A DNA stretch of 64,000 bases from a bacterium. GTDB lineage: Bacteria > Hinthialibacterota > Hinthialibacteria > Hinthialibacterales > Hinthialibacteraceae. Of the stretch, positions 1-64,000 are shown piece by piece. The first letter of the stretch is position 1. Each line of letters opens with the position of its first letter. The stretch lies in assembly GCA_963662285.2 (NCBI GenBank), contig CAXXMV010000002.1:928001-992000 (forward strand), read 5' to 3'. The notes beneath the pieces are model-generated. The model worked only from the letters and a program-made list of their open reading frames with translations, was not told the origin of the DNA and made no database searches. A program made the position numbers and the translations under genes.

Positions 1-820
1 ATACCGGGCGCATACGCTGCATACGCATTCCGCGTAGAAAATCGAAATAAACGTAGGGAATCTGTTCGCCGGGAATATCATCTTCCCGGATGCGTCCTGT
101 GATATGCGACTCAACGCTCATTAAAGTGCAATTAGGAAGCATCGAACGCCAAAAACGACGCGCCGGAAAGAGGAAGTCCGCATGAGGCATTTCCATAATC
201 CGGGAGCGCAGCCGGTTCAGCAAAAAACGAGATTTAAGCAAAGGCGCATCAAAACATTTCCCGTTATATGAAGAAATTGCGGGAAACTTGTCTAAAAGAG
301 CATTAACTTCATGAAGCACAGCGGGTTCTTCGTTGTAGTCTCTCATTAGATATTGGCGGACGCAGAAACCGTTTTGCTCGAAAAAACCTACTCCAACCAG
401 AAAGGGAACCGTCCCGGTTCCGCCCGCCAATCCAGTTGTTTCTGTATCAATGAAGAGAATATCTTTGGGATCTAATGATTTAGTTTCTTCATCGCGAGTT
501 AATATGGATAGTTCAAAGCCGTTGATATCTTCTGATGGATATAAAAGATCATCCGCAGGATAAAAAACATGGCGCAAACCATATGCGCCATGTTCATTTT
601 CAGTCTCTTCAACGCCAATCGTTTCTAAGAATTGCTTTTTTTCCTGCTCTCTTTTCACGGCAATGCCGACCAGATCGCGAGCGCGGGAAAGACCGGGTAT
701 ATCCCTTAAAGATTCAGGGAGTTGGGGCGAGTCGGTGGGAGAAATACCGGCGGACCCGGAGTTTGAACTTTGAGTGGTGTTATTTTTGAATCTTTTTAGC
801 CGTTCATATAAGTCCGCCAT
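1..820 (-). CDS. YprB/RNase_H_2-like DEDD exonuclease, 3'-partial (runs off window start)
   Basis: Not in ORF track. Manual translation from ATG at 820: MADLYERLKRFK...ILFIDTETTGLAGGTGTVPFLVGVG...SYNGKCFDAPLL...EDDIPGEQIP, motifs typical of the YprB family. Confidence 0.85.
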   Translation of the reverse strand, partial: MADLYERLKRFKNNTTQSSNSGSAGISPTDSPQLPESLRDIPGLSRARDLVGIAVKREQEKKQFLETIGVEETENEHGAYGLRHVFYPADDLLYPSEDINGFELSILTRDEETKSLDPKDILFIDTETTGLAGGTGTVPFLVGVGFFEQNGFCVRQYLMRDYNEEPAVLHEVNALLDKFPAISSYNGKCFDAPLLKSRFLLNRLRSRIMEMPHADFLFPARRFWRSMLPNCTLMSVESHITGRIREDDIPGEQIPYVYFDFLRGMRMQRMRPV

Positions 821-873
821 AATATTTCAACAATATAAAAATTACTTGGATGCTATCGCCATCCAAGGCTGTT

Positions 874-1287
874 TTATGATTCAAACCTTGGTATATGAAT
901 GATTAACAATGCGATGCTAACCACGCAATATGGTATAACATAATAAAAAACTCCGCTTAGCACCATCATTATTAGTCCAAAGACTGCAATGGATTCTGAT
1001 AAAACCCAGTTGATGACTGATAACGTCAGGTATTTCTTTAAGCCCTCTTCTGATTTGATATCTAAAGTTCCATCTTCAATAGAACTGTTGATTAATTTGG
1101 CTCTGAGGATGATGGAACTTATTGCGCTGATAATGGAGCAGATTATTGTTATGATTGCTGTCATATACATATAACTATCAGCAATATCCGGGGATGTAAC
1201 TCTTGATATCATAGTATAAGCAATCACTATATATATTATTATTGAACTAACGAATGCACCCCATATTATCCAAAAGTTTTTTTGCAT
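874..1287 (-). CDS. small hypothetical membrane protein (~4 TM)
   Basis: 137 aa hydrophobic ORF with an SD-like (GGAGAGG) upstream; lies between recA and the yprB-like gene. Confidence 0.7.
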   Translation of the reverse strand: MQKNFWIIWGAFVSSIIIYIVIAYTMISRVTSPDIADSYMYMTAIITIICSIISAISSIILRAKLINSSIEDGTLDIKSEEGLKKYLTLSVINWVLSESIAVFGLIMMVLSGVFYYVIPYCVVSIALLIIHIPRFES

Positions 1288-1337
1288 AATTCCTCTCCGT
1301 TGTTATAAGAATATAAACAATAATCATTATGATCAAC

Positions 1338-2363
1338 TCAGGATTCCTCTACTGCTGTAACAATCTCGCCAAATCCCATTTTATCTTTGACTTGCTTCTT
1401 GATCTCTTCGAACATTTCAGGATTATCTTTTAAGGTTTTTTTGGCGTTTTCGCGTCCTTGTCCTAATTTCTGATCTTTATACATATACCATGCGCCGCTT
1501 TTATCTACAATGTTATATTCAACGCCCAGGTCAACCAACTCGCCTGTTAAAGAAATTCCCTCGCCAAAAGTCAGGTCGAATTCAGCCTCTCGAAATGGAG
1601 GCGCCACCTTATTTTTTACAACTTTAACTTTGATGCGGTTACCCACCGAATCGCCTTTATCTTTAATTCCACCAATACGCCGGATGTCGAGTCGAACTGA
1701 TGAGTAGAATTTTAGAGCGCGGCCGCCAGTAGTTGTTTCCGGATTGCCGAAAATCACGCCAATTTTTTCACGTATCTGATTGATAAATATGGCGCAAGTG
1801 CTGGATTTGCTTAGGATGCCGGTCATTTTACGCATGGCTTTTGACATCATCCGCGCTTGCAAACCCATTTGGTTATCGCCCATTTCACCGTCGATTTCAG
1901 CTTGGGGAACCAAGGCTGCGACGGAATCTATTACGATAACGTCCAGAGCGTTGCTGCGAATCAGCATTTCCATAATATCCAAAGCCTGTTCGCCGGTATC
2001 TGGTTGAGAAACAAGAAGGTTGTCAATATCAATGCCTAAATCCTGGGCGTATTTAACATCAATGGCATGTTCCGCATCGATAAATGCCGCCGTGCCTCCC
2101 GCCTTTTGGGCTTCCGCCACAATATGTTGAGCTAAGGTCGTTTTACCGGAAGACTCCGGCCCGTAAATTTCAACAACTCGTCCTCTTGGAACTCCACCAA
2201 CTCCCAGGGCGAAATCCAAGGCCAGTGAACCGGTAGAAATCACGCCAATTTTTTGAATAGGCGTATCTCCCATCTTCATGATGGAACCGCGTCCATGCTG
2301 CTTCTCGATTTGTGAAATGGTTAGGTTAATTACTTTTTCGCGGTCTTTCATGTCAGTTGCCAC
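1338..2363 (-). CDS. recA: recombinase RecA
   Basis: GPESSGKTT Walker [30 protein letters not shown]; SD AGGAG upstream of the GTG start. Confidence 0.99.
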
Positions 2364-2493
2364 GGTTTTTCTCCTCTTTATGATTCTTTAATATAAGATA
2401 TTAACTGAACATTTGTGTATTGAAACATGTTTTGATTTATATTTCAAGACTCTATGTCAATAAAAAGCAAATAATTTTTGATATTCGTTCCAC

Positions 2494-2522
2494 TTGACGG
2501 CTATACTTATGGCCGATACGAT
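2494..2522 (+). promoter_or_regulatory. putative sigma70 promoter of pheT
   Basis: TTGACG-N17-TACGAT about 55 bp upstream of pheT. Confidence 0.5.
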
Positions 2523-2577
2523 CATTGGATTGTCGTAAATAGCATCATAAATGAACCTAACCACCTGATTTTTAACA

Positions 2578-4995
2578 ATGAAACTCCCTTATTCGTGGCT
2601 AAAAGAATTAGTAGACAGTCTTCCTCTTCCCGATAAAACGGCTGAGATTTTAACGATGATCGGCTTTGAGGTGGAAGAAATCTCTTCCCCCGGAGACGCC
2701 ATAAAGGATGTTGTCGTAGGCAAAATCCTCGATATGGCGCCGCACCCTGACGCCGATAAGCTTACGCTATGTCATGTTACCGATGGAACCAGTGAACACT
2801 CTATAATATGCGGCGCCAAGAACATGAAGGCGGGCGATTGCATAGCGTTGGCGAGAATCGGCGTTGTTTTGCCCGGTGATTTTAAGATTGAAAAACGCAA
2901 ACTACGCGGCGTTAAGTCTGAAGGTATGCTTTGTTCCAGTCGTGAACTGGAATTGGGCGATGATCATTCGGGGATCATGATTCTTCCCCAAGATTCTCCT
3001 TTAGGAACTCCGTTGATAGATGTTTTGGGTTTGAATGAAGTCGTATTCGAACTTAATGTAACGCCCAACCGGCCAGACGCGCTCAGTGCGCTGGGCATTG
3101 CGCGTGAATTGGCGGCAGCCTGCAATTGCAAGTTGAATCCACCAGATGCGTCTCCATTACCGCCGGATATAGAAGAAGATTTTGAACCTTCTATTACACT
3201 GGAAGATCAAGAACTTTGTCCACGGTATACCGGATTGGTTCTTAAAGATATTAAAGTTGGTCCTTCGCCGGAATGGCTTAAAAACCGTCTGGAATCTTGC
3301 GGCGTACGCAGCATCAATAATGTGGTCGATTGCACCAATTTAGTATTGTTTGAATTAGGCCAACCGCTGCATGCATTTGACCTGGATACGCTCCATGAAG
3401 GACGCATTGTGGTTCGTAGAGCCAAGGCAGGTGAGAAATTTACTACCCTGGATGAAGAAGAGCGTACTTTAGATGAAGATATGCTGCTTATTAACGATGC
3501 TGACCGGGCTTCGGCAATTGCTGGAGTTATGGGAGGCTTGGAAAGTGAAGTAAGCAACTCGACCACTTCAATTCTTTTGGAAAGCGCTTATTTTCATCCC
3601 TCTTCTATCAGGCGCACCGCCAAAAAACTCGCTCTAAGCAGCGAAGCCTCTTATCGTTTTGAGCGTGGAGTTGATTTGGAAACTGTTATCCCTGCGGCAT
3701 ACCGTTGCGCCCGGCTGCTCAAAGAGCTCGCTGGCGCCAAGGTCGCTGGTCGTATAGGAATTGCTGATACCAAGAATACTGAACGGCTTGCAGGCCTTGG
3801 GCAGCGGACTCTCACTTTGAAATTAGATTATTGCTGTAAGTTGCTTGGACAGGAAATTCCGGCTGAGAAAATCGAAAGCATTTTCAACTCGCTACTAATC
3901 AAGGTCGAAAAACGGACTGATCAAGAGATTACGGTATCTGTTCCATCTTTCAGGCAGGATATTTCACGGCAGGCCGATCTGGTTGAAGAAGTGGCCCGTT
4001 GTTATGGATTTAATGAGTTTAATCCGACTCTACCAAACTCTCCGGTAAAGCCTCCTGAATTGCAACTACTTGATCGTAATATGCTGAGCAGATTCCGCCA
4101 GTATTTAACTGGCGCGGGCTTTTTTGAAACGGTTACCTATAGTTTTACTGATCCACAATCGCTTAAGGCATTTCCCTTGGATAACGCTGATTTAAAGTGC
4201 GCCACTGTTAATATTCAGAATCCTATCAATGTTAACGAAGCCACTATGCGTTCCAGTTTATTCCCGTCTATATTGCAGGCGGCCAGGCGTAATGTCTCTA
4301 GAGGCAATTCTGATTTCGGGCTTTTCGAGATTGCCCGTACTTTTGAATCTAAAGAGAAGGATATCACCGAAAAACGGATCATCAGCGCGTTGATGATTGG
4401 CAACCCACATAAGGGATGGCGGAATCAGAACGCCGAACTAGATTTCTTTGATATGAAAGGCATAACCGAAGCCATTCTTGGAATCGCAAAAGTTACTCGG
4501 TATCGTACTATCCCTGGTCCCGATTGCCTGCACCCCAAACGCGGTGCGGCTATTCAGGCTGGTAAGAAGAACCTGGGATTCTTCGGAGAAATTCACCCGG
4601 ATATTGCGGAAGCATACGAATTGAACGGACGCGTCCTGGTTATGGAATTGGATTTAGTCGCTCTGACCGAGAGTTTCCGTGAAAATAAGACAACTTATAA
4701 AGCCTTTTCTATCTTCCCGCCAGTTACCAGGGATTTCGCTTTGCTCTTGCCTCAAGGCGTAACCGCCCGTAAAGTTGAAGATATTATCCAACGCGAATGC
4801 GGCGATTTATTAGAAGATTTGACATTGTTTGATTATTATAAGGGGAAACAGGTAGCTGACGGCGCGGTTAGTACTGGTTTCCGAATTACCTTGCGTTCCC
4901 GTGCAGAAACTTTAAAAGAGGAAACGGTTGATGCACTGGTTGAATCAATCTTAAAAAGATTGGAAAATGAACTCGACGTTAAACTTCGTTCGTGA
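2578..4995 (+). CDS. pheT: phenylalanyl-tRNA synthetase beta subunit
   Basis: 805 aa; HPDADKL, SEGMLCS, TPNRPDALS, SEASYRFERGVD, DLVEEVAR, C-terminal FDX-ACB domain. Confidence 0.98.
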   Translation: MKLPYSWLKELVDSLPLPDKTAEILTMIGFEVEEISSPGDAIKDVVVGKILDMAPHPDADKLTLCHVTDGTSEHSIICGAKNMKAGDCIALARIGVVLPGDFKIEKRKLRGVKSEGMLCSSRELELGDDHSGIMILPQDSPLGTPLIDVLGLNEVVFELNVTPNRPDALSALGIARELAAACNCKLNPPDASPLPPDIEEDFEPSITLEDQELCPRYTGLVLKDIKVGPSPEWLKNRLESCGVRSINNVVDCTNLVLFELGQPLHAFDLDTLHEGRIVVRRAKAGEKFTTLDEEERTLDEDMLLINDADRASAIAGVMGGLESEVSNSTTSILLESAYFHPSSIRRTAKKLALSSEASYRFERGVDLETVIPAAYRCARLLKELAGAKVAGRIGIADTKNTERLAGLGQRTLTLKLDYCCKLLGQEIPAEKIESIFNSLLIKVEKRTDQEITVSVPSFRQDISRQADLVEEVARCYGFNEFNPTLPNSPVKPPELQLLDRNMLSRFRQYLTGAGFFETVTYSFTDPQSLKAFPLDNADLKCATVNIQNPINVNEATMRSSLFPSILQAARRNVSRGNSDFGLFEIARTFESKEKDITEKRIISALMIGNPHKGWRNQNAELDFFDMKGITEAILGIAKVTRYRTIPGPDCLHPKRGAAIQAGKKNLGFFGEIHPDIAEAYELNGRVLVMELDLVALTESFRENKTTYKAFSIFPPVTRDFALLLPQGVTARKVEDIIQRECGDLLEDLTLFDYYKGKQVADGAVSTGFRITLRSRAETLKEETVDALVESILKRLENELDVKLRS

Positions 4996-5021
4996 GATAA
5001 TAAAATAATTGAGGTAATATT

Positions 5022-5258
5022 ATGAGTAATGAGAATCTGATGGAGATTCTGGAATCATTGGATCGCAGGGTTGGTGAATTGATGGAATCCATCAAGGGAC
5101 TAAAACAGGAACGCATCAAGTTGCAGGAAGAATTGAAAGAATCAAATCAACAACGCGATGATCTTTCTACGCAGCTCGCTACCAGTTCTGAAACTCGTTC
5201 TGAATTACGTGAACGTATTGAGGCAATAATAAATAAGATCGAACAAATGGAATCCTGA
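5022..5258 (+). CDS. short coiled-coil protein, ZapB-like
   Basis: 78 aa heptad-rich ORF in the conserved pheT-(zapB-like)-zapA position. Confidence 0.7.
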   Translation: MSNENLMEILESLDRRVGELMESIKGLKQERIKLQEELKESNQQRDDLSTQLATSSETRSELRERIEAIINKIEQMES

Positions 5259-5375
5259 TAAGAGTAGTTGTCATAATAATGATCTGATTGGCTTTTTCTA
5301 AGACCAAACGTGATAACAATCAAACAAAATGTTGACAATCGCTCTAGCATCAAATTAGAACAGGATTAAGTAATT

Positions 5376-5660
5376 ATGGCTGGCGATTCTGGAATTATTA
5401 CTGTTGAAATAATGGGCACGCGGCTTCAACTTCGGGGCGGGGAAGATCCAGAGGCCGTAATGAACGCATGCCAATTTGTTCATGATCAGATCGAAGACAT
5501 TCGCGAGCATGCTCCCACTGCGCCATCTCTTCAAATTGCTCTGATGACTGCAATAAACATCGCTGACGAATTGATTCAACTAAAAAACAAAGCTAATATC
5601 CTGGACGCCGCCGCCCAGAAAGCTTCCCGGATACTTAAAAAAACTGCTTCTGGCATATAA
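5376..5660 (+). CDS. zapA: cell division protein ZapA
   Basis: ITVEIMG...IALMTAINIADEL ZapA pattern; synteny after pheT. Confidence 0.85.
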   Translation: MAGDSGIITVEIMGTRLQLRGGEDPEAVMNACQFVHDQIEDIREHAPTAPSLQIALMTAINIADELIQLKNKANILDAAAQKASRILKKTASGI

Positions 5661-5687
5661 TCCTTTCCTAAAGAAAATGAGTTTATA

Positions 5688-6827
5688 GTGCTGCGTGTTT
5701 TATCGCTAAATTACGAATTTCCTCCCATCGGCGGCGGCGGAGGGAATGCTCATAAGCATATTCTCCAACAATTCCGCCATTTCCCTGATATTGAAATTAC
5801 ATTAGTAACTTCTACCATTCAATCTTTGCCGTCTGTTCAGATGTTAGCACCTAATATACGCCTCTATTTATTGCCAATTAAAAAAAAGGATTTGCTCTAT
5901 TGGCGCAGAGGCGAAATTATTAAGTATCTGATGGTTAATTATGGATTTATGCGTGAATTCCTGAAAACGCAGACTTTTGATCTGTGTCATGCTTTTTTTG
6001 GATTCCCCAGTGGTCTATTGGCTTATCATTTCCGGTCAAAAATGCCCTATATCATCTCGGTGCGGGGATCGGACGTCCCCGGTTATAACAAACGCTTTGC
6101 GCTTGATTATGTCTTATTGCGTCCCTTTCTTAAAAGAATCTATTCTTCTGCAGACGCTGTGGTGGCTAACAGCCAGGGATTAAGCAATCTGTTTCATGAA
6201 CAGTTCCCGCATCTGAACGCGCCGGTTATCCCTAATGGCATAGATACTGAGGCCTTCGCTCCACAACCTAAATCTGACGCTGATGGATTATCGCTGGTAA
6301 CCGTCGCGCGGTTAATTCCCCGCAAAGGCATTGATTTACTGATCCGCGCCTGCGCTGAGATCAACCGGGAGCAAATCCCCTTCAATTGTCATATAATCGG
6401 TGATGGTCCTGAAGAAGGCGCCCTTAAGAAAATGAGCCGGGAACTGGGAGTCGCCCAGCGCGTCCATTTTCATGGCCGAATGACCAAAGACGCTGTGGCG
6501 GATTTCCTGCCCCAGTGTGATATATTCATCCTCCCATCATACGCTGAGGGCATGTCTAATGCCGCGCTGGAAGCCATGGGCTGTGGTTTACCGTTGTTAT
6601 TGACTGCAACAGGTGGAAGCAGTGAATTGGTCGATGGCAACGGTCAGATTATCCCGACTGGCGATGCATCGGCGTTGGCGAATGTATTACGCAATTGGCT
6701 TTCCAAACCGGAACTTGTCGCCTCAATGGGACAGCGTTCCCGCATCTGCGCCAATGCCTTCTCGTGGACAAGTGTTGCTCAACGGTATCGGGATATGTAT
6801 ATTCAAGTGGTAGAGAACCGAAAATAA
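5688..6827 (+). CDS. GT4 family glycosyltransferase
   Basis: EFPPIGGG N-terminus, VARLIPRKG, SYAEGMSNAALEAM (EX7E). Confidence 0.92.
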   Translation: MLRVLSLNYEFPPIGGGGGNAHKHILQQFRHFPDIEITLVTSTIQSLPSVQMLAPNIRLYLLPIKKKDLLYWRRGEIIKYLMVNYGFMREFLKTQTFDLCHAFFGFPSGLLAYHFRSKMPYIISVRGSDVPGYNKRFALDYVLLRPFLKRIYSSADAVVANSQGLSNLFHEQFPHLNAPVIPNGIDTEAFAPQPKSDADGLSLVTVARLIPRKGIDLLIRACAEINREQIPFNCHIIGDGPEEGALKKMSRELGVAQRVHFHGRMTKDAVADFLPQCDIFILPSYAEGMSNAALEAMGCGLPLLLTATGGSSELVDGNGQIIPTGDASALANVLRNWLSKPELVASMGQRSRICANAFSWTSVAQRYRDMYIQVVENRK

Positions 6828-6888
6828 TATAATTCTAAAATGGTAGTTTGAGTATGACATCAATGGGATGTTCAAGGTTGTAGATAAC

Positions 6889-7028
6889 AACCCCTCTTGT
6901 GAATTCTCCCCCAAACTTGGGGGAGAGGGGTGGTGTTATATAACCAGTTATATCGTTTTGACTTAGTAATATAAAATACTGTGGCCAAACATTCCTCTCC
7001 CAAGATTGGGAGAGGTTAGGAGAGGGTT
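6889..7028. repeat. two REP-like GC-rich palindromes
   Basis: CTCCCCCAA-AC-TTGGGGGAG (6906-6925) and CCTCTCCCAA-GA-TTGGGAGAGG (6994-7015) followed by TTAGGAGAGGG. Confidence 0.7.
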
Positions 7029-7092
7029 GATACTAACCACCAATGCAGATGAATAACTGATATAGTTTGTAATATTAGAATATCTCTGGTTT

Positions 7093-7842
7093 ATGGGAAT
7101 AGATGCAATGGGTATTTATGATTGGCTAAAAAAACGGGATAGCAATATCGCTGATTGTACTGCTGGCGGATCATCCTATTTCAGCCTTTCACCTACCCGC
7201 TGGAGCCTTTATAAGCATGTCCTGCCCCGTATGCCGCAAGCGCTTAGAGGCCGCTGTCTGGACGCAGGAGCGGGGCGCATGGCTTTCTCTGATACTACCG
7301 CTGAGACTATTGATGAATATGTTGCTATGGATATCAATCCGCGTCCCGGCATAAGCATTTGTGGTTCGGTGTTATCTATTCCTTTGCAAGACGCAACTGT
7401 CGATTCGGTTTTGTGTTTACAGGTTCTTGAGCATGTACCCGACCCGCAACAGGCCATGCGTGAGTTTTTCCGCTGCCTTAAACCTGACGGAACGGTTCTG
7501 ATCAGCGTTCCTCATTTGGCCTATCTACACAATGAACCGCATGATTATTTCCGGTTTACCCATCATGGCTTACGCTTCATGTTAGAGCGCGCTGGATTCG
7601 AGGTGATCGAAATTGTTCCGGCTGGCGGATTGTTATCATTTGTAGGGCATATACCATCAATGATTATCAAGGCCGTCTTTTTTTCAATTCCCGGCTTGAA
7701 CCGGATTGCTTTGTCGCTAAATTCAGTATATTCAAAAACAATCTCATGGATCGATCAGAGAATCGAAAAAAGAAAATTATTCGCATTGTTCTATGTTGTT
7801 ATCGCAAGAAAAAGTGAAACCCCTCCAGCGGCAAAGTCATAA
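7093..7842 (+). CDS. class I SAM-dependent methyltransferase
   Basis: CLDAGAG motif I, LQVLEHVPDP, HNEPHDYFRFT typical of glycan-cluster methyltransferases. Confidence 0.9.
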   Translation: MGIDAMGIYDWLKKRDSNIADCTAGGSSYFSLSPTRWSLYKHVLPRMPQALRGRCLDAGAGRMAFSDTTAETIDEYVAMDINPRPGISICGSVLSIPLQDATVDSVLCLQVLEHVPDPQQAMREFFRCLKPDGTVLISVPHLAYLHNEPHDYFRFTHHGLRFMLERAGFEVIEIVPAGGLLSFVGHIPSMIIKAVFFSIPGLNRIALSLNSVYSKTISWIDQRIEKRKLFALFYVVIARKSETPPAAKS

Positions 7843-7872
7843 ATAGCATTGGAGTAGTTTAATATAAACGTT

Positions 7873-9495
7873 ATGACCGATAATCCTGATTGCCAAATAA
7901 ACCAACCTGACTCAGCCATAAATCGAACTGATTGGCTTATCGCCATAGGATTAGCTATAGTTATTTTTATAGGCTTGTTTGTTGAGTTGCAAAAACCGGG
8001 GGTCACCTGGGATGAAGGCGATATCCAGTTCCCCACCATCAAAAAACAGGCTCAATGGATCAGTGGTTTATCAACCATCGAACATCCATTTTCTCAATCA
8101 TCGATTGCGGCGTATTGGCAAACCACCTCGGATCATCCATCAATGATCAGAACTTTGTCTGCTATTAGTTATTTGATTTTTACTCCCTGGTTGGATGAGA
8201 TTGTCGCCTTCCGTTTGTTGTCGGCATTTCTTTTCGCCATATTACTGGCCAGCATATATCTATTTCTACGCTTATATCTTCCAGTAACAGCCTCTATTGC
8301 AGGGGCATTATCATTAGCCATGATGCCCAGAGTCTTCGGTCATGCTCACCTCTGCAGCCTTGATGCGCCCATAATGTGCGCCTGGTTCTGGGCGGCTATA
8401 GTCGGATTTCTGGTCTTTCATGGCAGCATCAGAACCTATTGGTTTGGAATCGCCTATGCATTGGCATTCAGCGTGAAACTACATGCGGTGTTTCTTCCTC
8501 CCGCGCTGTTGTTTTGGGGTGGATTAATGATTGTATGTTTTTACAGAAAAGAACTTATCTACTTAAAAAGAACCGCCTGGGCTACGTTATGGGCGGTGAT
8601 TCTAACTCCAGTCATATACCTTGCCACGCAACCCTGGTTGTGGCATGAGACCTGGAACCGTCTTTATGAACGGTTTTTTGATTATACGGTAAAATCTCCG
8701 ATCCCTCTGCTTTATCTGGGAGAATTGTGTTATCAGTCCAATCCCTGGCATTACCCTTTGGTGATGATCCTGTTTACGGTTCCTGCTTTCATTATTTTCC
8801 TGGCTGCAATGGGAATGATAAAACCGGTTTATGAAAAATTCAGCAAAACTCATACTATTAATGAAACCGACTCTTCAACGTTGGCCGGGATTCACCTGTT
8901 TCTTATTATTCTTTCTGTAACCATACCGGCTATCTTCGTTTTCTCTCTGGCCAAAGCCTATGACGGATGCCGTCTGTTTCTGCCCTGTTTTCCATTCTTG
9001 GCCTGCATGGTTGGATTTGGTTACTACTTCGTGTGGCAGGTTTTAAGAAAACGCTTGTCCGGCAACTGGTTGCACGCAATATTGCTGGCGCTTCTGATAT
9101 GTCCTTCTCTGGTTCAGTTTTATAAAATCAGCCCATTTTATCTGGCCTATTACAACGAAATAGCCGGTGGGATTCATGGCGCTTGGGACAAAGGCATGGA
9201 GACCACTTTCTGGTGCGATGCGCTGACGCGGGATTTTGTTGATGAGGTAAACCAGTTCGTTCCTGAAGGAAAGACAATCAAACCAGCCAGTATGTCGTTC
9301 GGGGTATACAATTATTACAAACAACGCGGCTGGATAAAACATGATATAGATGATCCGGCGGATTACTACTTGTTGCAAAGCCGTCAGGGCATGTTCAGTC
9401 GGGATGAAGCAATGTTGTATATCAAAAGTAAACCACTGCTCACCATCGAAATTGATGGCGTTCAATTATATGGATTGTATAAGAGGTCGCCTTGA
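7873..9495 (+). CDS. GT-C fold (ArnT/PMT-like) membrane glycosyltransferase
   Basis: TWDE after TM1, DHP, multiple TMs, PWHYP, YYNE. Confidence 0.8.
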   Translation: MTDNPDCQINQPDSAINRTDWLIAIGLAIVIFIGLFVELQKPGVTWDEGDIQFPTIKKQAQWISGLSTIEHPFSQSSIAAYWQTTSDHPSMIRTLSAISYLIFTPWLDEIVAFRLLSAFLFAILLASIYLFLRLYLPVTASIAGALSLAMMPRVFGHAHLCSLDAPIMCAWFWAAIVGFLVFHGSIRTYWFGIAYALAFSVKLHAVFLPPALLFWGGLMIVCFYRKELIYLKRTAWATLWAVILTPVIYLATQPWLWHETWNRLYERFFDYTVKSPIPLLYLGELCYQSNPWHYPLVMILFTVPAFIIFLAAMGMIKPVYEKFSKTHTINETDSSTLAGIHLFLIILSVTIPAIFVFSLAKAYDGCRLFLPCFPFLACMVGFGYYFVWQVLRKRLSGNWLHAILLALLICPSLVQFYKISPFYLAYYNEIAGGIHGAWDKGMETTFWCDALTRDFVDEVNQFVPEGKTIKPASMSFGVYNYYKQRGWIKHDIDDPADYYLLQSRQGMFSRDEAMLYIKSKPLLTIEIDGVQLYGLYKRSP

Positions 9496-9496
9496 A

Positions 9497-11456
9497 CCTG
9501 AGTTTTCCAAAATGCCTATTCTCCTCATTATAACATGTTAATAAACAAGAGGATATAGAGTTAATTAGTGTATGGTAAATGCCTTTCTATGGAACCAAGA
9601 TCGAACAGATTCCAAAGCCGTTGTTGAATTGAACTGCGGCGCGACACTTTCATGTCGGCGTTTTTGTCATCATAAATCATCAGAATCTCTTTAAGATCGG
9701 TTAGTTCTTCTTTCAACACCGCCGCACTCATTCGCAGTCCGGCGCGGTCGACTTTCTGAAGCATGACTTGAATCAGAACCAAAGCCATCACGCAGCAGAA
9801 TCCAAACGCCCGGATTTTGGTGTCGGTCCAATGACGTCCTGGACGCCATCGAATCAATTCCGGGTCTTTTAGAATTTTGAAATCGTTTTCAACTTTTTCC
9901 TTGCTCAGGTACTGGGTTATGATCCAACCGCTTTCCGCTTTATCGTCCGAACAGAATAGCAAATTTTTTCCATGCCGTTTTCGCTTTGCGTCGATTGCTT
10001 CGGTTTCGGCAAAGATCAACTGATCTTTTTCGTAGGTCACAGTAATATACTTACCAAACCGACGCTCCTCGATCATGCGGAGAATTTTCTTGGGAACAGT
10101 TTTCGGGCGGCGTTTATATGAATTCCATGCATCGAGAATATCCCGCTTGAGTTTGTTGATTCCATTTTGCAGAGTGTGTTCTTGTTTTCTGGCCAACTTG
10201 GAACTGTATGTAAGTACCAGTGCGCAATCGACGCCGAACACATTTCGCTTACATCGGTGAAAGCGGTGAGCCTGAGTTGTTCCTTCGTATTGTTCCAACG
10301 GTAGATCAATCAAATCCGCATAGTGCGAGGGAACCAGGCTGCCCACCCATTGCAGTTTGCCTTGCAGGGAAGCAAAATTTTCCTGACTATTGTTGCCTTT
10401 ATCCAACACCAGCACCAGATTATCTACGTCACGGAAACTAGCCTGTAGACGGGCGATGAGGTCATCAATCAAACCGCCGAAGGTTTTGCTGTCATGGGCA
10501 TTGCCGCGGTAAAGAGTATGAAAAAGAGGGATGCCCCATTCTTTATCAACGCACATCGCCAGCCCCACTTGTTTGAGATGGTGGTGCGAATCTTTGTTGT
10601 GACCACTTTGCGCCAACAGCGCACGAAGCGGCTCTTCGATGTAAGTAAAAAAGTTTGTGGCGTCATAGAAGAAAACGTTTTCCGAGAGGTCGCATTGCTG
10701 TTGCAGATTGTTGATCAAATTCTCTTCGATAGCGCAAAAAATTGAATCGTCCAAACCGACGAAAAGTTCATCCGCCAGTTCGGGTTGATTCTTGCGGCGA
10801 TCTTGCAATTCCTTTTCGCTGATGACATCGTCGGTGACATACCAGAAGGTTTTGCTGTTGAATTTTTTGGGATCGAAATCAAGCAAGTCGGGCAAGATAG
10901 TCGCCGCCGCCCAATCCCCCATTTTTTGTTTGCTGGTGGCGTATTGCAAACGGTTGATGATGGGGAGCAGAAAATAAAGCCAGCGCGGAACGCCATAACG
11001 CTGTCCGGGAATATGTTTTTTCAAAAGAGAAACCAACCCGATCTCAACCGCGGTTTGGTAAATCGCCGCTACGAATCCGAATTCCCGATGGCGCACTTCC
11101 AGAGGAGAGTTTCGTTCTTTCAATTGTTGGTAGATGGAATCAGCAGTGCCGAGATATTCCGAGCGGGTGCGAACCCGGCTTTTGCCGGAACCTGAAGTTT
11201 TACCCTGATTATTAGGATCAATTTTCTCACGCCAAGTGGTTTGATAGTAATAGTAGGTGTTCCCATGAATTTGTTTAGCATAGATTTTACCGGCCATAAT
11301 GTCCCCTCACTCGTGGAATGTAACATTACGTACAGTATAATATACCTACTATACCAGGCTGAAAATTAGTTTTAATTCAACACTACACAAATGAGCACAA
11401 TAAATCTTATGAATTAAAACGTTTAGAGAAATTAATTATAAATTGGAAAACTCAGG
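9497..11456 (-). mobile_element. IS1634-family insertion sequence (~1.96 kb)
   Basis: Perfect 14-bp terminal IR CCTGAGTTTTCCAA (9497-9510) / TTGGAAAACTCAGG (11443-11456) enclosing a DDE transposase; flanks TTGAA / TTTAA. Confidence 0.9.
9561..11297 (-). CDS. IS1634-family DDE transposase
   Basis: FFYDATNF, GHNKD..HLKQV, LVLDKG, VENDFKILK, HWTDTKIRA. Confidence 0.92.
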   Translation of the reverse strand: MAGKIYAKQIHGNTYYYYQTTWREKIDPNNQGKTSGSGKSRVRTRSEYLGTADSIYQQLKERNSPLEVRHREFGFVAAIYQTAVEIGLVSLLKKHIPGQRYGVPRWLYFLLPIINRLQYATSKQKMGDWAAATILPDLLDFDPKKFNSKTFWYVTDDVISEKELQDRRKNQPELADELFVGLDDSIFCAIEENLINNLQQQCDLSENVFFYDATNFFTYIEEPLRALLAQSGHNKDSHHHLKQVGLAMCVDKEWGIPLFHTLYRGNAHDSKTFGGLIDDLIARLQASFRDVDNLVLVLDKGNNSQENFASLQGKLQWVGSLVPSHYADLIDLPLEQYEGTTQAHRFHRCKRNVFGVDCALVLTYSSKLARKQEHTLQNGINKLKRDILDAWNSYKRRPKTVPKKILRMIEERRFGKYITVTYEKDQLIFAETEAIDAKRKRHGKNLLFCSDDKAESGWIITQYLSKEKVENDFKILKDPELIRWRPGRHWTDTKIRAFGFCCVMALVLIQVMLQKVDRAGLRMSAAVLKEELTDLKEILMIYDDKNADMKVSRRSSIQQRLWNLFDLGSIERHLPYTN

Positions 11457-11497
11457 TTTAAATGCTAGATTTATGAAGACTTAGAAAATCCCTTACT

Positions 11498-11607
11498 CTG
11501 CTTTGGGAGCAGTGGGTCGGGAGTTCGAATCTCTCCGCCCCGATAATTTAAGTCATTCATATTTGGTCATTTAGAGTTTTTCTAAATGACCTTTATTTTT
11601 GTCAATT
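11498..11607 (+). repeat. att-like copy of tRNA-Pro 3' half plus terminator, inverted relative to 31242-31351
   Basis: 110 bp with 1 mismatch to the reverse complement of 31242-31351; starts in the anticodon stem (CTGCTTTGGGAGCAG) and lacks the 5' acceptor strand and D arm. Confidence 0.93.
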
Positions 11608-11692
11608 TAAATAAGAATCCCAATTCTCGAAATATAGCAATTCCCCAACAATTTACCCTACGTGAATATAATTGTGGTGCAGCACTCTTCTA

Positions 11693-12571
11693 TTACTTGT
11701 CGATAAGTGCGTCAAGAAACTTGTAGAATTCCAGAGTCGCCGGATCATCGGGTTTGCCAAGATCATTATTCAACTGGCTGTGGTTACTCTCCCGTTTGCC
11801 GAAGGCCTTGGCCGAGATGCCAGCGTCCTTCAGCACGGCTTCCAGGCGCCCTGCCTGAGCGCGGGTGTCGGGATTGCCGGAAAAGAACAGTAGCAGGAAC
11901 GGCGGTATGCCTTTGTTCTTCGCAACGTGCGTCACAGCTGAGAAGTCGACGTGTTTAACCGGATCGTTCCCAAATTTCTGCCGATGACCAAACGTGAACA
12001 TCTTGCCGCCATAGATAGTCTGCCGATGCTCAGCCGTCATGATGATTTTGGGAATATCATAAGTGTCGCCATCCACCGGTACGCACCCCTTGAGGACTTC
12101 AAACGAGACGCCTTCTTCCTTCAGGTAACGATCATCGATGCAAATTAAAGCAGCTAGTTGAGCGCCAGCGGAATGTCCACCGACAAAGATTCGCTTTGGA
12201 TCGCCGCCATATTGCGCGATATTTCTGTGCACCCAGCCCAGCGATTTGGCGACGTCGCGGATCAGCGCATCCATCTCCACGTCGGGTAAGAGACGGTAGT
12301 TGGTAGATACGAAGACAAATCCTCGCTCAGTCAACACTTTGGGTTTTAGCGCAACATCGCTCTTATCTCCAGTCTGCCATCCACCGCCGTGTATCCAGAA
12401 CATGACAGGCAATCGTCCATCAACCTCTTTTTCGGGTGTGTAAATATCGAGAACCTGTCGTTCATGACCATTCTCGACATAGGGGATATCAGTCGTTAAC
12501 TTCTGCGTACTACCGATGTTGCAGAAGGATAGAAATGAGAGCGCAAAAACAGCGATAAGTTTTAAGTTCAT
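11693..12571 (-). CDS. secreted alpha/beta hydrolase (HSL-like esterase)
   Basis: Signal peptide, HGGGW oxyanion motif, GHSAG nucleophile. Confidence 0.92.
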
Positions 12572-12686
12572 GATAAGGAATTCCTTAGTAAAAGAATTTA
12601 TCTACGCGTTCTGATCCGGTATCAATTGTGACATCGTCACACAAGTTTAGCAAGAAACCTCACATTAAGTGTACTGAATCCAAATG

Positions 12687-15600
12687 TTATTGATGTGCGC
12701 GTGCGATATCGAGCTGGGCCTCATGAATGGCGCTACGCTGAATTCTTGGATTCTGTTCTAACGCTTTTTGGAGTTGGGCTGCTGCTTCCTGTGTATTATT
12801 TCTTTCTTCAAGAATCAGAGAATACAAATAATGGCCGATTGCTTTACGGTTGCCCCGGTATTCAAATTCGCCGGAAGTCAGTTTTTGCGCCTGTTTTTCT
12901 AATTGATTGATAATCGAATTGTATTTTTCGCTATTATCTAGCGCCTTATATGCCAATGCTTGATAAAAAGAACCCAGGTGAAGCCGGGTATACTTTTCGG
13001 AAATGATTTGCTTGAGAAATTGCTCAGCCTTCGTTTTTTCATTCATAGCTAAATAAGTCTTGGCTAGATTCCAATTGACATGAGCGCGGAAATCTGGAGT
13101 ACGCGCTGCGACTTCAAGATTTTCGGGATAAAGACAGGCTTCTTCATAATGTTTCAAAGCGGTCTGAAAATCCTTTGCGTCAAAAGCCAGATCCCCGAGT
13201 TTTTGATTGACTTCAACCCACGCATGATGAACGCCGTATTTTCCTTCCCAACTATGGAAATGATGGTTGCGAAGCGTTTGATAGGCTTTGCTCAACCGGT
13301 CCTTGTCTCCTGTTAAGAGCCGCAGATCGATTAAGCGGGAAATGAGGTCATCACGGGTATTAACCACATCGATTTGATTTTCCAGGTTTTGCAAACGTTC
13401 GGAAACTGGTTTTTGCAGAGTTTCACAAATTGTCTCATATTCCAGCAAGGCGCGGGCATCTTGTGGATTTATTTCAAGCGTTTTTTCATAGGCTTGCAGC
13501 GCAGCGTTCAAGTCATGATTCAAAAATCGTTCACCATACCCGATATTGCGCCAGGCGTGTGCATGTCGATCATTATATTGCGCGGCCTTCAGCCAATGCG
13601 CAAAGCCGTCTTGCAACTGTCCACTGGCATAAAGCAGGTTGCCAAGGAACAGATGGGCGTTGGCATCCTGCTCATGATAACGGATGGCCGCTTCCAGAGC
13701 GGCTTTGCCTTCCAGGCGGTGTGGATTGGTGTAGTCAACCAGACCTTTTTGCGCCCGGACATAGAAATCGGCCGCCTGGTCAGAATTCCCCAAAAGTTCT
13801 TGAAAATATCCCCTGAAATAATTCACCATTGGATTTAATTCGGAATCCGCTTTTGTGTTAGAGAACATTGCAAGGATTGAATCTGCCGTTTGGTAAAGAC
13901 CAGCGTTGGCGTAAGCAGTCGCCAATGTCAGATAATTTTGAACTTCATCCCGCATAAGACGTTCCCAGTCTCTTTGCCCTGAACGCTCCGGCTCATTGAT
14001 TGACAATGAAACAAGCATTTTTTCACAAGCAGCCATGAAATTGAGTGGATCAAGTTCCATGGCGTGATCCGCTGCATGGAGCGCTTCGGATCGTTTCCCT
14101 TGATGACGGAATGCCGCCGCTTTTAGAGCGTACAGATCGGCGAATTTTCCGTTTTGGCTGATCGCTTCATCAAGTTTTTCGATGGCCGCCTTGAATTCAC
14201 CTCTGCGCAAGTCGATTTTCGCCAGGTTATAATAGGCGGCTGAGAAGAATCTATAAGTATATGTCGCCCTATAGAACATATCGTATGCTTTGGCGAAATC
14301 TTGGAGACCGACATACGCCAGGCCATTTCCAAAGTAAATGCGTGAATTGTCGTTATCACGTTCCCGGGCGCGATTTAGATATTGCAAGGCTTCATTCCAC
14401 TTGCCCTGCTTGAGAGCAAGATACCCCATTTCTATATTAACCCGCGTATCCCCTGGATCCTTTTTGAGCGCTTCTTGATAATAGGTTAAGCCTTGTTTAG
14501 TCCGTCGAAATTTATCCAGCCATTCGCCTGAGCGGTAGAGTTGATCCTGGTTCATTTTCTTAGGATCGCCCGGATCACGGTCTCCCGGAGGCAAATCAAC
14601 TTGTTTTGGTTTTTGTTGCTGCAACTCGATGCAAAGATTGTCTTGAGCGTCATACACCGCGAGATGAAGATCGTAAACCGTGTCGCCTTCATCGGTTTCC
14701 ACCTCGACTGTATAGGGTTTATCCGGCGCAATCGCTTTTGTTTCGTTCGATAGAATGACGTCAGTCCGGGTGTTTTTCAGCACGATTTTGGCATTAGGTA
14801 CAATACCCGTGGGATAGACGGCGCCAAAAGCTTTCCCGTCTTTCAAATCGGTATTGACTGCGAAATCTTTATTAGCGTTTTGAATGCCGCGAGTATCCCG
14901 AACCGGATACCAGTAATCATGTGCGGTTTTGACTTCGTTCGGCCACATCCAGTGATAATCGGGCTGGTTATCGCTCCAGGCGCCAGCCTGCGGCTCAAAA
15001 TAAGGGCCTCCGCCTTCAGTCAAGATATCTTCCCAAATGCGTCCCGAAGGACCGGAACCCCATGTCCAGAGTTTTTTACCAGGCATGATATGATGATCCG
15101 CCACATGAATCATTCCGCCATTTTCACGATGGTCATAAGTTCCAAACCAGTCGGAAGGGTTGTTAAAAGCGAAATAACTGCTGGCGTTGGGAGAATTTTT
15201 CCACCAGGTTAAATCGATCCCATCGTGGATGGGCCAATTCCAAAACTGGTGTTTTCCATGTCCGGTAACCATATCTCCGGGATACTGAGCTTGCGTCCAC
15301 TCATTCGCATGAGTCGCTGATGTTGCCCAAAATTGGAATGAGTGTTGTTGGTTGGTTGGATTGATAAAAATGTAATCACAGCGGATATTACTACGGCCAG
15401 GGAAAGCGGTCATGCCGACCAGCCACCTCATGCCGTATATCCGATCAGTTTCTCCCACCCAAACCGTCGCGCTGCCATCATCATGGTGAACGATTCGCCA
15501 ATCCACTGGCATAAAGCAGGACGGACGGTGCCCGTGAGGGAAATTCCATTCAATACCTCCGGATATCCATGCACCCGTCATGCCGATCAGGCCGGGTTTT

Positions 15601-15983
15601 ATAGTTTCCTGCCAGTACATCCAGACATAACCATTGGTTTTATCGCGTGCGCCGTGGAGCCTCCCACCGATTTCTGGAAGAATGAGAACTTGTATAAATT
15701 CGTTTTCCAGAAATACGCCTTTGTATGTTTTATCCACTTTATGATTGGTCAATATCTCATTGAGAGTGTAAGGATAAATAGCGCTGCCAGAATCGAAAAA
15801 GTTGGAATGAACTTGAAGCGGACCGGTTTCCCATGTGGGAATGCTAATCTCTTTTTCATAGGCTTTCACTTCAGCATGAACATTGATTTGAAAGAAAATC
15901 GAGAAGGCGAACACAATGAAAATAAACAGATTATTCATAGTATTTTTCCCTTTGCATAGAACAAGGTAGAAGGATATTCTCAT
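12687..15983 (-). CDS. DUF5107 + TPR repeat protein (likely start 15938, with signal peptide)
   Basis: LPEIGGR...KPGLIGMTGAWISGGIEWNFP.GHRP and GKKLWTWG, recognised as DUF5107; long C-terminal TPR array. Confidence 0.85.
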   Translation of the reverse strand: MRISFYLVLCKGKNTMNNLFIFIVFAFSIFFQINVHAEVKAYEKEISIPTWETGPLQVHSNFFDSGSAIYPYTLNEILTNHKVDKTYKGVFLENEFIQVLILPEIGGRLHGARDKTNGYVWMYWQETIKPGLIGMTGAWISGGIEWNFPHGHRPSCFMPVDWRIVHHDDGSATVWVGETDRIYGMRWLVGMTAFPGRSNIRCDYIFINPTNQQHSFQFWATSATHANEWTQAQYPGDMVTGHGKHQFWNWPIHDGIDLTWWKNSPNASSYFAFNNPSDWFGTYDHRENGGMIHVADHHIMPGKKLWTWGSGPSGRIWEDILTEGGGPYFEPQAGAWSDNQPDYHWMWPNEVKTAHDYWYPVRDTRGIQNANKDFAVNTDLKDGKAFGAVYPTGIVPNAKIVLKNTRTDVILSNETKAIAPDKPYTVEVETDEGDTVYDLHLAVYDAQDNLCIELQQQKPKQVDLPPGDRDPGDPKKMNQDQLYRSGEWLDKFRRTKQGLTYYQEALKKDPGDTRVNIEMGYLALKQGKWNEALQYLNRARERDNDNSRIYFGNGLAYVGLQDFAKAYDMFYRATYTYRFFSAAYYNLAKIDLRRGEFKAAIEKLDEAISQNGKFADLYALKAAAFRHQGKRSEALHAADHAMELDPLNFMAACEKMLVSLSINEPERSGQRDWERLMRDEVQNYLTLATAYANAGLYQTADSILAMFSNTKADSELNPMVNYFRGYFQELLGNSDQAADFYVRAQKGLVDYTNPHRLEGKAALEAAIRYHEQDANAHLFLGNLLYASGQLQDGFAHWLKAAQYNDRHAHAWRNIGYGERFLNHDLNAALQAYEKTLEINPQDARALLEYETICETLQKPVSERLQNLENQIDVVNTRDDLISRLIDLRLLTGDKDRLSKAYQTLRNHHFHSWEGKYGVHHAWVEVNQKLGDLAFDAKDFQTALKHYEEACLYPENLEVAARTPDFRAHVNWNLAKTYLAMNEKTKAEQFLKQIISEKYTRLHLGSFYQALAYKALDNSEKYNSIINQLEKQAQKLTSGEFEYRGNRKAIGHYLYSLILEERNNTQEAAAQLQKALEQNPRIQRSAIHEAQLDIARAHQ

Positions 15984-16037
15984 TAATACCGATTTTCACA
16001 CGACGCTAAAGAAGAATCAAGATTAAGGTAGCAGATG

Positions 16038-16352
16038 TTTTGCATCCGTATACGAGAACGCAGAATATATTGAAAAGTAGTAACAGGTCAGCCATATGAA
16101 GTAGTAACACTATAACTATGTTTTATACAAGGCTTTTTTATTAAAATTCTCCCCCCAGGTTTGGGGTAGGGATAACGCACTTCAATTGGCTGACCAGTTA
16201 TGAAAAGTATTGATTTACAATTTAATCCAAATTGAAATTAAACATTTTTGCACCAAATGGCTTCTTCACACCTCTTTAATGTCCCTTTGCCAGCCGTTTT
16301 TCGTTTATTGAGCGCTCACCTTGCCGCCTGTGCATTACCCTTAAATCCAACC
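16038..16352. repeat. dispersed repeat, copy 1 (interrupted by a MITE)
   Basis: Aligns by eye with 21959-22158 once the ~16080-16200 insert and one duplicated flank are removed. Confidence 0.8.
16080..16201. mobile_element. MITE-like non-autonomous element (~120 bp)
   Basis: 22-bp IR TAACAGGTCAGCCATATGAAGT / ACTTCAATTGGCTGACCAGTTA (19/22), flanked by direct repeat TGAAAAGTA (16071-16079, 16201-16209); internal REP-like hairpin. Confidence 0.75.
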
Positions 16353-16448
16353 AGTATGTTGTTCTTACTAATAAATCCAAAGATTCACTTTTCTATCGTT
16401 TTACAATTTGGATATCTATCACAATTGATAGAAAGAATATTTTAGAGA

Positions 16449-17492
16449 CTATTCGTTTACATTCACAACTAATTTTGAAAATGCAGATTGCCGAATTGCT
16501 TCCATTATCGCCATTACGCGCCGGATATGCGCAGGGGGAACCATTAAAGGTTCTTGTTTCTGAAGTGCGGCGTATAGATTCCTATAAAATAAAATGCCTT
16601 CAGGTACAATTCGATCTGGAACCGGATACTCAATCTCAATTTGTTCCCGGATTCCTTGGGTCTTGGCAACTATACGACGAACTACCGCTGGGCCAATATC
16701 GCTTTCTAGTAAAATAGAACCTTCTTGACCGATCACGTACCACCGGGGAAAATGATGGGGCGTAATGCGGGAATTTTCCGCCTTTACATTCAATCCATCT
16801 TCATACATCAAACTCGCAAAATATGCAGTCTCAACTTCATCTGACCATACAGCAATCTTCGTCTCCGCATAAACAGTAGCAATCGGTCCGGGCGCCAGCA
16901 ATAGAAGTTGATCAATATCGTGGGGGACGCAATCGTAAATCACACCACCGCCATAAGCTTTTTCCTGGCGCCAGGTTGGCCGATATTCCTGCGCCGGATA
17001 AGCCAAGGTGGAATCATATTTCATGCGCCGGGATTCGATTCCCAAGACCTTACCCACAACGTTTTCGGATAGAATTTTTTGAATGCAAGCAAATCCCGGT
17101 TCCCATCTTCGATTCTGAAACAGGCTCAGTAAACGCCCGGATTTTTCGGCTGTTTGCAGAATCCGGGCGGTTCCCGGTAGATCTAACGCCAGGGGTTTGT
17201 CGACCAGTAAATCTTTTTCAGCGGCAAGCGCCTGCAAAGCAATGGTTTCATGACTGGCGGTGGGCGTTGAAATGACGACTAGCCTGATTTGCTCATCAGA
17301 TAGAAACGTATCAAGGTCCGAAAAAATTCGCGCATTAGGAAGTCGGGATGAAGCAATTTCACGCCGTGCAGGAGTCGTATCACAACCAGCGACAATCTCT
17401 AATCCCTCTGTTGCTTCAATACACGGTACGTGAATTTCTAATCCACTTTTACCTAGTCCTACAATTCCCACTCCAATCATATCATTCACCAT
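16449..17492 (-). CDS. Gfo/Idh/MocA oxidoreductase
   Basis: GVGIVGLG Rossmann, LVDKP, QNRRW, GGGVIYDCVPHDID. Confidence 0.92.
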   Translation of the reverse strand: MVNDMIGVGIVGLGKSGLEIHVPCIEATEGLEIVAGCDTTPARREIASSRLPNARIFSDLDTFLSDEQIRLVVISTPTASHETIALQALAAEKDLLVDKPLALDLPGTARILQTAEKSGRLLSLFQNRRWEPGFACIQKILSENVVGKVLGIESRRMKYDSTLAYPAQEYRPTWRQEKAYGGGVIYDCVPHDIDQLLLLAPGPIATVYAETKIAVWSDEVETAYFASLMYEDGLNVKAENSRITPHHFPRWYVIGQEGSILLESDIGPAVVRRIVAKTQGIREQIEIEYPVPDRIVPEGILFYRNLYAALQKQEPLMVPPAHIRRVMAIMEAIRQSAFSKLVVNVNE

Positions 17493-18840
17493 TAATATTA
17501 GTTTTCAGGTTCAAGCGGGATTTCATCCACTTGGCTTGTACAAGAAGAAAAAGAAGCATGATGGTTGCCATGACGCTCATGCAGACGCAAAGGATTTTGA
17601 ACGGTTCGAAGCTACCATAATAACGGTATAGCGCTCCGATAACCGGCTCCTGGATGATTGGTCCAATGCTGCCGATACCGTTTATCACGCCGACGGCGGA
17701 AAGCGCGTCTCGCCGTCCCGCTATAGCAATGGCGCCGGCGCCATTAATAATACTGTCTGGACCATAGAGCATGAATCCGACTAATCCATACAAACACGCC
17801 AAAATGAAAGGGCTTCTTGAACCATAAACAATAACCAGAATATAGGCTAACGTCATCCCGATAGTCATCGTCAGACAAAGCAAGCGCCAGTTTCCTTTGA
17901 AGATGCGATCCAGCGCCCATCCTGAAAGAATCACTCCGGCAAAACCAGCCCAATCAAAGATTGACGAATAATACGCAGCGAGCTCGCCGGATAAATGGCT
18001 TTCTACGGTCAAGAAATAAGGCAGCCAGGAATCCAATGAATAGCGCAAAAACTTTAAGGTGAAATAGGTCAGGCCCATACAAACAATCACGGGATTACTC
18101 AACACGCGGAAAAAACCACCGAAAGTCATATTTAAGGCAGGATTAATTTTTTTCTCTTTTTCATTGATTTGCGCTTCATCATCATGGGTTATGATAGGTT
18201 CTAAACCGACATCTTCCGGGCAGTTGCGGTGCCAGAAATAAACAACGAGCCAGATCAAACCCATGCCAACGGAACAAGCCCAAAATGCTGTACGCCATCC
18301 CGTATATCCAAGCATGAATCCAGCCAGAAATTTAACACCCAGGTTTCCTGCGAGGTAATTGGTATTCCAGATTCCCATGATTCGACCGCGTTCCTCTTTC
18401 CGCAGCCAATGCGCCACTCCGCCCACATTGCCAGGCCAACCGCTGGCTTGCGCCAGACCGTTTAAAATCATGAAACCCACAAACGTTTCGAACGAATTGG
18501 CAAAGCCGAAAATGATGTTACATCCCAAGGAAATAGCCATCCCCGTCAGTAAAAGAATACGGGAGCCAAGTTTCCGCCCTAACATACCATTAATAAACTG
18601 GCCTACCATGTAGGCAACTAAAAATGCTGTCCAAATATGCGCTACACCCAATGCATCAAGTGAAAATTCGTCGCCGATACTTTTTTTACATACTGAAAAT
18701 GCTTTCCGGCAAAGATAGTATCCTGCATAGCTGGAATAGGTGGCTATAAGAATCCGCCATCGCCACTTACTTTGCTCTTTTTGCAAAGGCGGCAGTGTTT
18801 TCGATATGTTACCTGTCTTATGATTGGTTGCAGAATTCAT
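17482..18840 (-). CDS. MFS transporter, GlpT/UhpT (organophosphate:Pi antiporter)-like
   Basis: YAGYYLCRKAFS, GWPG..ERGRIMGIW, YGPDS motifs; about 12 TM. Confidence 0.88.
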   Translation of the reverse strand: MNSATNHKTGNISKTLPPLQKEQSKWRWRILIATYSSYAGYYLCRKAFSVCKKSIGDEFSLDALGVAHIWTAFLVAYMVGQFINGMLGRKLGSRILLLTGMAISLGCNIIFGFANSFETFVGFMILNGLAQASGWPGNVGGVAHWLRKEERGRIMGIWNTNYLAGNLGVKFLAGFMLGYTGWRTAFWACSVGMGLIWLVVYFWHRNCPEDVGLEPIITHDDEAQINEKEKKINPALNMTFGGFFRVLSNPVIVCMGLTYFTLKFLRYSLDSWLPYFLTVESHLSGELAAYYSSIFDWAGFAGVILSGWALDRIFKGNWRLLCLTMTIGMTLAYILVIVYGSRSPFILACLYGLVGFMLYGPDSIINGAGAIAIAGRRDALSAVGVINGIGSIGPIIQEPVIGALYRYYGSFEPFKILCVCMSVMATIMLLFLLVQAKWMKSRLNLKTNINGE

Positions 18841-18855
18841 AGTTTTGAGTCAGAT

Positions 18856-20001
18856 TTATAATGATTTCAATATTTCCTGAACAGCCCAAATAAGGTAGCC
18901 TACTTCATCCTCTGTGTAACCTGGAAAAATCGGCAATCCAAAAAGGGTTTGAGCCACTTGCTCCATGATTGGACAGGGTTGAAAATCCCCAACCGCCTTC
19001 GCAATAACTGGAAAATCGTACCAAGGTTCATATTGAAAAGATGTTTCGATGCCGTAATCAGTCAATATTTTTTGTCGCAACGCTTCACGCGTTGCACCAA
19101 ACACAGAAGAGTCAAGCCGACAGGGGTACATATGATACGAATGCGTTATGCCTTTCGGCTCAAAAGGCGTGATAAATCCTTCAATACCTTGAAAGGCTTT
19201 GGACATTCTTCGCCCGATTGCTCTGCGCTTTGCATTAACGCTATCCAAGCGTTTCAGTTGTTCGATCCCAATCGCGCATTGCACCGCTGATAGCCGATAG
19301 TTGCTTCCCGCTTGTTCATCATGATCGTAGTTGCGCAATTTCCTGGCGCGTTCAGCATATTCCTGGTGAATGGTAGTCAGCATTCCTCCTTCACCTAGTG
19401 TGCTTATGTTCTTTTGCGATTGAAAACTAAAACATGAAATATCGGCCCATGCCCCGCATTTCACATCCTTATACACCGAGCCTAGTGCATGAGCCGCATC
19501 TTCGAGAACCGGGATTCCATAGTTATGGCCGATTCGCATTACGGCATTCGCATCAAGCGGCAGGCCCGCGTAGTCAATCACATAAATCGCCTTGGTGTTT
19601 GAGGTAATACTCGCTTCGAGTAAATTCAAATCAACGTTTAAACTATCTGGATCGATATCCACTGGAACCGGCCGCGCTCCAGCCAAGACGATTGGCAACA
19701 CCGTAGCCTTAAACGTCAGTGCAGTAACAAGGACTTCATCACCCGGTCCGATGTCCAATAGCCGAGTTGCCAATTCCAAAGCAGTGCCGCCCGAACTCAC
19801 CGTAATCGCGTGCTTCACGCCTATATACGCGGCGAATTGGTTTTCAAACTCAACGATCTCTGGAGAACGACGGTCCAGTGGACGGCGTTTTTCAATCGCG
19901 TCTCGAATAATCTCTACCAATACCCTTTCTTCTTCTTGGCCAAAAATTGCACCGGTATAGGGCCAGGGAATCTCAAATTGCTTCGGGGTGTAAGTTTGCA
20001 T
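18856..20001 (-). CDS. DegT/DnrJ/EryC1/StrS PLP aminotransferase
   Basis: SSGGTAL, EDAAHA, SFQSQKNISTLGEGG (PLP lysine), GSNYRL. Confidence 0.93.
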   Translation of the reverse strand: MQTYTPKQFEIPWPYTGAIFGQEEERVLVEIIRDAIEKRRPLDRRSPEIVEFENQFAAYIGVKHAITVSSGGTALELATRLLDIGPGDEVLVTALTFKATVLPIVLAGARPVPVDIDPDSLNVDLNLLEASITSNTKAIYVIDYAGLPLDANAVMRIGHNYGIPVLEDAAHALGSVYKDVKCGAWADISCFSFQSQKNISTLGEGGMLTTIHQEYAERARKLRNYDHDEQAGSNYRLSAVQCAIGIEQLKRLDSVNAKRRAIGRRMSKAFQGIEGFITPFEPKGITHSYHMYPCRLDSSVFGATREALRQKILTDYGIETSFQYEPWYDFPVIAKAVGDFQPCPIMEQVAQTLFGLPIFPGYTEDEVGYLIWAVQEILKSL

Positions 20002-20077
20002 TATTTATCGGATCGTTCGATTTGGTGATATTGAGGTTAAAAATATTATCTTATCATAGAAGATGAACGCTAAATCA

Positions 20078-21652
20078 CTAATATAAAAATTCCAATTCTA
20101 TTGCGCGGTAGACTCTGGGAATGCGATCCGTCTGAATGGTATCGAGTCCCTGATGAATTGCCTGGCGGTAATGCTCAACGGTTTCATGTTCTCCCATAGC
20201 GTCGGAAAATAGTTGGATTTGTTTTTGATGCGCCTGGGTTATCAGTGATTTTGTGAGGATAGACCAACTTGTATCAAAAGCGAAAGGCTTGATTCGCTCA
20301 GCGCGAGGATTCAAATCGGCTGGTTGTCCCAGGGAAGGCATTAGCTTTGCGTTCGGCGCCAAGCGGCGTATTTCCAAGAGAACTTCAGGCGATCCATAAA
20401 AAACTGCGCCATCGAGTTTTTGGTAGGTTCGTAAAACGGCAATAAGTTTTTCGGCGTCTATATCTTTGCAGTCCACATAAAGATTCACGTCACGATGATT
20501 TGGTTCAGCAATGGTTTGAGAACTACTTTGATTGAGCAATATACAAATTTCTTCGATGGTGGGTACTTTCTCATTTTTATAACCAACGCCGAACCATGCC
20601 CCGGCGGAAAGCGCTCGAAGATCATCAAAAGAGATTTGGTTCACCGGGCCGGTTCCATTAGTAGTCCGATCAAGGGTTCGGTCGTGGAGAGAAATTAAAT
20701 GGCCGTCTTTGGTCCTACGCACGTCGATTTCAAAATAATCCACTCGCAGTTCAATGGCTTTTTTATAAGCGGCTAAAGTATTTTCCGGGGCGAACTGGTT
20801 GGCGCCTCGATGAGATGCAACTTTGACGGGACGCTTTCCACCGGTTCGGTAATCAAGGTATTCAGATAATACGTTTTCTCCATAATCGGTGTGAATCCAG
20901 TCTACGCCCATATTGAAGCAATTACGCCAAACGCGAGGATTGTCGCGTTTTCCAAGGGTTTGCGCCTGGACGATCACCCCGGATTTATGAAAGGCCTGAA
21001 CCAAGTCAGCTGTGAGCAAATCGGCATGAATTTCTACCGATGCTGGATGAAGCCGTTCTATCCAGTATGCCGCATCTAACCGCTCATTGATACTTGGCAT
21101 CACAGCAATCTTCCCATTTGACAACCGATTGATCTCTTCTAATTTTTCCGGGGAATCGAAAACTACAACCTGTCGTTCCATCCCTGCTTCGATTATCTCA
21201 TTAACTAATTGCTGCGGATCAGTAGTTTTACAATCGAGGTATAGGTTTATCTTCCCCTGGCAGAATTTCAGCGCTTCATTCAGGGTTGGAATCCGGGCGC
21301 CTGCATAACGAGGCGCAAACCAGGCGCCTGCATCTAATTGTCTTAACGCTTCTAAATCAATATCAGCGATGCGTCCAGTGCCATTCGTCGTTCGGTCGAG
21401 TGTGGCATCATGTAAAAGCATATGACGCCCGTCGCCGCTTAAACGAACATCGATCTCAACCCATTCTATTTCTGCGTCAATCGCGGCCTGCAAAGCAGGG
21501 ATTGTATTTTCTGGAGCGGATTCGGTAATCCCCCGATGCACAATAACCTGTAATCCTCTTGGCGGGATTAACGGTTGAAAAAAATCAGCTGAATAAGACG
21601 ATAATGAAAGGAATAAAAAACTAGTAATAAGGCAATACTTGAATCGGAACAT
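20078..21652 (-). CDS. secreted tandem (two-domain) glycerophosphodiester phosphodiesterase
   Basis: Signal peptide; HRG....APENT and E.DV.....HD..LDRTTNGTG each occur twice. Confidence 0.92.
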   Translation of the reverse strand: MFRFKYCLITSFLFLSLSSYSADFFQPLIPPRGLQVIVHRGITESAPENTIPALQAAIDAEIEWVEIDVRLSGDGRHMLLHDATLDRTTNGTGRIADIDLEALRQLDAGAWFAPRYAGARIPTLNEALKFCQGKINLYLDCKTTDPQQLVNEIIEAGMERQVVVFDSPEKLEEINRLSNGKIAVMPSINERLDAAYWIERLHPASVEIHADLLTADLVQAFHKSGVIVQAQTLGKRDNPRVWRNCFNMGVDWIHTDYGENVLSEYLDYRTGGKRPVKVASHRGANQFAPENTLAAYKKAIELRVDYFEIDVRRTKDGHLISLHDRTLDRTTNGTGPVNQISFDDLRALSAGAWFGVGYKNEKVPTIEEICILLNQSSSQTIAEPNHRDVNLYVDCKDIDAEKLIAVLRTYQKLDGAVFYGSPEVLLEIRRLAPNAKLMPSLGQPADLNPRAERIKPFAFDTSWSILTKSLITQAHQKQIQLFSDAMGEHETVEHYRQAIHQGLDTIQTDRIPRVYRAIELEFLY

Positions 21653-21958
21653 AAGAAATAGACCTTTATAAAAATAAAATAGTAAATTAACAGGTTCTTA
21701 TGAATGAAAATATGTCATGTTTCTTAGTATAAATAAGGATTGCAAACTCAATCGCTCTCGTTTTTCGATAAGATAATCATACTCTGGTTAAAAGTCAAAT
21801 TCTAAAATTATTCTAAAATCATAATATATCGCCATATATATCATATCTGTTTGATTTTGTATAGCAGATAATTCACAACGGTGGATTTGACTGTATCAAG
21901 GGGGATTGGCTCAGGTGATTTTGATTGTATAAATTTAGTTAATGATCAAGTACAAGGC

Positions 21959-22158
21959 TTTTGCATCCGCATAAGAGGATTCAGAATATATTGAACAGTG
22001 ATGATTTATGATTTATGATTTACGATTTACACCCAATTGTGAGCAAACATTTTTACACGAAATCGCTTCTTCACACCGCTTGAAAATAGCCATTTCCAGC
22101 TGTTTTTCTTTTATTGAGAGATCACCATGCCGCTTGAGCGTCATCCTGAAATCCAACC
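21959..22158. repeat. dispersed repeat, copy 2, with a (TGATTTA)n heptamer tract
   Basis: Homologous to 16038-16352; heptamer repeated about 4x at 22002-22029. Confidence 0.8.
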
Positions 22159-22328
22159 GCCATTTGCGCTCATCGACATTTGGTTTGACAATCCTGTTTA
22201 TCTCATAATGCAATTGAATGAATAGTACACTCAATAGAATCTCTCTAATTCTTGTTTCTAGTCAATATATTATATATACTGAAAAATCGATTTTGATATA
22301 ACTATAGTTCTACTGGAAGGATTCCTAT

Positions 22329-23510
22329 ATGAGAATCCCTGTAAAAAAATTGGGCGCTTCTAAGTTTCCTTTATTCTTTCTTGTAACTTATGCCATCTTA
22401 CTGCTATCCACTAATTTGAATACATTTGCACAGGTTGAAAAACTTGAAGTTGGTCCATTCAAACTTGGTGGAGCAGTACGTGCGAACTTGTTTTATAAAG
22501 ATTGGAATCACTTAGAACGATTGGATTTGGATACTGTACGTTTGAACCTTGAGTTCGAAATGCAGGATTTCATTGGCTCCGCCGAATATCGATATTATTA
22601 CTATCAGGACATCGAGCGAAGTACTCACATGTTACATCATAGTTGGCTGGGATATCGTTTTACAGAATCAGACCAAATACATCTCGGCGTTCATCAGGTT
22701 CCTTTCGGCATACTACCCTACGCATCGCATAACTGGTTTTTTCAACTCCCTTATTATGTTGGATTGGAAGACGATTACGATCTTGGAGCAAAATACATAC
22801 ACCAGGATGACAATTGGAACTTCCACCTTGCGTATTATGCTGAAGATGAAGGGCATTATAACGGAAGAAGCAACGACAGCGCTCGATATTCATACGATCT
22901 GGTTACTGAAGGCCTCGCACAAAATGAAGAAAAAAATCAGTTCAACCTGCGATACGCTTATACCTGGACTCATTCTGAAAATCACGCCAGCGAATTGGGC
23001 GTATCGTTACAATTAGGTCAAATCCACAACCGCTTGACGCATGACGACGGCAATCAATACGCAGTCGCTCTACATCTCAACGAAACATGGAATCGATGGA
23101 ATGCCATGTTCGAAATAATCCGCTATGAAAATTCCTTGCGTAATCCTATAGGTCAACGTGATGATTTCGTGTTAATGGGGGCTTATGATTTTCCATATCA
23201 AGTCGCCAGCAGCGCCAGCATATACACAGTCGGTATAGGTTACACAATTCCAATTAAAGATTCGTTTGTAGATTCAGTGACATTTTATGATGATTTCAGT
23301 TTTATGCATAAAGACAAAGCAGATTTTCTCAGCAGTTGGCAAAATGTTGTAGGAGCATCCGTGTCCGCCGGGAACTTTTTCATATATTTCGACGTGGCGT
23401 CCGGTCGAAATCATTCCTGGTTAGGTCCTGATTGGACTGAATCTTTTTCTTCTGGTGGAGACGATAACTGGCATACCCGTTTTAATATTAACATCGGTTT
23501 CTATATTTAA
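22329..23510 (+). CDS. putative outer-membrane beta-barrel porin
   Basis: Signal peptide, aromatic-rich amphipathic strands, C-terminal NINIGFYI beta-signal. Confidence 0.75.
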   Translation: MRIPVKKLGASKFPLFFLVTYAILLLSTNLNTFAQVEKLEVGPFKLGGAVRANLFYKDWNHLERLDLDTVRLNLEFEMQDFIGSAEYRYYYYQDIERSTHMLHHSWLGYRFTESDQIHLGVHQVPFGILPYASHNWFFQLPYYVGLEDDYDLGAKYIHQDDNWNFHLAYYAEDEGHYNGRSNDSARYSYDLVTEGLAQNEEKNQFNLRYAYTWTHSENHASELGVSLQLGQIHNRLTHDDGNQYAVALHLNETWNRWNAMFEIIRYENSLRNPIGQRDDFVLMGAYDFPYQVASSASIYTVGIGYTIPIKDSFVDSVTFYDDFSFMHKDKADFLSSWQNVVGASVSAGNFFIYFDVASGRNHSWLGPDWTESFSSGGDDNWHTRFNINIGFYI

Positions 23511-23547
23511 GGTGCGTTTATGAATTTTTTCCCTTTATCTATTATCA

Positions 23548-24297
23548 TCAGGTTGGCTTGGAAACAGTAATAATCGGATCAATCATTCCCATATCGCCCA
23601 AATCCCGAAGTGTTTCTAAATGTTTAATATTCAATGTAATTCCTTCAACAACAAAAATTTGATTACCATCTTTGCTACACACCGGACGCGCTAGAACCTG
23701 TCCAGATTTGGCGTCATTGATATTAATGGTCATGACATCGTGAGAAATAATCACACATTGCCCGGATTCTTTTACTATAGAGGAATCTTCAACCTGCGAT
23801 GACGCGTTATGTTCCAGGATATCCCGAATACGCGTATCAACATCCAAGGCTTCGTATTCGGATATCTCTTTCAAACTGGAATCATCCATTGGATCATGCG
23901 TTTTGAAGATGCGCAGAAGCCGGTCGGTCAAAGTTTGTTTGGTAACCGGTTTCAAGACAAAAGAGTTTACGTCCAGTTGAATGGCCAGCTCCACCAAGGC
24001 GCTGTCACTGTGACCGGTTAACATCAATACGGGCAGATTACGACGGATGTTTTTATGGCCGGTACGGATATGCTTCAACAACAGCAGTCCATGCATAATA
24101 GGCATGTTGAAATCGGCAATTACGCAATGGATGCTGTGCGATCTTTCTTCTAACAGGCTAAGAGCTTCTATACCATTGGTTGCGCTATAAGTTTGCGGAT
24201 CGCCCATGTTTTTTAACAAACGCAAAACTGTAATCCTGGAGAAATTATGGTCATCTACAATTAGAAATGTACGGGTGGGAAATGTAATACCGCCCAT
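23548..24297 (-). CDS. response regulator (REC plus uncharacterised C-terminus)
   Basis: LIVDD, ADFNMP.MHG, LTG, KP; no recognisable HTH. Confidence 0.88.
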   Translation of the reverse strand: MGGITFPTRTFLIVDDHNFSRITVLRLLKNMGDPQTYSATNGIEALSLLEERSHSIHCVIADFNMPIMHGLLLLKHIRTGHKNIRRNLPVLMLTGHSDSALVELAIQLDVNSFVLKPVTKQTLTDRLLRIFKTHDPMDDSSLKEISEYEALDVDTRIRDILEHNASSQVEDSSIVKESGQCVIISHDVMTININDAKSGQVLARPVCSKDGNQIFVVEGITLNIKHLETLRDLGDMGMIDPIITVSKPT

Positions 24298-24302
24298 CGG
24301 TT

Positions 24303-27300
24303 TTACCTCTTATTTTTTAGAGTTACGATAAAATTTTCAACTTCGCTGTATTGTTCTCGGGCGGTTTGAAATTCCGAACGAAGATCATCCCACGACTGCT
24401 CCATAGCGCCCAGTTGTAATTGTTTCATTGTTTCAGATAAAGTCATAGCGGCTGCGTTCCCGGCTCCACCTTTGGCGCTATGCGCGTTATCGCGAAGCAT
24501 TGAACGGTCTTCTGATTCAAAGGCTATTTCGATATTTTGCATGAGTCCATCAAAGTCCTCAACAAAATATTCGAGCATTTCTACCAATCCTTCATCATCC
24601 TCTTCCCCCAGGATTTCCTTGAGTTGTTCTAAATCGACCGGTGGAGAGACCTCTACATTGGAATTGGATTCGGCGGGTGGAGAAGATTCGTCCATTCGGA
24701 AAGGCTCAGTCAGGATCGGCGTTTCTTCCCGTTCGTCAGGCGCCTCCACAGGAATTTGATCCTGGGGAAGCCAGTGAGAGAGTTTTTGGGCAAGGCTTTC
24801 GAGAGTAATCGGCTTGGTTGCGACATCGTCCATTCCTGCTTTAAAGCAGGCTTCGACATCTTCTTTCATTACATTCGCGGTCATAGCGATTATAGGCATG
24901 CGTGTGCCGCGTTCGGCTTCCCACTCACGATAGGCCTGGGCGAACTCGTACCCGTTCATTTCCGGCATATTAATATCAGTGAAGATGAGAAGATAAGTTC
25001 CGTTTTGGGCGCGTTGAAGGCCTTCCCGCCCATTGTTCGCCGTCTCACATTGTAAACCGAATGCATCAAGTTGTTTTTTAGCAACCTGCCGGTTCATGGG
25101 CAGGTCGTCAATTACTAATATGGGCGTTTCGAATTTCGCCGCCCGAATCCTCTGAAGAATTTCATTGGAATCACCCGCAGATTCCCCACCCTCATAAATG
25201 AATTCTATATTCAAATACTTGTGAAGCTGGTCGAATATCTCAGATTCCTTGAATGGTTTGCGCAAGAAATCATCGCAACCCGCTTCAATCACCTTCTTAC
25301 GGTCATCTTCAAATGCGCTGGCCGTAAGAGCAACAATGATAGGCCCGATTCCCTCTGATTCTCTCTTAATAATACGGGTGGCTTCGATTCCATCCATGAC
25401 CGGCATTAGTAAGTCCATCCATATCAAAGATGGTTTCTGTTCCCGCCACAAACGAATGGCTTCTTCACCATTCACCGCTTCAATTACAATAAAGCCCACC
25501 CTCTCCAACAATTCTGTAAGTAATTTCCGATTTTCTTCTTTGTCATCAACTACCAGAAGCGTATGGGCGGGCTGTCCTGGCTGGATGCCGGTTACGCGAG
25601 TTGGAGTAAAAATTGACTGATCCTTCACATCTCCGGCGCCAACCACAGGCACGGAAATATCAAATCCGAAACAAGTGCCAACATCCACCTTGCTTCGAAC
25701 CGTAAGTTCCCCTCCCATAATCCTGACGAATTCCCGGCTGATGGCTAGGCCTAAGCCCGTTCCCTGTTGGGAATTCACACCACTGGAAGTTTGTGAAAAC
25801 GCTGAAAAGAGTTTCCCTATTTCATCTTCAGCAATACCGACTCCCGTATCTTCCACTTCGATAATTAAAGAACCTTTGCTTTCATTCTTACTTTCAAAAC
25901 CAGCTCGTAAACTTATGCCGCCCTCATGAGTGAATTTTACGGCGTTGCCCAGCAGGTTTACGATGATTTGACGAATTTTCTTCTCATCACCTCGTATATA
26001 GCGCGGGACTTCACCAACATGCTCGATCAATAATGAAAGCCCCCGCTCCTCCACGCGCATGCAAAACATATCTTCCATATCTTTGATTACGCGATGCAAA
26101 TCGAAATTGGATTCATCTAGTTGGATGCGTCCCGCTTCGATTTTAGACATATCCAGAATGTCGTTGATCAGGTTTAAAAGGTGGTCGCCGCTGCGGCAGA
26201 TAATATCAAGGTTCTCCCGTTGCTCGCTGCCCAATACCGGATCCCGTTGTAATAACTGGGAAAAACCGATTATGGCATTCATGGGAGTACGGATTTCGTG
26301 AGACATGTTAGCGAGAAAGGAACTCTTGGCATGGTTGGCGTCTTCAGCGGCTAATCGTGCATGAACCAGTTCTTCTTCCGCTTTTTTACGCGCATGAATT
26401 TCATGCGAAAGCCGCCGGTTCCACCATAATCCTATAACCAATAAAACCACAAAACCGCCAACAATGCGGAAAATAAGGCCGTAATCAATCCTTTGAATAA
26501 AAACATCATTGCGATCCCAATGGCTGAGGATATCACGGTGCTCTTCCGGTTCCATAGACTGAAGGACTTTGTTGATAATATCGCGAAGCAGGGGCCAGTC
26601 TTGCCGTACGGCCAGGGTGATTTCCATATCAATTCCCAGCGTTCCCGCAATTTCTATATTGTGCATGCCCAACTCTTTAATCATGTAACTGCCTAATCCA
26701 AGCGCACAAACCAGCGTATCAATCTGTCCGCTTGAGACGGCTTTCAAACCTTCTTCTATATTCTCGACCTCCTGAAACTTGATATCAGGCCAAGTCTTAT
26801 ATAGACGGTTCAGGTAGCCGTAGCCCTTTATGACAGCGATGCTCCCACTAGAAACTTGATTGAGATCAGTGACAAAGATATCACTTTTTTTACGGATTGC
26901 AGCGATGGGATTCGATATATAAGGCTTTACGAAATCAAACTTGGATTGGAGAGTTGTGGAACCGACAGTTTGAGAAATAATATCTACATCACTATTCAGC
27001 GCCATCTCAATCGCTCCACTCCAACTGGGCGGGGATATACGCTGAATGGTTATTCCCAAACGCTCTTCGATAAGAGTGAGATAATCATTAACAATTCCGA
27101 TACATTGACCTTCACCGGTAAAAGATTCGTATGGAAGCCACATCGGAGCGCCAGTAAAACGGATATCCGGATGCTCTTCCAGCCAGTCTTTTTCCTCATC
27201 CGTTAGTTCAATGGTCTTCGCGTCGGCTTGAATTTTTGCCGCCAGGCTGAACGGGATCCAATTACTTTTGATGCGGTTGTGATCGGCGGCTGAAAGATCA

Positions 27301-28040
27301 TCCAATACCACGCTGATGATTTCATGCAATTCCGGCCAGTCTTTACGTATGCCCATGTGAACATCAAGTGAGTCGAACGGAGCGGGGACAGTGGCTTCAA
27401 TCCCGCTAAGTGAGTATTCGTTAATCGCATAACCAGTCGAGTTAATATCACCAATATAAGCAGAAGCCGTTCCCGTAATGAGTGTAAGCAATGCTTCCCG
27501 GATCGAGAGTCGGGTGATTATGGGAATAGCAGGATGCCCGCTTTTCATTTCCTCCACGGTGCTGTATCCTTCTACCAGAGCAACCGTTCTGCCTTTCAGG
27601 TCGTCAAAACTCTGTATCTCCTGTTGCCCGGCAAGTGTGAAAACAAAATTTGTTACCCTGTTATAGGAGGGTGTATAGAGCAAAAATGTTTCCCGCTCTG
27701 AATTACGGTACAGCGCTGGTAAAATATCAACTTTTCGATCTCTCGCCAATTGTAGTAGCGTATTCCAACTTTTTTCAATATGGAATTTAAATTGAAGGCC
27801 TGTGCGTTTTGAAATGATTTTCAGGTATTCTTCCGCAATCCCCTGGTACCGTCCCTGGTTATCGATAAAGTCATAGGGCGCCCAGTCGGTTTCACAACCA
27901 ACGGTGATTGTATGGTTTTCTTCGAGCCACGCTTGGGCTTCGGGTGAGAGAGATTCAAGAAATGCTGAATCAGGTTCAGAAAAGGAAACAGAGATTGATA
28001 ATGTGGCTATAGTAACAGATAGAAGCAGAATTCGAGTCAC
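24303..28040 (-). CDS. BvgS/EvgS-like hybrid sensor kinase (2x periplasmic SBP, HisKA, HATPase, 2x REC, HPt)
   Basis: DWAPYDF / WLPYES SBP domains, [26 protein letters not shown], two REC domains, AHSAKG HPt. Confidence 0.95.
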
Positions 28041-28960
28041 GATGCCTCCTGAAGAAGGATATCAATAGCATAATAATAATTTAGTCTCAATACGGTATAA
28101 TATCTTGTAATACTAGGTGATAGAATATCAGGGATTTTCGATTTTGAATAGGAATATCACTCCTTGGATCTAATGATTATCTCAAAATTTGAAATTCCCT
28201 ATTTAGTAAAGGAGTAAGGCTAAAATTTTCAAGTATAATGATTATGTAAACGCATGCCTTGATATCTAAGATTTTTAATTCTAATAAATTTTGATTTAGA
28301 TCTTATCTAGGTATCGCGAAGTTACAACCAATTTCTACTGATGTATCCGTAGATAAGGCGTTTTAATATGTAAGCAAGTCTAAGTGATCATAACTAATTG
28401 ATTAGGGTATATTTGTCATTACTACAATTCGTTACTATGGATCAGAATGCTCCAGGATCAGACTTCCTGAACTCACCCGTGGTTCTCGCGGGATTTTGTT
28501 AGGATAATCTGGTTGGGAAGCAAATCATCCTGAGATTGAGAGACTCTCCAGTGCGTGAGGGAGTTAACAAATTCCGCAGACCTTATTACCTCTATTCGCA
28601 TCAGGCGAAGGATTAATATCCGAGTTGATTTCCTATCAAAAATGATTCTCCCTTCCTACCAAAATTCGCATTTGTTGGATGCGAGTTGTTCCCGCTCATC
28701 AAGCCCACAATATAAAATCTTTCAAGATCAATGGAATTTCCGCTTGAATTATATCCATATTGGTTCCATTCTTAGATATGTGTGATACAAAGATGAAATA
28801 ATGTAAGAATATAACCTCAATAATAGCAGGAAAGTATTAATTGTTGGATGTAAGTTTGACATCTATAGATAGTATGTATTTGGTCTGTTGCATACTCATA
28901 ATGAATTCTGATCAACTCGCCTTCATTGGCAACAATCAATAATCCAGGACGGAGAGAGCC

Positions 28961-30946
28961 ATGTTGCTCATGCTTACATTTATTTTTTTGTTAATAGTGG
29001 GATCGATTGCAGAAGCCGAACCGACGATATTCAAGTCATGGGAGTTTGATAGGTGGAACGATCAACAGGGCTGGAATGTACCGTCAGCGTTAGGTGGATC
29101 CGTTATGGGAAGTGGGATTTGGTTGCATATCCAAATGTTGCCGGAACATACGCAGGAGTTAACGTGGCGTCAACTCATTTGGCTTCCGCATCCTCCGTTA
29201 TCTTTGGTATCACCCTCAGGTCTCGGTATAGATACGGCATACGCCACGAAGGTTAGGTTGCGTGTCTTGAACCAATCTCCTGAAACGGATGGCTTGTTCA
29301 TCTGGCGCACGACATCAGCACCGGATGAGAATGCGGGAACCGTGCGTTTCACAATGCAACCTATGTGCGACAAGTGGCAGGATGTAGTGGTCGACATGGA
29401 TAACCGATGGTCGGGTGTTGTAGACCAAATACGCATATTACCGGCGCTGATTGGAACTTCGGGCGACATGTGGATCTCGCGGATTGCCCTGACTGATGGG
29501 GCTCCGGCCCCGACAAAGGCGCGTCCGGATGTGATTAGCGCTACTGTCATTCCCCGGATTACGCTGCCAGATATTGACCAGTCGGCATTTGCCGATGCGT
29601 TCAAGGTGCTTGACGAATGTCTGATCAACAATGCGCCTGTACATGGTTTTACCGAGCCGGTCATGGGGCCAGGTGGCGCCTATGGGGAAAACTGGTGGCA
29701 ACTGGATTCGTCTTTGACGTGCGATGGGGCAAAGTGGGTCAACCAATCTTTCGCAGAAGGAGTGCTTAGGGGATTCGCTTCAGTGCAATCGCAAAATCCG
29801 GATGGCAGAATCGATCTGTGGGGTGGCGCCCCAAGCCGGGGAATGCCAGCCTTGGCGAGTAGCATCCCACGTCTTTTTGAGGTGGGCTATCGGATAGCAC
29901 GGCGCAGCAGCGATGACGGAGTAAGGCGATTGGCGTTTGAGGTTCTCAGCAAGTATCTGGATTGGTGGCTTTCTCCAGTCAAGCATGATACTCAAACGGG
30001 TTTGATTACCTATGCTTTTGAGGAAACCTTTTGTGAGCCTATCGATACTCCGCAGACAATGGCTCCAGTAGATCTGCAGGTGGCCGTTGCGATTGGATGC
30101 TCCTATGTGAGTAAACTTGCGGAGTGGGTGGGCGAGATCGATGCGGCGAATCGATACCAGAAGGCTTTTGAATACCTGAAGAATGCCATCAATAAGTATT
30201 GTTGGGATGAGGAAGACGGAGCATACTACAACTTTAATGTAAAGACGCTGACTCGCAGTAAACGTCTGATCGTATCGACGTTTGATCCATTACGACTTGG
30301 CATCGCACCTGATGAACGCGTCGCGCGTCTCTTGCAGAAACTGACTGATCCAGCACTTTTCAATTGGGGAATCCGACCGCTAACGAGCCTTGCGAAGACG
30401 GAGCAGGACTATGTGGAGGCTGAAGGTACCTACGACGGTCGGGCATGGTTTGGCGACATCTGGACGATGCGCAATATACCGGTAATTTTTGGTCTGCGAG
30501 ATTGCGGACATGACGAACTCGCAGCCCAACTGGCGTGGGACACCGTAAGAATTTTTAACGCAAATTACGCCGAATATGTGACGCCATCCAAAGGTAAGGG
30601 AGAGGGTGTCATGAGATACGGTTGGTCGGCTTCTCAGTACATTCAGGCGGTGATTGAGCATGTTTTTGGCATTGACTATGATGCAGTGAATAAGCGCCTG
30701 AGCATTGCACCGCTTCTGGTCCCTGAACTTCGTAGGTGTCGTATTGCGATCAAGGGATTACGTTTGCCGACGCCAGAAAACTCGCGGCTATCGGTCGTGA
30801 TTGCTCCACACGAAAATGGTGGAATCCAAGTTGATGTGGCGGTGGAGTCAGTACCAATTGGATTATCGCTAGTCATTCGACTCGACGGTGAAGTACAAGA
30901 GATGCCGCTTGGTTCCGAACAACGCATTGTTATTAAACAGCAGTAA
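28961..30946 (+). CDS. secreted (alpha/alpha)6 glycoside hydrolase, GH63/trehalase-like
   Basis: Signal peptide, YGENWWQLDS, APVDL, WDEEDGAYY, WFGDIW, AEY....G.G....YGWSA. Confidence 0.75.
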   Translation: MLLMLTFIFLLIVGSIAEAEPTIFKSWEFDRWNDQQGWNVPSALGGSVMGSGIWLHIQMLPEHTQELTWRQLIWLPHPPLSLVSPSGLGIDTAYATKVRLRVLNQSPETDGLFIWRTTSAPDENAGTVRFTMQPMCDKWQDVVVDMDNRWSGVVDQIRILPALIGTSGDMWISRIALTDGAPAPTKARPDVISATVIPRITLPDIDQSAFADAFKVLDECLINNAPVHGFTEPVMGPGGAYGENWWQLDSSLTCDGAKWVNQSFAEGVLRGFASVQSQNPDGRIDLWGGAPSRGMPALASSIPRLFEVGYRIARRSSDDGVRRLAFEVLSKYLDWWLSPVKHDTQTGLITYAFEETFCEPIDTPQTMAPVDLQVAVAIGCSYVSKLAEWVGEIDAANRYQKAFEYLKNAINKYCWDEEDGAYYNFNVKTLTRSKRLIVSTFDPLRLGIAPDERVARLLQKLTDPALFNWGIRPLTSLAKTEQDYVEAEGTYDGRAWFGDIWTMRNIPVIFGLRDCGHDELAAQLAWDTVRIFNANYAEYVTPSKGKGEGVMRYGWSASQYIQAVIEHVFGIDYDAVNKRLSIAPLLVPELRRCRIAIKGLRLPTPENSRLSVVIAPHENGGIQVDVAVESVPIGLSLVIRLDGEVQEMPLGSEQRIVIKQQ

Positions 30947-30973
30947 TCCCTATTGTCACAACAGTCCAAAGGA

Positions 30974-31120
30974 ATGCTGGCTAAAGTCTCCCCTTGTCTA
31001 GGACCATGGATTAACCATTTTCATGAAGAATCCTGGTATGTTGGATACGCTCCGAATACAATTCGTAAGAAGCATAATTTCGGAAATGAAGATAAAAGGC
31101 TCATTCCTTTAATGCGATAA
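30974..31120 (+). pseudogene. possible remnant of a tyrosine-recombinase N-terminal domain
   Basis: 48-aa ORF with LGPWINHF...GYAPNTIRK, reminiscent of integrase N-terminal SAM-like helices; next to the tRNA att site. Confidence 0.3.
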
Positions 31121-31247
31121 TGTTATTAAGTATATTGAGGCAGAGATCACAAAATGGAAAGTTCACTCTGATATATCAATCTTGTCTGGATCAAGACTGG
31201 TTATTAATCAGTAAATTGCACGATCATTGCACAATATGGATAATTGA

Positions 31248-31284
31248 CAAAAATAAAGGTCATTTAGAAAAACTCTAAATGACC
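31248..31284 (-). terminator. intrinsic terminator of tRNA-Pro
   Basis: GGTCATTTAGA-GTTTT-TCTAAATGACC followed by TTTATTTTT on the minus strand; duplicated at ~11565-11601. Confidence 0.8.
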
Positions 31285-31305
31285 AAATATGAATTACTTA
31301 AATTA

Positions 31306-31379
31306 TCGGGGCGGAGAGATTCGAACTCCCGACCCACTGCTCCCAAAGCAGTTGCGCTACCAGGCTGCGCTACGCCCCG
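31306..31379 (-). tRNA. tRNA-Pro(TGG), CCA not encoded
   Basis: CGGGGCGTAGCGCAGCCTGGTAGCGCAACTGC-TTTGGGA-GCAGTGGGTCGGGAGTTCGAATCTCTCCGCCCCGA folds as a cloverleaf with anticodon TGG. Confidence 0.96.
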
Positions 31380-31683
31380 AATTATATTGTCTTTACCATC
31401 GCAACGTATTATTACCGCCGCGAATGCGGATTGTAGCCTAAACCATCTTTTGACTCAATCCTCGGAGTGCGCTGAGACTTCAATTATTGTACATCTTTTT
31501 TTGTACGGCGTCCCTATCATTTCCAATCGCGTCTCAAATCTCTGTTTTGTTGGCTTCATATTATCGATTGAGTAGAATTTATTTATACTGGATAAAATGC
31601 ACAAACACCGGTTATAGATCAAAAAAATAAAAATATTAAAGAATTCGCTGATATTAGCCTTTCTGCTTTTTACAATATCCTTT

Positions 31684-33795
31684 ATGTCGGGATCAAGCGG
31701 TTTTGAAAAGGAAAATCCGATGAATACTACTGAAGAATTCATGCACACTAATCGATTGATCGATTCAATCAGCCCATACCTTCTGCAGCATGCCCATAAT
31801 CCGGTTGATTGGCATCCCTGGGGAGACGTTGCATTGCAAAAAGCCCGTGAGTTAGAAAAGCCTATCTTTCTCAGCATAGGTTATTCCGCCTGTCACTGGT
31901 GTCATGTCATGGAGCGCGAAAGCTTTGAAAATCTCGAAACCGCCGCTCTGATGAATCAATACTTCATCTGCATCAAAGTAGACCGCGAAGAACGCCCCGA
32001 TCTGGACGAGATTTACATGAGCGCCGTGCAGGCCATGACCGGTTCGGGCGGGTGGCCGATGTCCGTCTTTTTAACTCCTGATCTTAAGCCGTTTTTCGGT
32101 GGTACCTATTTTCCACCCCGGGATATGCAAGGTCGTCCCGGATTTCCCGGTCTGCTTAAATCCGTCGGAGAATTCTACACAGCCCATCGCCAGGAAATTA
32201 ACCAGAGCGCTGAACAACTTACCCAACGCATTAAAGAGATGATGGCTACGCCTAAGAGTGACGCTAAGGTGGATTATTCGACTATAGAACATTGCGTCAA
32301 AGAGTTATCGGCCAGGTTTGATCCGGCCTACGGTGGTTTCGGTCCCGCTCCTAAATTTCCCCACAGCATGGATATTGCCCTTTTGCTGAGATACGTAAAA
32401 AAGACTGGAGATGAAAAAGTTTTGCAGATGGCCGAATTTAGTCTGGAAAAAATGGCCCGAGGCGGGATGTATGATCAGATAGGTGGAGGATTTCATCGAT
32501 ACTCAACCGACGCTCAGTGGTTGATTCCCCATTTCGAGAAGATGCTATACGATAATGCTCTGCTGGCCAAAACCTACACCGAAGCCTATCAATTTACCAA
32601 AAATCCCTTTTATAAAAAGATTGTGCAAGATACTCTGGATTACGTCCTGCGCGAAATGACGTCGCCTGAAGGCGGCTTCTATTCGGCGCAGGATGCTGAC
32701 AGTGAAGGCCGGGAAGGAATATTTTTCAGTTGGACTCCAGAACAGATCACTGGGGTTGTCGGTGAAGAAAATGCACCAATTGTCATGCGGTATTTCGGTT
32801 TTCAAAAAGGCGGCAACTTTGAAGAGGGAACCAGCGTCCTGCACAGACCGGAAGATGCTGCAATAATAGAAAAGGCTTTCGGAATTTCCAGTGAGCAATT
32901 ATTACAAATTATTGATGAAGCCAAAAAGAAACTTTTCCATGAACGCGAAAAACGAATCAAACCGGGACGCGATGAGAAAATCCTGACGGACTGGAACGGT
33001 CTAATGATTTCAGCCATGGCTTTTGCTGGTAATGCTTTGGCCGAGCCTAAATATATCGATGCAGCCAGCAACGCCAGCCGTTTTATATCCAGAAATCTAT
33101 CGAATGAATCAGGCTTGTATCATACCTACAAAGATGGCCGCGCTCATATAAACGGCTTTTTAAGCGACTACTCGTTTATGATTCATGGGCTGCTGGATAC
33201 CTATGAAGCGAGTCGCAATCCTGAATTGCTTAAACAATCCATAGATTTGTCGAGAGTGATGATTACCCGTTTCTGGGATGATGAGCAGGGCGCATTCTTT
33301 TTTACTTCGAATAATCATGAAAAACTGATTGCGCGATCAAAAAATCCAATGGATAACGCTATCCCTTCCGGTAACTCCATAGCCATTCTCTGTTTACTGC
33401 GTATCTCGGAGATGACAGGAGATGCAGGGTTCCGCGAAAAAGCCCATCAGAGTTTGGCCTTCTTCTCAACTAGCCTAAGTCGTATGCCCAGCGTCTTTAC
33501 TCAGATGCTGGCTGCCTTGGATTTCCATCTTGGAGCGCCGCAGGAAATCGTTTTGGCTGGCAAAGACGACGTGAGTCTAACCGAAATGCAGCATTCAATC
33601 TTTGCTGATTTTTATCCTAACAAGGTTGTACTATATTCCCACCCGGCAGTGGCCGAGAAACTGACATCACTCGCGCAAGTTGTTGAAGGCAAAACGCAGT
33701 TGAATGGCTCTTCCACTGCTTATGTGTGTCAGGATTTCTCCTGTCGTCAGCCAGTCTCTTCGATTACTGAATTAAAAGAGCAACTTGAGCATTAA
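31684..33795 (+). CDS. thioredoxin-domain DUF255 (YyaL/SSP411) protein; start probably 31720 or 31741
   Basis: [44 protein letters not shown]. Confidence 0.95.
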
Positions 33796-33837
33796 GAGTG
33801 CATTTTGTTGTTTTTTACTTTTTTTCTTCAACAATAC

Positions 33838-33863
33838 ATAGGGCACGCCTCTTGTGGGCGCCC
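33838..33863. repeat. degenerate GTAG-type REP-like palindrome
   Basis: ATAGGGCACGCCTCTTGTGGGCGCCC. Confidence 0.45.
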
Positions 33864-34037
33864 GGAATTTCCAATAACCAGTTATAATAGAATATTCCTG
33901 AATAATTCTAGTCAAAACAATGAATCAACAGTTATCCATAATCCGGTGAAATTTTGAACCAGATGAAAAAATCTTAATCGCAGTTATAATGATTATAGAA
34001 ATCGTTTCTTCTTATAATCCAACAGGAATCTAACAAC

Positions 34038-34982
34038 ATGCTATTCGATATTCTTTATATTCTCTTAGGTGCAGCATTATTATATTTCGGCGGTGAAGGG
34101 TTGGTGCGTGGAGCGTCTTCATTAGCTCGCGCCTTGGGCGTTTCTTCTCTGGTTATCGGGCTTACCGTCGTCGCTTTCGCCACGTCCTGTCCCGAATTAT
34201 TCTCAGCATTAGTTGCAGCCTTAAAAGATGAACCTGATATAGCCCTGGGCACGGTGGTTGGTTCGAATATCGCTAATATAGGTCTAGTGCTGGGTTTAAC
34301 CGCTATCATTTTCCCCTTGGCGGCGCAGCGTAAATTTATACGGCGTGAAGTGCCAATCATGATTCTATCAGGCGCTTTGCTCTTTCCCATCTGCTGGAAT
34401 GGCGTTATCGGACGAAGCGAAGGCGCTTTTTTTATATTTCTCCTAATTGGATTTCTGCTCTATCAGGTTCGTAGAAGCCGTCAGGATTCTGAGAATCATC
34501 CTTTGGAAGAAACAATCGAAAAGATGCCGCCTCAATTGGGACGTTCAATTGTCTTTATCGTTGTAGGAATAGTAATGCTGGTATTCGGCGCACATTACCT
34601 TATCGAAGGCGCGTCAGCCATCGCTACAAAGATTGGAATTTCTAAACACGTCATCGGGCTAACCCTGGTCGCTTTTGGAACCAGTCTGCCCGAAATTGCC
34701 AGCAGCATCATCGCTGCTATCAGGCGAGAACCTGATATGGTCTTAGGTAATCTGGTCGGCTCAAACATCTTTAATGTACTCTGCATCCTGGGAATCACTA
34801 CCACTATCTGCCCCATTTCGGTCAATTGGTCTAAGTCGGTTATAGATTTATCGGTGATGCTGCTGATAACATTCCTGGTATTTCCTTTCCTTTCCTCCGG
34901 ATACCGTCTCCAGCGCCGCGAGGGTTTTGTTTTGGTATCTCTCTACGTGATTTATGCCGGTTATCTTTTTACTACTGCTTAA
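34038..34982 (+). CDS. Ca2+/Na+ antiporter (YrbG family)
   Basis: Two alpha repeats ATSCPE / GTSLPE and GSNIANI / GSNIFN. Confidence 0.93.
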   Translation: MLFDILYILLGAALLYFGGEGLVRGASSLARALGVSSLVIGLTVVAFATSCPELFSALVAALKDEPDIALGTVVGSNIANIGLVLGLTAIIFPLAAQRKFIRREVPIMILSGALLFPICWNGVIGRSEGAFFIFLLIGFLLYQVRRSRQDSENHPLEETIEKMPPQLGRSIVFIVVGIVMLVFGAHYLIEGASAIATKIGISKHVIGLTLVAFGTSLPEIASSIIAAIRREPDMVLGNLVGSNIFNVLCILGITTTICPISVNWSKSVIDLSVMLLITFLVFPFLSSGYRLQRREGFVLVSLYVIYAGYLFTTA

Positions 34983-35123
34983 CTCCATTACCTGTATAAC
35001 CTTTGTTTATTATCACCATTTTATGAAACAGATTTTATTATATGCTTCGTGACAGTTTTTGACGTCTATGGATAGTGGTTTCTATATGTGATGCTATCTT
35101 AATATATAGACAGGAGAGTTGTC

Positions 35124-35711
35124 ATGCATATAATAAAACAATATGGATTCACCCTGATTGAATTGTTGATCGTCGTCGCCATCATCGGAATTCTTGCCGC
35201 TATTGCAGTTCCAAATTTTCTTAATGCTCAAATGAAAGCCAAAATCGCTCGAACCGCCGCCGATATGAAGGCCGTCTCCACATCGTTGGAGCAGTATTAT
35301 CTTGATTGGAACAGTTACGTCGAAGATCATGACTATCCCACAGATACTACTCAAAGAGGTCTTTTTCGATTAACAACCCCAATGTCTTACATGTCTGCGC
35401 TTCCCCTGGATGCGTTTGCAACGGGTCATACGCAGAGTTTCTCCGAAAATAATCCAAATTACGAATTTGGATCAGGTAATGCTGGAAAAGCAGGTAAGCA
35501 ATGGCCCGCTCAAGCTTATATCATAATTTCCGCCGGTCCTGATCTTGATGAACAGGTTGATGGAAATGATGGCTTTCCCTTTGGCGTAACAATCTTCAGT
35601 TACGATCCCAGTAACGGCCTGTCCAGCAGCGGCGATATCACCGTTTTGGGTGGACGTTGGAACTCCGGTCGTATTTTGCGGGATAATAAATGGATCGCTG
35701 GTGGAAATTAA
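35124..35711 (+). CDS. prepilin-type N-terminal cleavage/methylation protein
   Basis: G|FTLIELLIVVAIIGILAAIAVPNF; C-terminal SAGPD...YDPSNG..S.GDI. Confidence 0.93.
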   Translation: MHIIKQYGFTLIELLIVVAIIGILAAIAVPNFLNAQMKAKIARTAADMKAVSTSLEQYYLDWNSYVEDHDYPTDTTQRGLFRLTTPMSYMSALPLDAFATGHTQSFSENNPNYEFGSGNAGKAGKQWPAQAYIIISAGPDLDEQVDGNDGFPFGVTIFSYDPSNGLSSSGDITVLGGRWNSGRILRDNKWIAGGN

Positions 35712-35748
35712 AGGGGATTGTTTACAAAAAAAAACAGATCAAACAATA

Positions 35749-35781
35749 GTACAAAGTCCCAGAATAAAAGGGACTTTGTAC
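35749..35781. terminator. hairpin between convergent genes
   Basis: GTACAAAGTCCC-N9-GGGACTTTGTAC, perfect 12-bp stem. Confidence 0.65.
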
Positions 35782-35833
35782 AAATTATATGTTTTGAATA
35801 AATATATGCTTGCGTAAAACGTTTTAGAACTAT

Positions 35834-36952
35834 TTATCCCTTACCATATTCCTTGGCCAGGCGCTGAAGAATTTCGATGCCCCGTTCGATATTTCTGTTA
35901 TCTGATGCATACGAAATTCTGAAATGACTGCTTCGCTCAGAAAATACGCTTCCGGGAACAATCAGCATATTGTTCTCTATGGCTTTCTTTACAAATGCGT
36001 CGCCGTCGCCATTGGGCGCTTCAGGGAAAATGTAAAAAGCTCCGCCGGGTTTTACTACGTTATAGTAAGGCTTCAAGCCTTCATAAATCTTATCCCGCTT
36101 CTCCCGGTAATCATTGCGGAACTCTTCTTTTGATATATCCAGCGCGACCAGTCCGGCGTATTGGGTAAAACTGGGCGCGCAGACGAATGAATACATCTGG
36201 ATATTGATCATGGCGTTGATTATTTCTTGGTTGCCATAAGCATAGCCCAACCGCCATCCGGTCATGGCTGAGGATTTGGAGAATCCAGATAGGATTAGAG
36301 TATCCGGATAATATTGCGCTGGAGATATTAGTTTATCTTCATAAAGAAAATCTTCATAAATTTCATCTGAGATAATCAATATGCCGTGTTTGGCGGCGAC
36401 TTGGGTTACCGCTTTGACCGTATCTTCAGTATAGACTGTACCCGTTGGATTGCTGGGGCTGTTGAGCAGAATTACTTTAGTGCGCGGCGTAATCAAACTT
36501 TCAATCTTATCAGCATCAATTTGGAAATCAGGATATGTATCGAGGTAAACAGGTTTCGCTCCGATAAAATTAACCAGATGCTTATACATGACGAAGTATG
36601 GATCGGGTATGATTATCTCATCGCCTTCATCCAACATGGCCATGAAGGATAGCAACAGGCCGCCCGATACTCCGGAGGTGATCATTACCTCGCCCGAATC
36701 GATCCCGTGTCCCTGGTAGATGCCTCGAACTTTCTCGCGTAGTTCTGGTATTCCGGCGGTCAGGGTATAACTGTTCCTACCTGAATGAATCGCCCGAATT
36801 GCTTCTTCCTTAACTTCATCTGGAATATCAAAATGAGGCTGACCGATTGACAGATTGCATGGGTCTTTCAAATCAGCGGCTAACGCAAATACTTTTCGGA
36901 TGCCGGATGAGTCAATGCGCGACGTTCGTTGTGCGAGTTTTACCATTATCAA
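35834..36952 (-). CDS. class I/II PLP aminotransferase
   Basis: NLSIGQP, NSPSNPTG, SDEIY, GFSKSSAMTGWRLG. Confidence 0.93.
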   Translation of the reverse strand: MIMVKLAQRTSRIDSSGIRKVFALAADLKDPCNLSIGQPHFDIPDEVKEEAIRAIHSGRNSYTLTAGIPELREKVRGIYQGHGIDSGEVMITSGVSGGLLLSFMAMLDEGDEIIIPDPYFVMYKHLVNFIGAKPVYLDTYPDFQIDADKIESLITPRTKVILLNSPSNPTGTVYTEDTVKAVTQVAAKHGILIISDEIYEDFLYEDKLISPAQYYPDTLILSGFSKSSAMTGWRLGYAYGNQEIINAMINIQMYSFVCAPSFTQYAGLVALDISKEEFRNDYREKRDKIYEGLKPYYNVVKPGGAFYIFPEAPNGDGDAFVKKAIENNMLIVPGSVFSERSSHFRISYASDNRNIERGIEILQRLAKEYGKG

Positions 36953-37055
36953 CCTCTTTGCTATTTACGTTTATTCTTCCATAAATAAAATTGAATAAAA
37001 TTTCAAAATCATAAAGCATAATACAAGCATCATGTGTACTTGTCGATTACTCTAA

Positions 37056-38372
37056 TTACGCGCCGAAAACTTTTACGCCCTCAACATATGTTTCCTGGAC
37101 TTTGAATGAATATTCATCACCGTTTTTCTTGATTGTACCAACAACCAGATCGGCCTTTTTGCCGACTGCAATACTGCCATCGTCGCGGCAGTTGTCATCT
37201 AACATAGCCTGATGGGTGGCGCAAAGTTTGGCAGCGCGCACAAAGGCTATTTCAGGCGGCATGGCCGGGTGATCATACCAATGCCCCTGAACCGGGTGAG
37301 TCTGTATGGAAACCAGATTACCGAAGGCGCGATCCATGCTTAAAAGACTGCTGCATAGCGTGTTCCGGGGCGCTGCAATTCTCGAACCATCCAGGTTTAA
37401 ATACGCCGTAGCGCTTAGGAAATTCCCGGCTAAATCACGTTTTGCTATAGTTGATCCGATTGCGAACTCTTCTTCAGGGATATCTTGTTTGATCGGGAAT
37501 AGCGCATCAGTCACTGCAATGATTTTATCGAATCCCCAGCGTTGTGCAGTGCGCCGGATAATATCCAGCAGGTAGCGTTCGTCTACATGCTTCCGGTCGA
37601 CAATCAATTCTTTGTGAATCGGCGAATCCATGGCGCCTTCAAAAGCGCCGCCGCCATCGAACGGTTTGAATGACTGGCCGGTTGGCCCATTAGTGAAATG
37701 TACCATGAACTTAAGTCCAGATTCTTCATACGCTTTGCGGATATGGTCAGCTGAAGCTTTGGAATGTCCAGCGCCGACAATTAATCCCAAATCGCTGGCG
37801 TGACGAATGAGTTTAAATGAAGGTTCTCCATAATCGGGCGCAATGTTGATCAGTTTTACCGATCCGGTATTGTATAATCTGTCCAAAGTATGGATGCAGT
37901 CATCTTTAGAAGGAATCAAACAATATTCTGCGGGTTGCGCACCGCGGCATTCTACATTTAAAAACGTTCCTTCGATATTTATTCCCAGCAGTTTTGCGCC
38001 GTTTCGCCCATTGTCTGGATGATCCATCCACTTGCGGGCTGCGTGACAATAGCGTTCCAGAATTTCCAGCGGCGCTCCGAATGTGGCCAGATAAACGCCT
38101 GTAACTCCATCCTGGGCTAATGATTGCATCACTATCCCGAATCGCTCGATCAATGCTTCTTCCGGTTGGGTGGCCGCCATCGTCTGTCCCACCCAATCGT
38201 GGATATGTTGATCCCGGAATCCTGGTAGGATCAATGTTTCTAAACCGCTTGATACCGGGATTTTATCAAGCGCGGCTACTGCTTGGATATCGCTGTCATT
38301 TATAATGATTTCGTGATGTTGTAGATATTCATCTTTTGTAACTATGCTGCCTCGAATGGTGTGATTTACCAT
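37056..38372 (-). CDS. divergent NagA-like amidohydrolase
   Basis: PGFRDQHIH, GINIEGTFL, GAGHS, HFTN, VTDA, GSIAVGKKADLV. Confidence 0.75.
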   Translation of the reverse strand: MVNHTIRGSIVTKDEYLQHHEIIINDSDIQAVAALDKIPVSSGLETLILPGFRDQHIHDWVGQTMAATQPEEALIERFGIVMQSLAQDGVTGVYLATFGAPLEILERYCHAARKWMDHPDNGRNGAKLLGINIEGTFLNVECRGAQPAEYCLIPSKDDCIHTLDRLYNTGSVKLINIAPDYGEPSFKLIRHASDLGLIVGAGHSKASADHIRKAYEESGLKFMVHFTNGPTGQSFKPFDGGGAFEGAMDSPIHKELIVDRKHVDERYLLDIIRRTAQRWGFDKIIAVTDALFPIKQDIPEEEFAIGSTIAKRDLAGNFLSATAYLNLDGSRIAAPRNTLCSSLLSMDRAFGNLVSIQTHPVQGHWYDHPAMPPEIAFVRAAKLCATHQAMLDDNCRDDGSIAVGKKADLVVGTIKKNGDEYSFKVQETYVEGVKVFGA

Positions 38373-38857
38373 GATACTCCCGTTTCTTTATCTTCTTACA
38401 GAGGTTAACTCAAATAGGTAAGTTAATTATGTAAACCTCTTGGCATTATTATTAGCCCAATAATTAAGTCTTTATATACTTTTTGCAATCTTCCGCTGTT
38501 CACTTGTATCTTACTTGTCATCGATAATAAAAAAATGATTTGAGTATATACATAATAATACTTATTTATAGTGCTATTATGGGCACTATAAAAATCATGA
38601 ACAAGCCTTGTCCTTTCTTGAATTAGAGTTATAACTTATTATATATCAATAAGTTCATTAATGAATACGCTGTTAAGACATTCGAAGGAATTTCGATTGG
38701 TCTGAGCTATTTATTATAAATACTTATGAATACGTAGTTTAATTTTTTTTATGACAAAAACACGAACTGCAATTTACATGACTAGCTGATCTGTTATTGT
38801 TATATGACTTGCTTACCTGAAATAATATCCCATTGCATCAAGAAATTGGGAGGCGAA

Positions 38858-39484
38858 ATGAATACTGTTCCAGAATCTCCATTTTTACTTAGGCGTTTTC
38901 AATCACTGCTTGGCATTATCCCCGTTGGGGCCTTTTTGTGTGAACACGCCTTCACCAATAGTCTGGCTTTTTTTTATGGTCCAGAAAAATTCAATGAGGC
39001 GGTAGCCTTTCTGCAAGGGCTTCCATTTGTATATTGCATGGAACTCGGGCTGATTGGCGCTCCAATTTTAATACATGCGCTAATTGGATTTTATATTTGG
39101 ATATTCGGGCAATCCAATATCCAATATTACGGATACCTGCGCAACTGGTTATACAGTTTCCAGCGTTGGACCGGTATCGCGGCTTTTATCTTCATTCTCT
39201 ATCACGTTTATAAACTGAGGTTGGAGTGGGCCATTAAGGGTGATATCGAGCATATCAGCTTTGCGTATGTCCAAACCTATTTTGACAGCCTGTTTAACAT
39301 CGGCTTTTATACTATCGGTGTTGCGGCGTGCGTTTTCCACTTCGCCAACGGGCTTTGGAATTTCCTGGTTAAATGGGGGATTACCGTAGGTGAACGGGCG
39401 CAGATGGCTTCTGGATATGCTTGCAGCGTCATAGGCATCGGCGTCTTTGTGTTATTTATGACTTCGCTTTGCGCTTTCATCTGA
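38858..39484 (+). CDS. sdhC: succinate dehydrogenase cytochrome b subunit (Bacillus-type)
   Basis: RRFQSLLGIIPVGAFL..H, QRWTG...FI..HV, FHFANGLW; SD GGAGG before 38858. Confidence 0.9.
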   Translation: MNTVPESPFLLRRFQSLLGIIPVGAFLCEHAFTNSLAFFYGPEKFNEAVAFLQGLPFVYCMELGLIGAPILIHALIGFYIWIFGQSNIQYYGYLRNWLYSFQRWTGIAAFIFILYHVYKLRLEWAIKGDIEHISFAYVQTYFDSLFNIGFYTIGVAACVFHFANGLWNFLVKWGITVGERAQMASGYACSVIGIGVFVLFMTSLCAFI

Positions 39485-39524
39485 TATTGGGAGAATCCGG
39501 TTACCAAAAAGAGGTTAAACGATC

Positions 39525-41396
39525 ATGGCTCAACCGAAATTTTTAGTTGTCGGCGGCGGACTCGCAGGTTTGATGACCGTCATCAAATTGGCCGAAGCGG
39601 GTCATCATGTGGATATTTTCTCCGTTGTTCCTTGCAAGCGCTCACACTCGGTTTGCGCCCAGGGCGGCATTAATGGAGCGGTTAACACCAAAGGTGAAGG
39701 CGATTCACCTGATATCCATTTTTACGACACGGTCAAAGGCGGCGATTTTCTGGCGCATCAGCCTTTCTGTAAGGATATGTGCTACAAGGCGCCTGCGGTG
39801 GTCTATTTGATGGATCGCATGGGCGTAACCTTTAATCGAACCCCTGAAGGCTTACTCGACTTCCGCCGTTTCGGCGGCACCCTATATAACCGCACGGCAT
39901 TTGCCGGCGCTACCACCGGCCAACAGCTGCTTTATGCGCTCGACGAACAGGTTCGGCGGTTTGAAGTCGATGGATTGGTCAAGAAATATGAAAATCTTGA
40001 ATATCTCGGTATGGTAAAAGACGACAATGGCGTTTGCCGGGGTATAGTTACCACTAACCTTGATACCTTGGAGATAGAATCATATAAGGGCGATGCGGTT
40101 ATTCTGGCCACTGGCGGTCCCGGTCTGGTCTTCGGACGTTCCACCAACTCCATGATCAATACCGGCTCTGCGGCCTCATCGGCCTATCAACAAGGCGTTA
40201 AATACGCCAACGGTGAATTCGTCCAAATCCACCCTACCGCCATACCCGGCTATGATAAACTACGCTTGATGTCCGAATCCGCTCGTGGTGAAGGCGGTCG
40301 CATCTGGGTTCCCCGTAAAAAGGGAGATGAACGCGCTCCGGGCGATATCCCCGAATCAGAACGTTACTACTTCCTCGAAGAAAAATACCCCCGTTTCGGC
40401 AATCTGGTTCCCCGCGATATCGCCGCACAGGAAATTTACGATATCTGCGTCAATCAGGAATCCGGCATCAGCGGCGGCAATATGGTCTACCTCGATTTAA
40501 CTCATATTCCACGCGAAGAGCTTGATCGTAAACTTGCCGGCATCATGGAAATCTATGAAAAATTCGCTGGTGATGATCCACGCGATATTGCTATGAAAAT
40601 TTTCCCCGCTGTGCATTACAGCATGGGCGGTCTTTGGGTTGATTACGAGAAGACTCCTGATGGACTTCTCGATCCGAAAAGTCCCCTTAATCACATGACT
40701 AACATTCCGGGCTTTTTCGCAGTAGGTGAGGTCGATTATCAATATCATGGCGCCAACAGGTTGGGAGCGAATTCATTACTATCATGTTTGACCGGGGGAT
40801 TGGTCGCTGGTCCGGCTATGGTCGAATATTGCAATAACTTAAAAGGTTCGGCAGACGATGTTTCCAGTCAACTGTTTGAATCTGAAGAAAAGAAATGGCA
40901 GGAACGCTTCGAAGCTATCAAGTCTATGGATGGCGATGAAAATCCCTACAAACTTCATCAGGAAATGGGCGAACTGATGATCCGTAATTGCACTATCGTC
41001 CGTAATAACAAAGACTTAAGTGATACGGTCGACTCTCTCAACGATTACACCGAACGATGGAAGAAATGCGACTCGCTTGATACTGGCAAAGCGCGTAACC
41101 ATTCGGTGCTATTCATCAATCAACTCTGGAATATGATCGAACTGGCCAAAGTGGTAGCCAAAGGCGCTCTTCTGCGCGACGAATGCCGGGGCAGCCATCT
41201 CAAGCCCGATTGCAAACTTGATCAGCCCAAGGACGTCAAATCTCCAGAATATGAAGCATTCCTCAAAACCTGGAAAGAACTTAATAAAAAATGGCTCAAG
41301 ACTACTATCGCCCAATGGGTTGAGGATGGTCCGAAGATATCTTACGAAGAAGTCGATACCAGTTTGATTGAACCGGTTCCACGTCGGTATGATTGA
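39525..41396 (+). CDS. sdhA: succinate dehydrogenase flavoprotein
   Basis: GGGLAG, RSHSVCAQGGIN (FAD His), QIHPT, HYSMGG, HGANRLGANSL. Confidence 0.97.
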   Translation: MAQPKFLVVGGGLAGLMTVIKLAEAGHHVDIFSVVPCKRSHSVCAQGGINGAVNTKGEGDSPDIHFYDTVKGGDFLAHQPFCKDMCYKAPAVVYLMDRMGVTFNRTPEGLLDFRRFGGTLYNRTAFAGATTGQQLLYALDEQVRRFEVDGLVKKYENLEYLGMVKDDNGVCRGIVTTNLDTLEIESYKGDAVILATGGPGLVFGRSTNSMINTGSAASSAYQQGVKYANGEFVQIHPTAIPGYDKLRLMSESARGEGGRIWVPRKKGDERAPGDIPESERYYFLEEKYPRFGNLVPRDIAAQEIYDICVNQESGISGGNMVYLDLTHIPREELDRKLAGIMEIYEKFAGDDPRDIAMKIFPAVHYSMGGLWVDYEKTPDGLLDPKSPLNHMTNIPGFFAVGEVDYQYHGANRLGANSLLSCLTGGLVAGPAMVEYCNNLKGSADDVSSQLFESEEKKWQERFEAIKSMDGDENPYKLHQEMGELMIRNCTIVRNNKDLSDTVDSLNDYTERWKKCDSLDTGKARNHSVLFINQLWNMIELAKVVAKGALLRDECRGSHLKPDCKLDQPKDVKSPEYEAFLKTWKELNKKWLKTTIAQWVEDGPKISYEEVDTSLIEPVPRRYD

Positions 41397-41455
41397 TGCT
41401 CTGCAAAAACGATTTCAGTAATAATGGTTTGATAATAGTAGCGAGGTAAATAGCA

Positions 41456-42202
41456 ATGGCCAACATGGTTAAGATTAAAATCAAACGGCAAAAAGATCAG
41501 CGCTCTGAACCTTATTGGGAAGAATTTCAGGTCGATTATCAGCCCAATATGAACGTGATCACTCTTTTACAGGAAATTCAGCGCAATCCGGTTACTACCG
41601 ATGGACGTAAAACCACTCCGGTTTCATGGGATTGCAGCTGTCTCGAAGAAGTATGCGGCGCTTGTACGATGGTTATTAATGGAGAAGCGCAACAAGCTTG
41701 CAGCGCTCTAGTCGATAAATTCGAACAGCCAATCATCTTGGAGCCTATGCGTAAGTTCCCTATTATTCATGACTTGGTAGTTAATCGACAACGAATGTTC
41801 GACGCGCTTAAAAAAGTCAAAGCATGGATTCCCATTGACGGCACCTACGACCTTGGACCGGGACCTCGTCAGGCTTCAGCTGATCAAGAGGAAATGTACC
41901 TGTATTCGCGATGCATGACCTGTGGATGTTGCGTAGATTCATGCCCGCAATATACTCCCGATTCGGAATTTGTCGGGCCTTCTGCATTGGGGCAGGTCTT
42001 TCTCTTTAACCAGAATCCAACCGGGAAATTCAATAAAGATGAACGCTTGAATGCTATCATGGGCATAGGCGGCATCCAGGATTGCGGCAACGCCCAAAAC
42101 TGCGTCCGCGTCTGCCCCAAGGAAATCCCTCTTACTACGGGAATCGCGAAACTTAATGGAGCCACGCTAAGCCAAGCGGTAAAAAATTTACTCAAGAAAT
42201 AG
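41456..42202 (+). CDS. sdhB: succinate dehydrogenase Fe-S subunit
   Basis: CLEEVCGAC, CMTCGCCVDSCP, CGNAQNCVRVCP. Confidence 0.97.
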   Translation: MANMVKIKIKRQKDQRSEPYWEEFQVDYQPNMNVITLLQEIQRNPVTTDGRKTTPVSWDCSCLEEVCGACTMVINGEAQQACSALVDKFEQPIILEPMRKFPIIHDLVVNRQRMFDALKKVKAWIPIDGTYDLGPGPRQASADQEEMYLYSRCMTCGCCVDSCPQYTPDSEFVGPSALGQVFLFNQNPTGKFNKDERLNAIMGIGGIQDCGNAQNCVRVCPKEIPLTTGIAKLNGATLSQAVKNLLKK

Positions 42203-42223
42203 TTGTAACCTCGTAAGTTTATA

Positions 42224-42264
42224 AAAAACAGTGGATTCGTTAACATTACGAATCCACTGTTTTT
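42224..42264 (+). terminator. intrinsic terminator after sdhB
   Basis: AAAAACAGTGGATTCGT-loop-ACGAATCCACTGTTTTT. Confidence 0.85.
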
Positions 42265-42313
42265 ATTTGTTTGGAAAATTCGATGGATAAAATAATTGTC
42301 TTGGTTTTCAGAC

Positions 42314-42351
42314 AAAAAACGCCCCCAGGATTGAAACAATCTTGGGGGCGT
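42314..42351 (-). terminator. intrinsic terminator of the 715-aa secreted protein gene
   Basis: ACGCCCCCAGGATTG-AAA-CAATCTTGGGGGCGT with a U-tract on the minus strand. Confidence 0.8.
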
Positions 42352-42380
42352 AAGTTAATCTTAATACGAAACAAGCAATA

Positions 42381-44528
42381 CTAGAATAATGACCAATTTG
42401 CAACATCAGTTGGACCATCACCCGCAGGTAATGCCCAGATATCATACAGGTTGAATCCAGGGCTGGCGGCGCTTCGAGTGGTATCCAATTCCAACGTTAC
42501 GGAAACCAGAACTTTATCCGGATTCACAGGAGCCGTGTCTTCATTCACGGCCGGATCATTAGGATTGGCGAAGCTGCTGGCATCACCTTCCAAACGGTCC
42601 ATACCATTGATCAGCAAACGCACATCGGCAAACTGCCAGGAACTATCCGTCGGATCCCGGAACCAGTCATCCGCGTGTAGTTCAGTCACTTCCGTACTTC
42701 CGTCTTCAAAGTTGAGAGTGGTTTTTAATGCGCCAAAACCATTACCAACCGTCGCGGACATACGTAGTTCTTTATAATGTCCTGGAGGCACCATATCAAA
42801 TGTGAATGGACCACGCTGTGTATCGTTGTTCATGAACTTTATGGAATTTTTTAATCCCAGTTCAAGAGAGGCGTTGTTGTAAGGACCAAATACGTGACCG
42901 TTCAAACCGCTCATACGATCGGGTGGTAGACCATCAGCAACATTGGGCACATTGCTGCCATCTTCATAGATATAACCAGTAACGACGAGATAGTAGTTGT
43001 TGCCATTGTCATGGCCAAAACCAGGAACGAGTGTGATGCCATCGTCATATCTATCAATGGAAATAACATCCCAAGCAGGAATAGCTGGATCACGGTCTGG
43101 ATTGTTGAAGGTCAAATCTACGCGGCCAGCGCCAGCGGGAGGCAACGCATCGTCTGAACTGATCCATATATTGTCGAAGTAGGAAGAACCCGCTGCTCCA
43201 CCACGGCGTAAGCGGATTTCGGCAATGTCAAGGATCTCGTCATTGTGATCGCCGCCTGCGTCATAGGTGTCAAGACGGTCGGTTTCATCCGGATTGATCC
43301 ATAGGTAGACGCTGTCATTCTGACCAGGACTTGGATCGAGATCGATCCGTACAAGGAAATGATTGGGTACGGTATAATCGACATCGGTTAAACTATCACC
43401 GTCGGGTAAGTTGCCTATACCGCAGAATTCTGCGTTGTAGGGTTTACCTATAAAACTGGATTCAGAACCATCAGAAGCGAAAAGAGTCATACCCGACCAA
43501 TGATCCGCCGCAGGTCCTTCTTCCTGGAAGACAAAGGAAACCCAGATGTCGCCAGAGGATTCGGGTGACATCGCACGTCCCATACCATTACCGGCATCAC
43601 CAGTGATCTTCGCGGAATAACCACCTATGTTGAATTCCGGAGCGGGTTGATTTTCAACAAGACCTGCTTCGAGAACTGCGCTATCCAGAGAACTGGGAGA
43701 ATTCGCGCCGGAAGCAGTCCAGTCACCGGCCCAACCTAGACCACCGTTGGCAGAAAGCGCATCCAGTCCTGTACCGGCATCTTCATTTGGATAGGAGAAG
43801 GTTTCATAGATGTTGAAGGAACGGAATTCGATACCTACATTGCGCCAGTAACCAGTTGAGATTTGACCATCTTCATGGGATGTAACCGCCATACCAACAT
43901 ATACGGGATTCCCCATATCGGGAACTTCGTGGCTTTCTTGAAGTACGCGTTCACCAGTTTCCATAGATACATAATAGTAACTAAAGGTGTTGCCGCGACG
44001 TTCCAATGCAATGGTATAAGTAGTGGTATCACCATAATAATCTGCTATTTGATCGGCAGGAACGATGAAATCGTCACCACTGGATGACGCGTCGATACCC
44101 TGTTGATCACGCCACTGCGCCATGAAGTCCATGTTCGATCGAAACATGGCATAGGCATAAGCGGAACCAGGAGTCAGGTTATTACGGACCATGAGACCCG
44201 ATTTAGCCCATTCTGCATTACCTGAACCAACTTCAATATCCGTACGACCGAAAATAGTGAAATCGCCTTCTACTTCCATATATACGAAATGGAATTCGTC
44301 CGCCGTTCCCCAGATATCCGCGCCGCTGGCTTGGATCACGTACTCATACTCAATCGCGCCAAAATCCCCTCCAGCTCCAGCATCCTCTGCTGTAGCCGAT
44401 CCGGCTGCGCCAACATCGCCGATATCCATACTGTTTGAGAAAGCGCCAATTTGCGAATAGGCGGGGGCTGCAATTAAGCAAACCGCCAGTAAAAAAATGA
44501 TACTTCCAATACTTTTACTCATACTCAT
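42381..44528 (-). CDS. acidic multi-domain secreted/surface protein (lectin-like beta-sandwich domains)
   Basis: Signal peptide (AYS|Q); DIG....GS / GADIWGTADEFHFVY / AKSGLMVR module; D/G-rich; ends PTDVANWSLF. Confidence 0.8.
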   Translation of the reverse strand: MSMSKSIGSIIFLLAVCLIAAPAYSQIGAFSNSMDIGDVGAAGSATAEDAGAGGDFGAIEYEYVIQASGADIWGTADEFHFVYMEVEGDFTIFGRTDIEVGSGNAEWAKSGLMVRNNLTPGSAYAYAMFRSNMDFMAQWRDQQGIDASSSGDDFIVPADQIADYYGDTTTYTIALERRGNTFSYYYVSMETGERVLQESHEVPDMGNPVYVGMAVTSHEDGQISTGYWRNVGIEFRSFNIYETFSYPNEDAGTGLDALSANGGLGWAGDWTASGANSPSSLDSAVLEAGLVENQPAPEFNIGGYSAKITGDAGNGMGRAMSPESSGDIWVSFVFQEEGPAADHWSGMTLFASDGSESSFIGKPYNAEFCGIGNLPDGDSLTDVDYTVPNHFLVRIDLDPSPGQNDSVYLWINPDETDRLDTYDAGGDHNDEILDIAEIRLRRGGAAGSSYFDNIWISSDDALPPAGAGRVDLTFNNPDRDPAIPAWDVISIDRYDDGITLVPGFGHDNGNNYYLVVTGYIYEDGSNVPNVADGLPPDRMSGLNGHVFGPYNNASLELGLKNSIKFMNNDTQRGPFTFDMVPPGHYKELRMSATVGNGFGALKTTLNFEDGSTEVTELHADDWFRDPTDSSWQFADVRLLINGMDRLEGDASSFANPNDPAVNEDTAPVNPDKVLVSVTLELDTTRSAASPGFNLYDIWALPAGDGPTDVANWSLF

Positions 44529-44551
44529 AATACCTCCCGGAATTAAAATTT

Positions 44552-44591
44552 TTCATAAATAATAGATAAAAATTAATCTATTATTTATGAA
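44552..44591. promoter_or_regulatory. perfect 16-bp inverted repeat upstream of the secreted protein gene
   Basis: TTCATAAATAATAGAT-N8-ATCTATTATTTATGAA about 25 bp upstream of the start. Confidence 0.5.
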
Positions 44592-44792
44592 TCGATAGAT
44601 CATATCATAGGTGATCCAGTTTTGTCAACAATACTCCCCACTTTTTATTCATGCATGTTCACAATTAGTCGCTAATTCGACTTGAAACTGAAAAAAGACT
44701 CGTTTTGTTTGTTTACAGTCCAAGATAGTGCGCAAGAGCGGTTAATTAATGTAGAATTTTTATCTCGTTTAATATTTTAAAACAAGAATGTT

Positions 44793-46439
44793 TTACGCGC
44801 ATGGTTCCAACTGCGTCAGAACATGTTCGGATAATCTTCGGCCAACCTCTGTTTCATCGCCGATTATTGCATGCGCTCCAGCCAATTCAAATTCCAAGCG
44901 GTGTCGTTTGTAACGTGAGCGCACTACCACTATCGCATTGGGCGCCAGATTACGGACGTGTTTCAGTACCGTCAGGGCAGCAGATCTCATGGGCAGGGTA
45001 ATCACAATGATTTTGGCGCTGCTTATATTGGCATGCAATAGGATTTCAATTTGCTGGGCGTCTCCGATATGACCTGTGAAACCCAAAAACTCCGCTTCTT
45101 GTTTTGCTTTCGCGTTCAAATCCAGGATAAGGATAGGTCTGCCAGTATCCACAAGTGAATTACCCACAGCCTGTCCAGCCGGACCGTAGCCAATAATGAT
45201 TACTTCAGGAGGCAACTTCCCGCTTCCCATAAATTCATCTTGATTAATGGTTGATTTTTTGGAACTTAGGCTTTCAAACCAGATTCCCAAACGGGGTGCG
45301 TAACCAATCAAATATGGCGTCAGGAATAACGTCACAATTGCGCTGGAGACGATTATCATATAGGTTGGTTCTCCTATCACGCCTCCCTCTTTACCGATGG
45401 TTCCGAGCACAAAGGCGAATTCTCCGACTTGCGAAAGGCATAAACCGGTAGCTAAAGCGATGCTGCTGGATTTCCCCAAAAACTTGAAAATGATCCACAC
45501 AATGAAGGTTTTGCTGATAATAATCAGAGCAGACGCTCCCAGCACTAAGTACCAGTTTTTAATAATCCAGATGGGATCGGCCACCATTCCGACCGCCCCG
45601 AAAAACAAAGTCAACAGCACAACCCTTAAACTCGATATATCCGACCGGATTTGTGCGGCGAAGGGTGAACTACCCAGAAACATCCCGGCTGCAAAGGCCC
45701 CCAACGCTGGAGATAATCCCGCCGCATGGGATAACCAGGTTGAACCCAGGCCAACCACAATGGCTAATAATAACGAGAGTTCCCGGTTCCTATCCAAGGT
45801 GAGCGAACCGAGTATCTTTACCGCTACTTTATTGAGGACGATGTATAAAACAATGATTAGCAATGCCGCCAGTAATAATAATTCACCGATCATTATTATC
45901 ATTTCGGTTGATGTTCCGGAGCCCGCTAAAAGCGTCATTAATATGGCGAACGGGACTACCGCCATATCCTGAACCAGAAGAATGGCGACCGAATTCCGCC
46001 CATAAACGCTGTCAATCTCCCCGTTATCCATCAGCACCCGCAGAACGCATGCCGTACTGCTCAGGCACACCATACAGCCGATGGCAATCGCCTCACTCAG
46101 GGTTTGCCGGAATACCAGCGCAATCAGGATTATGTATATAGCGGTGCATACAACCTGATAGAATCCACCGGAAATAGTCTTGGAATCCAGATTTTTGAGC
46201 TTCTGCCACGAAAATTCCAAACCCAGGCTGAATAGCAGCAACGATACTCCCAACTCGGCAATAGCCTCGATATCACTTTCAGCACGGATAATCCGTAAAC
46301 TACCCGGCCCGCCCAGCAGCATCCCCGCCAGCAGATATCCAACCAGCGGACTTTGCTTCAAGCGGGAAAATATCGCTCCAAAAACCAGGCAGCCCATCAG
46401 CAGGATCACGATTTCTATCAATAAGTTCCAAGTACCCAC
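44793..46439 (-). CDS. CPA2/Kef-type cation:proton antiporter with TrkA-N domain
   Basis: AELGV.LLLF.LGLE, SST, QD, LSQVGEFAFV, IIGYGPAG. Confidence 0.92.
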   Translation of the reverse strand: MGTWNLLIEIVILLMGCLVFGAIFSRLKQSPLVGYLLAGMLLGGPGSLRIIRAESDIEAIAELGVSLLLFSLGLEFSWQKLKNLDSKTISGGFYQVVCTAIYIILIALVFRQTLSEAIAIGCMVCLSSTACVLRVLMDNGEIDSVYGRNSVAILLVQDMAVVPFAILMTLLAGSGTSTEMIIMIGELLLLAALLIIVLYIVLNKVAVKILGSLTLDRNRELSLLLAIVVGLGSTWLSHAAGLSPALGAFAAGMFLGSSPFAAQIRSDISSLRVVLLTLFFGAVGMVADPIWIIKNWYLVLGASALIIISKTFIVWIIFKFLGKSSSIALATGLCLSQVGEFAFVLGTIGKEGGVIGEPTYMIIVSSAIVTLFLTPYLIGYAPRLGIWFESLSSKKSTINQDEFMGSGKLPPEVIIIGYGPAGQAVGNSLVDTGRPILILDLNAKAKQEAEFLGFTGHIGDAQQIEILLHANISSAKIIVITLPMRSAALTVLKHVRNLAPNAIVVVRSRYKRHRLEFELAGAHAIIGDETEVGRRLSEHVLTQLEPCA

Positions 46440-46697
46440 GTTTCGGCCTCTTTCTTTTGAGAATTACTCCATATTCATATCATATCAATTTTTAGCATAT
46501 ATGTCGTCATTTATGTTTTTTTCTTAAGATTAATTCTTTGAATAAGGAATGCATGATGAGCAACGAGTTGTATCGGTTGGTCTTGACGTCTGTCAAGTGC
46601 TATGAGACTATCCGGTGTCGAAATTATTGTGCAAATCGGGAGTCGAATAGTTTAGCAAGCCTATATTTAATGTAAATATTTGATTGGGAGAAAATTA

Positions 46698-48122
46698 ATG
46701 AAAAGACGAACATTTATGCAGTCCAGTTTGATGTCTTTTGCGGGAACTGTGTTTTCAACAGAAACGTACTCAAACCAACATTCATGTTCCTTATCTCAAT
46801 ATGATTTTGTTTCGGCAAGTCAGATCGCCTCTCTAATAAAATCAAAAACTATTTCCGTAAGTGAATTGACTTCTCATATTCTGAAGCGCATTGAACGATT
46901 CAATCCTAAGATTAATGCAATCGTCACATTGAACACAAAAGAAGCGCTCCAGCAAGCGGCGCAGGCTGATGAGGCTATCCGCCGGGGTGAAAAACTCGGT
47001 CCATTGCATGGCGTCCCCATCACAATCAAAGATAATTACGAAACTAAAGGAATTCTCAGTACAGCGGGGAATCAAGGGTATTATGACAAGTCGCACATTC
47101 CACAAAAAAATGCTCCAGCTGTTGAGAGACTTCTCCAGGCAGGAGCCATCATTATAGGCAAAACAAATTTGCCCGAGTTTGGTATAGACTGGCAATGTTA
47201 CAACAAGGTGTTTGGTACTACAAATAATCCTTGGAGCCTTGATCGCACGACAGGTGGGTCTTCGGGTGGATGCGCTGCGGCATTGGCAAGTGGCATGTCT
47301 TATCTATCGATCGGTAACGATCTTGCTGGTTCATTGAGGATCCCCGCCAGTTTTTGTGGAGTCTATAGTCATCGCCCAACGCTCAATTTTATTCCCATGA
47401 CGGGATTAATTACTGAGAGAGCCGGGATTCTTCAGGAGGATCACGTTGAAAAGTTATCCACTAATGGTCCTTTAGCACGATCAGTTGATGATTTGGAATT
47501 GGCCATCAAATTGTTAATGGGCGAAAAATATAAAGAACTTAAGCCACTTAAAAAGAAACGCCTTTCCGATTATCGCATTGGTTACGTCCTTGATCATCCC
47601 AATTTACAAACCGAACCATCTTTGAAAAATCATTATGAAAAAGTGATCCTGAAACTTAAAGCTAATGGTGCGCAACTCATTCAAGCCTGGCCTGATTCCT
47701 ACGAAGATCGAGATTGTTTATTAGACTATTTCCAGTTATTTTTTGGACAAGAACAAGGAATCAAGAACCAATCTGTATTGAAGAAGCAGTGGAGTGAGTA
47801 TCTTCAGGATTACGACGCATTTCTTCATCCGACCTGTTTCACCGAACCGTTTACTCATCAGCAAAGTGAAATTTCGATGGGCAAGCGAAAACTTACCACA
47901 CGCGTTAAAGAGTACCTATATCCGTTGGTTTGTGGTTGGGCGTCGTTCTCTGTGATCACAGGTTTCCCATCGACGACGATCCCTACGGGATTGAATTTAT
48001 ATAATCTCCCTATTGGGATGCAGATTATGAGCAACCATGCAGAAGACCATTTGACGTTACATTTGGCTAAGCAAATAAGTAATGTGCTTGGTGGATTTCA
48101 AATCCCCCCGGATTATATGTAG
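46698..48122 (+). CDS. amidase signature family protein, probable Tat substrate
   Basis: MKRRTFM; GPLHGVPITIKD, GGSSGG, GNDLAGSLRIPA. Confidence 0.92.
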   Translation: MKRRTFMQSSLMSFAGTVFSTETYSNQHSCSLSQYDFVSASQIASLIKSKTISVSELTSHILKRIERFNPKINAIVTLNTKEALQQAAQADEAIRRGEKLGPLHGVPITIKDNYETKGILSTAGNQGYYDKSHIPQKNAPAVERLLQAGAIIIGKTNLPEFGIDWQCYNKVFGTTNNPWSLDRTTGGSSGGCAAALASGMSYLSIGNDLAGSLRIPASFCGVYSHRPTLNFIPMTGLITERAGILQEDHVEKLSTNGPLARSVDDLELAIKLLMGEKYKELKPLKKKRLSDYRIGYVLDHPNLQTEPSLKNHYEKVILKLKANGAQLIQAWPDSYEDRDCLLDYFQLFFGQEQGIKNQSVLKKQWSEYLQDYDAFLHPTCFTEPFTHQQSEISMGKRKLTTRVKEYLYPLVCGWASFSVITGFPSTTIPTGLNLYNLPIGMQIMSNHAEDHLTLHLAKQISNVLGGFQIPPDYM

Positions 48123-48276
48123 CAATGCAAAACCACATTGTGGTCAATCATTGATGAGGCGACTTGTGCAAATGTTAAAATGTCAGATTATCATAATCAC
48201 CCTATAACATAAAATCCATAATATCCTGGGTATCCAGATTAAGATGAAAACATAAAATTCCATTTGCTAATATTAA

Positions 48277-48705
48277 TTAGATAACTTCCCAATCTTCCAC
48301 ATCTCCATGAATCACATTAAAAAGCGGATGGCATTCAATCTTCTCAATCTTAATCAACTTGAGATATAGTTCGTTATCTCTGGTTTTCAGTTTGGTTGAT
48401 AAATGTTTGAATTCGTATGTTAGTTGTCCACTTGTGACAGGTATGGTTCCGCGGAATTGTTTATTTATAATTTTGCTTCGGTCGAAGTTGTATCCTCTAT
48501 TATCCGCCTCATCAAGGACGCCTCTTAAATAATCGGCGATTGCTCCGAGAGGATTTTTGGTATTCTTGAATCTTACTAATTGGGGATGATTCCTGTAGCC
48601 CTTGGTTTGGCCTTGCAAAACCTTTTGCGCCAACAGACCTTCTCTCCATAGCGCGACCAGCCCCTTGGCGTCTAAATAACTTGGATGTATCGACCAAAGC
48701 CGCAT
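48277..48705 (-). CDS. pyrimidine dimer DNA glycosylase / endonuclease V family protein
   Basis: MRLWSIHP.YLD.KGLVALWRE.LLAQKVL.G.TKGY.NHPQL. Confidence 0.88.
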   Translation of the reverse strand: MRLWSIHPSYLDAKGLVALWREGLLAQKVLQGQTKGYRNHPQLVRFKNTKNPLGAIADYLRGVLDEADNRGYNFDRSKIINKQFRGTIPVTSGQLTYEFKHLSTKLKTRDNELYLKLIKIEKIECHPLFNVIHGDVEDWEVI

Positions 48706-48722
48706 GTTGGTCTTCCCCCGCT

Positions 48723-49988
48723 CTAATCCATATCATAAAGTTCCCATGCATGGGCTTCACTCATAACATTCAAGTAAGGTTTAATGCGGTATGCGAGGCT
48801 GATTTCTTCTCCCCGGGCTATGGTTTCGCCTATGATGCTGAGGGTGACAACAAAATTATCGTTATATTCCGAATCAGTTTCAGTCCAAAAAACCACCAGT
48901 TGCAGGTCGTGGCTTAATTTTTTGAAATCCCTGATTTCGAATGATGAGCGCAGGTGGTAAGGTTCTTCCGGTTTTAGATAATGGTCAGGATTGCGGTCTC
49001 TCTGCTCGATAAAGAAACGGTTGTCATCGGTGTTCATCTTATCGACATAGCCCATTACTGTTTTATAACTATTCATTTCACTTAGCGCAAGACTAAACGA
49101 CATATCCTTATCGTCACCTATTTGCACGGTGATGGTATCTGTGTCATGGGCGCTTTCATTCCAATACATCGTACTCAATAGAAACGGCGAAGGGCCGTAA
49201 AATTCATCGATTTCCTTACGGGCGAAAAAGTGCGAGGTTACATCAACAACATATTCCGGATCAGAAGGCTCTTCCGTAACCGTGAATTCCAGCAGACTGG
49301 CGCCCGCGAATTCTTCTGATTCAGCGAATAGAACTACATTAAACACGTTCTCGCTGATGATCTGTCCATACAATTCGCGGATTTCGGGGAACTGCTCGTT
49401 GTCATCAAAAATCCCGTTGCCGAAAATACGAAGTGATGCGCCATAGGCTTGGGGTGGGAAGCCTGTCAGGCGGATGTAGCCGTTGCCTCTTATATTGGCG
49501 ATTTCAGGCCAGCCGTCTTCAGTCTGGTGGCCGATTTTCATCCCCGCGAAATAGCGGGCGCATTCGGGGATATCTTCCGCATTAAGATCAGGTTTTGCAT
49601 TATTCCAGTTGAAAATATCGGCGTCAAAGGGCAGTTCCATCCATTGGTTGTTTTCAAACTGGTGTATCGCAATGCGGTTGACGTTAGCGTTGCCTCTGGG
49701 ACGCTGTTGCCCCCACCATCCCGATCCATCAAAAGCGTTGTTGGTCGATGGTTCGATTAAATCGATGCGGTTGTAATCCTGATAGGTCAACGCCGGGTAA
49801 TCCACTATCGTGCATTCACCTTGAGGCAGGTCTGTTGATGGTGCAAAATCCTGGTTGGCTTTTTGTCGGGCCAGGTCTACCAGTTCGGAGAATTTATCCA
49901 GTGAGGCCTGACCATATACCGGCAGGGCGCTTATTGAAATTACCATAATCAAGCAACAAGTTGTTATTGAACGATATAATAAATTCAT
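48723..49988 (-). CDS. divergent OpgG/OpgD (MdoG)-like secreted glucan protein
   Basis: LTYQDYNRI, YGASLR, EQFPEIRE, HDTD, EQRDRNPDHY...YHLRSS, TDSEYNDNFV match MdoG motifs; ends SEAHAWELYDMD. Confidence 0.7.
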   Translation of the reverse strand: MNLLYRSITTCCLIMVISISALPVYGQASLDKFSELVDLARQKANQDFAPSTDLPQGECTIVDYPALTYQDYNRIDLIEPSTNNAFDGSGWWGQQRPRGNANVNRIAIHQFENNQWMELPFDADIFNWNNAKPDLNAEDIPECARYFAGMKIGHQTEDGWPEIANIRGNGYIRLTGFPPQAYGASLRIFGNGIFDDNEQFPEIRELYGQIISENVFNVVLFAESEEFAGASLLEFTVTEEPSDPEYVVDVTSHFFARKEIDEFYGPSPFLLSTMYWNESAHDTDTITVQIGDDKDMSFSLALSEMNSYKTVMGYVDKMNTDDNRFFIEQRDRNPDHYLKPEEPYHLRSSFEIRDFKKLSHDLQLVVFWTETDSEYNDNFVVTLSIIGETIARGEEISLAYRIKPYLNVMSEAHAWELYDMD

Positions 49989-50093
49989 ATTTTATTCCTT
50001 TTGTATTCAATCATGTATTACGAAAATCTGAAAAGTCTAAAACAATCTTATTATATAAGAACAGTTTGTTCTAAGGCATGATATTTAATTAAT

Positions 50094-50783
50094 TTACTTG
50101 ATAGGGAAATCGAAATACGTATCCGGGAATGGCTCGTCTTTAAGCGTAAAATGCCACCATTCTTCTTTCAAAGGTTTAAAGCCATGCTTTGTCATCAAAC
50201 TTTGCAGCAACATGCGGTGCGCCCGTTGAGTTGGTTTGACCGCCTTGCTATCCGGCCATGATAGCGGGCCGAAAAAATCGAATCCGGTTCCCATATCCAG
50301 TTCCAGTGGATTGTTTGAGTCGATAGATATTATGGTTACATCAACCGTACTTCCTCTGGAATGGCCGGATTTAGCTGCTATATATCCATCCCTGAACAGG
50401 TTTTGCTTATCTACGCCGGGGTAATATTTGGCCTTCATTTTGACATCGCCCAGGTCTTTAGCCCAGCGCACGAAATGATCAACAGATTGTTGCGGTCTAT
50501 AGGCATCAAAGATTTTGAGTTCCAATCCAAAAGTCTTTAACTCATCTTGAACCTTCTTGAGGGCAGCGGCGGCTTGTTGCGTAAGGATGCATCTAGGTTT
50601 TTCATAACCATCGATGCGCTGACCCACAAAGTTATTCTCAGTATAGTAGCGCATCTCCAACACAATACCGGGAATAATATTTTGGATATCAACAAAACCG
50701 TCGGGTAATTTTTCTGCATTAAGCGTCATGGCTATAATCAAGCACCACAAAATCGTGAATATCAGAGAAAAGAAATGTTTCAT
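50094..50783 (-). CDS. D-Ala-D-Ala dipeptidase (VanX/DdpX, M15D) with signal peptide
   Basis: DAYRP, SGHSRGSTVD, DMGTGFDFF, EWWHF. Confidence 0.93.
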   Translation of the reverse strand: MKHFFSLIFTILWCLIIAMTLNAEKLPDGFVDIQNIIPGIVLEMRYYTENNFVGQRIDGYEKPRCILTQQAAAALKKVQDELKTFGLELKIFDAYRPQQSVDHFVRWAKDLGDVKMKAKYYPGVDKQNLFRDGYIAAKSGHSRGSTVDVTIISIDSNNPLELDMGTGFDFFGPLSWPDSKAVKPTQRAHRMLLQSLMTKHGFKPLKEEWWHFTLKDEPFPDTYFDFPIK

Positions 50784-50811
50784 TATTATCCTTCGTGATT
50801 ATGGTTGGTTC

Positions 50812-52467
50812 TTATTCTTTCTCATATAAATAAGCCTTCAATTTTCCCGACTGAAATACCAATTCATCACCCTCATGCTCATGAACAGTGAGCAGTAAGA
50901 ATGGTGCAGGGGGCAGGTCGCCGCCTACTTTAATTGCGCCAGCAGGGTGATTCAGCCAATAATTCATGTTGGAAAGTAATTGAACGCCATTCTCTTCGCA
51001 GTAAATTAGGGTATCACCCCATTTTTTTTGTTCGACCTCTCTGCAAAAATCGTGTATCTCATTGGCTAGATATGTTTCAATGGCGGTTGTTCTGGTCTGC
51101 ATGATAAAATCGACTGCCGAAAGTTGGATAAACAGAATTATGACCACGGATATCACCATACCCGTTCTTTTACAGAATAGACAGATGATCCCTCCTATTA
51201 GTGAGGCGCCGATCAGGTATTTACATGCATTTAGCGCTCCCATGTTGCGCATTTGATAGATGAAATCTAATGATGGAGCGTTGGCCAGAAATTCATGGTT
51301 ATTGCTCAGTTTGCTCCATGCTTCTGGAATCAATAAACTTGCGGCCAGCAGCGGGATGATAATAATCAATGCGCCAATTCTGAGTATTCGCTCATTCCTG
51401 GATGCTTTGTGTAAGGCGCCCAATGACGCCGCGAAAATGGGAAGGCAGATTAAATTGATATAAAAGATATAGCGCAGCGATATCGACCAGGGTTCGATCC
51501 CCATGCGTTTAACGTAATAAACCGCCACTGTAACAGTCAGCGCTATGGCTGTTATAAAAGCAAAATAGGTTATTTCGCGGGATGTTTGGGTTAATTTGTC
51601 GGGTAATAACCAGGCAACCAGCCAGTGCACAATCATAAAGCCAGTGATCAGCAGGCCGCCTTCAAGCCATAATCCTGTCCAATGAGCCGAGAAAATGGAA
51701 ACGAAAAGAGCGAAGGAAGAGGGGAGGGCGTCATTATTAAACGAGGCGTATAATAACTGCGTTCCTTCTCTGGTGAAATATCCCAATTGCCACCACGCAG
51801 TTATTGTGATAGAGAAAGCCATGCCAAAAGCCATGAGCGGAGGCGCTGGATCGCGCTCGTGTTTCACTGTGCGGTAGACCACCCAGCCTAATGCTGTTGC
51901 GCAATAAACGATCAGGAAAATCCGCGTCAAAATCAGTCCCGCGATAGCCATGCCCAGAAAGGCGCCGTCCCGCACGCGGGGTCTTTGGTCTGTCAGAATC
52001 CGCGAAACAGATAACGCGCTCCAGATTACCAATGGCGCCGCCAGATTCTCACTCATAGTCCATTGCGTATATGCCGCTGATGGGTAAATCGCATATATAA
52101 GGCATACGAAAACTGCGTCTGATGGTTTGAGCATCCGGCGTGAATAGGCATACATGGGAAACAAGCCCAGAAAATAAATGGCGGGATTGATCCATGATTG
52201 AATCAGTTCAACCGTAAGATAATCTGGTGCGAAAAATCCGACGGAGATTAAAAAGGGATAAAACGGCGGAACTGGAAAATGCTTATTTAAATCAAAACTG
52301 GAAATATTATGCAATCCAAACGCCAGGCTTTTATAGAAAACCGAATCCCACACCACTTCTAATATTGGCGTATGCAGATTGGAAATTATTCCATGCATCA
52401 CAACCAGAGGTATATAAAACCAGATCAATCGAAATTCGTTGCGCTTATTCCAGAAGATGATATTCAT
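50812..52467 (-). CDS. polytopic membrane protein, GT-C-like
   Basis: WDS..Y, PPFYP, MSENL, about 13 TM. Confidence 0.65.
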   Translation of the reverse strand: MNIIFWNKRNEFRLIWFYIPLVVMHGIISNLHTPILEVVWDSVFYKSLAFGLHNISSFDLNKHFPVPPFYPFLISVGFFAPDYLTVELIQSWINPAIYFLGLFPMYAYSRRMLKPSDAVFVCLIYAIYPSAAYTQWTMSENLAAPLVIWSALSVSRILTDQRPRVRDGAFLGMAIAGLILTRIFLIVYCATALGWVVYRTVKHERDPAPPLMAFGMAFSITITAWWQLGYFTREGTQLLYASFNNDALPSSFALFVSIFSAHWTGLWLEGGLLITGFMIVHWLVAWLLPDKLTQTSREITYFAFITAIALTVTVAVYYVKRMGIEPWSISLRYIFYINLICLPIFAASLGALHKASRNERILRIGALIIIIPLLAASLLIPEAWSKLSNNHEFLANAPSLDFIYQMRNMGALNACKYLIGASLIGGIICLFCKRTGMVISVVIILFIQLSAVDFIMQTRTTAIETYLANEIHDFCREVEQKKWGDTLIYCEENGVQLLSNMNYWLNHPAGAIKVGGDLPPAPFLLLTVHEHEGDELVFQSGKLKAYLYEKE

Positions 52468-52471
52468 TCAA

Positions 52472-53992
52472 TTATTCCGTTTTGGTTTCCGTTTTGGATT
52501 CCTTATGCTTGGCGCCAAGTTCGTAGAGCCGAACGTATTGATTTATCACTACATTATGGGCGGTGTTATTCAGGTGAAAGCGTAAGGCGTCTTTTTTGAA
52601 AAATGCTTCTTGATTGACGATGGCGAGATGAGTCGCTCCTTCGCTTTCAAACTGTTGCACTGATTCCAGGGTAATATCCGGGTAATTCTTTGTTATGCCA
52701 TTCCTGCGAGTGTAATGAATTAATGATGGATCGAACTCATCGACAATAAGTCTGGCGTCTTCCGGCGTGTTATCATGAATAATTGCAGCGGCCTGCAACC
52801 AGTTATGTTTCAATCTATACCAGGGCTGAATCATGCTGTCCCAATAAAAAATGCTGGATAATAGAATAACCGTGCAGAGCAATCCCCGCATTGGTATTAT
52901 CGGTATGACTGACCTATCCGGCATACTTTCCCATAACAGAGCAGTCGCCCGTCCCGCTCCCCAACTCAATGGCGCCAGGATGATCAGGAAATACACCAGG
53001 TGCGGCGCTATGATGATGGGGTGAACGTCAATCAAGTAATACAGGATGATGATTCCCACCCAGACAATTGGTAATCTGGGCAGCGAGCCTCTTTTAAGAA
53101 AAATGCCCAGAGTTCCCAGAACCAGCCCAAGAGGTCCAAGGGTGTAAAACCAAAGCGATCGCCATACGCTGCGAAAAAAATCATGCTTCCACCACAGTAA
53201 ATAATATGAGGGGTCGGTCCAGTTGCGGAACGATTCTCTGCCCAATGAATTTAGGCTGTAACTTTGCGGCTGTTGGATAGCCCACCCATACCATAATAAT
53301 GACGGAATGATCATAATCGCTCCACAGAGCCATAGCATTCCATTACCCCAGGCCTGTTTTCCCGTTTCATGTTTATGCATCCACAGGGCTGGAACTACTA
53401 CAATAGCCAGCGGCGGCATCATCAACAGAGCCAGTGATCCGCAAATCGTCATGCCAATATAAGCGCCTAGGCCCCTGTTCTTCAGCCAGCGGGCGTATAG
53501 CGCCAATGCAATCAACAGCAGCCCGATGGCGATGGGATGACGATGAAAGCAGCGTCCATGATAGATAGCTTGAGGCGTAATCAGATACCATAATGCCGCA
53601 AAACGCGCGGTCAGCGCTCCATCGTAACGACGCACCAGGTCATATAAAGCCGCCGCGCCTGCCAGACAGAAGAAAATTGTCAACAAACGCGGAATCCACT
53701 CATGTTCTCCCAAAGGGATGTAAAGACACGCAACCACAAAGGGGTAAAGTGGGAACTCGTTAGGCCATAAACCCGCTTCGTTTATAGTGCCCCAGCCAGT
53801 GATCCGGGGATTAAACAGGTTAAATCCACCTTCATAAAAATTCCTGGCTATAGAGGCAGTGGCGCCCTGTCTGAAGGAGTCTCCATCCAATATCGGAGCG
53901 TTTAATTTATGAAGCCTCAGACTAAGACCTACTAATAGTATTAAACAAAGCGTGATATCAATATATTTATTTTTTAACATCAACATGACCAA
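52472..53992 (-). CDS. ArnT-like (GT-C) glycosyltransferase
   Basis: DSFRQGATASIARNFY, EFPLYP, multiple TMs. Confidence 0.8.
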   Translation of the reverse strand: MVMLMLKNKYIDITLCLILLVGLSLRLHKLNAPILDGDSFRQGATASIARNFYEGGFNLFNPRITGWGTINEAGLWPNEFPLYPFVVACLYIPLGEHEWIPRLLTIFFCLAGAAALYDLVRRYDGALTARFAALWYLITPQAIYHGRCFHRHPIAIGLLLIALALYARWLKNRGLGAYIGMTICGSLALLMMPPLAIVVVPALWMHKHETGKQAWGNGMLWLCGAIMIIPSLLWYGWAIQQPQSYSLNSLGRESFRNWTDPSYYLLWWKHDFFRSVWRSLWFYTLGPLGLVLGTLGIFLKRGSLPRLPIVWVGIIILYYLIDVHPIIIAPHLVYFLIILAPLSWGAGRATALLWESMPDRSVIPIIPMRGLLCTVILLSSIFYWDSMIQPWYRLKHNWLQAAAIIHDNTPEDARLIVDEFDPSLIHYTRRNGITKNYPDITLESVQQFESEGATHLAIVNQEAFFKKDALRFHLNNTAHNVVINQYVRLYELGAKHKESKTETKTE

Positions 53993-54300
53993 TGAGTTCT
54001 ATGATGTAGTTGTATATAGCGCCAAAAATTATATGCACATTGTATGTACTGGTTTTTGTTGTAATAAACTACTCAATATTTTATGCTGTATCAAGGTGAT
54101 GATCATAATATGAGGTTAAGAGTCCTGTATCATCCAATTAGTGATGGAAAAACCAAATAGGATGCACTCTATTAACAAAATAGCTTTTTTGCTATTATCT
54201 CTATTATTAAAAAGATAGTAATCGTATCCTTATTATGTGAAACAAGTTTAATACTATTCATTAAATATCTACTTATACTGCTTTTATTTGTGGTGGTACT

Positions 54301-54948
54301 GTGTTTTATTATCAAAAATTAAAACAATTATGGGGGCGTATAGTATTTCGCTATGCCGGGCGGAATATCGCTTTTTATTCTCCAAATCATTCACGGGCAT
54401 TCTATGACCTGGTCGGACGTTTTTATGATTGGTTATATGTCGACCATGTCTCGGGTTATAAGCAAGCTATTCAATATCTCGTCGATTATCATATCGATTC
54501 CGGTAATAGCGTGCTCGATGTAGGATGTGGAACCGGGCAAATACTTGATTATGTTAAATCTAAAGCAAGTTTAGTTGTCGGTATTGATATTTCGCTCCAA
54601 ATGCTCAAACAGACCCGTAAGAAATTAATAGACTTAAATAATGTACTTCTCATTTCCGCTGATAGTAGAAATTTGCCGTTAAAAGGCTCTTTTGATAAAA
54701 TCGTTTCCTGCTTTATGTTGGTTATTCTCTGTCGTGAAGACCGTTTGCGGGTTATTCAATCGATGGAACCTCTTTTGAATGAGAATGGGGCTTTGATCTT
54801 TCTTACAGCGCAGGATAGCCTCTCTCCACAATGGCTTACTATGGATGAATGGCGCTTATTTTGTAATAAGGCCGGTTTTCCCCTGGTCGAAAAGGTGGAT
54901 ATTCTGGATTATTATCGTATCATTATCGCTAGAAAGAACATTTCTTAA
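54301..54948 (+). CDS. class I SAM-dependent methyltransferase
   Basis: VLDVGCGTG, GIDIS..ML, FDKIVS. Confidence 0.88.
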   Translation: MFYYQKLKQLWGRIVFRYAGRNIAFYSPNHSRAFYDLVGRFYDWLYVDHVSGYKQAIQYLVDYHIDSGNSVLDVGCGTGQILDYVKSKASLVVGIDISLQMLKQTRKKLIDLNNVLLISADSRNLPLKGSFDKIVSCFMLVILCREDRLRVIQSMEPLLNENGALIFLTAQDSLSPQWLTMDEWRLFCNKAGFPLVEKVDILDYYRIIIARKNIS

Positions 54949-55130
54949 TACTTTATCCTGAAATTAGGCTTCATCCGTGTTGCCGATGGATGCTTCTATT
55001 CGTAGAATTATAATATGGATGGAATTATTTTCCTGTTTGCGTTAGGTGATACTTGGTGTAACCTATAAGGACTGTATATACCATCGTTGCTCCCTAATAG
55101 GGGAAATTCGGCGATTTTCAATGAGGTGTT

Positions 55131-56249
55131 GTGATGATTAGAGGGTTGAATGTTTTTATTGTTCTGATAGCAGTAGTCTTTGGATTGCTTGGATGTACTA
55201 CTTTGCAAAATTCTCGCCAGGATGTACCTGTCGTGAATGGCGTTATGCATACCGTCAAGGACGGGGAGACGGTAAATGCTATTGCAAAAACCTATGAAGT
55301 CTCTTCGCAGCTGCTGATACGCCGCAATAATCTTCGGGAAGGTGATGTTCTTAATCCAGGCGCCCGATTGTTTATTCCCGGTTCAGATGAAATTAAAGAA
55401 GTTCAAATCGTTAAAGAGGATTCCTCCATTCGTGAAGAGCGCGATGGATTATTCCACACAGTCGGAATGGGTGAAACCCTGATCGCTATTGCCGCCGCTT
55501 ACGATATCTCTATGGAAGAAGTGCAGCGGGTAAACAATATCCATGATCCATCTCGAATCTATATTGGTCAGGAATTATGGATTCCCCGCGCTAAAGAAGT
55601 TAAGGATGTTGAAATCACACCGGTTACTATCGTTAGCGCTGAACCTGTAAAACAACCCCGTAAAGATCCTCGCGTCAATAGAACATCAAATACTAAATCA
55701 AAATCAACTGCATCATCTGAACCAGATACTAAAACGGTTTCTCAGAAACCGGATAAAACTGTTGCTCCGACGCCTACCCCGGTTGAGTTTCCACGGGAAG
55801 TTAAACAGTTTGGCGACAAAAAATTTCAATGGCCGATCAAAGAATCATTCAAGGTCTTGCGTGGTTATAATAATGCTTCCAGTAATGCATCCACCCGCTT
55901 GAATCATGGCATTGATCTCGGCGTTGATATCGGGACTGATGTCTGTGCAGCAGCCGATGGAGAAATTTTAATGGTGGGCGGCATCTCGGATAGTCTGGGA
56001 GCGACTGGATTTGGCAATCACATAATCATTGATCATGGCGAACGCGATAAAAAAGAAATTTACACCTTATATGCCCATAACAGCCAGAATCTGGTTAAAA
56101 TCGGACAGAAGGTTAAGCGGGGGGACGTAATCGCAAAAGTTGGTAATACTGGTCATGTTTCTCAATCCGAAGGAGGAGTCCTTCATTTTGAAATAAGAGA
56201 GCAAACTGAATCTATAAATCCCTTAAATGTTCTTCCACCATTGAAATAA
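55131..56249 (+). CDS. LysM x2 + M23 peptidase lipoprotein (NlpD-like)
   Basis: Lipobox LLGC, two LysM domains, HGIDL, YAH, LHFEIR. Confidence 0.93.
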   Translation: MMIRGLNVFIVLIAVVFGLLGCTTLQNSRQDVPVVNGVMHTVKDGETVNAIAKTYEVSSQLLIRRNNLREGDVLNPGARLFIPGSDEIKEVQIVKEDSSIREERDGLFHTVGMGETLIAIAAAYDISMEEVQRVNNIHDPSRIYIGQELWIPRAKEVKDVEITPVTIVSAEPVKQPRKDPRVNRTSNTKSKSTASSEPDTKTVSQKPDKTVAPTPTPVEFPREVKQFGDKKFQWPIKESFKVLRGYNNASSNASTRLNHGIDLGVDIGTDVCAAADGEILMVGGISDSLGATGFGNHIIIDHGERDKKEIYTLYAHNSQNLVKIGQKVKRGDVIAKVGNTGHVSQSEGGVLHFEIREQTESINPLNVLPPLK

Positions 56250-56361
56250 TTTTGTTTCCAGTTACTTTTTTTAATAGTTCTAAAATTTCATATGAGATGT
56301 ATAATTAATCTATGATATTGGAAATCTCATCGGAATAACCAAGGCCGTTTTATCTTAATGC

Positions 56362-56766
56362 TTGTATTTCAATGATCGGAGTGAATTCATGGGACGGGAA
56401 CGCAGAACGTTCGAGAGAGAACTGGTTAATATTCCCTTTATTTTTAGTTTGGAAGAGGGCGATTCTTTTTCAGAGGGTAAATGGTATGAAGCCAAAACCG
56501 TTGATATTGGACCCGTTTTGGTAGGTGGACTCGCCTTCGAATCAGCCTTGGATATAAAACCCAACGATCAAATCCGCATCGCTCTCTTTATGGATTTAGA
56601 ACTTAGGGAATCATGGCAGCCGGAAAACGAAACTTTCCCCATTTACAAGGGCACTGTCTGTCGTATTACTGATGCCGAGGGAGAAGGGAAGCGCATCGCT
56701 GTAGTCTTCAAAGGATTCGGTAAAAAGATGGAAGAATTCCTCGAATCTGATGATTGGGAAGAATAA
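56362..56766 (+). CDS. PilZ-like domain protein
   Basis: ERRTFER (RxxxR) and DIG...GG (D/NxSxxG-like). Confidence 0.6.
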   Translation: MYFNDRSEFMGRERRTFERELVNIPFIFSLEEGDSFSEGKWYEAKTVDIGPVLVGGLAFESALDIKPNDQIRIALFMDLELRESWQPENETFPIYKGTVCRITDAEGEGKRIAVVFKGFGKKMEEFLESDDWEE

Positions 56767-56777
56767 ATCAGATACCC

Positions 56778-56870
56778 GGTAGGTTGGGCTAAAAGCGAAG
56801 CGTAGCCCTCCAAAGCCACCCTGAATCCTTCCAGAATTAGTATGGGACAAAACGAAAGCGTTTCCCATCT
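56778..56870. repeat. GTAG-type REP-like cluster
   Basis: GGTAGGTTGGGCTAAAAGCGAAGCGTAGCCC, near-identical to 61624-61652; second degenerate hairpin ATGGGACAAAACGAAAGCGTTTCCCAT. Confidence 0.7.
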
Positions 56871-56892
56871 TTTGAAACCAACTACTCAAGCA

Positions 56893-56928
56893 AAAAAAGT
56901 CCTCCCAACATTGAGGGAGGACTTTTTT
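56893..56928. terminator. bidirectional intrinsic terminator
   Basis: AAAAAAGTCCTCCC-N8-GGGAGGACTTTTTT between convergent genes. Confidence 0.85.
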
Positions 56929-56948
56929 ATATCAATCTCACAAATCAT

Positions 56949-58169
56949 TTATGATGTAAAAGAAACTTTAGTTGCGTTTTTGTTAAGATAAGCGCGGCGC
57001 TTGTTATGCCATGCCACGTTGGCCAGATGCGGTCCGCAAACCGCTGAATGACCCACTTCAACCGGCGCGTTGGGTTCCTGGCGGGATTTAACGCATTCCA
57101 GGAAATTCTGGACATGCGGTTGAGTCCCGATGCCACCCTTAAAATCAACCAGTGGTTTGTCTTTATTTTCAGCCCACGGTTCTTTGAAAACGCGGAATCC
57201 TGCATCATCAAGGATCAAGGTCGCTTTATCACCATGGAAGAAGATTGTCCAACCATTTTGGAAACTATTGGAATAGACTAGCGTCCAGGTGGCCAGGAAA
57301 TCTCCATAATCATAAGATGCGTTGAATGTATCCGGGGTTTCTGCGCCAATCGATTCATAAACCTTTCCGAAACATTCAGCTGATTGCGGAGTACCCGAAT
57401 TCATGAACCATTGGATAACATCCATTAGATGCGTTCCCTGGTCGGTTACGTTTCCGCCGGAGAAATTCCAGAAATATCTCCAGTAGCGGTATTTCATCGG
57501 TTCGAAATCAATCACCGGTTTGGGGTAACAGAATTTCTCCCAATCAAGTTTTTCGTTGATTGGCGAGTTGTCCAGAGGATGATTATGCTGCTGCCAGAAC
57601 CACTGGGCGCGGCACATGTGAACTTTACCCAATATTCCATCCTCAATAACTTTTTTGGCTTGATGTACTGATGGGGCGCTGCGACGCTGCATGCCGATTT
57701 GTACGATACGGTCGGTTTTACGCACTTCCTTAACCGTCTTGGCGCCTTCTTCAATGCTGTTGGACATTGGTTTTTCGCAATAAGCGTCTTTTCCGGCATT
57801 AACCGCATCAATCATTTGGACGCAATGATTATGTTCGGCAGTGGCGATCAAGACGGCGTCCAGGTCTTTTTGTTCCAGCAATTTGCGGTAATCGATATAC
57901 GATTTGGCGTTAGCTTCTGCCATTTCAAGCCCGCGCAGGCGGTTCGGTTCAAACACGTCGCACACCGCAGCGAATTTCACGCCTTCGCTCATGTGCATTT
58001 TCATTACGCCTCGCCCCCGGCCTCCGGGACCTATTATTCCCATAACAATCCTATCATTTGCTCCAATCACCTTGTGAGGAATGATGGAATGAATGGCAGC
58101 TATTCCTGCTCCGGCGCTAACTGAGTTTTTTAGAAATGATCGTCTATCGCATGATTTTGTTTTGTTCAT
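56949..58169 (-). CDS. Tat-exported Gfo/Idh/MocA oxidoreductase
   Basis: DRRSFLK, GANDRI..GIIGPGGRG, YCEKP, GMQRRS, DQGTHLMD. Confidence 0.93.
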   Translation of the reverse strand: MNKTKSCDRRSFLKNSVSAGAGIAAIHSIIPHKVIGANDRIVMGIIGPGGRGRGVMKMHMSEGVKFAAVCDVFEPNRLRGLEMAEANAKSYIDYRKLLEQKDLDAVLIATAEHNHCVQMIDAVNAGKDAYCEKPMSNSIEEGAKTVKEVRKTDRIVQIGMQRRSAPSVHQAKKVIEDGILGKVHMCRAQWFWQQHNHPLDNSPINEKLDWEKFCYPKPVIDFEPMKYRYWRYFWNFSGGNVTDQGTHLMDVIQWFMNSGTPQSAECFGKVYESIGAETPDTFNASYDYGDFLATWTLVYSNSFQNGWTIFFHGDKATLILDDAGFRVFKEPWAENKDKPLVDFKGGIGTQPHVQNFLECVKSRQEPNAPVEVGHSAVCGPHLANVAWHNKRRAYLNKNATKVSFTS

Positions 58170-58289
58170 GGCTATTTTTCTCCAATTTATCCAATGACAA
58201 GATTAAATCCAGTCATTTGCTTTATATGAAATTACTACTATTACTCTAATTAACAAAAATCCAGCGCAATCAAAATCCCCTCTCCCTCA

Positions 58290-58436
58290 GGTCTCATCTT
58301 TGCCCACAAGTTTTGTTGGATATTCATCAACAAGGGTGGTCGCTATCAAGGGTAGAAAATACACTACCCTTGCCACCCGTATTGTCTAATCCTCAACCCA
58401 CAAATATTATTAATATTTGTGGGTAAAGATCAGCCC
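58290..58436. mobile_element. MITE-like element inserted into a REP-like hairpin
   Basis: 20-bp IR GGTCTCATCTTTGCCCACAA / TTGTGGGTAAAGATCAGCCC (17/20); flanks CCCCTCTCCCTC.. and ..TCTGGCAGAGGGG rejoin into one hairpin. Confidence 0.6.
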
Positions 58437-58661
58437 TCTGGCAGAGGGGATGCAACCAATAACCTTTGAATCAATATTACACTTAAATCCATCAAATCAC
58501 TAAATAAAATAAAATCCTGAGTATCCTTTTATCCTGATCATCCAGATTCATACAAATAAAACACCTATGTATCAAACTCTCCTAAACTATATCAAGACTA
58601 AAAAAGAACACACGAAATTACAAGGATTATTAACCTTAAATTACTGAAATAACTAAAAACA

Positions 58662-58690
58662 TTGACAAATGCAAGGCAAATGACCATACT
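58662..58690 (+). promoter_or_regulatory. putative sigma70 promoter of carAB
   Basis: TTGACA-N17-CATACT about 250 bp upstream of carA. Confidence 0.55.
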
Positions 58691-58941
58691 CCGGCGACTG
58701 TAAAATGAATAATTTATACAGGGGGCTTGGTTTAGAACTTTTTCTGCTAAAATCTCTGTAGAATATCATCATACGCGGTTCTAGAAACAATATTCGTATT
58801 AATCACATTTGGTTTTCATAATAAAAAACATTTTGAGACGCTTTGCGCGATTCTCAAAAAATCGTAAGCTTAAGCAGTATCTCAAAGTCGCTAATTGAAA
58901 GGATTTATGCAAATCACACTGGAAAATCCGGTTTGTAATCC

Positions 58942-60099
58942 ATGAATATTTCATCTATAAAAAGAATTAAACGTTCATCCGCTACTCTTCTCTTAGAAGA
59001 CGGCGCAAGATATCCAGGCCGGGCGTTTGGCGCCATAGGACGGACTGGCGGCGAAGTTGTTTTTAATACTTCAATGACCGGTTATCAGGAAATAATGACA
59101 GACCCGTCCTATCATGGTCAGATTGTCACCATGACCTATCCCTTAATCGGCAATTATGGCGTGAATCAAGAAGACAATGAATCAAACAAGATTCAGGTTT
59201 CCGGTTTTATTGTTAAAGAACCTTCCTTGATTTATAGTAATTGGCGTAGCGATTGTTCCCTCGAAGATTGGATGCAACAACAGAATATAATCGGCCTATG
59301 CGGGATCGATACTCGCGCCCTGGTTCGTAAGTTAAGAAATTCAGGGGTAATGCGGGGCGTAATCATAGCGGGTGATGCTGATCAATCTGACCTTCAGACC
59401 GAAATTGATCAAGTTCCCAATATGGCTGGCGCCGACATGGCCCAATACGTAACCACCAAAGAAGCATATATTTGGAATGATAAATTGCATCCCTATCATT
59501 TGTCGCAGGGAGTTCCTACGCCTCATAGGGCGCCAGTGCGGGTGGCAGTTATCGATTATGGCATAAAACACAACATACTTCGTCACTTGGCTGAACGGGT
59601 TAAAGAAGTAAAGGTTTTTCCTGCTTTTACCAAATCTGAAGAAATTCTTGCTTTTAATCCTGACGGAATATTCCTCTCCAACGGTCCCGGCGATCCTGAA
59701 CCGGTTACTTACGGCATCGAGACGGTACGCAATCTATTAGGTAAAGCCCCTATGTTTGGAATTTGTCTGGGGCATCAGATTTTAGGGCTGGCTTTGGGCG
59801 GGAAAACTTACAAATTGAAATTCGGGCATCGCGGCGCCAACCAGCCGGTTAAAGATATTGATACTGGAAAAATCGATATTACATCACAGAATCATGGTTT
59901 TTGCGTTGATCTTGAAGGCGTCAATCCAGCCAAAGTGCGCGTTACCCATATAAACCTCAACGACAATACCGTGGAAGGTCTGGAATCTAAGGCGAATAGG
60001 TGCTTTTCGGTGCAATATCACCCTGAAGCATCTCCTGGTCCTCATGATGCAGGCCATCATTTCGATGCATTTATACAAATGATGAAAAATGGAGGCTGA
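58942..60099 (+). CDS. carA: carbamoyl-phosphate synthase small subunit
   Basis: GEVVFNTSMTGYQE, LSNGPGDP, FGICLGHQ, VQYHPEASPGP. Confidence 0.98.
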   Translation: MNISSIKRIKRSSATLLLEDGARYPGRAFGAIGRTGGEVVFNTSMTGYQEIMTDPSYHGQIVTMTYPLIGNYGVNQEDNESNKIQVSGFIVKEPSLIYSNWRSDCSLEDWMQQQNIIGLCGIDTRALVRKLRNSGVMRGVIIAGDADQSDLQTEIDQVPNMAGADMAQYVTTKEAYIWNDKLHPYHLSQGVPTPHRAPVRVAVIDYGIKHNILRHLAERVKEVKVFPAFTKSEEILAFNPDGIFLSNGPGDPEPVTYGIETVRNLLGKAPMFGICLGHQILGLALGGKTYKLKFGHRGANQPVKDIDTGKIDITSQNHGFCVDLEGVNPAKVRVTHINLNDNTVEGLESKANRCFSVQYHPEASPGPHDAGHHFDAFIQMMKNGG

Positions 60100-60111
60100 G
60101 TAAGTCGCCTA

Positions 60112-61650
60112 ATGCCAAAGCGTACTGATATTAAAAAAATTATGATAATCGGGTCTGGTCCGATAGTTATCGGTCAGGCCTGTGAGTTCGATTATTCCGG
60201 CGCCCAGGGATGCAAGTCCTTGCGTGAGGAAGGTTATGAAGTTGTCCTGGTCAATAGCAATCCCGCCACTATTATGACCGATCCAGATATGGGCGACCGA
60301 ACCTATATTGAACCTATTATTCCCGAAGCGCTGGAAAAAATAATAGAAATCGAAAGACCTGATTGCCTTTTACCAACCCTGGGGGGTCAAACTGCTCTCA
60401 ATGCATCAGTCAATCTGGCTGAAAGCGGCGTTTTGGATAAATACGGCGTTGAATTGATTGGCGCCAAGTTAGGGCCTATTAAAAAAGCTGAAGACCGCGA
60501 ATTATTCAAGCAGGCCATGGACAAGATTGGTCTTGATATGCCTCGCAGTAAGGTTGTTGGGAATATGCAGCAAGCCATGGATGCCACTGAATATGTTGGC
60601 TTTCCGGCAATAATCCGGCCTTCTTTCACCCTGGGTGGAACCGGCGCAGGCACTGCCTATAACATTGAGGAATATAAAGATGTAGTCCAATGGGGTCTCG
60701 AAATGAGCCCTGTCAACACCATCCTGGTCGAAGAATCAATTATCGGATGGAAGGAATTTGAATTGGAGGTCATGCGTGACCTCGCTGACAATGTCGTAAT
60801 TATCTGTTCCATCGAAAATTTCGATCCCATGGGCGTTCATACCGGCGACAGCATTACCGTCGCTCCCGCCCAGACATTATCTGATAAAGAATACCAGGCT
60901 ATGCGTGATGCTTCGGTCGCTATTATCCGTGAAATCGGCGTCGAAACCGGCGGATCGAATATTCAATTCGCCCTCAATCCTGAAGATGGACGTATGGTTA
61001 TTATTGAGATGAATCCCCGCGTCTCCCGTAGTTCAGCTCTGGCCTCCAAAGCGACTGGATTCCCTATCGCCAAGATAGCGGCCAAATTAGCTGTGGGATA
61101 CACGCTCGATGAAATCCCTAACGATATTACCAAAGAAACTCCTGCTTCCTTTGAACCGACTATCGATTATTGCGTAACCAAACTGCCCCGTTGGGCTTTT
61201 GAGAAATTTGCTGGCTCCGATCCAACCCTGGGCACTCAGATGAAATCGGTCGGTGAAGCAATGTCTATAGGACGAACCTTTAAGGAATCGCTACAAAAAG
61301 GCTTGCGTTCCCTAGAGATAGACCATTACGGTCTTGGCGCCGATGGTAAGGACGTATACAATTTCCGCGATCCATCTCATCCCAAGTACCGCGACCCGTC
61401 TGATCCTGATTTGCATGTTGAATTAGCTAATAAACTCAGAATTCCCAAGCCAGACCGGATTTTTTATATTCGATATGCTCTACAGGTGGGAATGACTATC
61501 GACCAGGTATATCAATATTCATTAGTAGATCGCTGGTTCCTCACTAATATGGCTGAAATCGTCGCCATGGAAGAAGAACTGATAGACGCTCGCTCTGCGG
61601 TTGCACCGTTTTTGCACAACCCAGGTAGGTGGGATAAAAGCGAAGCGTAG
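60112..61650 (+). CDS. carB: carbamoyl-phosphate synthase large subunit, N-terminal half (CarB1)
   Basis: [28 protein letters not shown]...[18 protein letters not shown]; ends in the oligomerisation domain. Confidence 0.95.
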
Positions 61651-61656
61651 CCACCT
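61624..61656. repeat. GTAG-type REP-like palindrome overlapping the CarB1 stop
   Basis: GGTAGGTGGGATAAAAGCGAAGCGTAGCCACCT; homologous to 56778-56808. Confidence 0.75.
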
Positions 61657-61754
61657 GAGTCAGCTGATTAATTGCATAATCCTACGGGAATCAGAAATAG
61701 AGAAAATATTTTTTATATCAAAATCTTAAGAATCAATAAAAAAAAGTTGCTCGA

Positions 61755-63569
61755 ATGAACCAAAAAGAGATATATCAACTCATACGTGAAGCTAAGGAAT
61801 ATGGTTTCTCCGACCGTCAGTTAGCTGAGATGTGGGGATCGGATGAACTTTCGGTCCGCAAATTGCGCCTTAGTCTGGATATTAAACCGGTTTATAAAAC
61901 GGTTGATACCTGCGCAGCTGAATTCGAAGCTTATACTCCCTATCATTATTCCACTTATGAGACGGAAGACGAAATCCGGGAATGCGACAAAGAGAAGATA
62001 ATTATTCTCGGCGGAGGCCCTAACCGCATTGGACAGGGCATCGAATTCGATTATTGCTGCGTCCATGCCGTCTTAGCATTGCAAGAGATGGGATTTGAAA
62101 CCATTATGGTCAATTCTAATCCCGAAACAGTATCTACCGACTATGACACCGCCGACCGTCTCTACTTCGAACCCCTGACGTTTGAAGATGTTATGAATAT
62201 CATCGAAGCCGAAAAGCCTATAGGCGTCATCGTGCAATTCGGCGGCCAGACTCCCTTGAAACTGGCTGTTCCCTTGGAACAGGCGGGAGTAAATATCCTC
62301 GGCACAAGTCCGGACAGCATCGATCTGGCTGAAGACCGTGAGCGGTTCGGCGCTTTAATCGAAAAACTTAAAATTAAACAACCTCCCAATGGTATGGCGA
62401 CTTCCTTCGAGGAAGCTAAGGAAATCGCCAAGCGTTTAACTTATCCGGTTCTGGTGCGTCCCTCCTATGTTCTTGGCGGGCGGGCTATGGAAATCGTATA
62501 TGACGAAGATAATCTTTCCCGTTATATGAAATTGGCGGTTGATGCATCGCCTGAACGTCCCATTTTGGTCGATAAATACCTTGATGGAGCGATTGAAGTC
62601 GATGTCGACGCTGTATCGGACGTCACAGACGTCCGAATCGGCGGCATTATGGAACATATTGAATTTGCTGGAGTTCATTCGGGTGATAGCGCTTGCGTCA
62701 TCCCTCCTAGGACTTTACAGCAGTCCACCATTGATCTGATCTGTCTGCAAACCAAAGCCCTGGCCAAAGCTCTGAATGTCAAAGGCTTAATGAATATTCA
62801 ATACGCTGTGACCCGCAAGGATGGCGTGGAGGAAGTCTACGTGCTGGAAGTGAATCCCCGTGCATCACGGACTATCCCTTTCGTCAGCAAGGCTACAGGC
62901 GTTCCGTTAGCAAAGATAGCTGCCAAAGTTATGGCTGGTAAACCACTGGCATCCTTTGGATTACCTGAACTACCTTCGATTGACCATATTGCGGTTAAAG
63001 AAGCCGTATTACCATTCGTTAAGTTCCCTGGAGTTGATACCCTGCTGGGACCGGAAATGCGCTCTACCGGCGAAGTAATGGGCATTGATGTTAATTTTGG
63101 CCGCGCCTATGCAAAATCTCAGGCTGGCGCTGGCATGCAACTGCCAATACCGCATCCCCAAGGTAAAAAACGCTGCGTAATCATCAGTATCAATGATCGT
63201 GATAAATCGGAAATCATCGAGTCGGCCAAGAAACTAGAGACAATGGGTTTTGATATTATTGCTACCGGCGGGACTCATGCTTTTCTAAGCGAGCAAGGCG
63301 TGACATGTCAGAAAGTTTATAAGGTTCAGGAAAGTCGACCTAATCTCGTCGATTTCATGAAAAATGGAAATACTCTCCTGGTAATTAATTCTCCGTTAGG
63401 TATGGAATCAACTTTTGACGAAATAGCGCTGAGAAGATGCGCTCTTGAGATGAATATTCCTTATGTCACTACGGTTTCGGCCGCTCAGGCCGCTGTCTTG
63501 GGTATTGAGTCTAACTTTACAAGGGATATAGAGGTAAAGGCGCTGCAAAGTTATTTCCCGAATAAGTAG
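61755..63569 (+). CDS. carB: carbamoyl-phosphate synthase large subunit, C-terminal half (CarB2, with MGS domain)
   Basis: AKEYGFSDRQLA, VDTCAAEF, GGGPNRIGQGIEFDYCCVH, EVNPRASRT, ATGGT MGS domain. Confidence 0.95.
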   Translation: MNQKEIYQLIREAKEYGFSDRQLAEMWGSDELSVRKLRLSLDIKPVYKTVDTCAAEFEAYTPYHYSTYETEDEIRECDKEKIIILGGGPNRIGQGIEFDYCCVHAVLALQEMGFETIMVNSNPETVSTDYDTADRLYFEPLTFEDVMNIIEAEKPIGVIVQFGGQTPLKLAVPLEQAGVNILGTSPDSIDLAEDRERFGALIEKLKIKQPPNGMATSFEEAKEIAKRLTYPVLVRPSYVLGGRAMEIVYDEDNLSRYMKLAVDASPERPILVDKYLDGAIEVDVDAVSDVTDVRIGGIMEHIEFAGVHSGDSACVIPPRTLQQSTIDLICLQTKALAKALNVKGLMNIQYAVTRKDGVEEVYVLEVNPRASRTIPFVSKATGVPLAKIAAKVMAGKPLASFGLPELPSIDHIAVKEAVLPFVKFPGVDTLLGPEMRSTGEVMGIDVNFGRAYAKSQAGAGMQLPIPHPQGKKRCVIISINDRDKSEIIESAKKLETMGFDIIATGGTHAFLSEQGVTCQKVYKVQESRPNLVDFMKNGNTLLVINSPLGMESTFDEIALRRCALEMNIPYVTTVSAAQAAVLGIESNFTRDIEVKALQSYFPNK

Positions 63570-63601
63570 TACAGTTATTACAGGCATATTGGAGGATGTT
63601 G

Positions 63602-64000
63602 ATGTCTAAAAAAATTGCTTTTATCGGCGGGGGAAACATGGCGGAAGCAGTTCTCGCTGGTTTGGTGCGCAACCAGACGGTCAGCCCCGGCGATATTCTT
63701 GTTACAGAAAAAAATCCTGAGCGCCGGGCTTTCCTGGAAAAAACATATCAAATTGATACTACTGATGATAACGCACAAGCCGCCCGGCAATCAAAAACAA
63801 TTTTTTTAGCGGTTAAACCCTACATTCTCGATGAAATCAAAGATGAAATTAAAGACCATTTGAGCGAAGATCATGTGGTTATTTCTATATTGGCGGGCAT
63901 CTCGCGCGAACGCCTGGGTAAAGCTCTTGGACGCGTTCAACGCATGGTGCGGGTAATGCCCAATCTTCCCGCCCAAGTTGGTATGGGCGTCAGCGCCATC
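63602..64000 (+). CDS. proC: pyrroline-5-carboxylate reductase, 3'-partial
   Basis: Manual translation MSKKIAFIGGGNMAEAV...FLAVKP...ISILAG...VRVMPNLPAQVG; SD GGAGG upstream. Confidence 0.93.
   Translation, partial: MSKKIAFIGGGNMAEAVLAGLVRNQTVSPGDILVTEKNPERRAFLEKTYQIDTTDDNAQAARQSKTIFLAVKPYILDEIKDEIKDHLSEDHVVISILAGISRERLGKALGRVQRMVRVMPNLPAQVGMGVSAI

Follow-up and report, generated by a model that had tools for sequence, protein, structure and literature searches.

Half of a tRNA-Pro gene lies at one end of a block of nearly 20 kb of bacterial chromosome and the intact gene at the other, the two copies facing each other, and the question that this raises is whether the DNA between them is a mobile island, a genetic switch or the product of some earlier rearrangement. 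The original prediction had read the block as a candidate invertible island with att-like ends. From our analysis of the 64-kb window (the whole stretch of DNA that was analysed), it is most likely that the inverted tRNA-Pro fragment is the leftover of a past rearrangement, and not the mark of a mobile island or a genetic switch.

The inverted repeat

The whole-window repeat search (seed 14, minimum 30 nt) found a sole inverted pair, 110 nt long and 99% complementary, whose arms lie 19,634 nt apart (Table 1). When the arms were compared directly there was one mismatch in the 110 positions (C at 11554, against 31295); it divides the repeat into exact runs of 56 and 53 nt, and the identity broke off abruptly at either end. 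The arms are therefore reverse complements with a single mismatch, just as predicted. Chance alone would not be expected to produce an exact inverted run of 56 nt in 64 kb, and the repeat has exactly two copies in the window, its sequence being otherwise unique there.

Each arm consists of positions 29-74 (46 nt) of tRNA-Pro(TGG), beginning at the second base of the anticodon stem, followed by a 64-nt trailer with a terminator hairpin, so that the proposed composition of a tRNA 3' half from the anticodon stem plus terminator was borne out. The terminator-like hairpin of the left arm, at 11565-11591, is followed by a T run, and the fold of the whole arm has a z-score of -3.8. The window has no tRNA besides the intact gene, whose first 28 nt (31352-31379) fall outside the right arm and whose 5' half occurs once in the window (one match in a search allowing up to 3 mismatches). 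The left arm received no tRNA call from ARAGORN and no Rfam match even at E<=1, and it reads in the same direction as the GT4, methyltransferase and PMT_2 genes upstream of it. Since a useless half-tRNA and a non-coding trailer are nearly identical to the intact locus, the left arm is probably a recent copy from within the genome rather than a foreign attP.

Inverted repeats can mislead assemblers, and the contig is large (at least 1.85 Mb) and belongs to a poorly sampled lineage, possibly as part of a metagenome assembly, so that an error of joining or orientation at a short repeat has to be considered. We regard such an artefact as scarcely credible. The arms differ at one position, and ordinary reads and larger k-mers are longer than their exact runs of 56 and 53 nt. 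Each of the four junctions is flanked by unique, coherent sequence with intact genes, and a mis-orientation would leave the duplication itself unexplained.

Table 1. Features of the tRNA-Pro locus and its surroundings (positions in the 64-kb window)
Feature	Position	Strand	Evidence
RecA	1338-2363		Pfam
PMT_2-family (GT39-like) glycosyltransferase, final left-flank gene	7873-9495	+	Pfam; 86%-identical homologue
TTGAA, left flank of IS, includes PMT_2 stop TGA (9493-9495)	9492-9496	+	direct comparison
IS1634-family insertion sequence, 1960 bp	9497-11456	-	NF033559; terminal repeats
Transposase ORF, intact, 578 aa	9561-11297	-	NF033559
AT-rich spacer from IS end to left arm, 41 bp (TTTAA + 36 bp), unique in window	11457-11497	+	direct comparison
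Left arm, 5'-truncated tRNA-Pro(TGG) copy (46 nt at 11498-11543) + 64-nt trailer	11498-11607	+	repeat search, direct comparison
Esterase	11693-12571	-	block ORF
DUF5107-TPR	12687-15983	-	block ORF
GFO/IDH/MocA oxidoreductase	16449-17492	-	block ORF
MFS transporter	17482-18840	-	block ORF
DegT aminotransferase	18856-20001	-	block ORF
GDPD	20078-21652	-	block ORF
Unknown protein	22329-23510	+	block ORF, without family match
Response regulator	23548-24297	-	block ORF
Hybrid histidine kinase	24303-28040	-	block ORF
MGH1/GH63-like hydrolase	28961-30946	+	block ORF
Right arm, 3' part + trailer/terminator of intact tRNA-Pro gene	31242-31351	-	repeat search, direct comparison
Intact tRNA-Pro(TGG), only tRNA in window	31306-31379	-	ARAGORN 31305-31380(-); Rfam RF00005 31306-31379, 65.2 bits
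DUF255/DsbH-like thioredoxin-domain protein, right flank, divergent from tRNA-Pro	31684-33795	+	Pfam

The block between the arms

The block (11608-31241) holds 10 ORFs, eight of them on the minus strand, and its genes are metabolic and signalling genes with no mobility, phage or conjugation genes among them. The gene content had been anticipated correctly for the esterase, the DUF5107-TPR protein, the GDPD operon, the hybrid kinase and the glycoside hydrolase; the supposed porin at 22329-23510 has no family match. The tetranucleotide signature of the block correlates with that of the pooled flanks at r = 0.945, with 5-kb tiles wholly within the block at 0.90-0.91 (overlapping tiles 0.85-0.91) against 0.86-0.93 for flank tiles, and its GC content is 0.447 against about 0.44 for the flanks. 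By these two measures no foreign composition was found for either the block or the left flank, and the block looks like ordinary native chromosome.

Besides RecA and the transposase, no Pfam recombinase domain was detected in any of 43 ORFs (28 + 15) of at least 100 aa scanned in the 64-kb window, nor was a recombinase or integrase remnant seen in 48 stop-to-stop frames taken from seven intergenic regions within or next to the block. The predicted lack of an intact integrase thus extends to fragments in the ORFs and frames scanned, and with neither an integrase nor a mobility gene in a block whose tetranucleotide signature and GC match the flanks, the description of it as an island could not be kept.

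These results also bear on the possibility that the arms are the relic of an element that a tyrosine integrase inserted at the anticodon loop of tRNA-Pro, creating direct repeats, namely the restored gene and its displaced 3' fragment, of which one was later inverted while the genes of the element were lost. A fragment running from the anticodon stem through the 3' end is what a displaced tDNA fragment classically looks like, and the recently active insertion sequence at the spot suggests a region tolerant of insertions. Integrases of the anticodon-loop type, as Williams is said to have reported in 2002, cross over where the repeat boundary falls here, in the anticodon stem. Mobile-element integration is described as the general source of tRNA gene fragments in the passages drawn on from PMC9897764 and PMC4383910. 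We nevertheless consider this history unlikely, as it requires three events instead of one. The orientation of the fragment is wrong and an integrase gene is absent, both of these being filters set out in the cited part of PMC4383910; no integrase pseudogene was seen in the 48 intergenic frames, and block and left flank are not compositionally foreign. Identity of 109/110 that continues for 64 nt past the tRNA is a poor fit with an element old enough for total gene loss and host-like composition, and together with an orientation wrong for an Islander-defined tDNA island (PMC4383910, as excerpted) it tells against calling the arms att-like. The core-like site had three matches in the window at up to 3 mismatches, namely the two arms and one outside the block, a count of 3 that 14 of 100 shuffles also reached, and there was no extra site within the block at this threshold.

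The neighbouring insertion sequence

The element beside the left arm carries a transposase that matches NF033559 at 239.2 bits (cut-off 100) over profile positions 7-481 of 483. Perfect 14-bp terminal inverted repeats, CCTGAGTTTTCCAA, lie at 9497-9510 and 11443-11456, and the 1960-bp length and the ends CCTGAGTT at both termini agree with those of the IS1634 family, for which a length of 1500-2000 bp, ends of the form C-----YT and AT-rich target duplications of 5-6 bp are given in the part of PMC2266710 used here. The flanks TTGAA (9492-9496) and TTTAA (11457-11461) match at 4/5 positions and form a candidate 5-bp AT-rich target duplication; alternatively, they may extend the inverted repeat. 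Contigs of about 1.96-2.4 kb carry many homologues, and a copy identical at 575/578 residues lies on another large contig.

The PMT_2 C-terminus, ending in YKRSP, is common to the 86%-identical homologue, and since the terminal residues are the same the PMT_2 stop must be regarded as native; before the insertion it would have preceded the left arm by about 40 bp. Thus the IS looks like an independent, simple insertion just past the PMT_2 stop codon.

Two members of the family, IS1634 and IS1549, are reported to make long, variable target duplications of 8-514 bp by a mechanism described as not known (PMC2266710, in the passages cited). An intact, recently active member of the same family adjoins the left arm, and intramolecular transposition into the tRNA-Pro terminator region might have inverted the DNA and left such a long duplication in inverted form; the order derived for a replicative intramolecular event (IS, T', inverted segment, IS', T) does resemble the order observed. 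However, 41 bp separate the arm from the IS, and the IS appears to have family-typical AT-rich 5-bp flanks of its own that match at 4/5 positions. The second, inverted IS required at 31241/31242 is absent, as is any solo IS end, the only 2 matches to the IS ends in the window being those of the element itself. Long direct repeats touching both IS ends, of the IS1634/IS1549 type, were not found either: the arms are inverted, and at the other IS end there is no matching repeat but the native end of PMT_2. An origin of the arms as a by-product of this element is therefore improbable. With the 41-bp gap, the separate 5-bp flanks and no second IS end at the other junction, the suggestion of a rearrangement next to IS1634 loses its footing.

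Consequences of a flip

Recombination between the arms would, as the original prediction held, invert 11608-31241 and leave tRNA-Pro and terminator whole either way, because the 5' part of the tRNA lies outside the right arm and both terminators point into the block. Since the arms are identical and their terminators face inward, no junction, promoter or reading frame would be altered. No ORF of at least 100 aa crosses an arm boundary. At the right edge, a frame without a family match (31455-31877) has its stop outside the right arm, and among short frames of 30-98 aa crossing that arm there was no family match at E<=0.01 (one weak DUF4547 match, E = 0.028, 14.5 bits). The hallmarks of a site-specific invertible switch were thus not seen: in or beside the segment there is no invertase or other recombinase, the window having only RecA and a DDE transposase, and inversion brings no change of partner for a promoter or coding end. 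With no invertase in the window and unaltered junctions, the idea of a switch finds no basis here.

The block might still flip at a useful frequency, either through RecA, with the 110-nt arms as substrate, or through an integrase whose gene lies elsewhere. In the passages taken from PMC12074656, the minimal RecA processing segment is 23-27 bp for the RecBC route, which the exact runs of 56 and 53 nt exceed, and 44-90 bp is quoted for the RecF route, which these runs approach; a Salmonella locus with flanking 113-bp repeats is also stated there to recombine spontaneously in cultures. A recA gene lies in the window, gene conversion during flipping would also account for the near-identical arms, and integrase-driven inversions between inverted tRNA genes have an archaeal precedent (PMC5495485, in the part cited). 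Against this, no recombinase lies in or near the block, the junctions would be unchanged between identical arms with inward terminators, neither an ORF nor a promoter extends across a boundary, and from 19.6 kb of distance with short homology only rare RecA events are predicted. Such a working invertible segment is very improbable. Just as improbable is the boldest form of this reading, in which the sensory and metabolic block is flipped by RecA or by a remote tyrosine integrase that acts on the anticodon region of tRNA-Pro, the flipping keeps the arms nearly identical, and their terminators insulate the block either way; the locus would then be a bacterial counterpart, from a little-studied lineage, of the integrase-driven, tRNA-bounded inversions of the Thermococcales.

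Origin of the duplication

We propose that the repeat is a recent within-genome duplication that arose in a one-off rearrangement of native chromosome, and that the block is static or only rarely flipped by RecA; to this tentative reading we assign a probability of roughly 40%. Origin by inversion, recency and the lack of programmed flipping are what we infer from the arms and their surroundings. A single illegitimate rearrangement would be the simplest origin. The segment would have been inverted with one of its breakpoints formed by staggered nicks about 110 nt apart, spanning the 3' half of tRNA-Pro with its terminator; that stretch of about 110 nt would have been duplicated when the overhangs were filled in, and rejoining would have left one copy at either end of the inverted segment. 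This ‘staggered-break’ inversion model is favoured because the arms are inverted, 109/110 identical and sharp-ended, as it predicts. Without a recombinase of its own the structure would be static, or subject to rare RecA-dependent homologous recombination between the arms, a flip of this kind having no regulatory effect. The left copy would incidentally provide a terminator behind the GT4-methyltransferase-PMT_2 genes, and the AT-rich spacer by the left arm would have received the IS1634-family element at a later time, in an independent event.

The genes of both flanks lie on the plus strand (pheT, zapB, zapA, GT4, methyltransferase and PMT_2 on the left; DsbH-like, Na/Ca exchanger and prepilin-type genes on the right), and flipping the block back would give a single long run of co-oriented genes. 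A minus-strand block amid plus-strand flanks counts for a possible past inversion. A test of strand asymmetry, however, showed no sign of a recent one: AT skew at four-fold sites gave a log-likelihood ratio of +0.9 for inverted versus not inverted, and GC skew gave -3.0, but GC skew does not separate the strands of the flanks (p = 0.15). In one genome scan, swamped by a conserved motif, no close relatives were found but only homologues of at most 50% identity from unrelated phyla, and no shared gene neighbourhood was found.

Several points count against the staggered-break origin. The anticodon stem is the typical starting point of tRNA fragments made by integrases, and for a random break the boundary at tRNA position 29, within that stem, has to be a coincidence, which we estimate at about 1 in 8, presupposing a break somewhere in the tRNA-plus-trailer region. 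The position of the IS at 41 bp from the arm is a coincidence as well, and an integrase acting in trans from outside the 64-kb window may also weigh against it. Literature searches of general scope, not aimed specifically at bacteria, found no bacterial staggered-break example.

The locus is mainly a caution for annotation. A tRNA fragment is usually read as the edge of a mobile island, and here it bounds native chromosome; an island call should be avoided because the orientation of the fragment is wrong, the chromosome is native and an integrase is absent. Should relatives bear out an inversion in one step with a breakpoint duplication of 110 nt, bacteria would offer a clean example of a mechanism so far known mostly from flies; should both orientations coexist, the locus would illustrate, in a modest way, structural variation without a recombinase. 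Either outcome would leave our understanding of the block genes unchanged.

Comparison with known systems

In the Hin/Gin, Fim and shufflon systems, short recombinase-specific repeats bound a segment, the invertase is encoded within or beside it, and a promoter or coding end swaps its partner. The present locus is like them in that inverted repeats bound a segment, and unlike them in having none of their short specific repeats, no invertase and no partner swap. As with the long duplications of IS1634 and IS1549, a family element adjoins a duplication whose 110 bp fall within 8-514 bp; unlike them, as described in the cited part of PMC2266710, where the repeats are direct and abut both IS ends, the copies here are inverted and 19.6 kb apart, the nearer one being 41 bp from the IS.

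The tDNA islands of Islander, as defined in the passages cited from PMC4383910, resemble the locus in that an intact tRNA gene (31306-31379) and a cognate 3' fragment starting in the anticodon stem (46 nt at 11498-11543) lie tens of kb apart on one replicon. They differ in that the fragment is expected in direct orientation, whereas these copies are reverse complements; in that a tyrosine integrase is expected within the island, whereas none was found in the 10 block ORFs, the intergenic frames or the rest of the window; and in that foreign composition or mobility, phage or conjugation genes are supportive, whereas composition here is host-like (r = 0.945, GC 0.447 against about 0.44), no such genes are present, and identity extends 64 nt past the tRNA.

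Int-pTN3 of Thermococcus inverts DNA between inverted tRNA genes and acts on any identical stretches of at least 104 bp (PMC5495485, in the part cited), and here too inverted, tRNA-derived and nearly identical stretches of about 100 nt bound a segment. That system, on the same source, is archaeal, with a plasmid-borne tyrosine integrase and whole paralogous genes; here one arm is truncated, the IS and recA are of bacterial type, and no pTN3-like tyrosine integrase lies within the 64-kb window.

A close parallel is with the inversions of the staggered-break model described for Drosophila (Ranz et al. 2007). Those took place in nuclear chromosomes by end joining, according to the passages cited from PMC1885836, whereas the locus described here is bacterial and its inversion is putative. 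As in the fly inversions, the segment has at either end one copy of a sequence of about 0.1 kb that is otherwise unique in the window; the copies are inverted relative to each other, and neither a transposon nor a repeat family takes part. Of the 18 fly inversions that carry breakpoint duplications, 12 had a single breakpoint duplicated (PMC1885836, same passages), and here likewise just one of the two breakpoints would be duplicated.

Results

When the whole window was searched for repeats, only one inverted pair of 30 nt or more emerged, consisting of two 110-nt arms lying 19,634 nt apart, and a base-by-base comparison found that they differ at one base (11554 vs 31295) and that identity drops sharply at each end. 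The inverted duplication of tRNA-Pro in the original prediction was thereby confirmed. The intact gene was the window's single tRNA according to ARAGORN, and was scored by Rfam at 65.2 bits. Each arm comprises tRNA positions 29-74 (Rfam numbering), beginning at the second base of the anticodon stem, and a 64-nt trailer with a hairpin followed by a T run. Since the 5' part of the tRNA is present only once, the window contains the complete gene and a second copy lacking its 5' end; a looser Rfam search of 9000-32000 returned nothing besides the intact tRNA.

Positions of the arms, the block between them and the neighbouring features
Feature	Position	Strand	Remarks
recA			left flank
pheT		+	all left-flank genes from here on are on the plus strand
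zapB-like gene	5013-5255	+	81 aa frame
zapA-like gene	5370-5657	+	96 aa frame
GT4 cluster	5688-9495	+	GT4 glycosyltransferase, methyltransferase, PMT_2
PMT_2 gene	7873-9495	+	glycosyltransferase, last left-flank gene
IS	9497-11456	-	IS1634-family element
Best IS terminal inverted repeat	9492-9510, 11443-11461
Perfect core of IS terminal repeat	9497-9510, 11443-11456		CCTGAGTTTTCCAA
Left arm	11498-11607	+
Trailer hairpin	11565-11591		11 bp
Block	11608-31241		ten ORFs
Block ORFs 1-5			esterase, DUF5107-TPR protein, GFO/IDH/MocA oxidoreductase, MFS transporter, DegT aminotransferase
Block ORFs 6-7			tandem GDPD protein, unknown 393-aa protein
Block ORFs 8-10			response regulator, hybrid histidine kinase with periplasmic binding domains, MGH1/GH63-like hydrolase
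Direct repeat, 41 nt	16038-16078, 21959-21999		85% identical
AT-rich non-coding DNA	28041-28960		~920 bp
Right arm	31242-31351	-	3' part and trailer of the intact tRNA gene
tRNA-Pro(TGG), ARAGORN	31305-31380	-
tRNA-Pro, Rfam span	31306-31379	-
ORF, 140 aa	31455-31877	-	no family match
DUF255/DsbH-like gene	31684-33795	+	right flank, followed by ordinary housekeeping genes including sdhCAB and carAB
Second cluster	50812-54948		PMT_2-family glycosyltransferase (52472-53992), unknown 551-aa protein, methyltransferase
REP-like motif, 34 nt	56774-56807, 61619-61652		82% identical
Carbamoyl-phosphate synthase large subunit	60112-61650, 61755-63569		512 aa, 604 aa

One copy of the 41-nt direct repeat precedes each of the block's two minus-strand operons (DUF5107-TPR/esterase and GDPD-DegT-MFS-GFO). 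When aligned, the copies have a conserved core of about 45 nt; the repeat may serve as an operator or promoter common to both operons and co-regulate them. From either side of the AT-rich stretch the genes for the hybrid histidine kinase and the GH63-like hydrolase start divergently; no Pfam match was found in the 10 frames scanned there, and Rfam was empty at E<=1. In the left flank, the zapB- and zapA-like genes occupy an apparent gap behind pheT and are absent from the 100-aa ORF list. In the right flank, the 140-aa ORF runs antisense to the beginning of the DsbH-like gene and is unlikely to be a real gene, the second cluster is a loose parallel to the GT4 cluster, and the large subunit of carbamoyl-phosphate synthase is split within its oligomerisation domain, with one copy of the REP-like motif at the end of the 512-aa ORF.

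Neither the 43 window ORFs of at least 100 aa that were scanned (28 + 15) nor 48 of the 52 listed stop-to-stop frames from seven intergenic regions in or beside the block, that is, all but four short ones over the tRNA, contained an integrase, invertase, resolvase or other recombinase domain. RecA and the IS transposase are the window's sole recombination proteins. In composition the block resembled its surroundings, with a tetranucleotide correlation of 0.945 to the pooled flanks, a GC content of 0.447 against about 0.44, and 5-kb tiles covering the same range as flank tiles, a comparison slightly biased towards the latter as they were themselves included in the reference. Islander filters for tDNA islands are a tRNA gene, a correctly oriented cognate fragment and an integrase gene (PMC4383910); here the tRNA gene was present, the fragment was inverted, and no integrase gene was found in the scanned ORFs and frames. 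Together with the flank-like composition, this speaks against an island bounded by attachment sites. A decayed integrated element followed by an inversion would account for the boundary in the anticodon stem, but requires three events (integration, total gene loss and subsequent inversion) and is hard to square with the near identity of the arms; we therefore regard it as unlikely. The 109/110 identity extends over a non-functional tRNA half and the 64-nt non-coding trailer, and is easier to explain by a recent copy made within the genome than by the att site of a decayed foreign element that has adapted in composition.

Beside the left arm, a 578-aa minus-strand ORF matched the IS1634-family transposase model at 239 bits (cut-off 100). 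The perfect core of the terminal repeat occurs only twice in the window and defines an element of 1960 bp with both ends starting CCTGAGTT, which fits the length (1500-2000 bp) and ends (C-----YT) described for the family, whose target duplications are AT-rich and 5-6 bp long (PMC2266710). The five bases beyond its ends, a candidate target duplication, are TTGAA and TTTAA (4/5 identical), and the PMT_2 stop codon is the TGA within TTGAA. In the protein collection, the closest PMT_2 homologue, with 539 aa and 86% identity, has the same terminal residues; the stop is hence native and the IS begins after it. Given this and its own short flanks, the IS appears to have simply inserted into the AT-rich spacer that follows PMT_2. 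It seems to have been recently active: a transposase with 575 of 578 residues identical is present on a different large contig of 1.25 Mb. The transposase falls in a large clade with members of about 578 aa, 524 proteins being found at E<=1e-30 (8000 candidates scored). Most of the 120 homologues listed were on contigs about as long as the IS (about 1.96-2.4 kb), as expected since repeats break assemblies. Relatives in plasmids (12 records) were at most 37% identical, with full-length matches at most 27%.

An origin of the arms in IS activity might draw on the two family members described with unexplained long target duplications of 8-514 bp (PMC2266710). Replicative intramolecular transposition, however, would place an inverted target copy after the IS, then the inverted segment, followed by a second IS and a target copy, and the IS-end search of the window found no second IS. 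Furthermore, the left arm starts 41 bp from the IS end and so is not in contact with the IS. A duplication made by the IS is therefore very unlikely, and the proposal that a rearrangement next to IS1634 was the cause was set aside as the main explanation, the IS being separable from the arm and having short flanks of its own. When the flanks of all four junctions and the spacer's 36 nt beyond TTTAA were compared with one another, no similarity above chance appeared among the matches listed.

A scan of the genome collection anchored on the DsbH-like neighbour of the tRNA returned at least 590 stretches and was flooded by a motif conserved universally, CHWCHVME; the 80 loci retained were 41-50% identical and from unrelated phyla. 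Searching these with 26 window proteins (tblastn) gave four weak matches (25-29%) in three loci with no common neighbourhood, and no tRNA-Pro was found in the 14 of the 80 loci scanned, all from PVC-like or related lineages. One PMT_2 match, to Candidatus Hinthialibacter at 56% identity, hints at a thinly sampled lineage and so may explain the scarcity of relatives.

Discussion

Of the proposed inversion switch the geometry stands, since the arms, on recombining, would invert the block and leave the tRNA intact; programmed switching of the block is not supported, given the lack of an invertase and the identical arms. The terminators in both arms face inward, and the arm boundaries are crossed by no ORF of at least 100 aa and by no predicted promoter. 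Since the arms are identical and nothing spans them, a flip would leave the junctions and the context of gene expression unchanged and would alter just the direction of the block relative to replication. As no invertase was found, RecA is the only visible driver. The arms share exact runs of 56 and 53 nt, which surpass the 23-27 bp given for the minimal processing segment and come close to the RecF-route range of 44-90 bp (PMC12074656). The same source describes a locus between 113-bp repeats that recombines spontaneously in culture, so that rare flipping of the block would be possible. That the arrangement reflects genuine recurrent flipping is nevertheless highly improbable, and an assembly artefact would be the least expected of all. 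Interest in the locus would rise if reads showed both orientations or if relatives showed a clean one-step inversion.

We tentatively favour, at a probability of roughly 0.4, a one-off rearrangement that left a scar in the native chromosome, with an unrelated IS adjacent; what this and the alternatives above leave over falls to other, unconsidered origins such as a templated repair patch. In the ancestral order predicted by the staggered-nick inversion described below, the tRNA terminator would have been followed by the esterase end of the block, with the hydrolase end towards PMT_2, and 8 of the 10 block genes would have been co-oriented with the genes on either side. As a test for a recent inversion, strand asymmetry gave no clear signal. 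At four-fold sites, the AT skew of flank genes averaged -0.27 on the plus and -0.03 on the minus strand (p = 0.0012), and the minus-strand genes of the block were intermediate (-0.13). With genes of fewer than 80 four-fold sites dropped, the log-likelihood ratio for an inverted block was +0.9 for AT skew and -3.0 for GC skew, though the latter fails to separate the flank strands.

The rearrangement would have been a single inversion in which one breakpoint was opened by staggered nicks about 110 nt apart, so that the intervening sequence would be copied to each end of the segment in inverted orientation, exactly as observed. In Drosophila, such a staggered-break model was put forward for 17 of 29 inversions, with breakpoint duplications of 46 bp to 1.9 kb that often came from just one breakpoint (PMC1885836).
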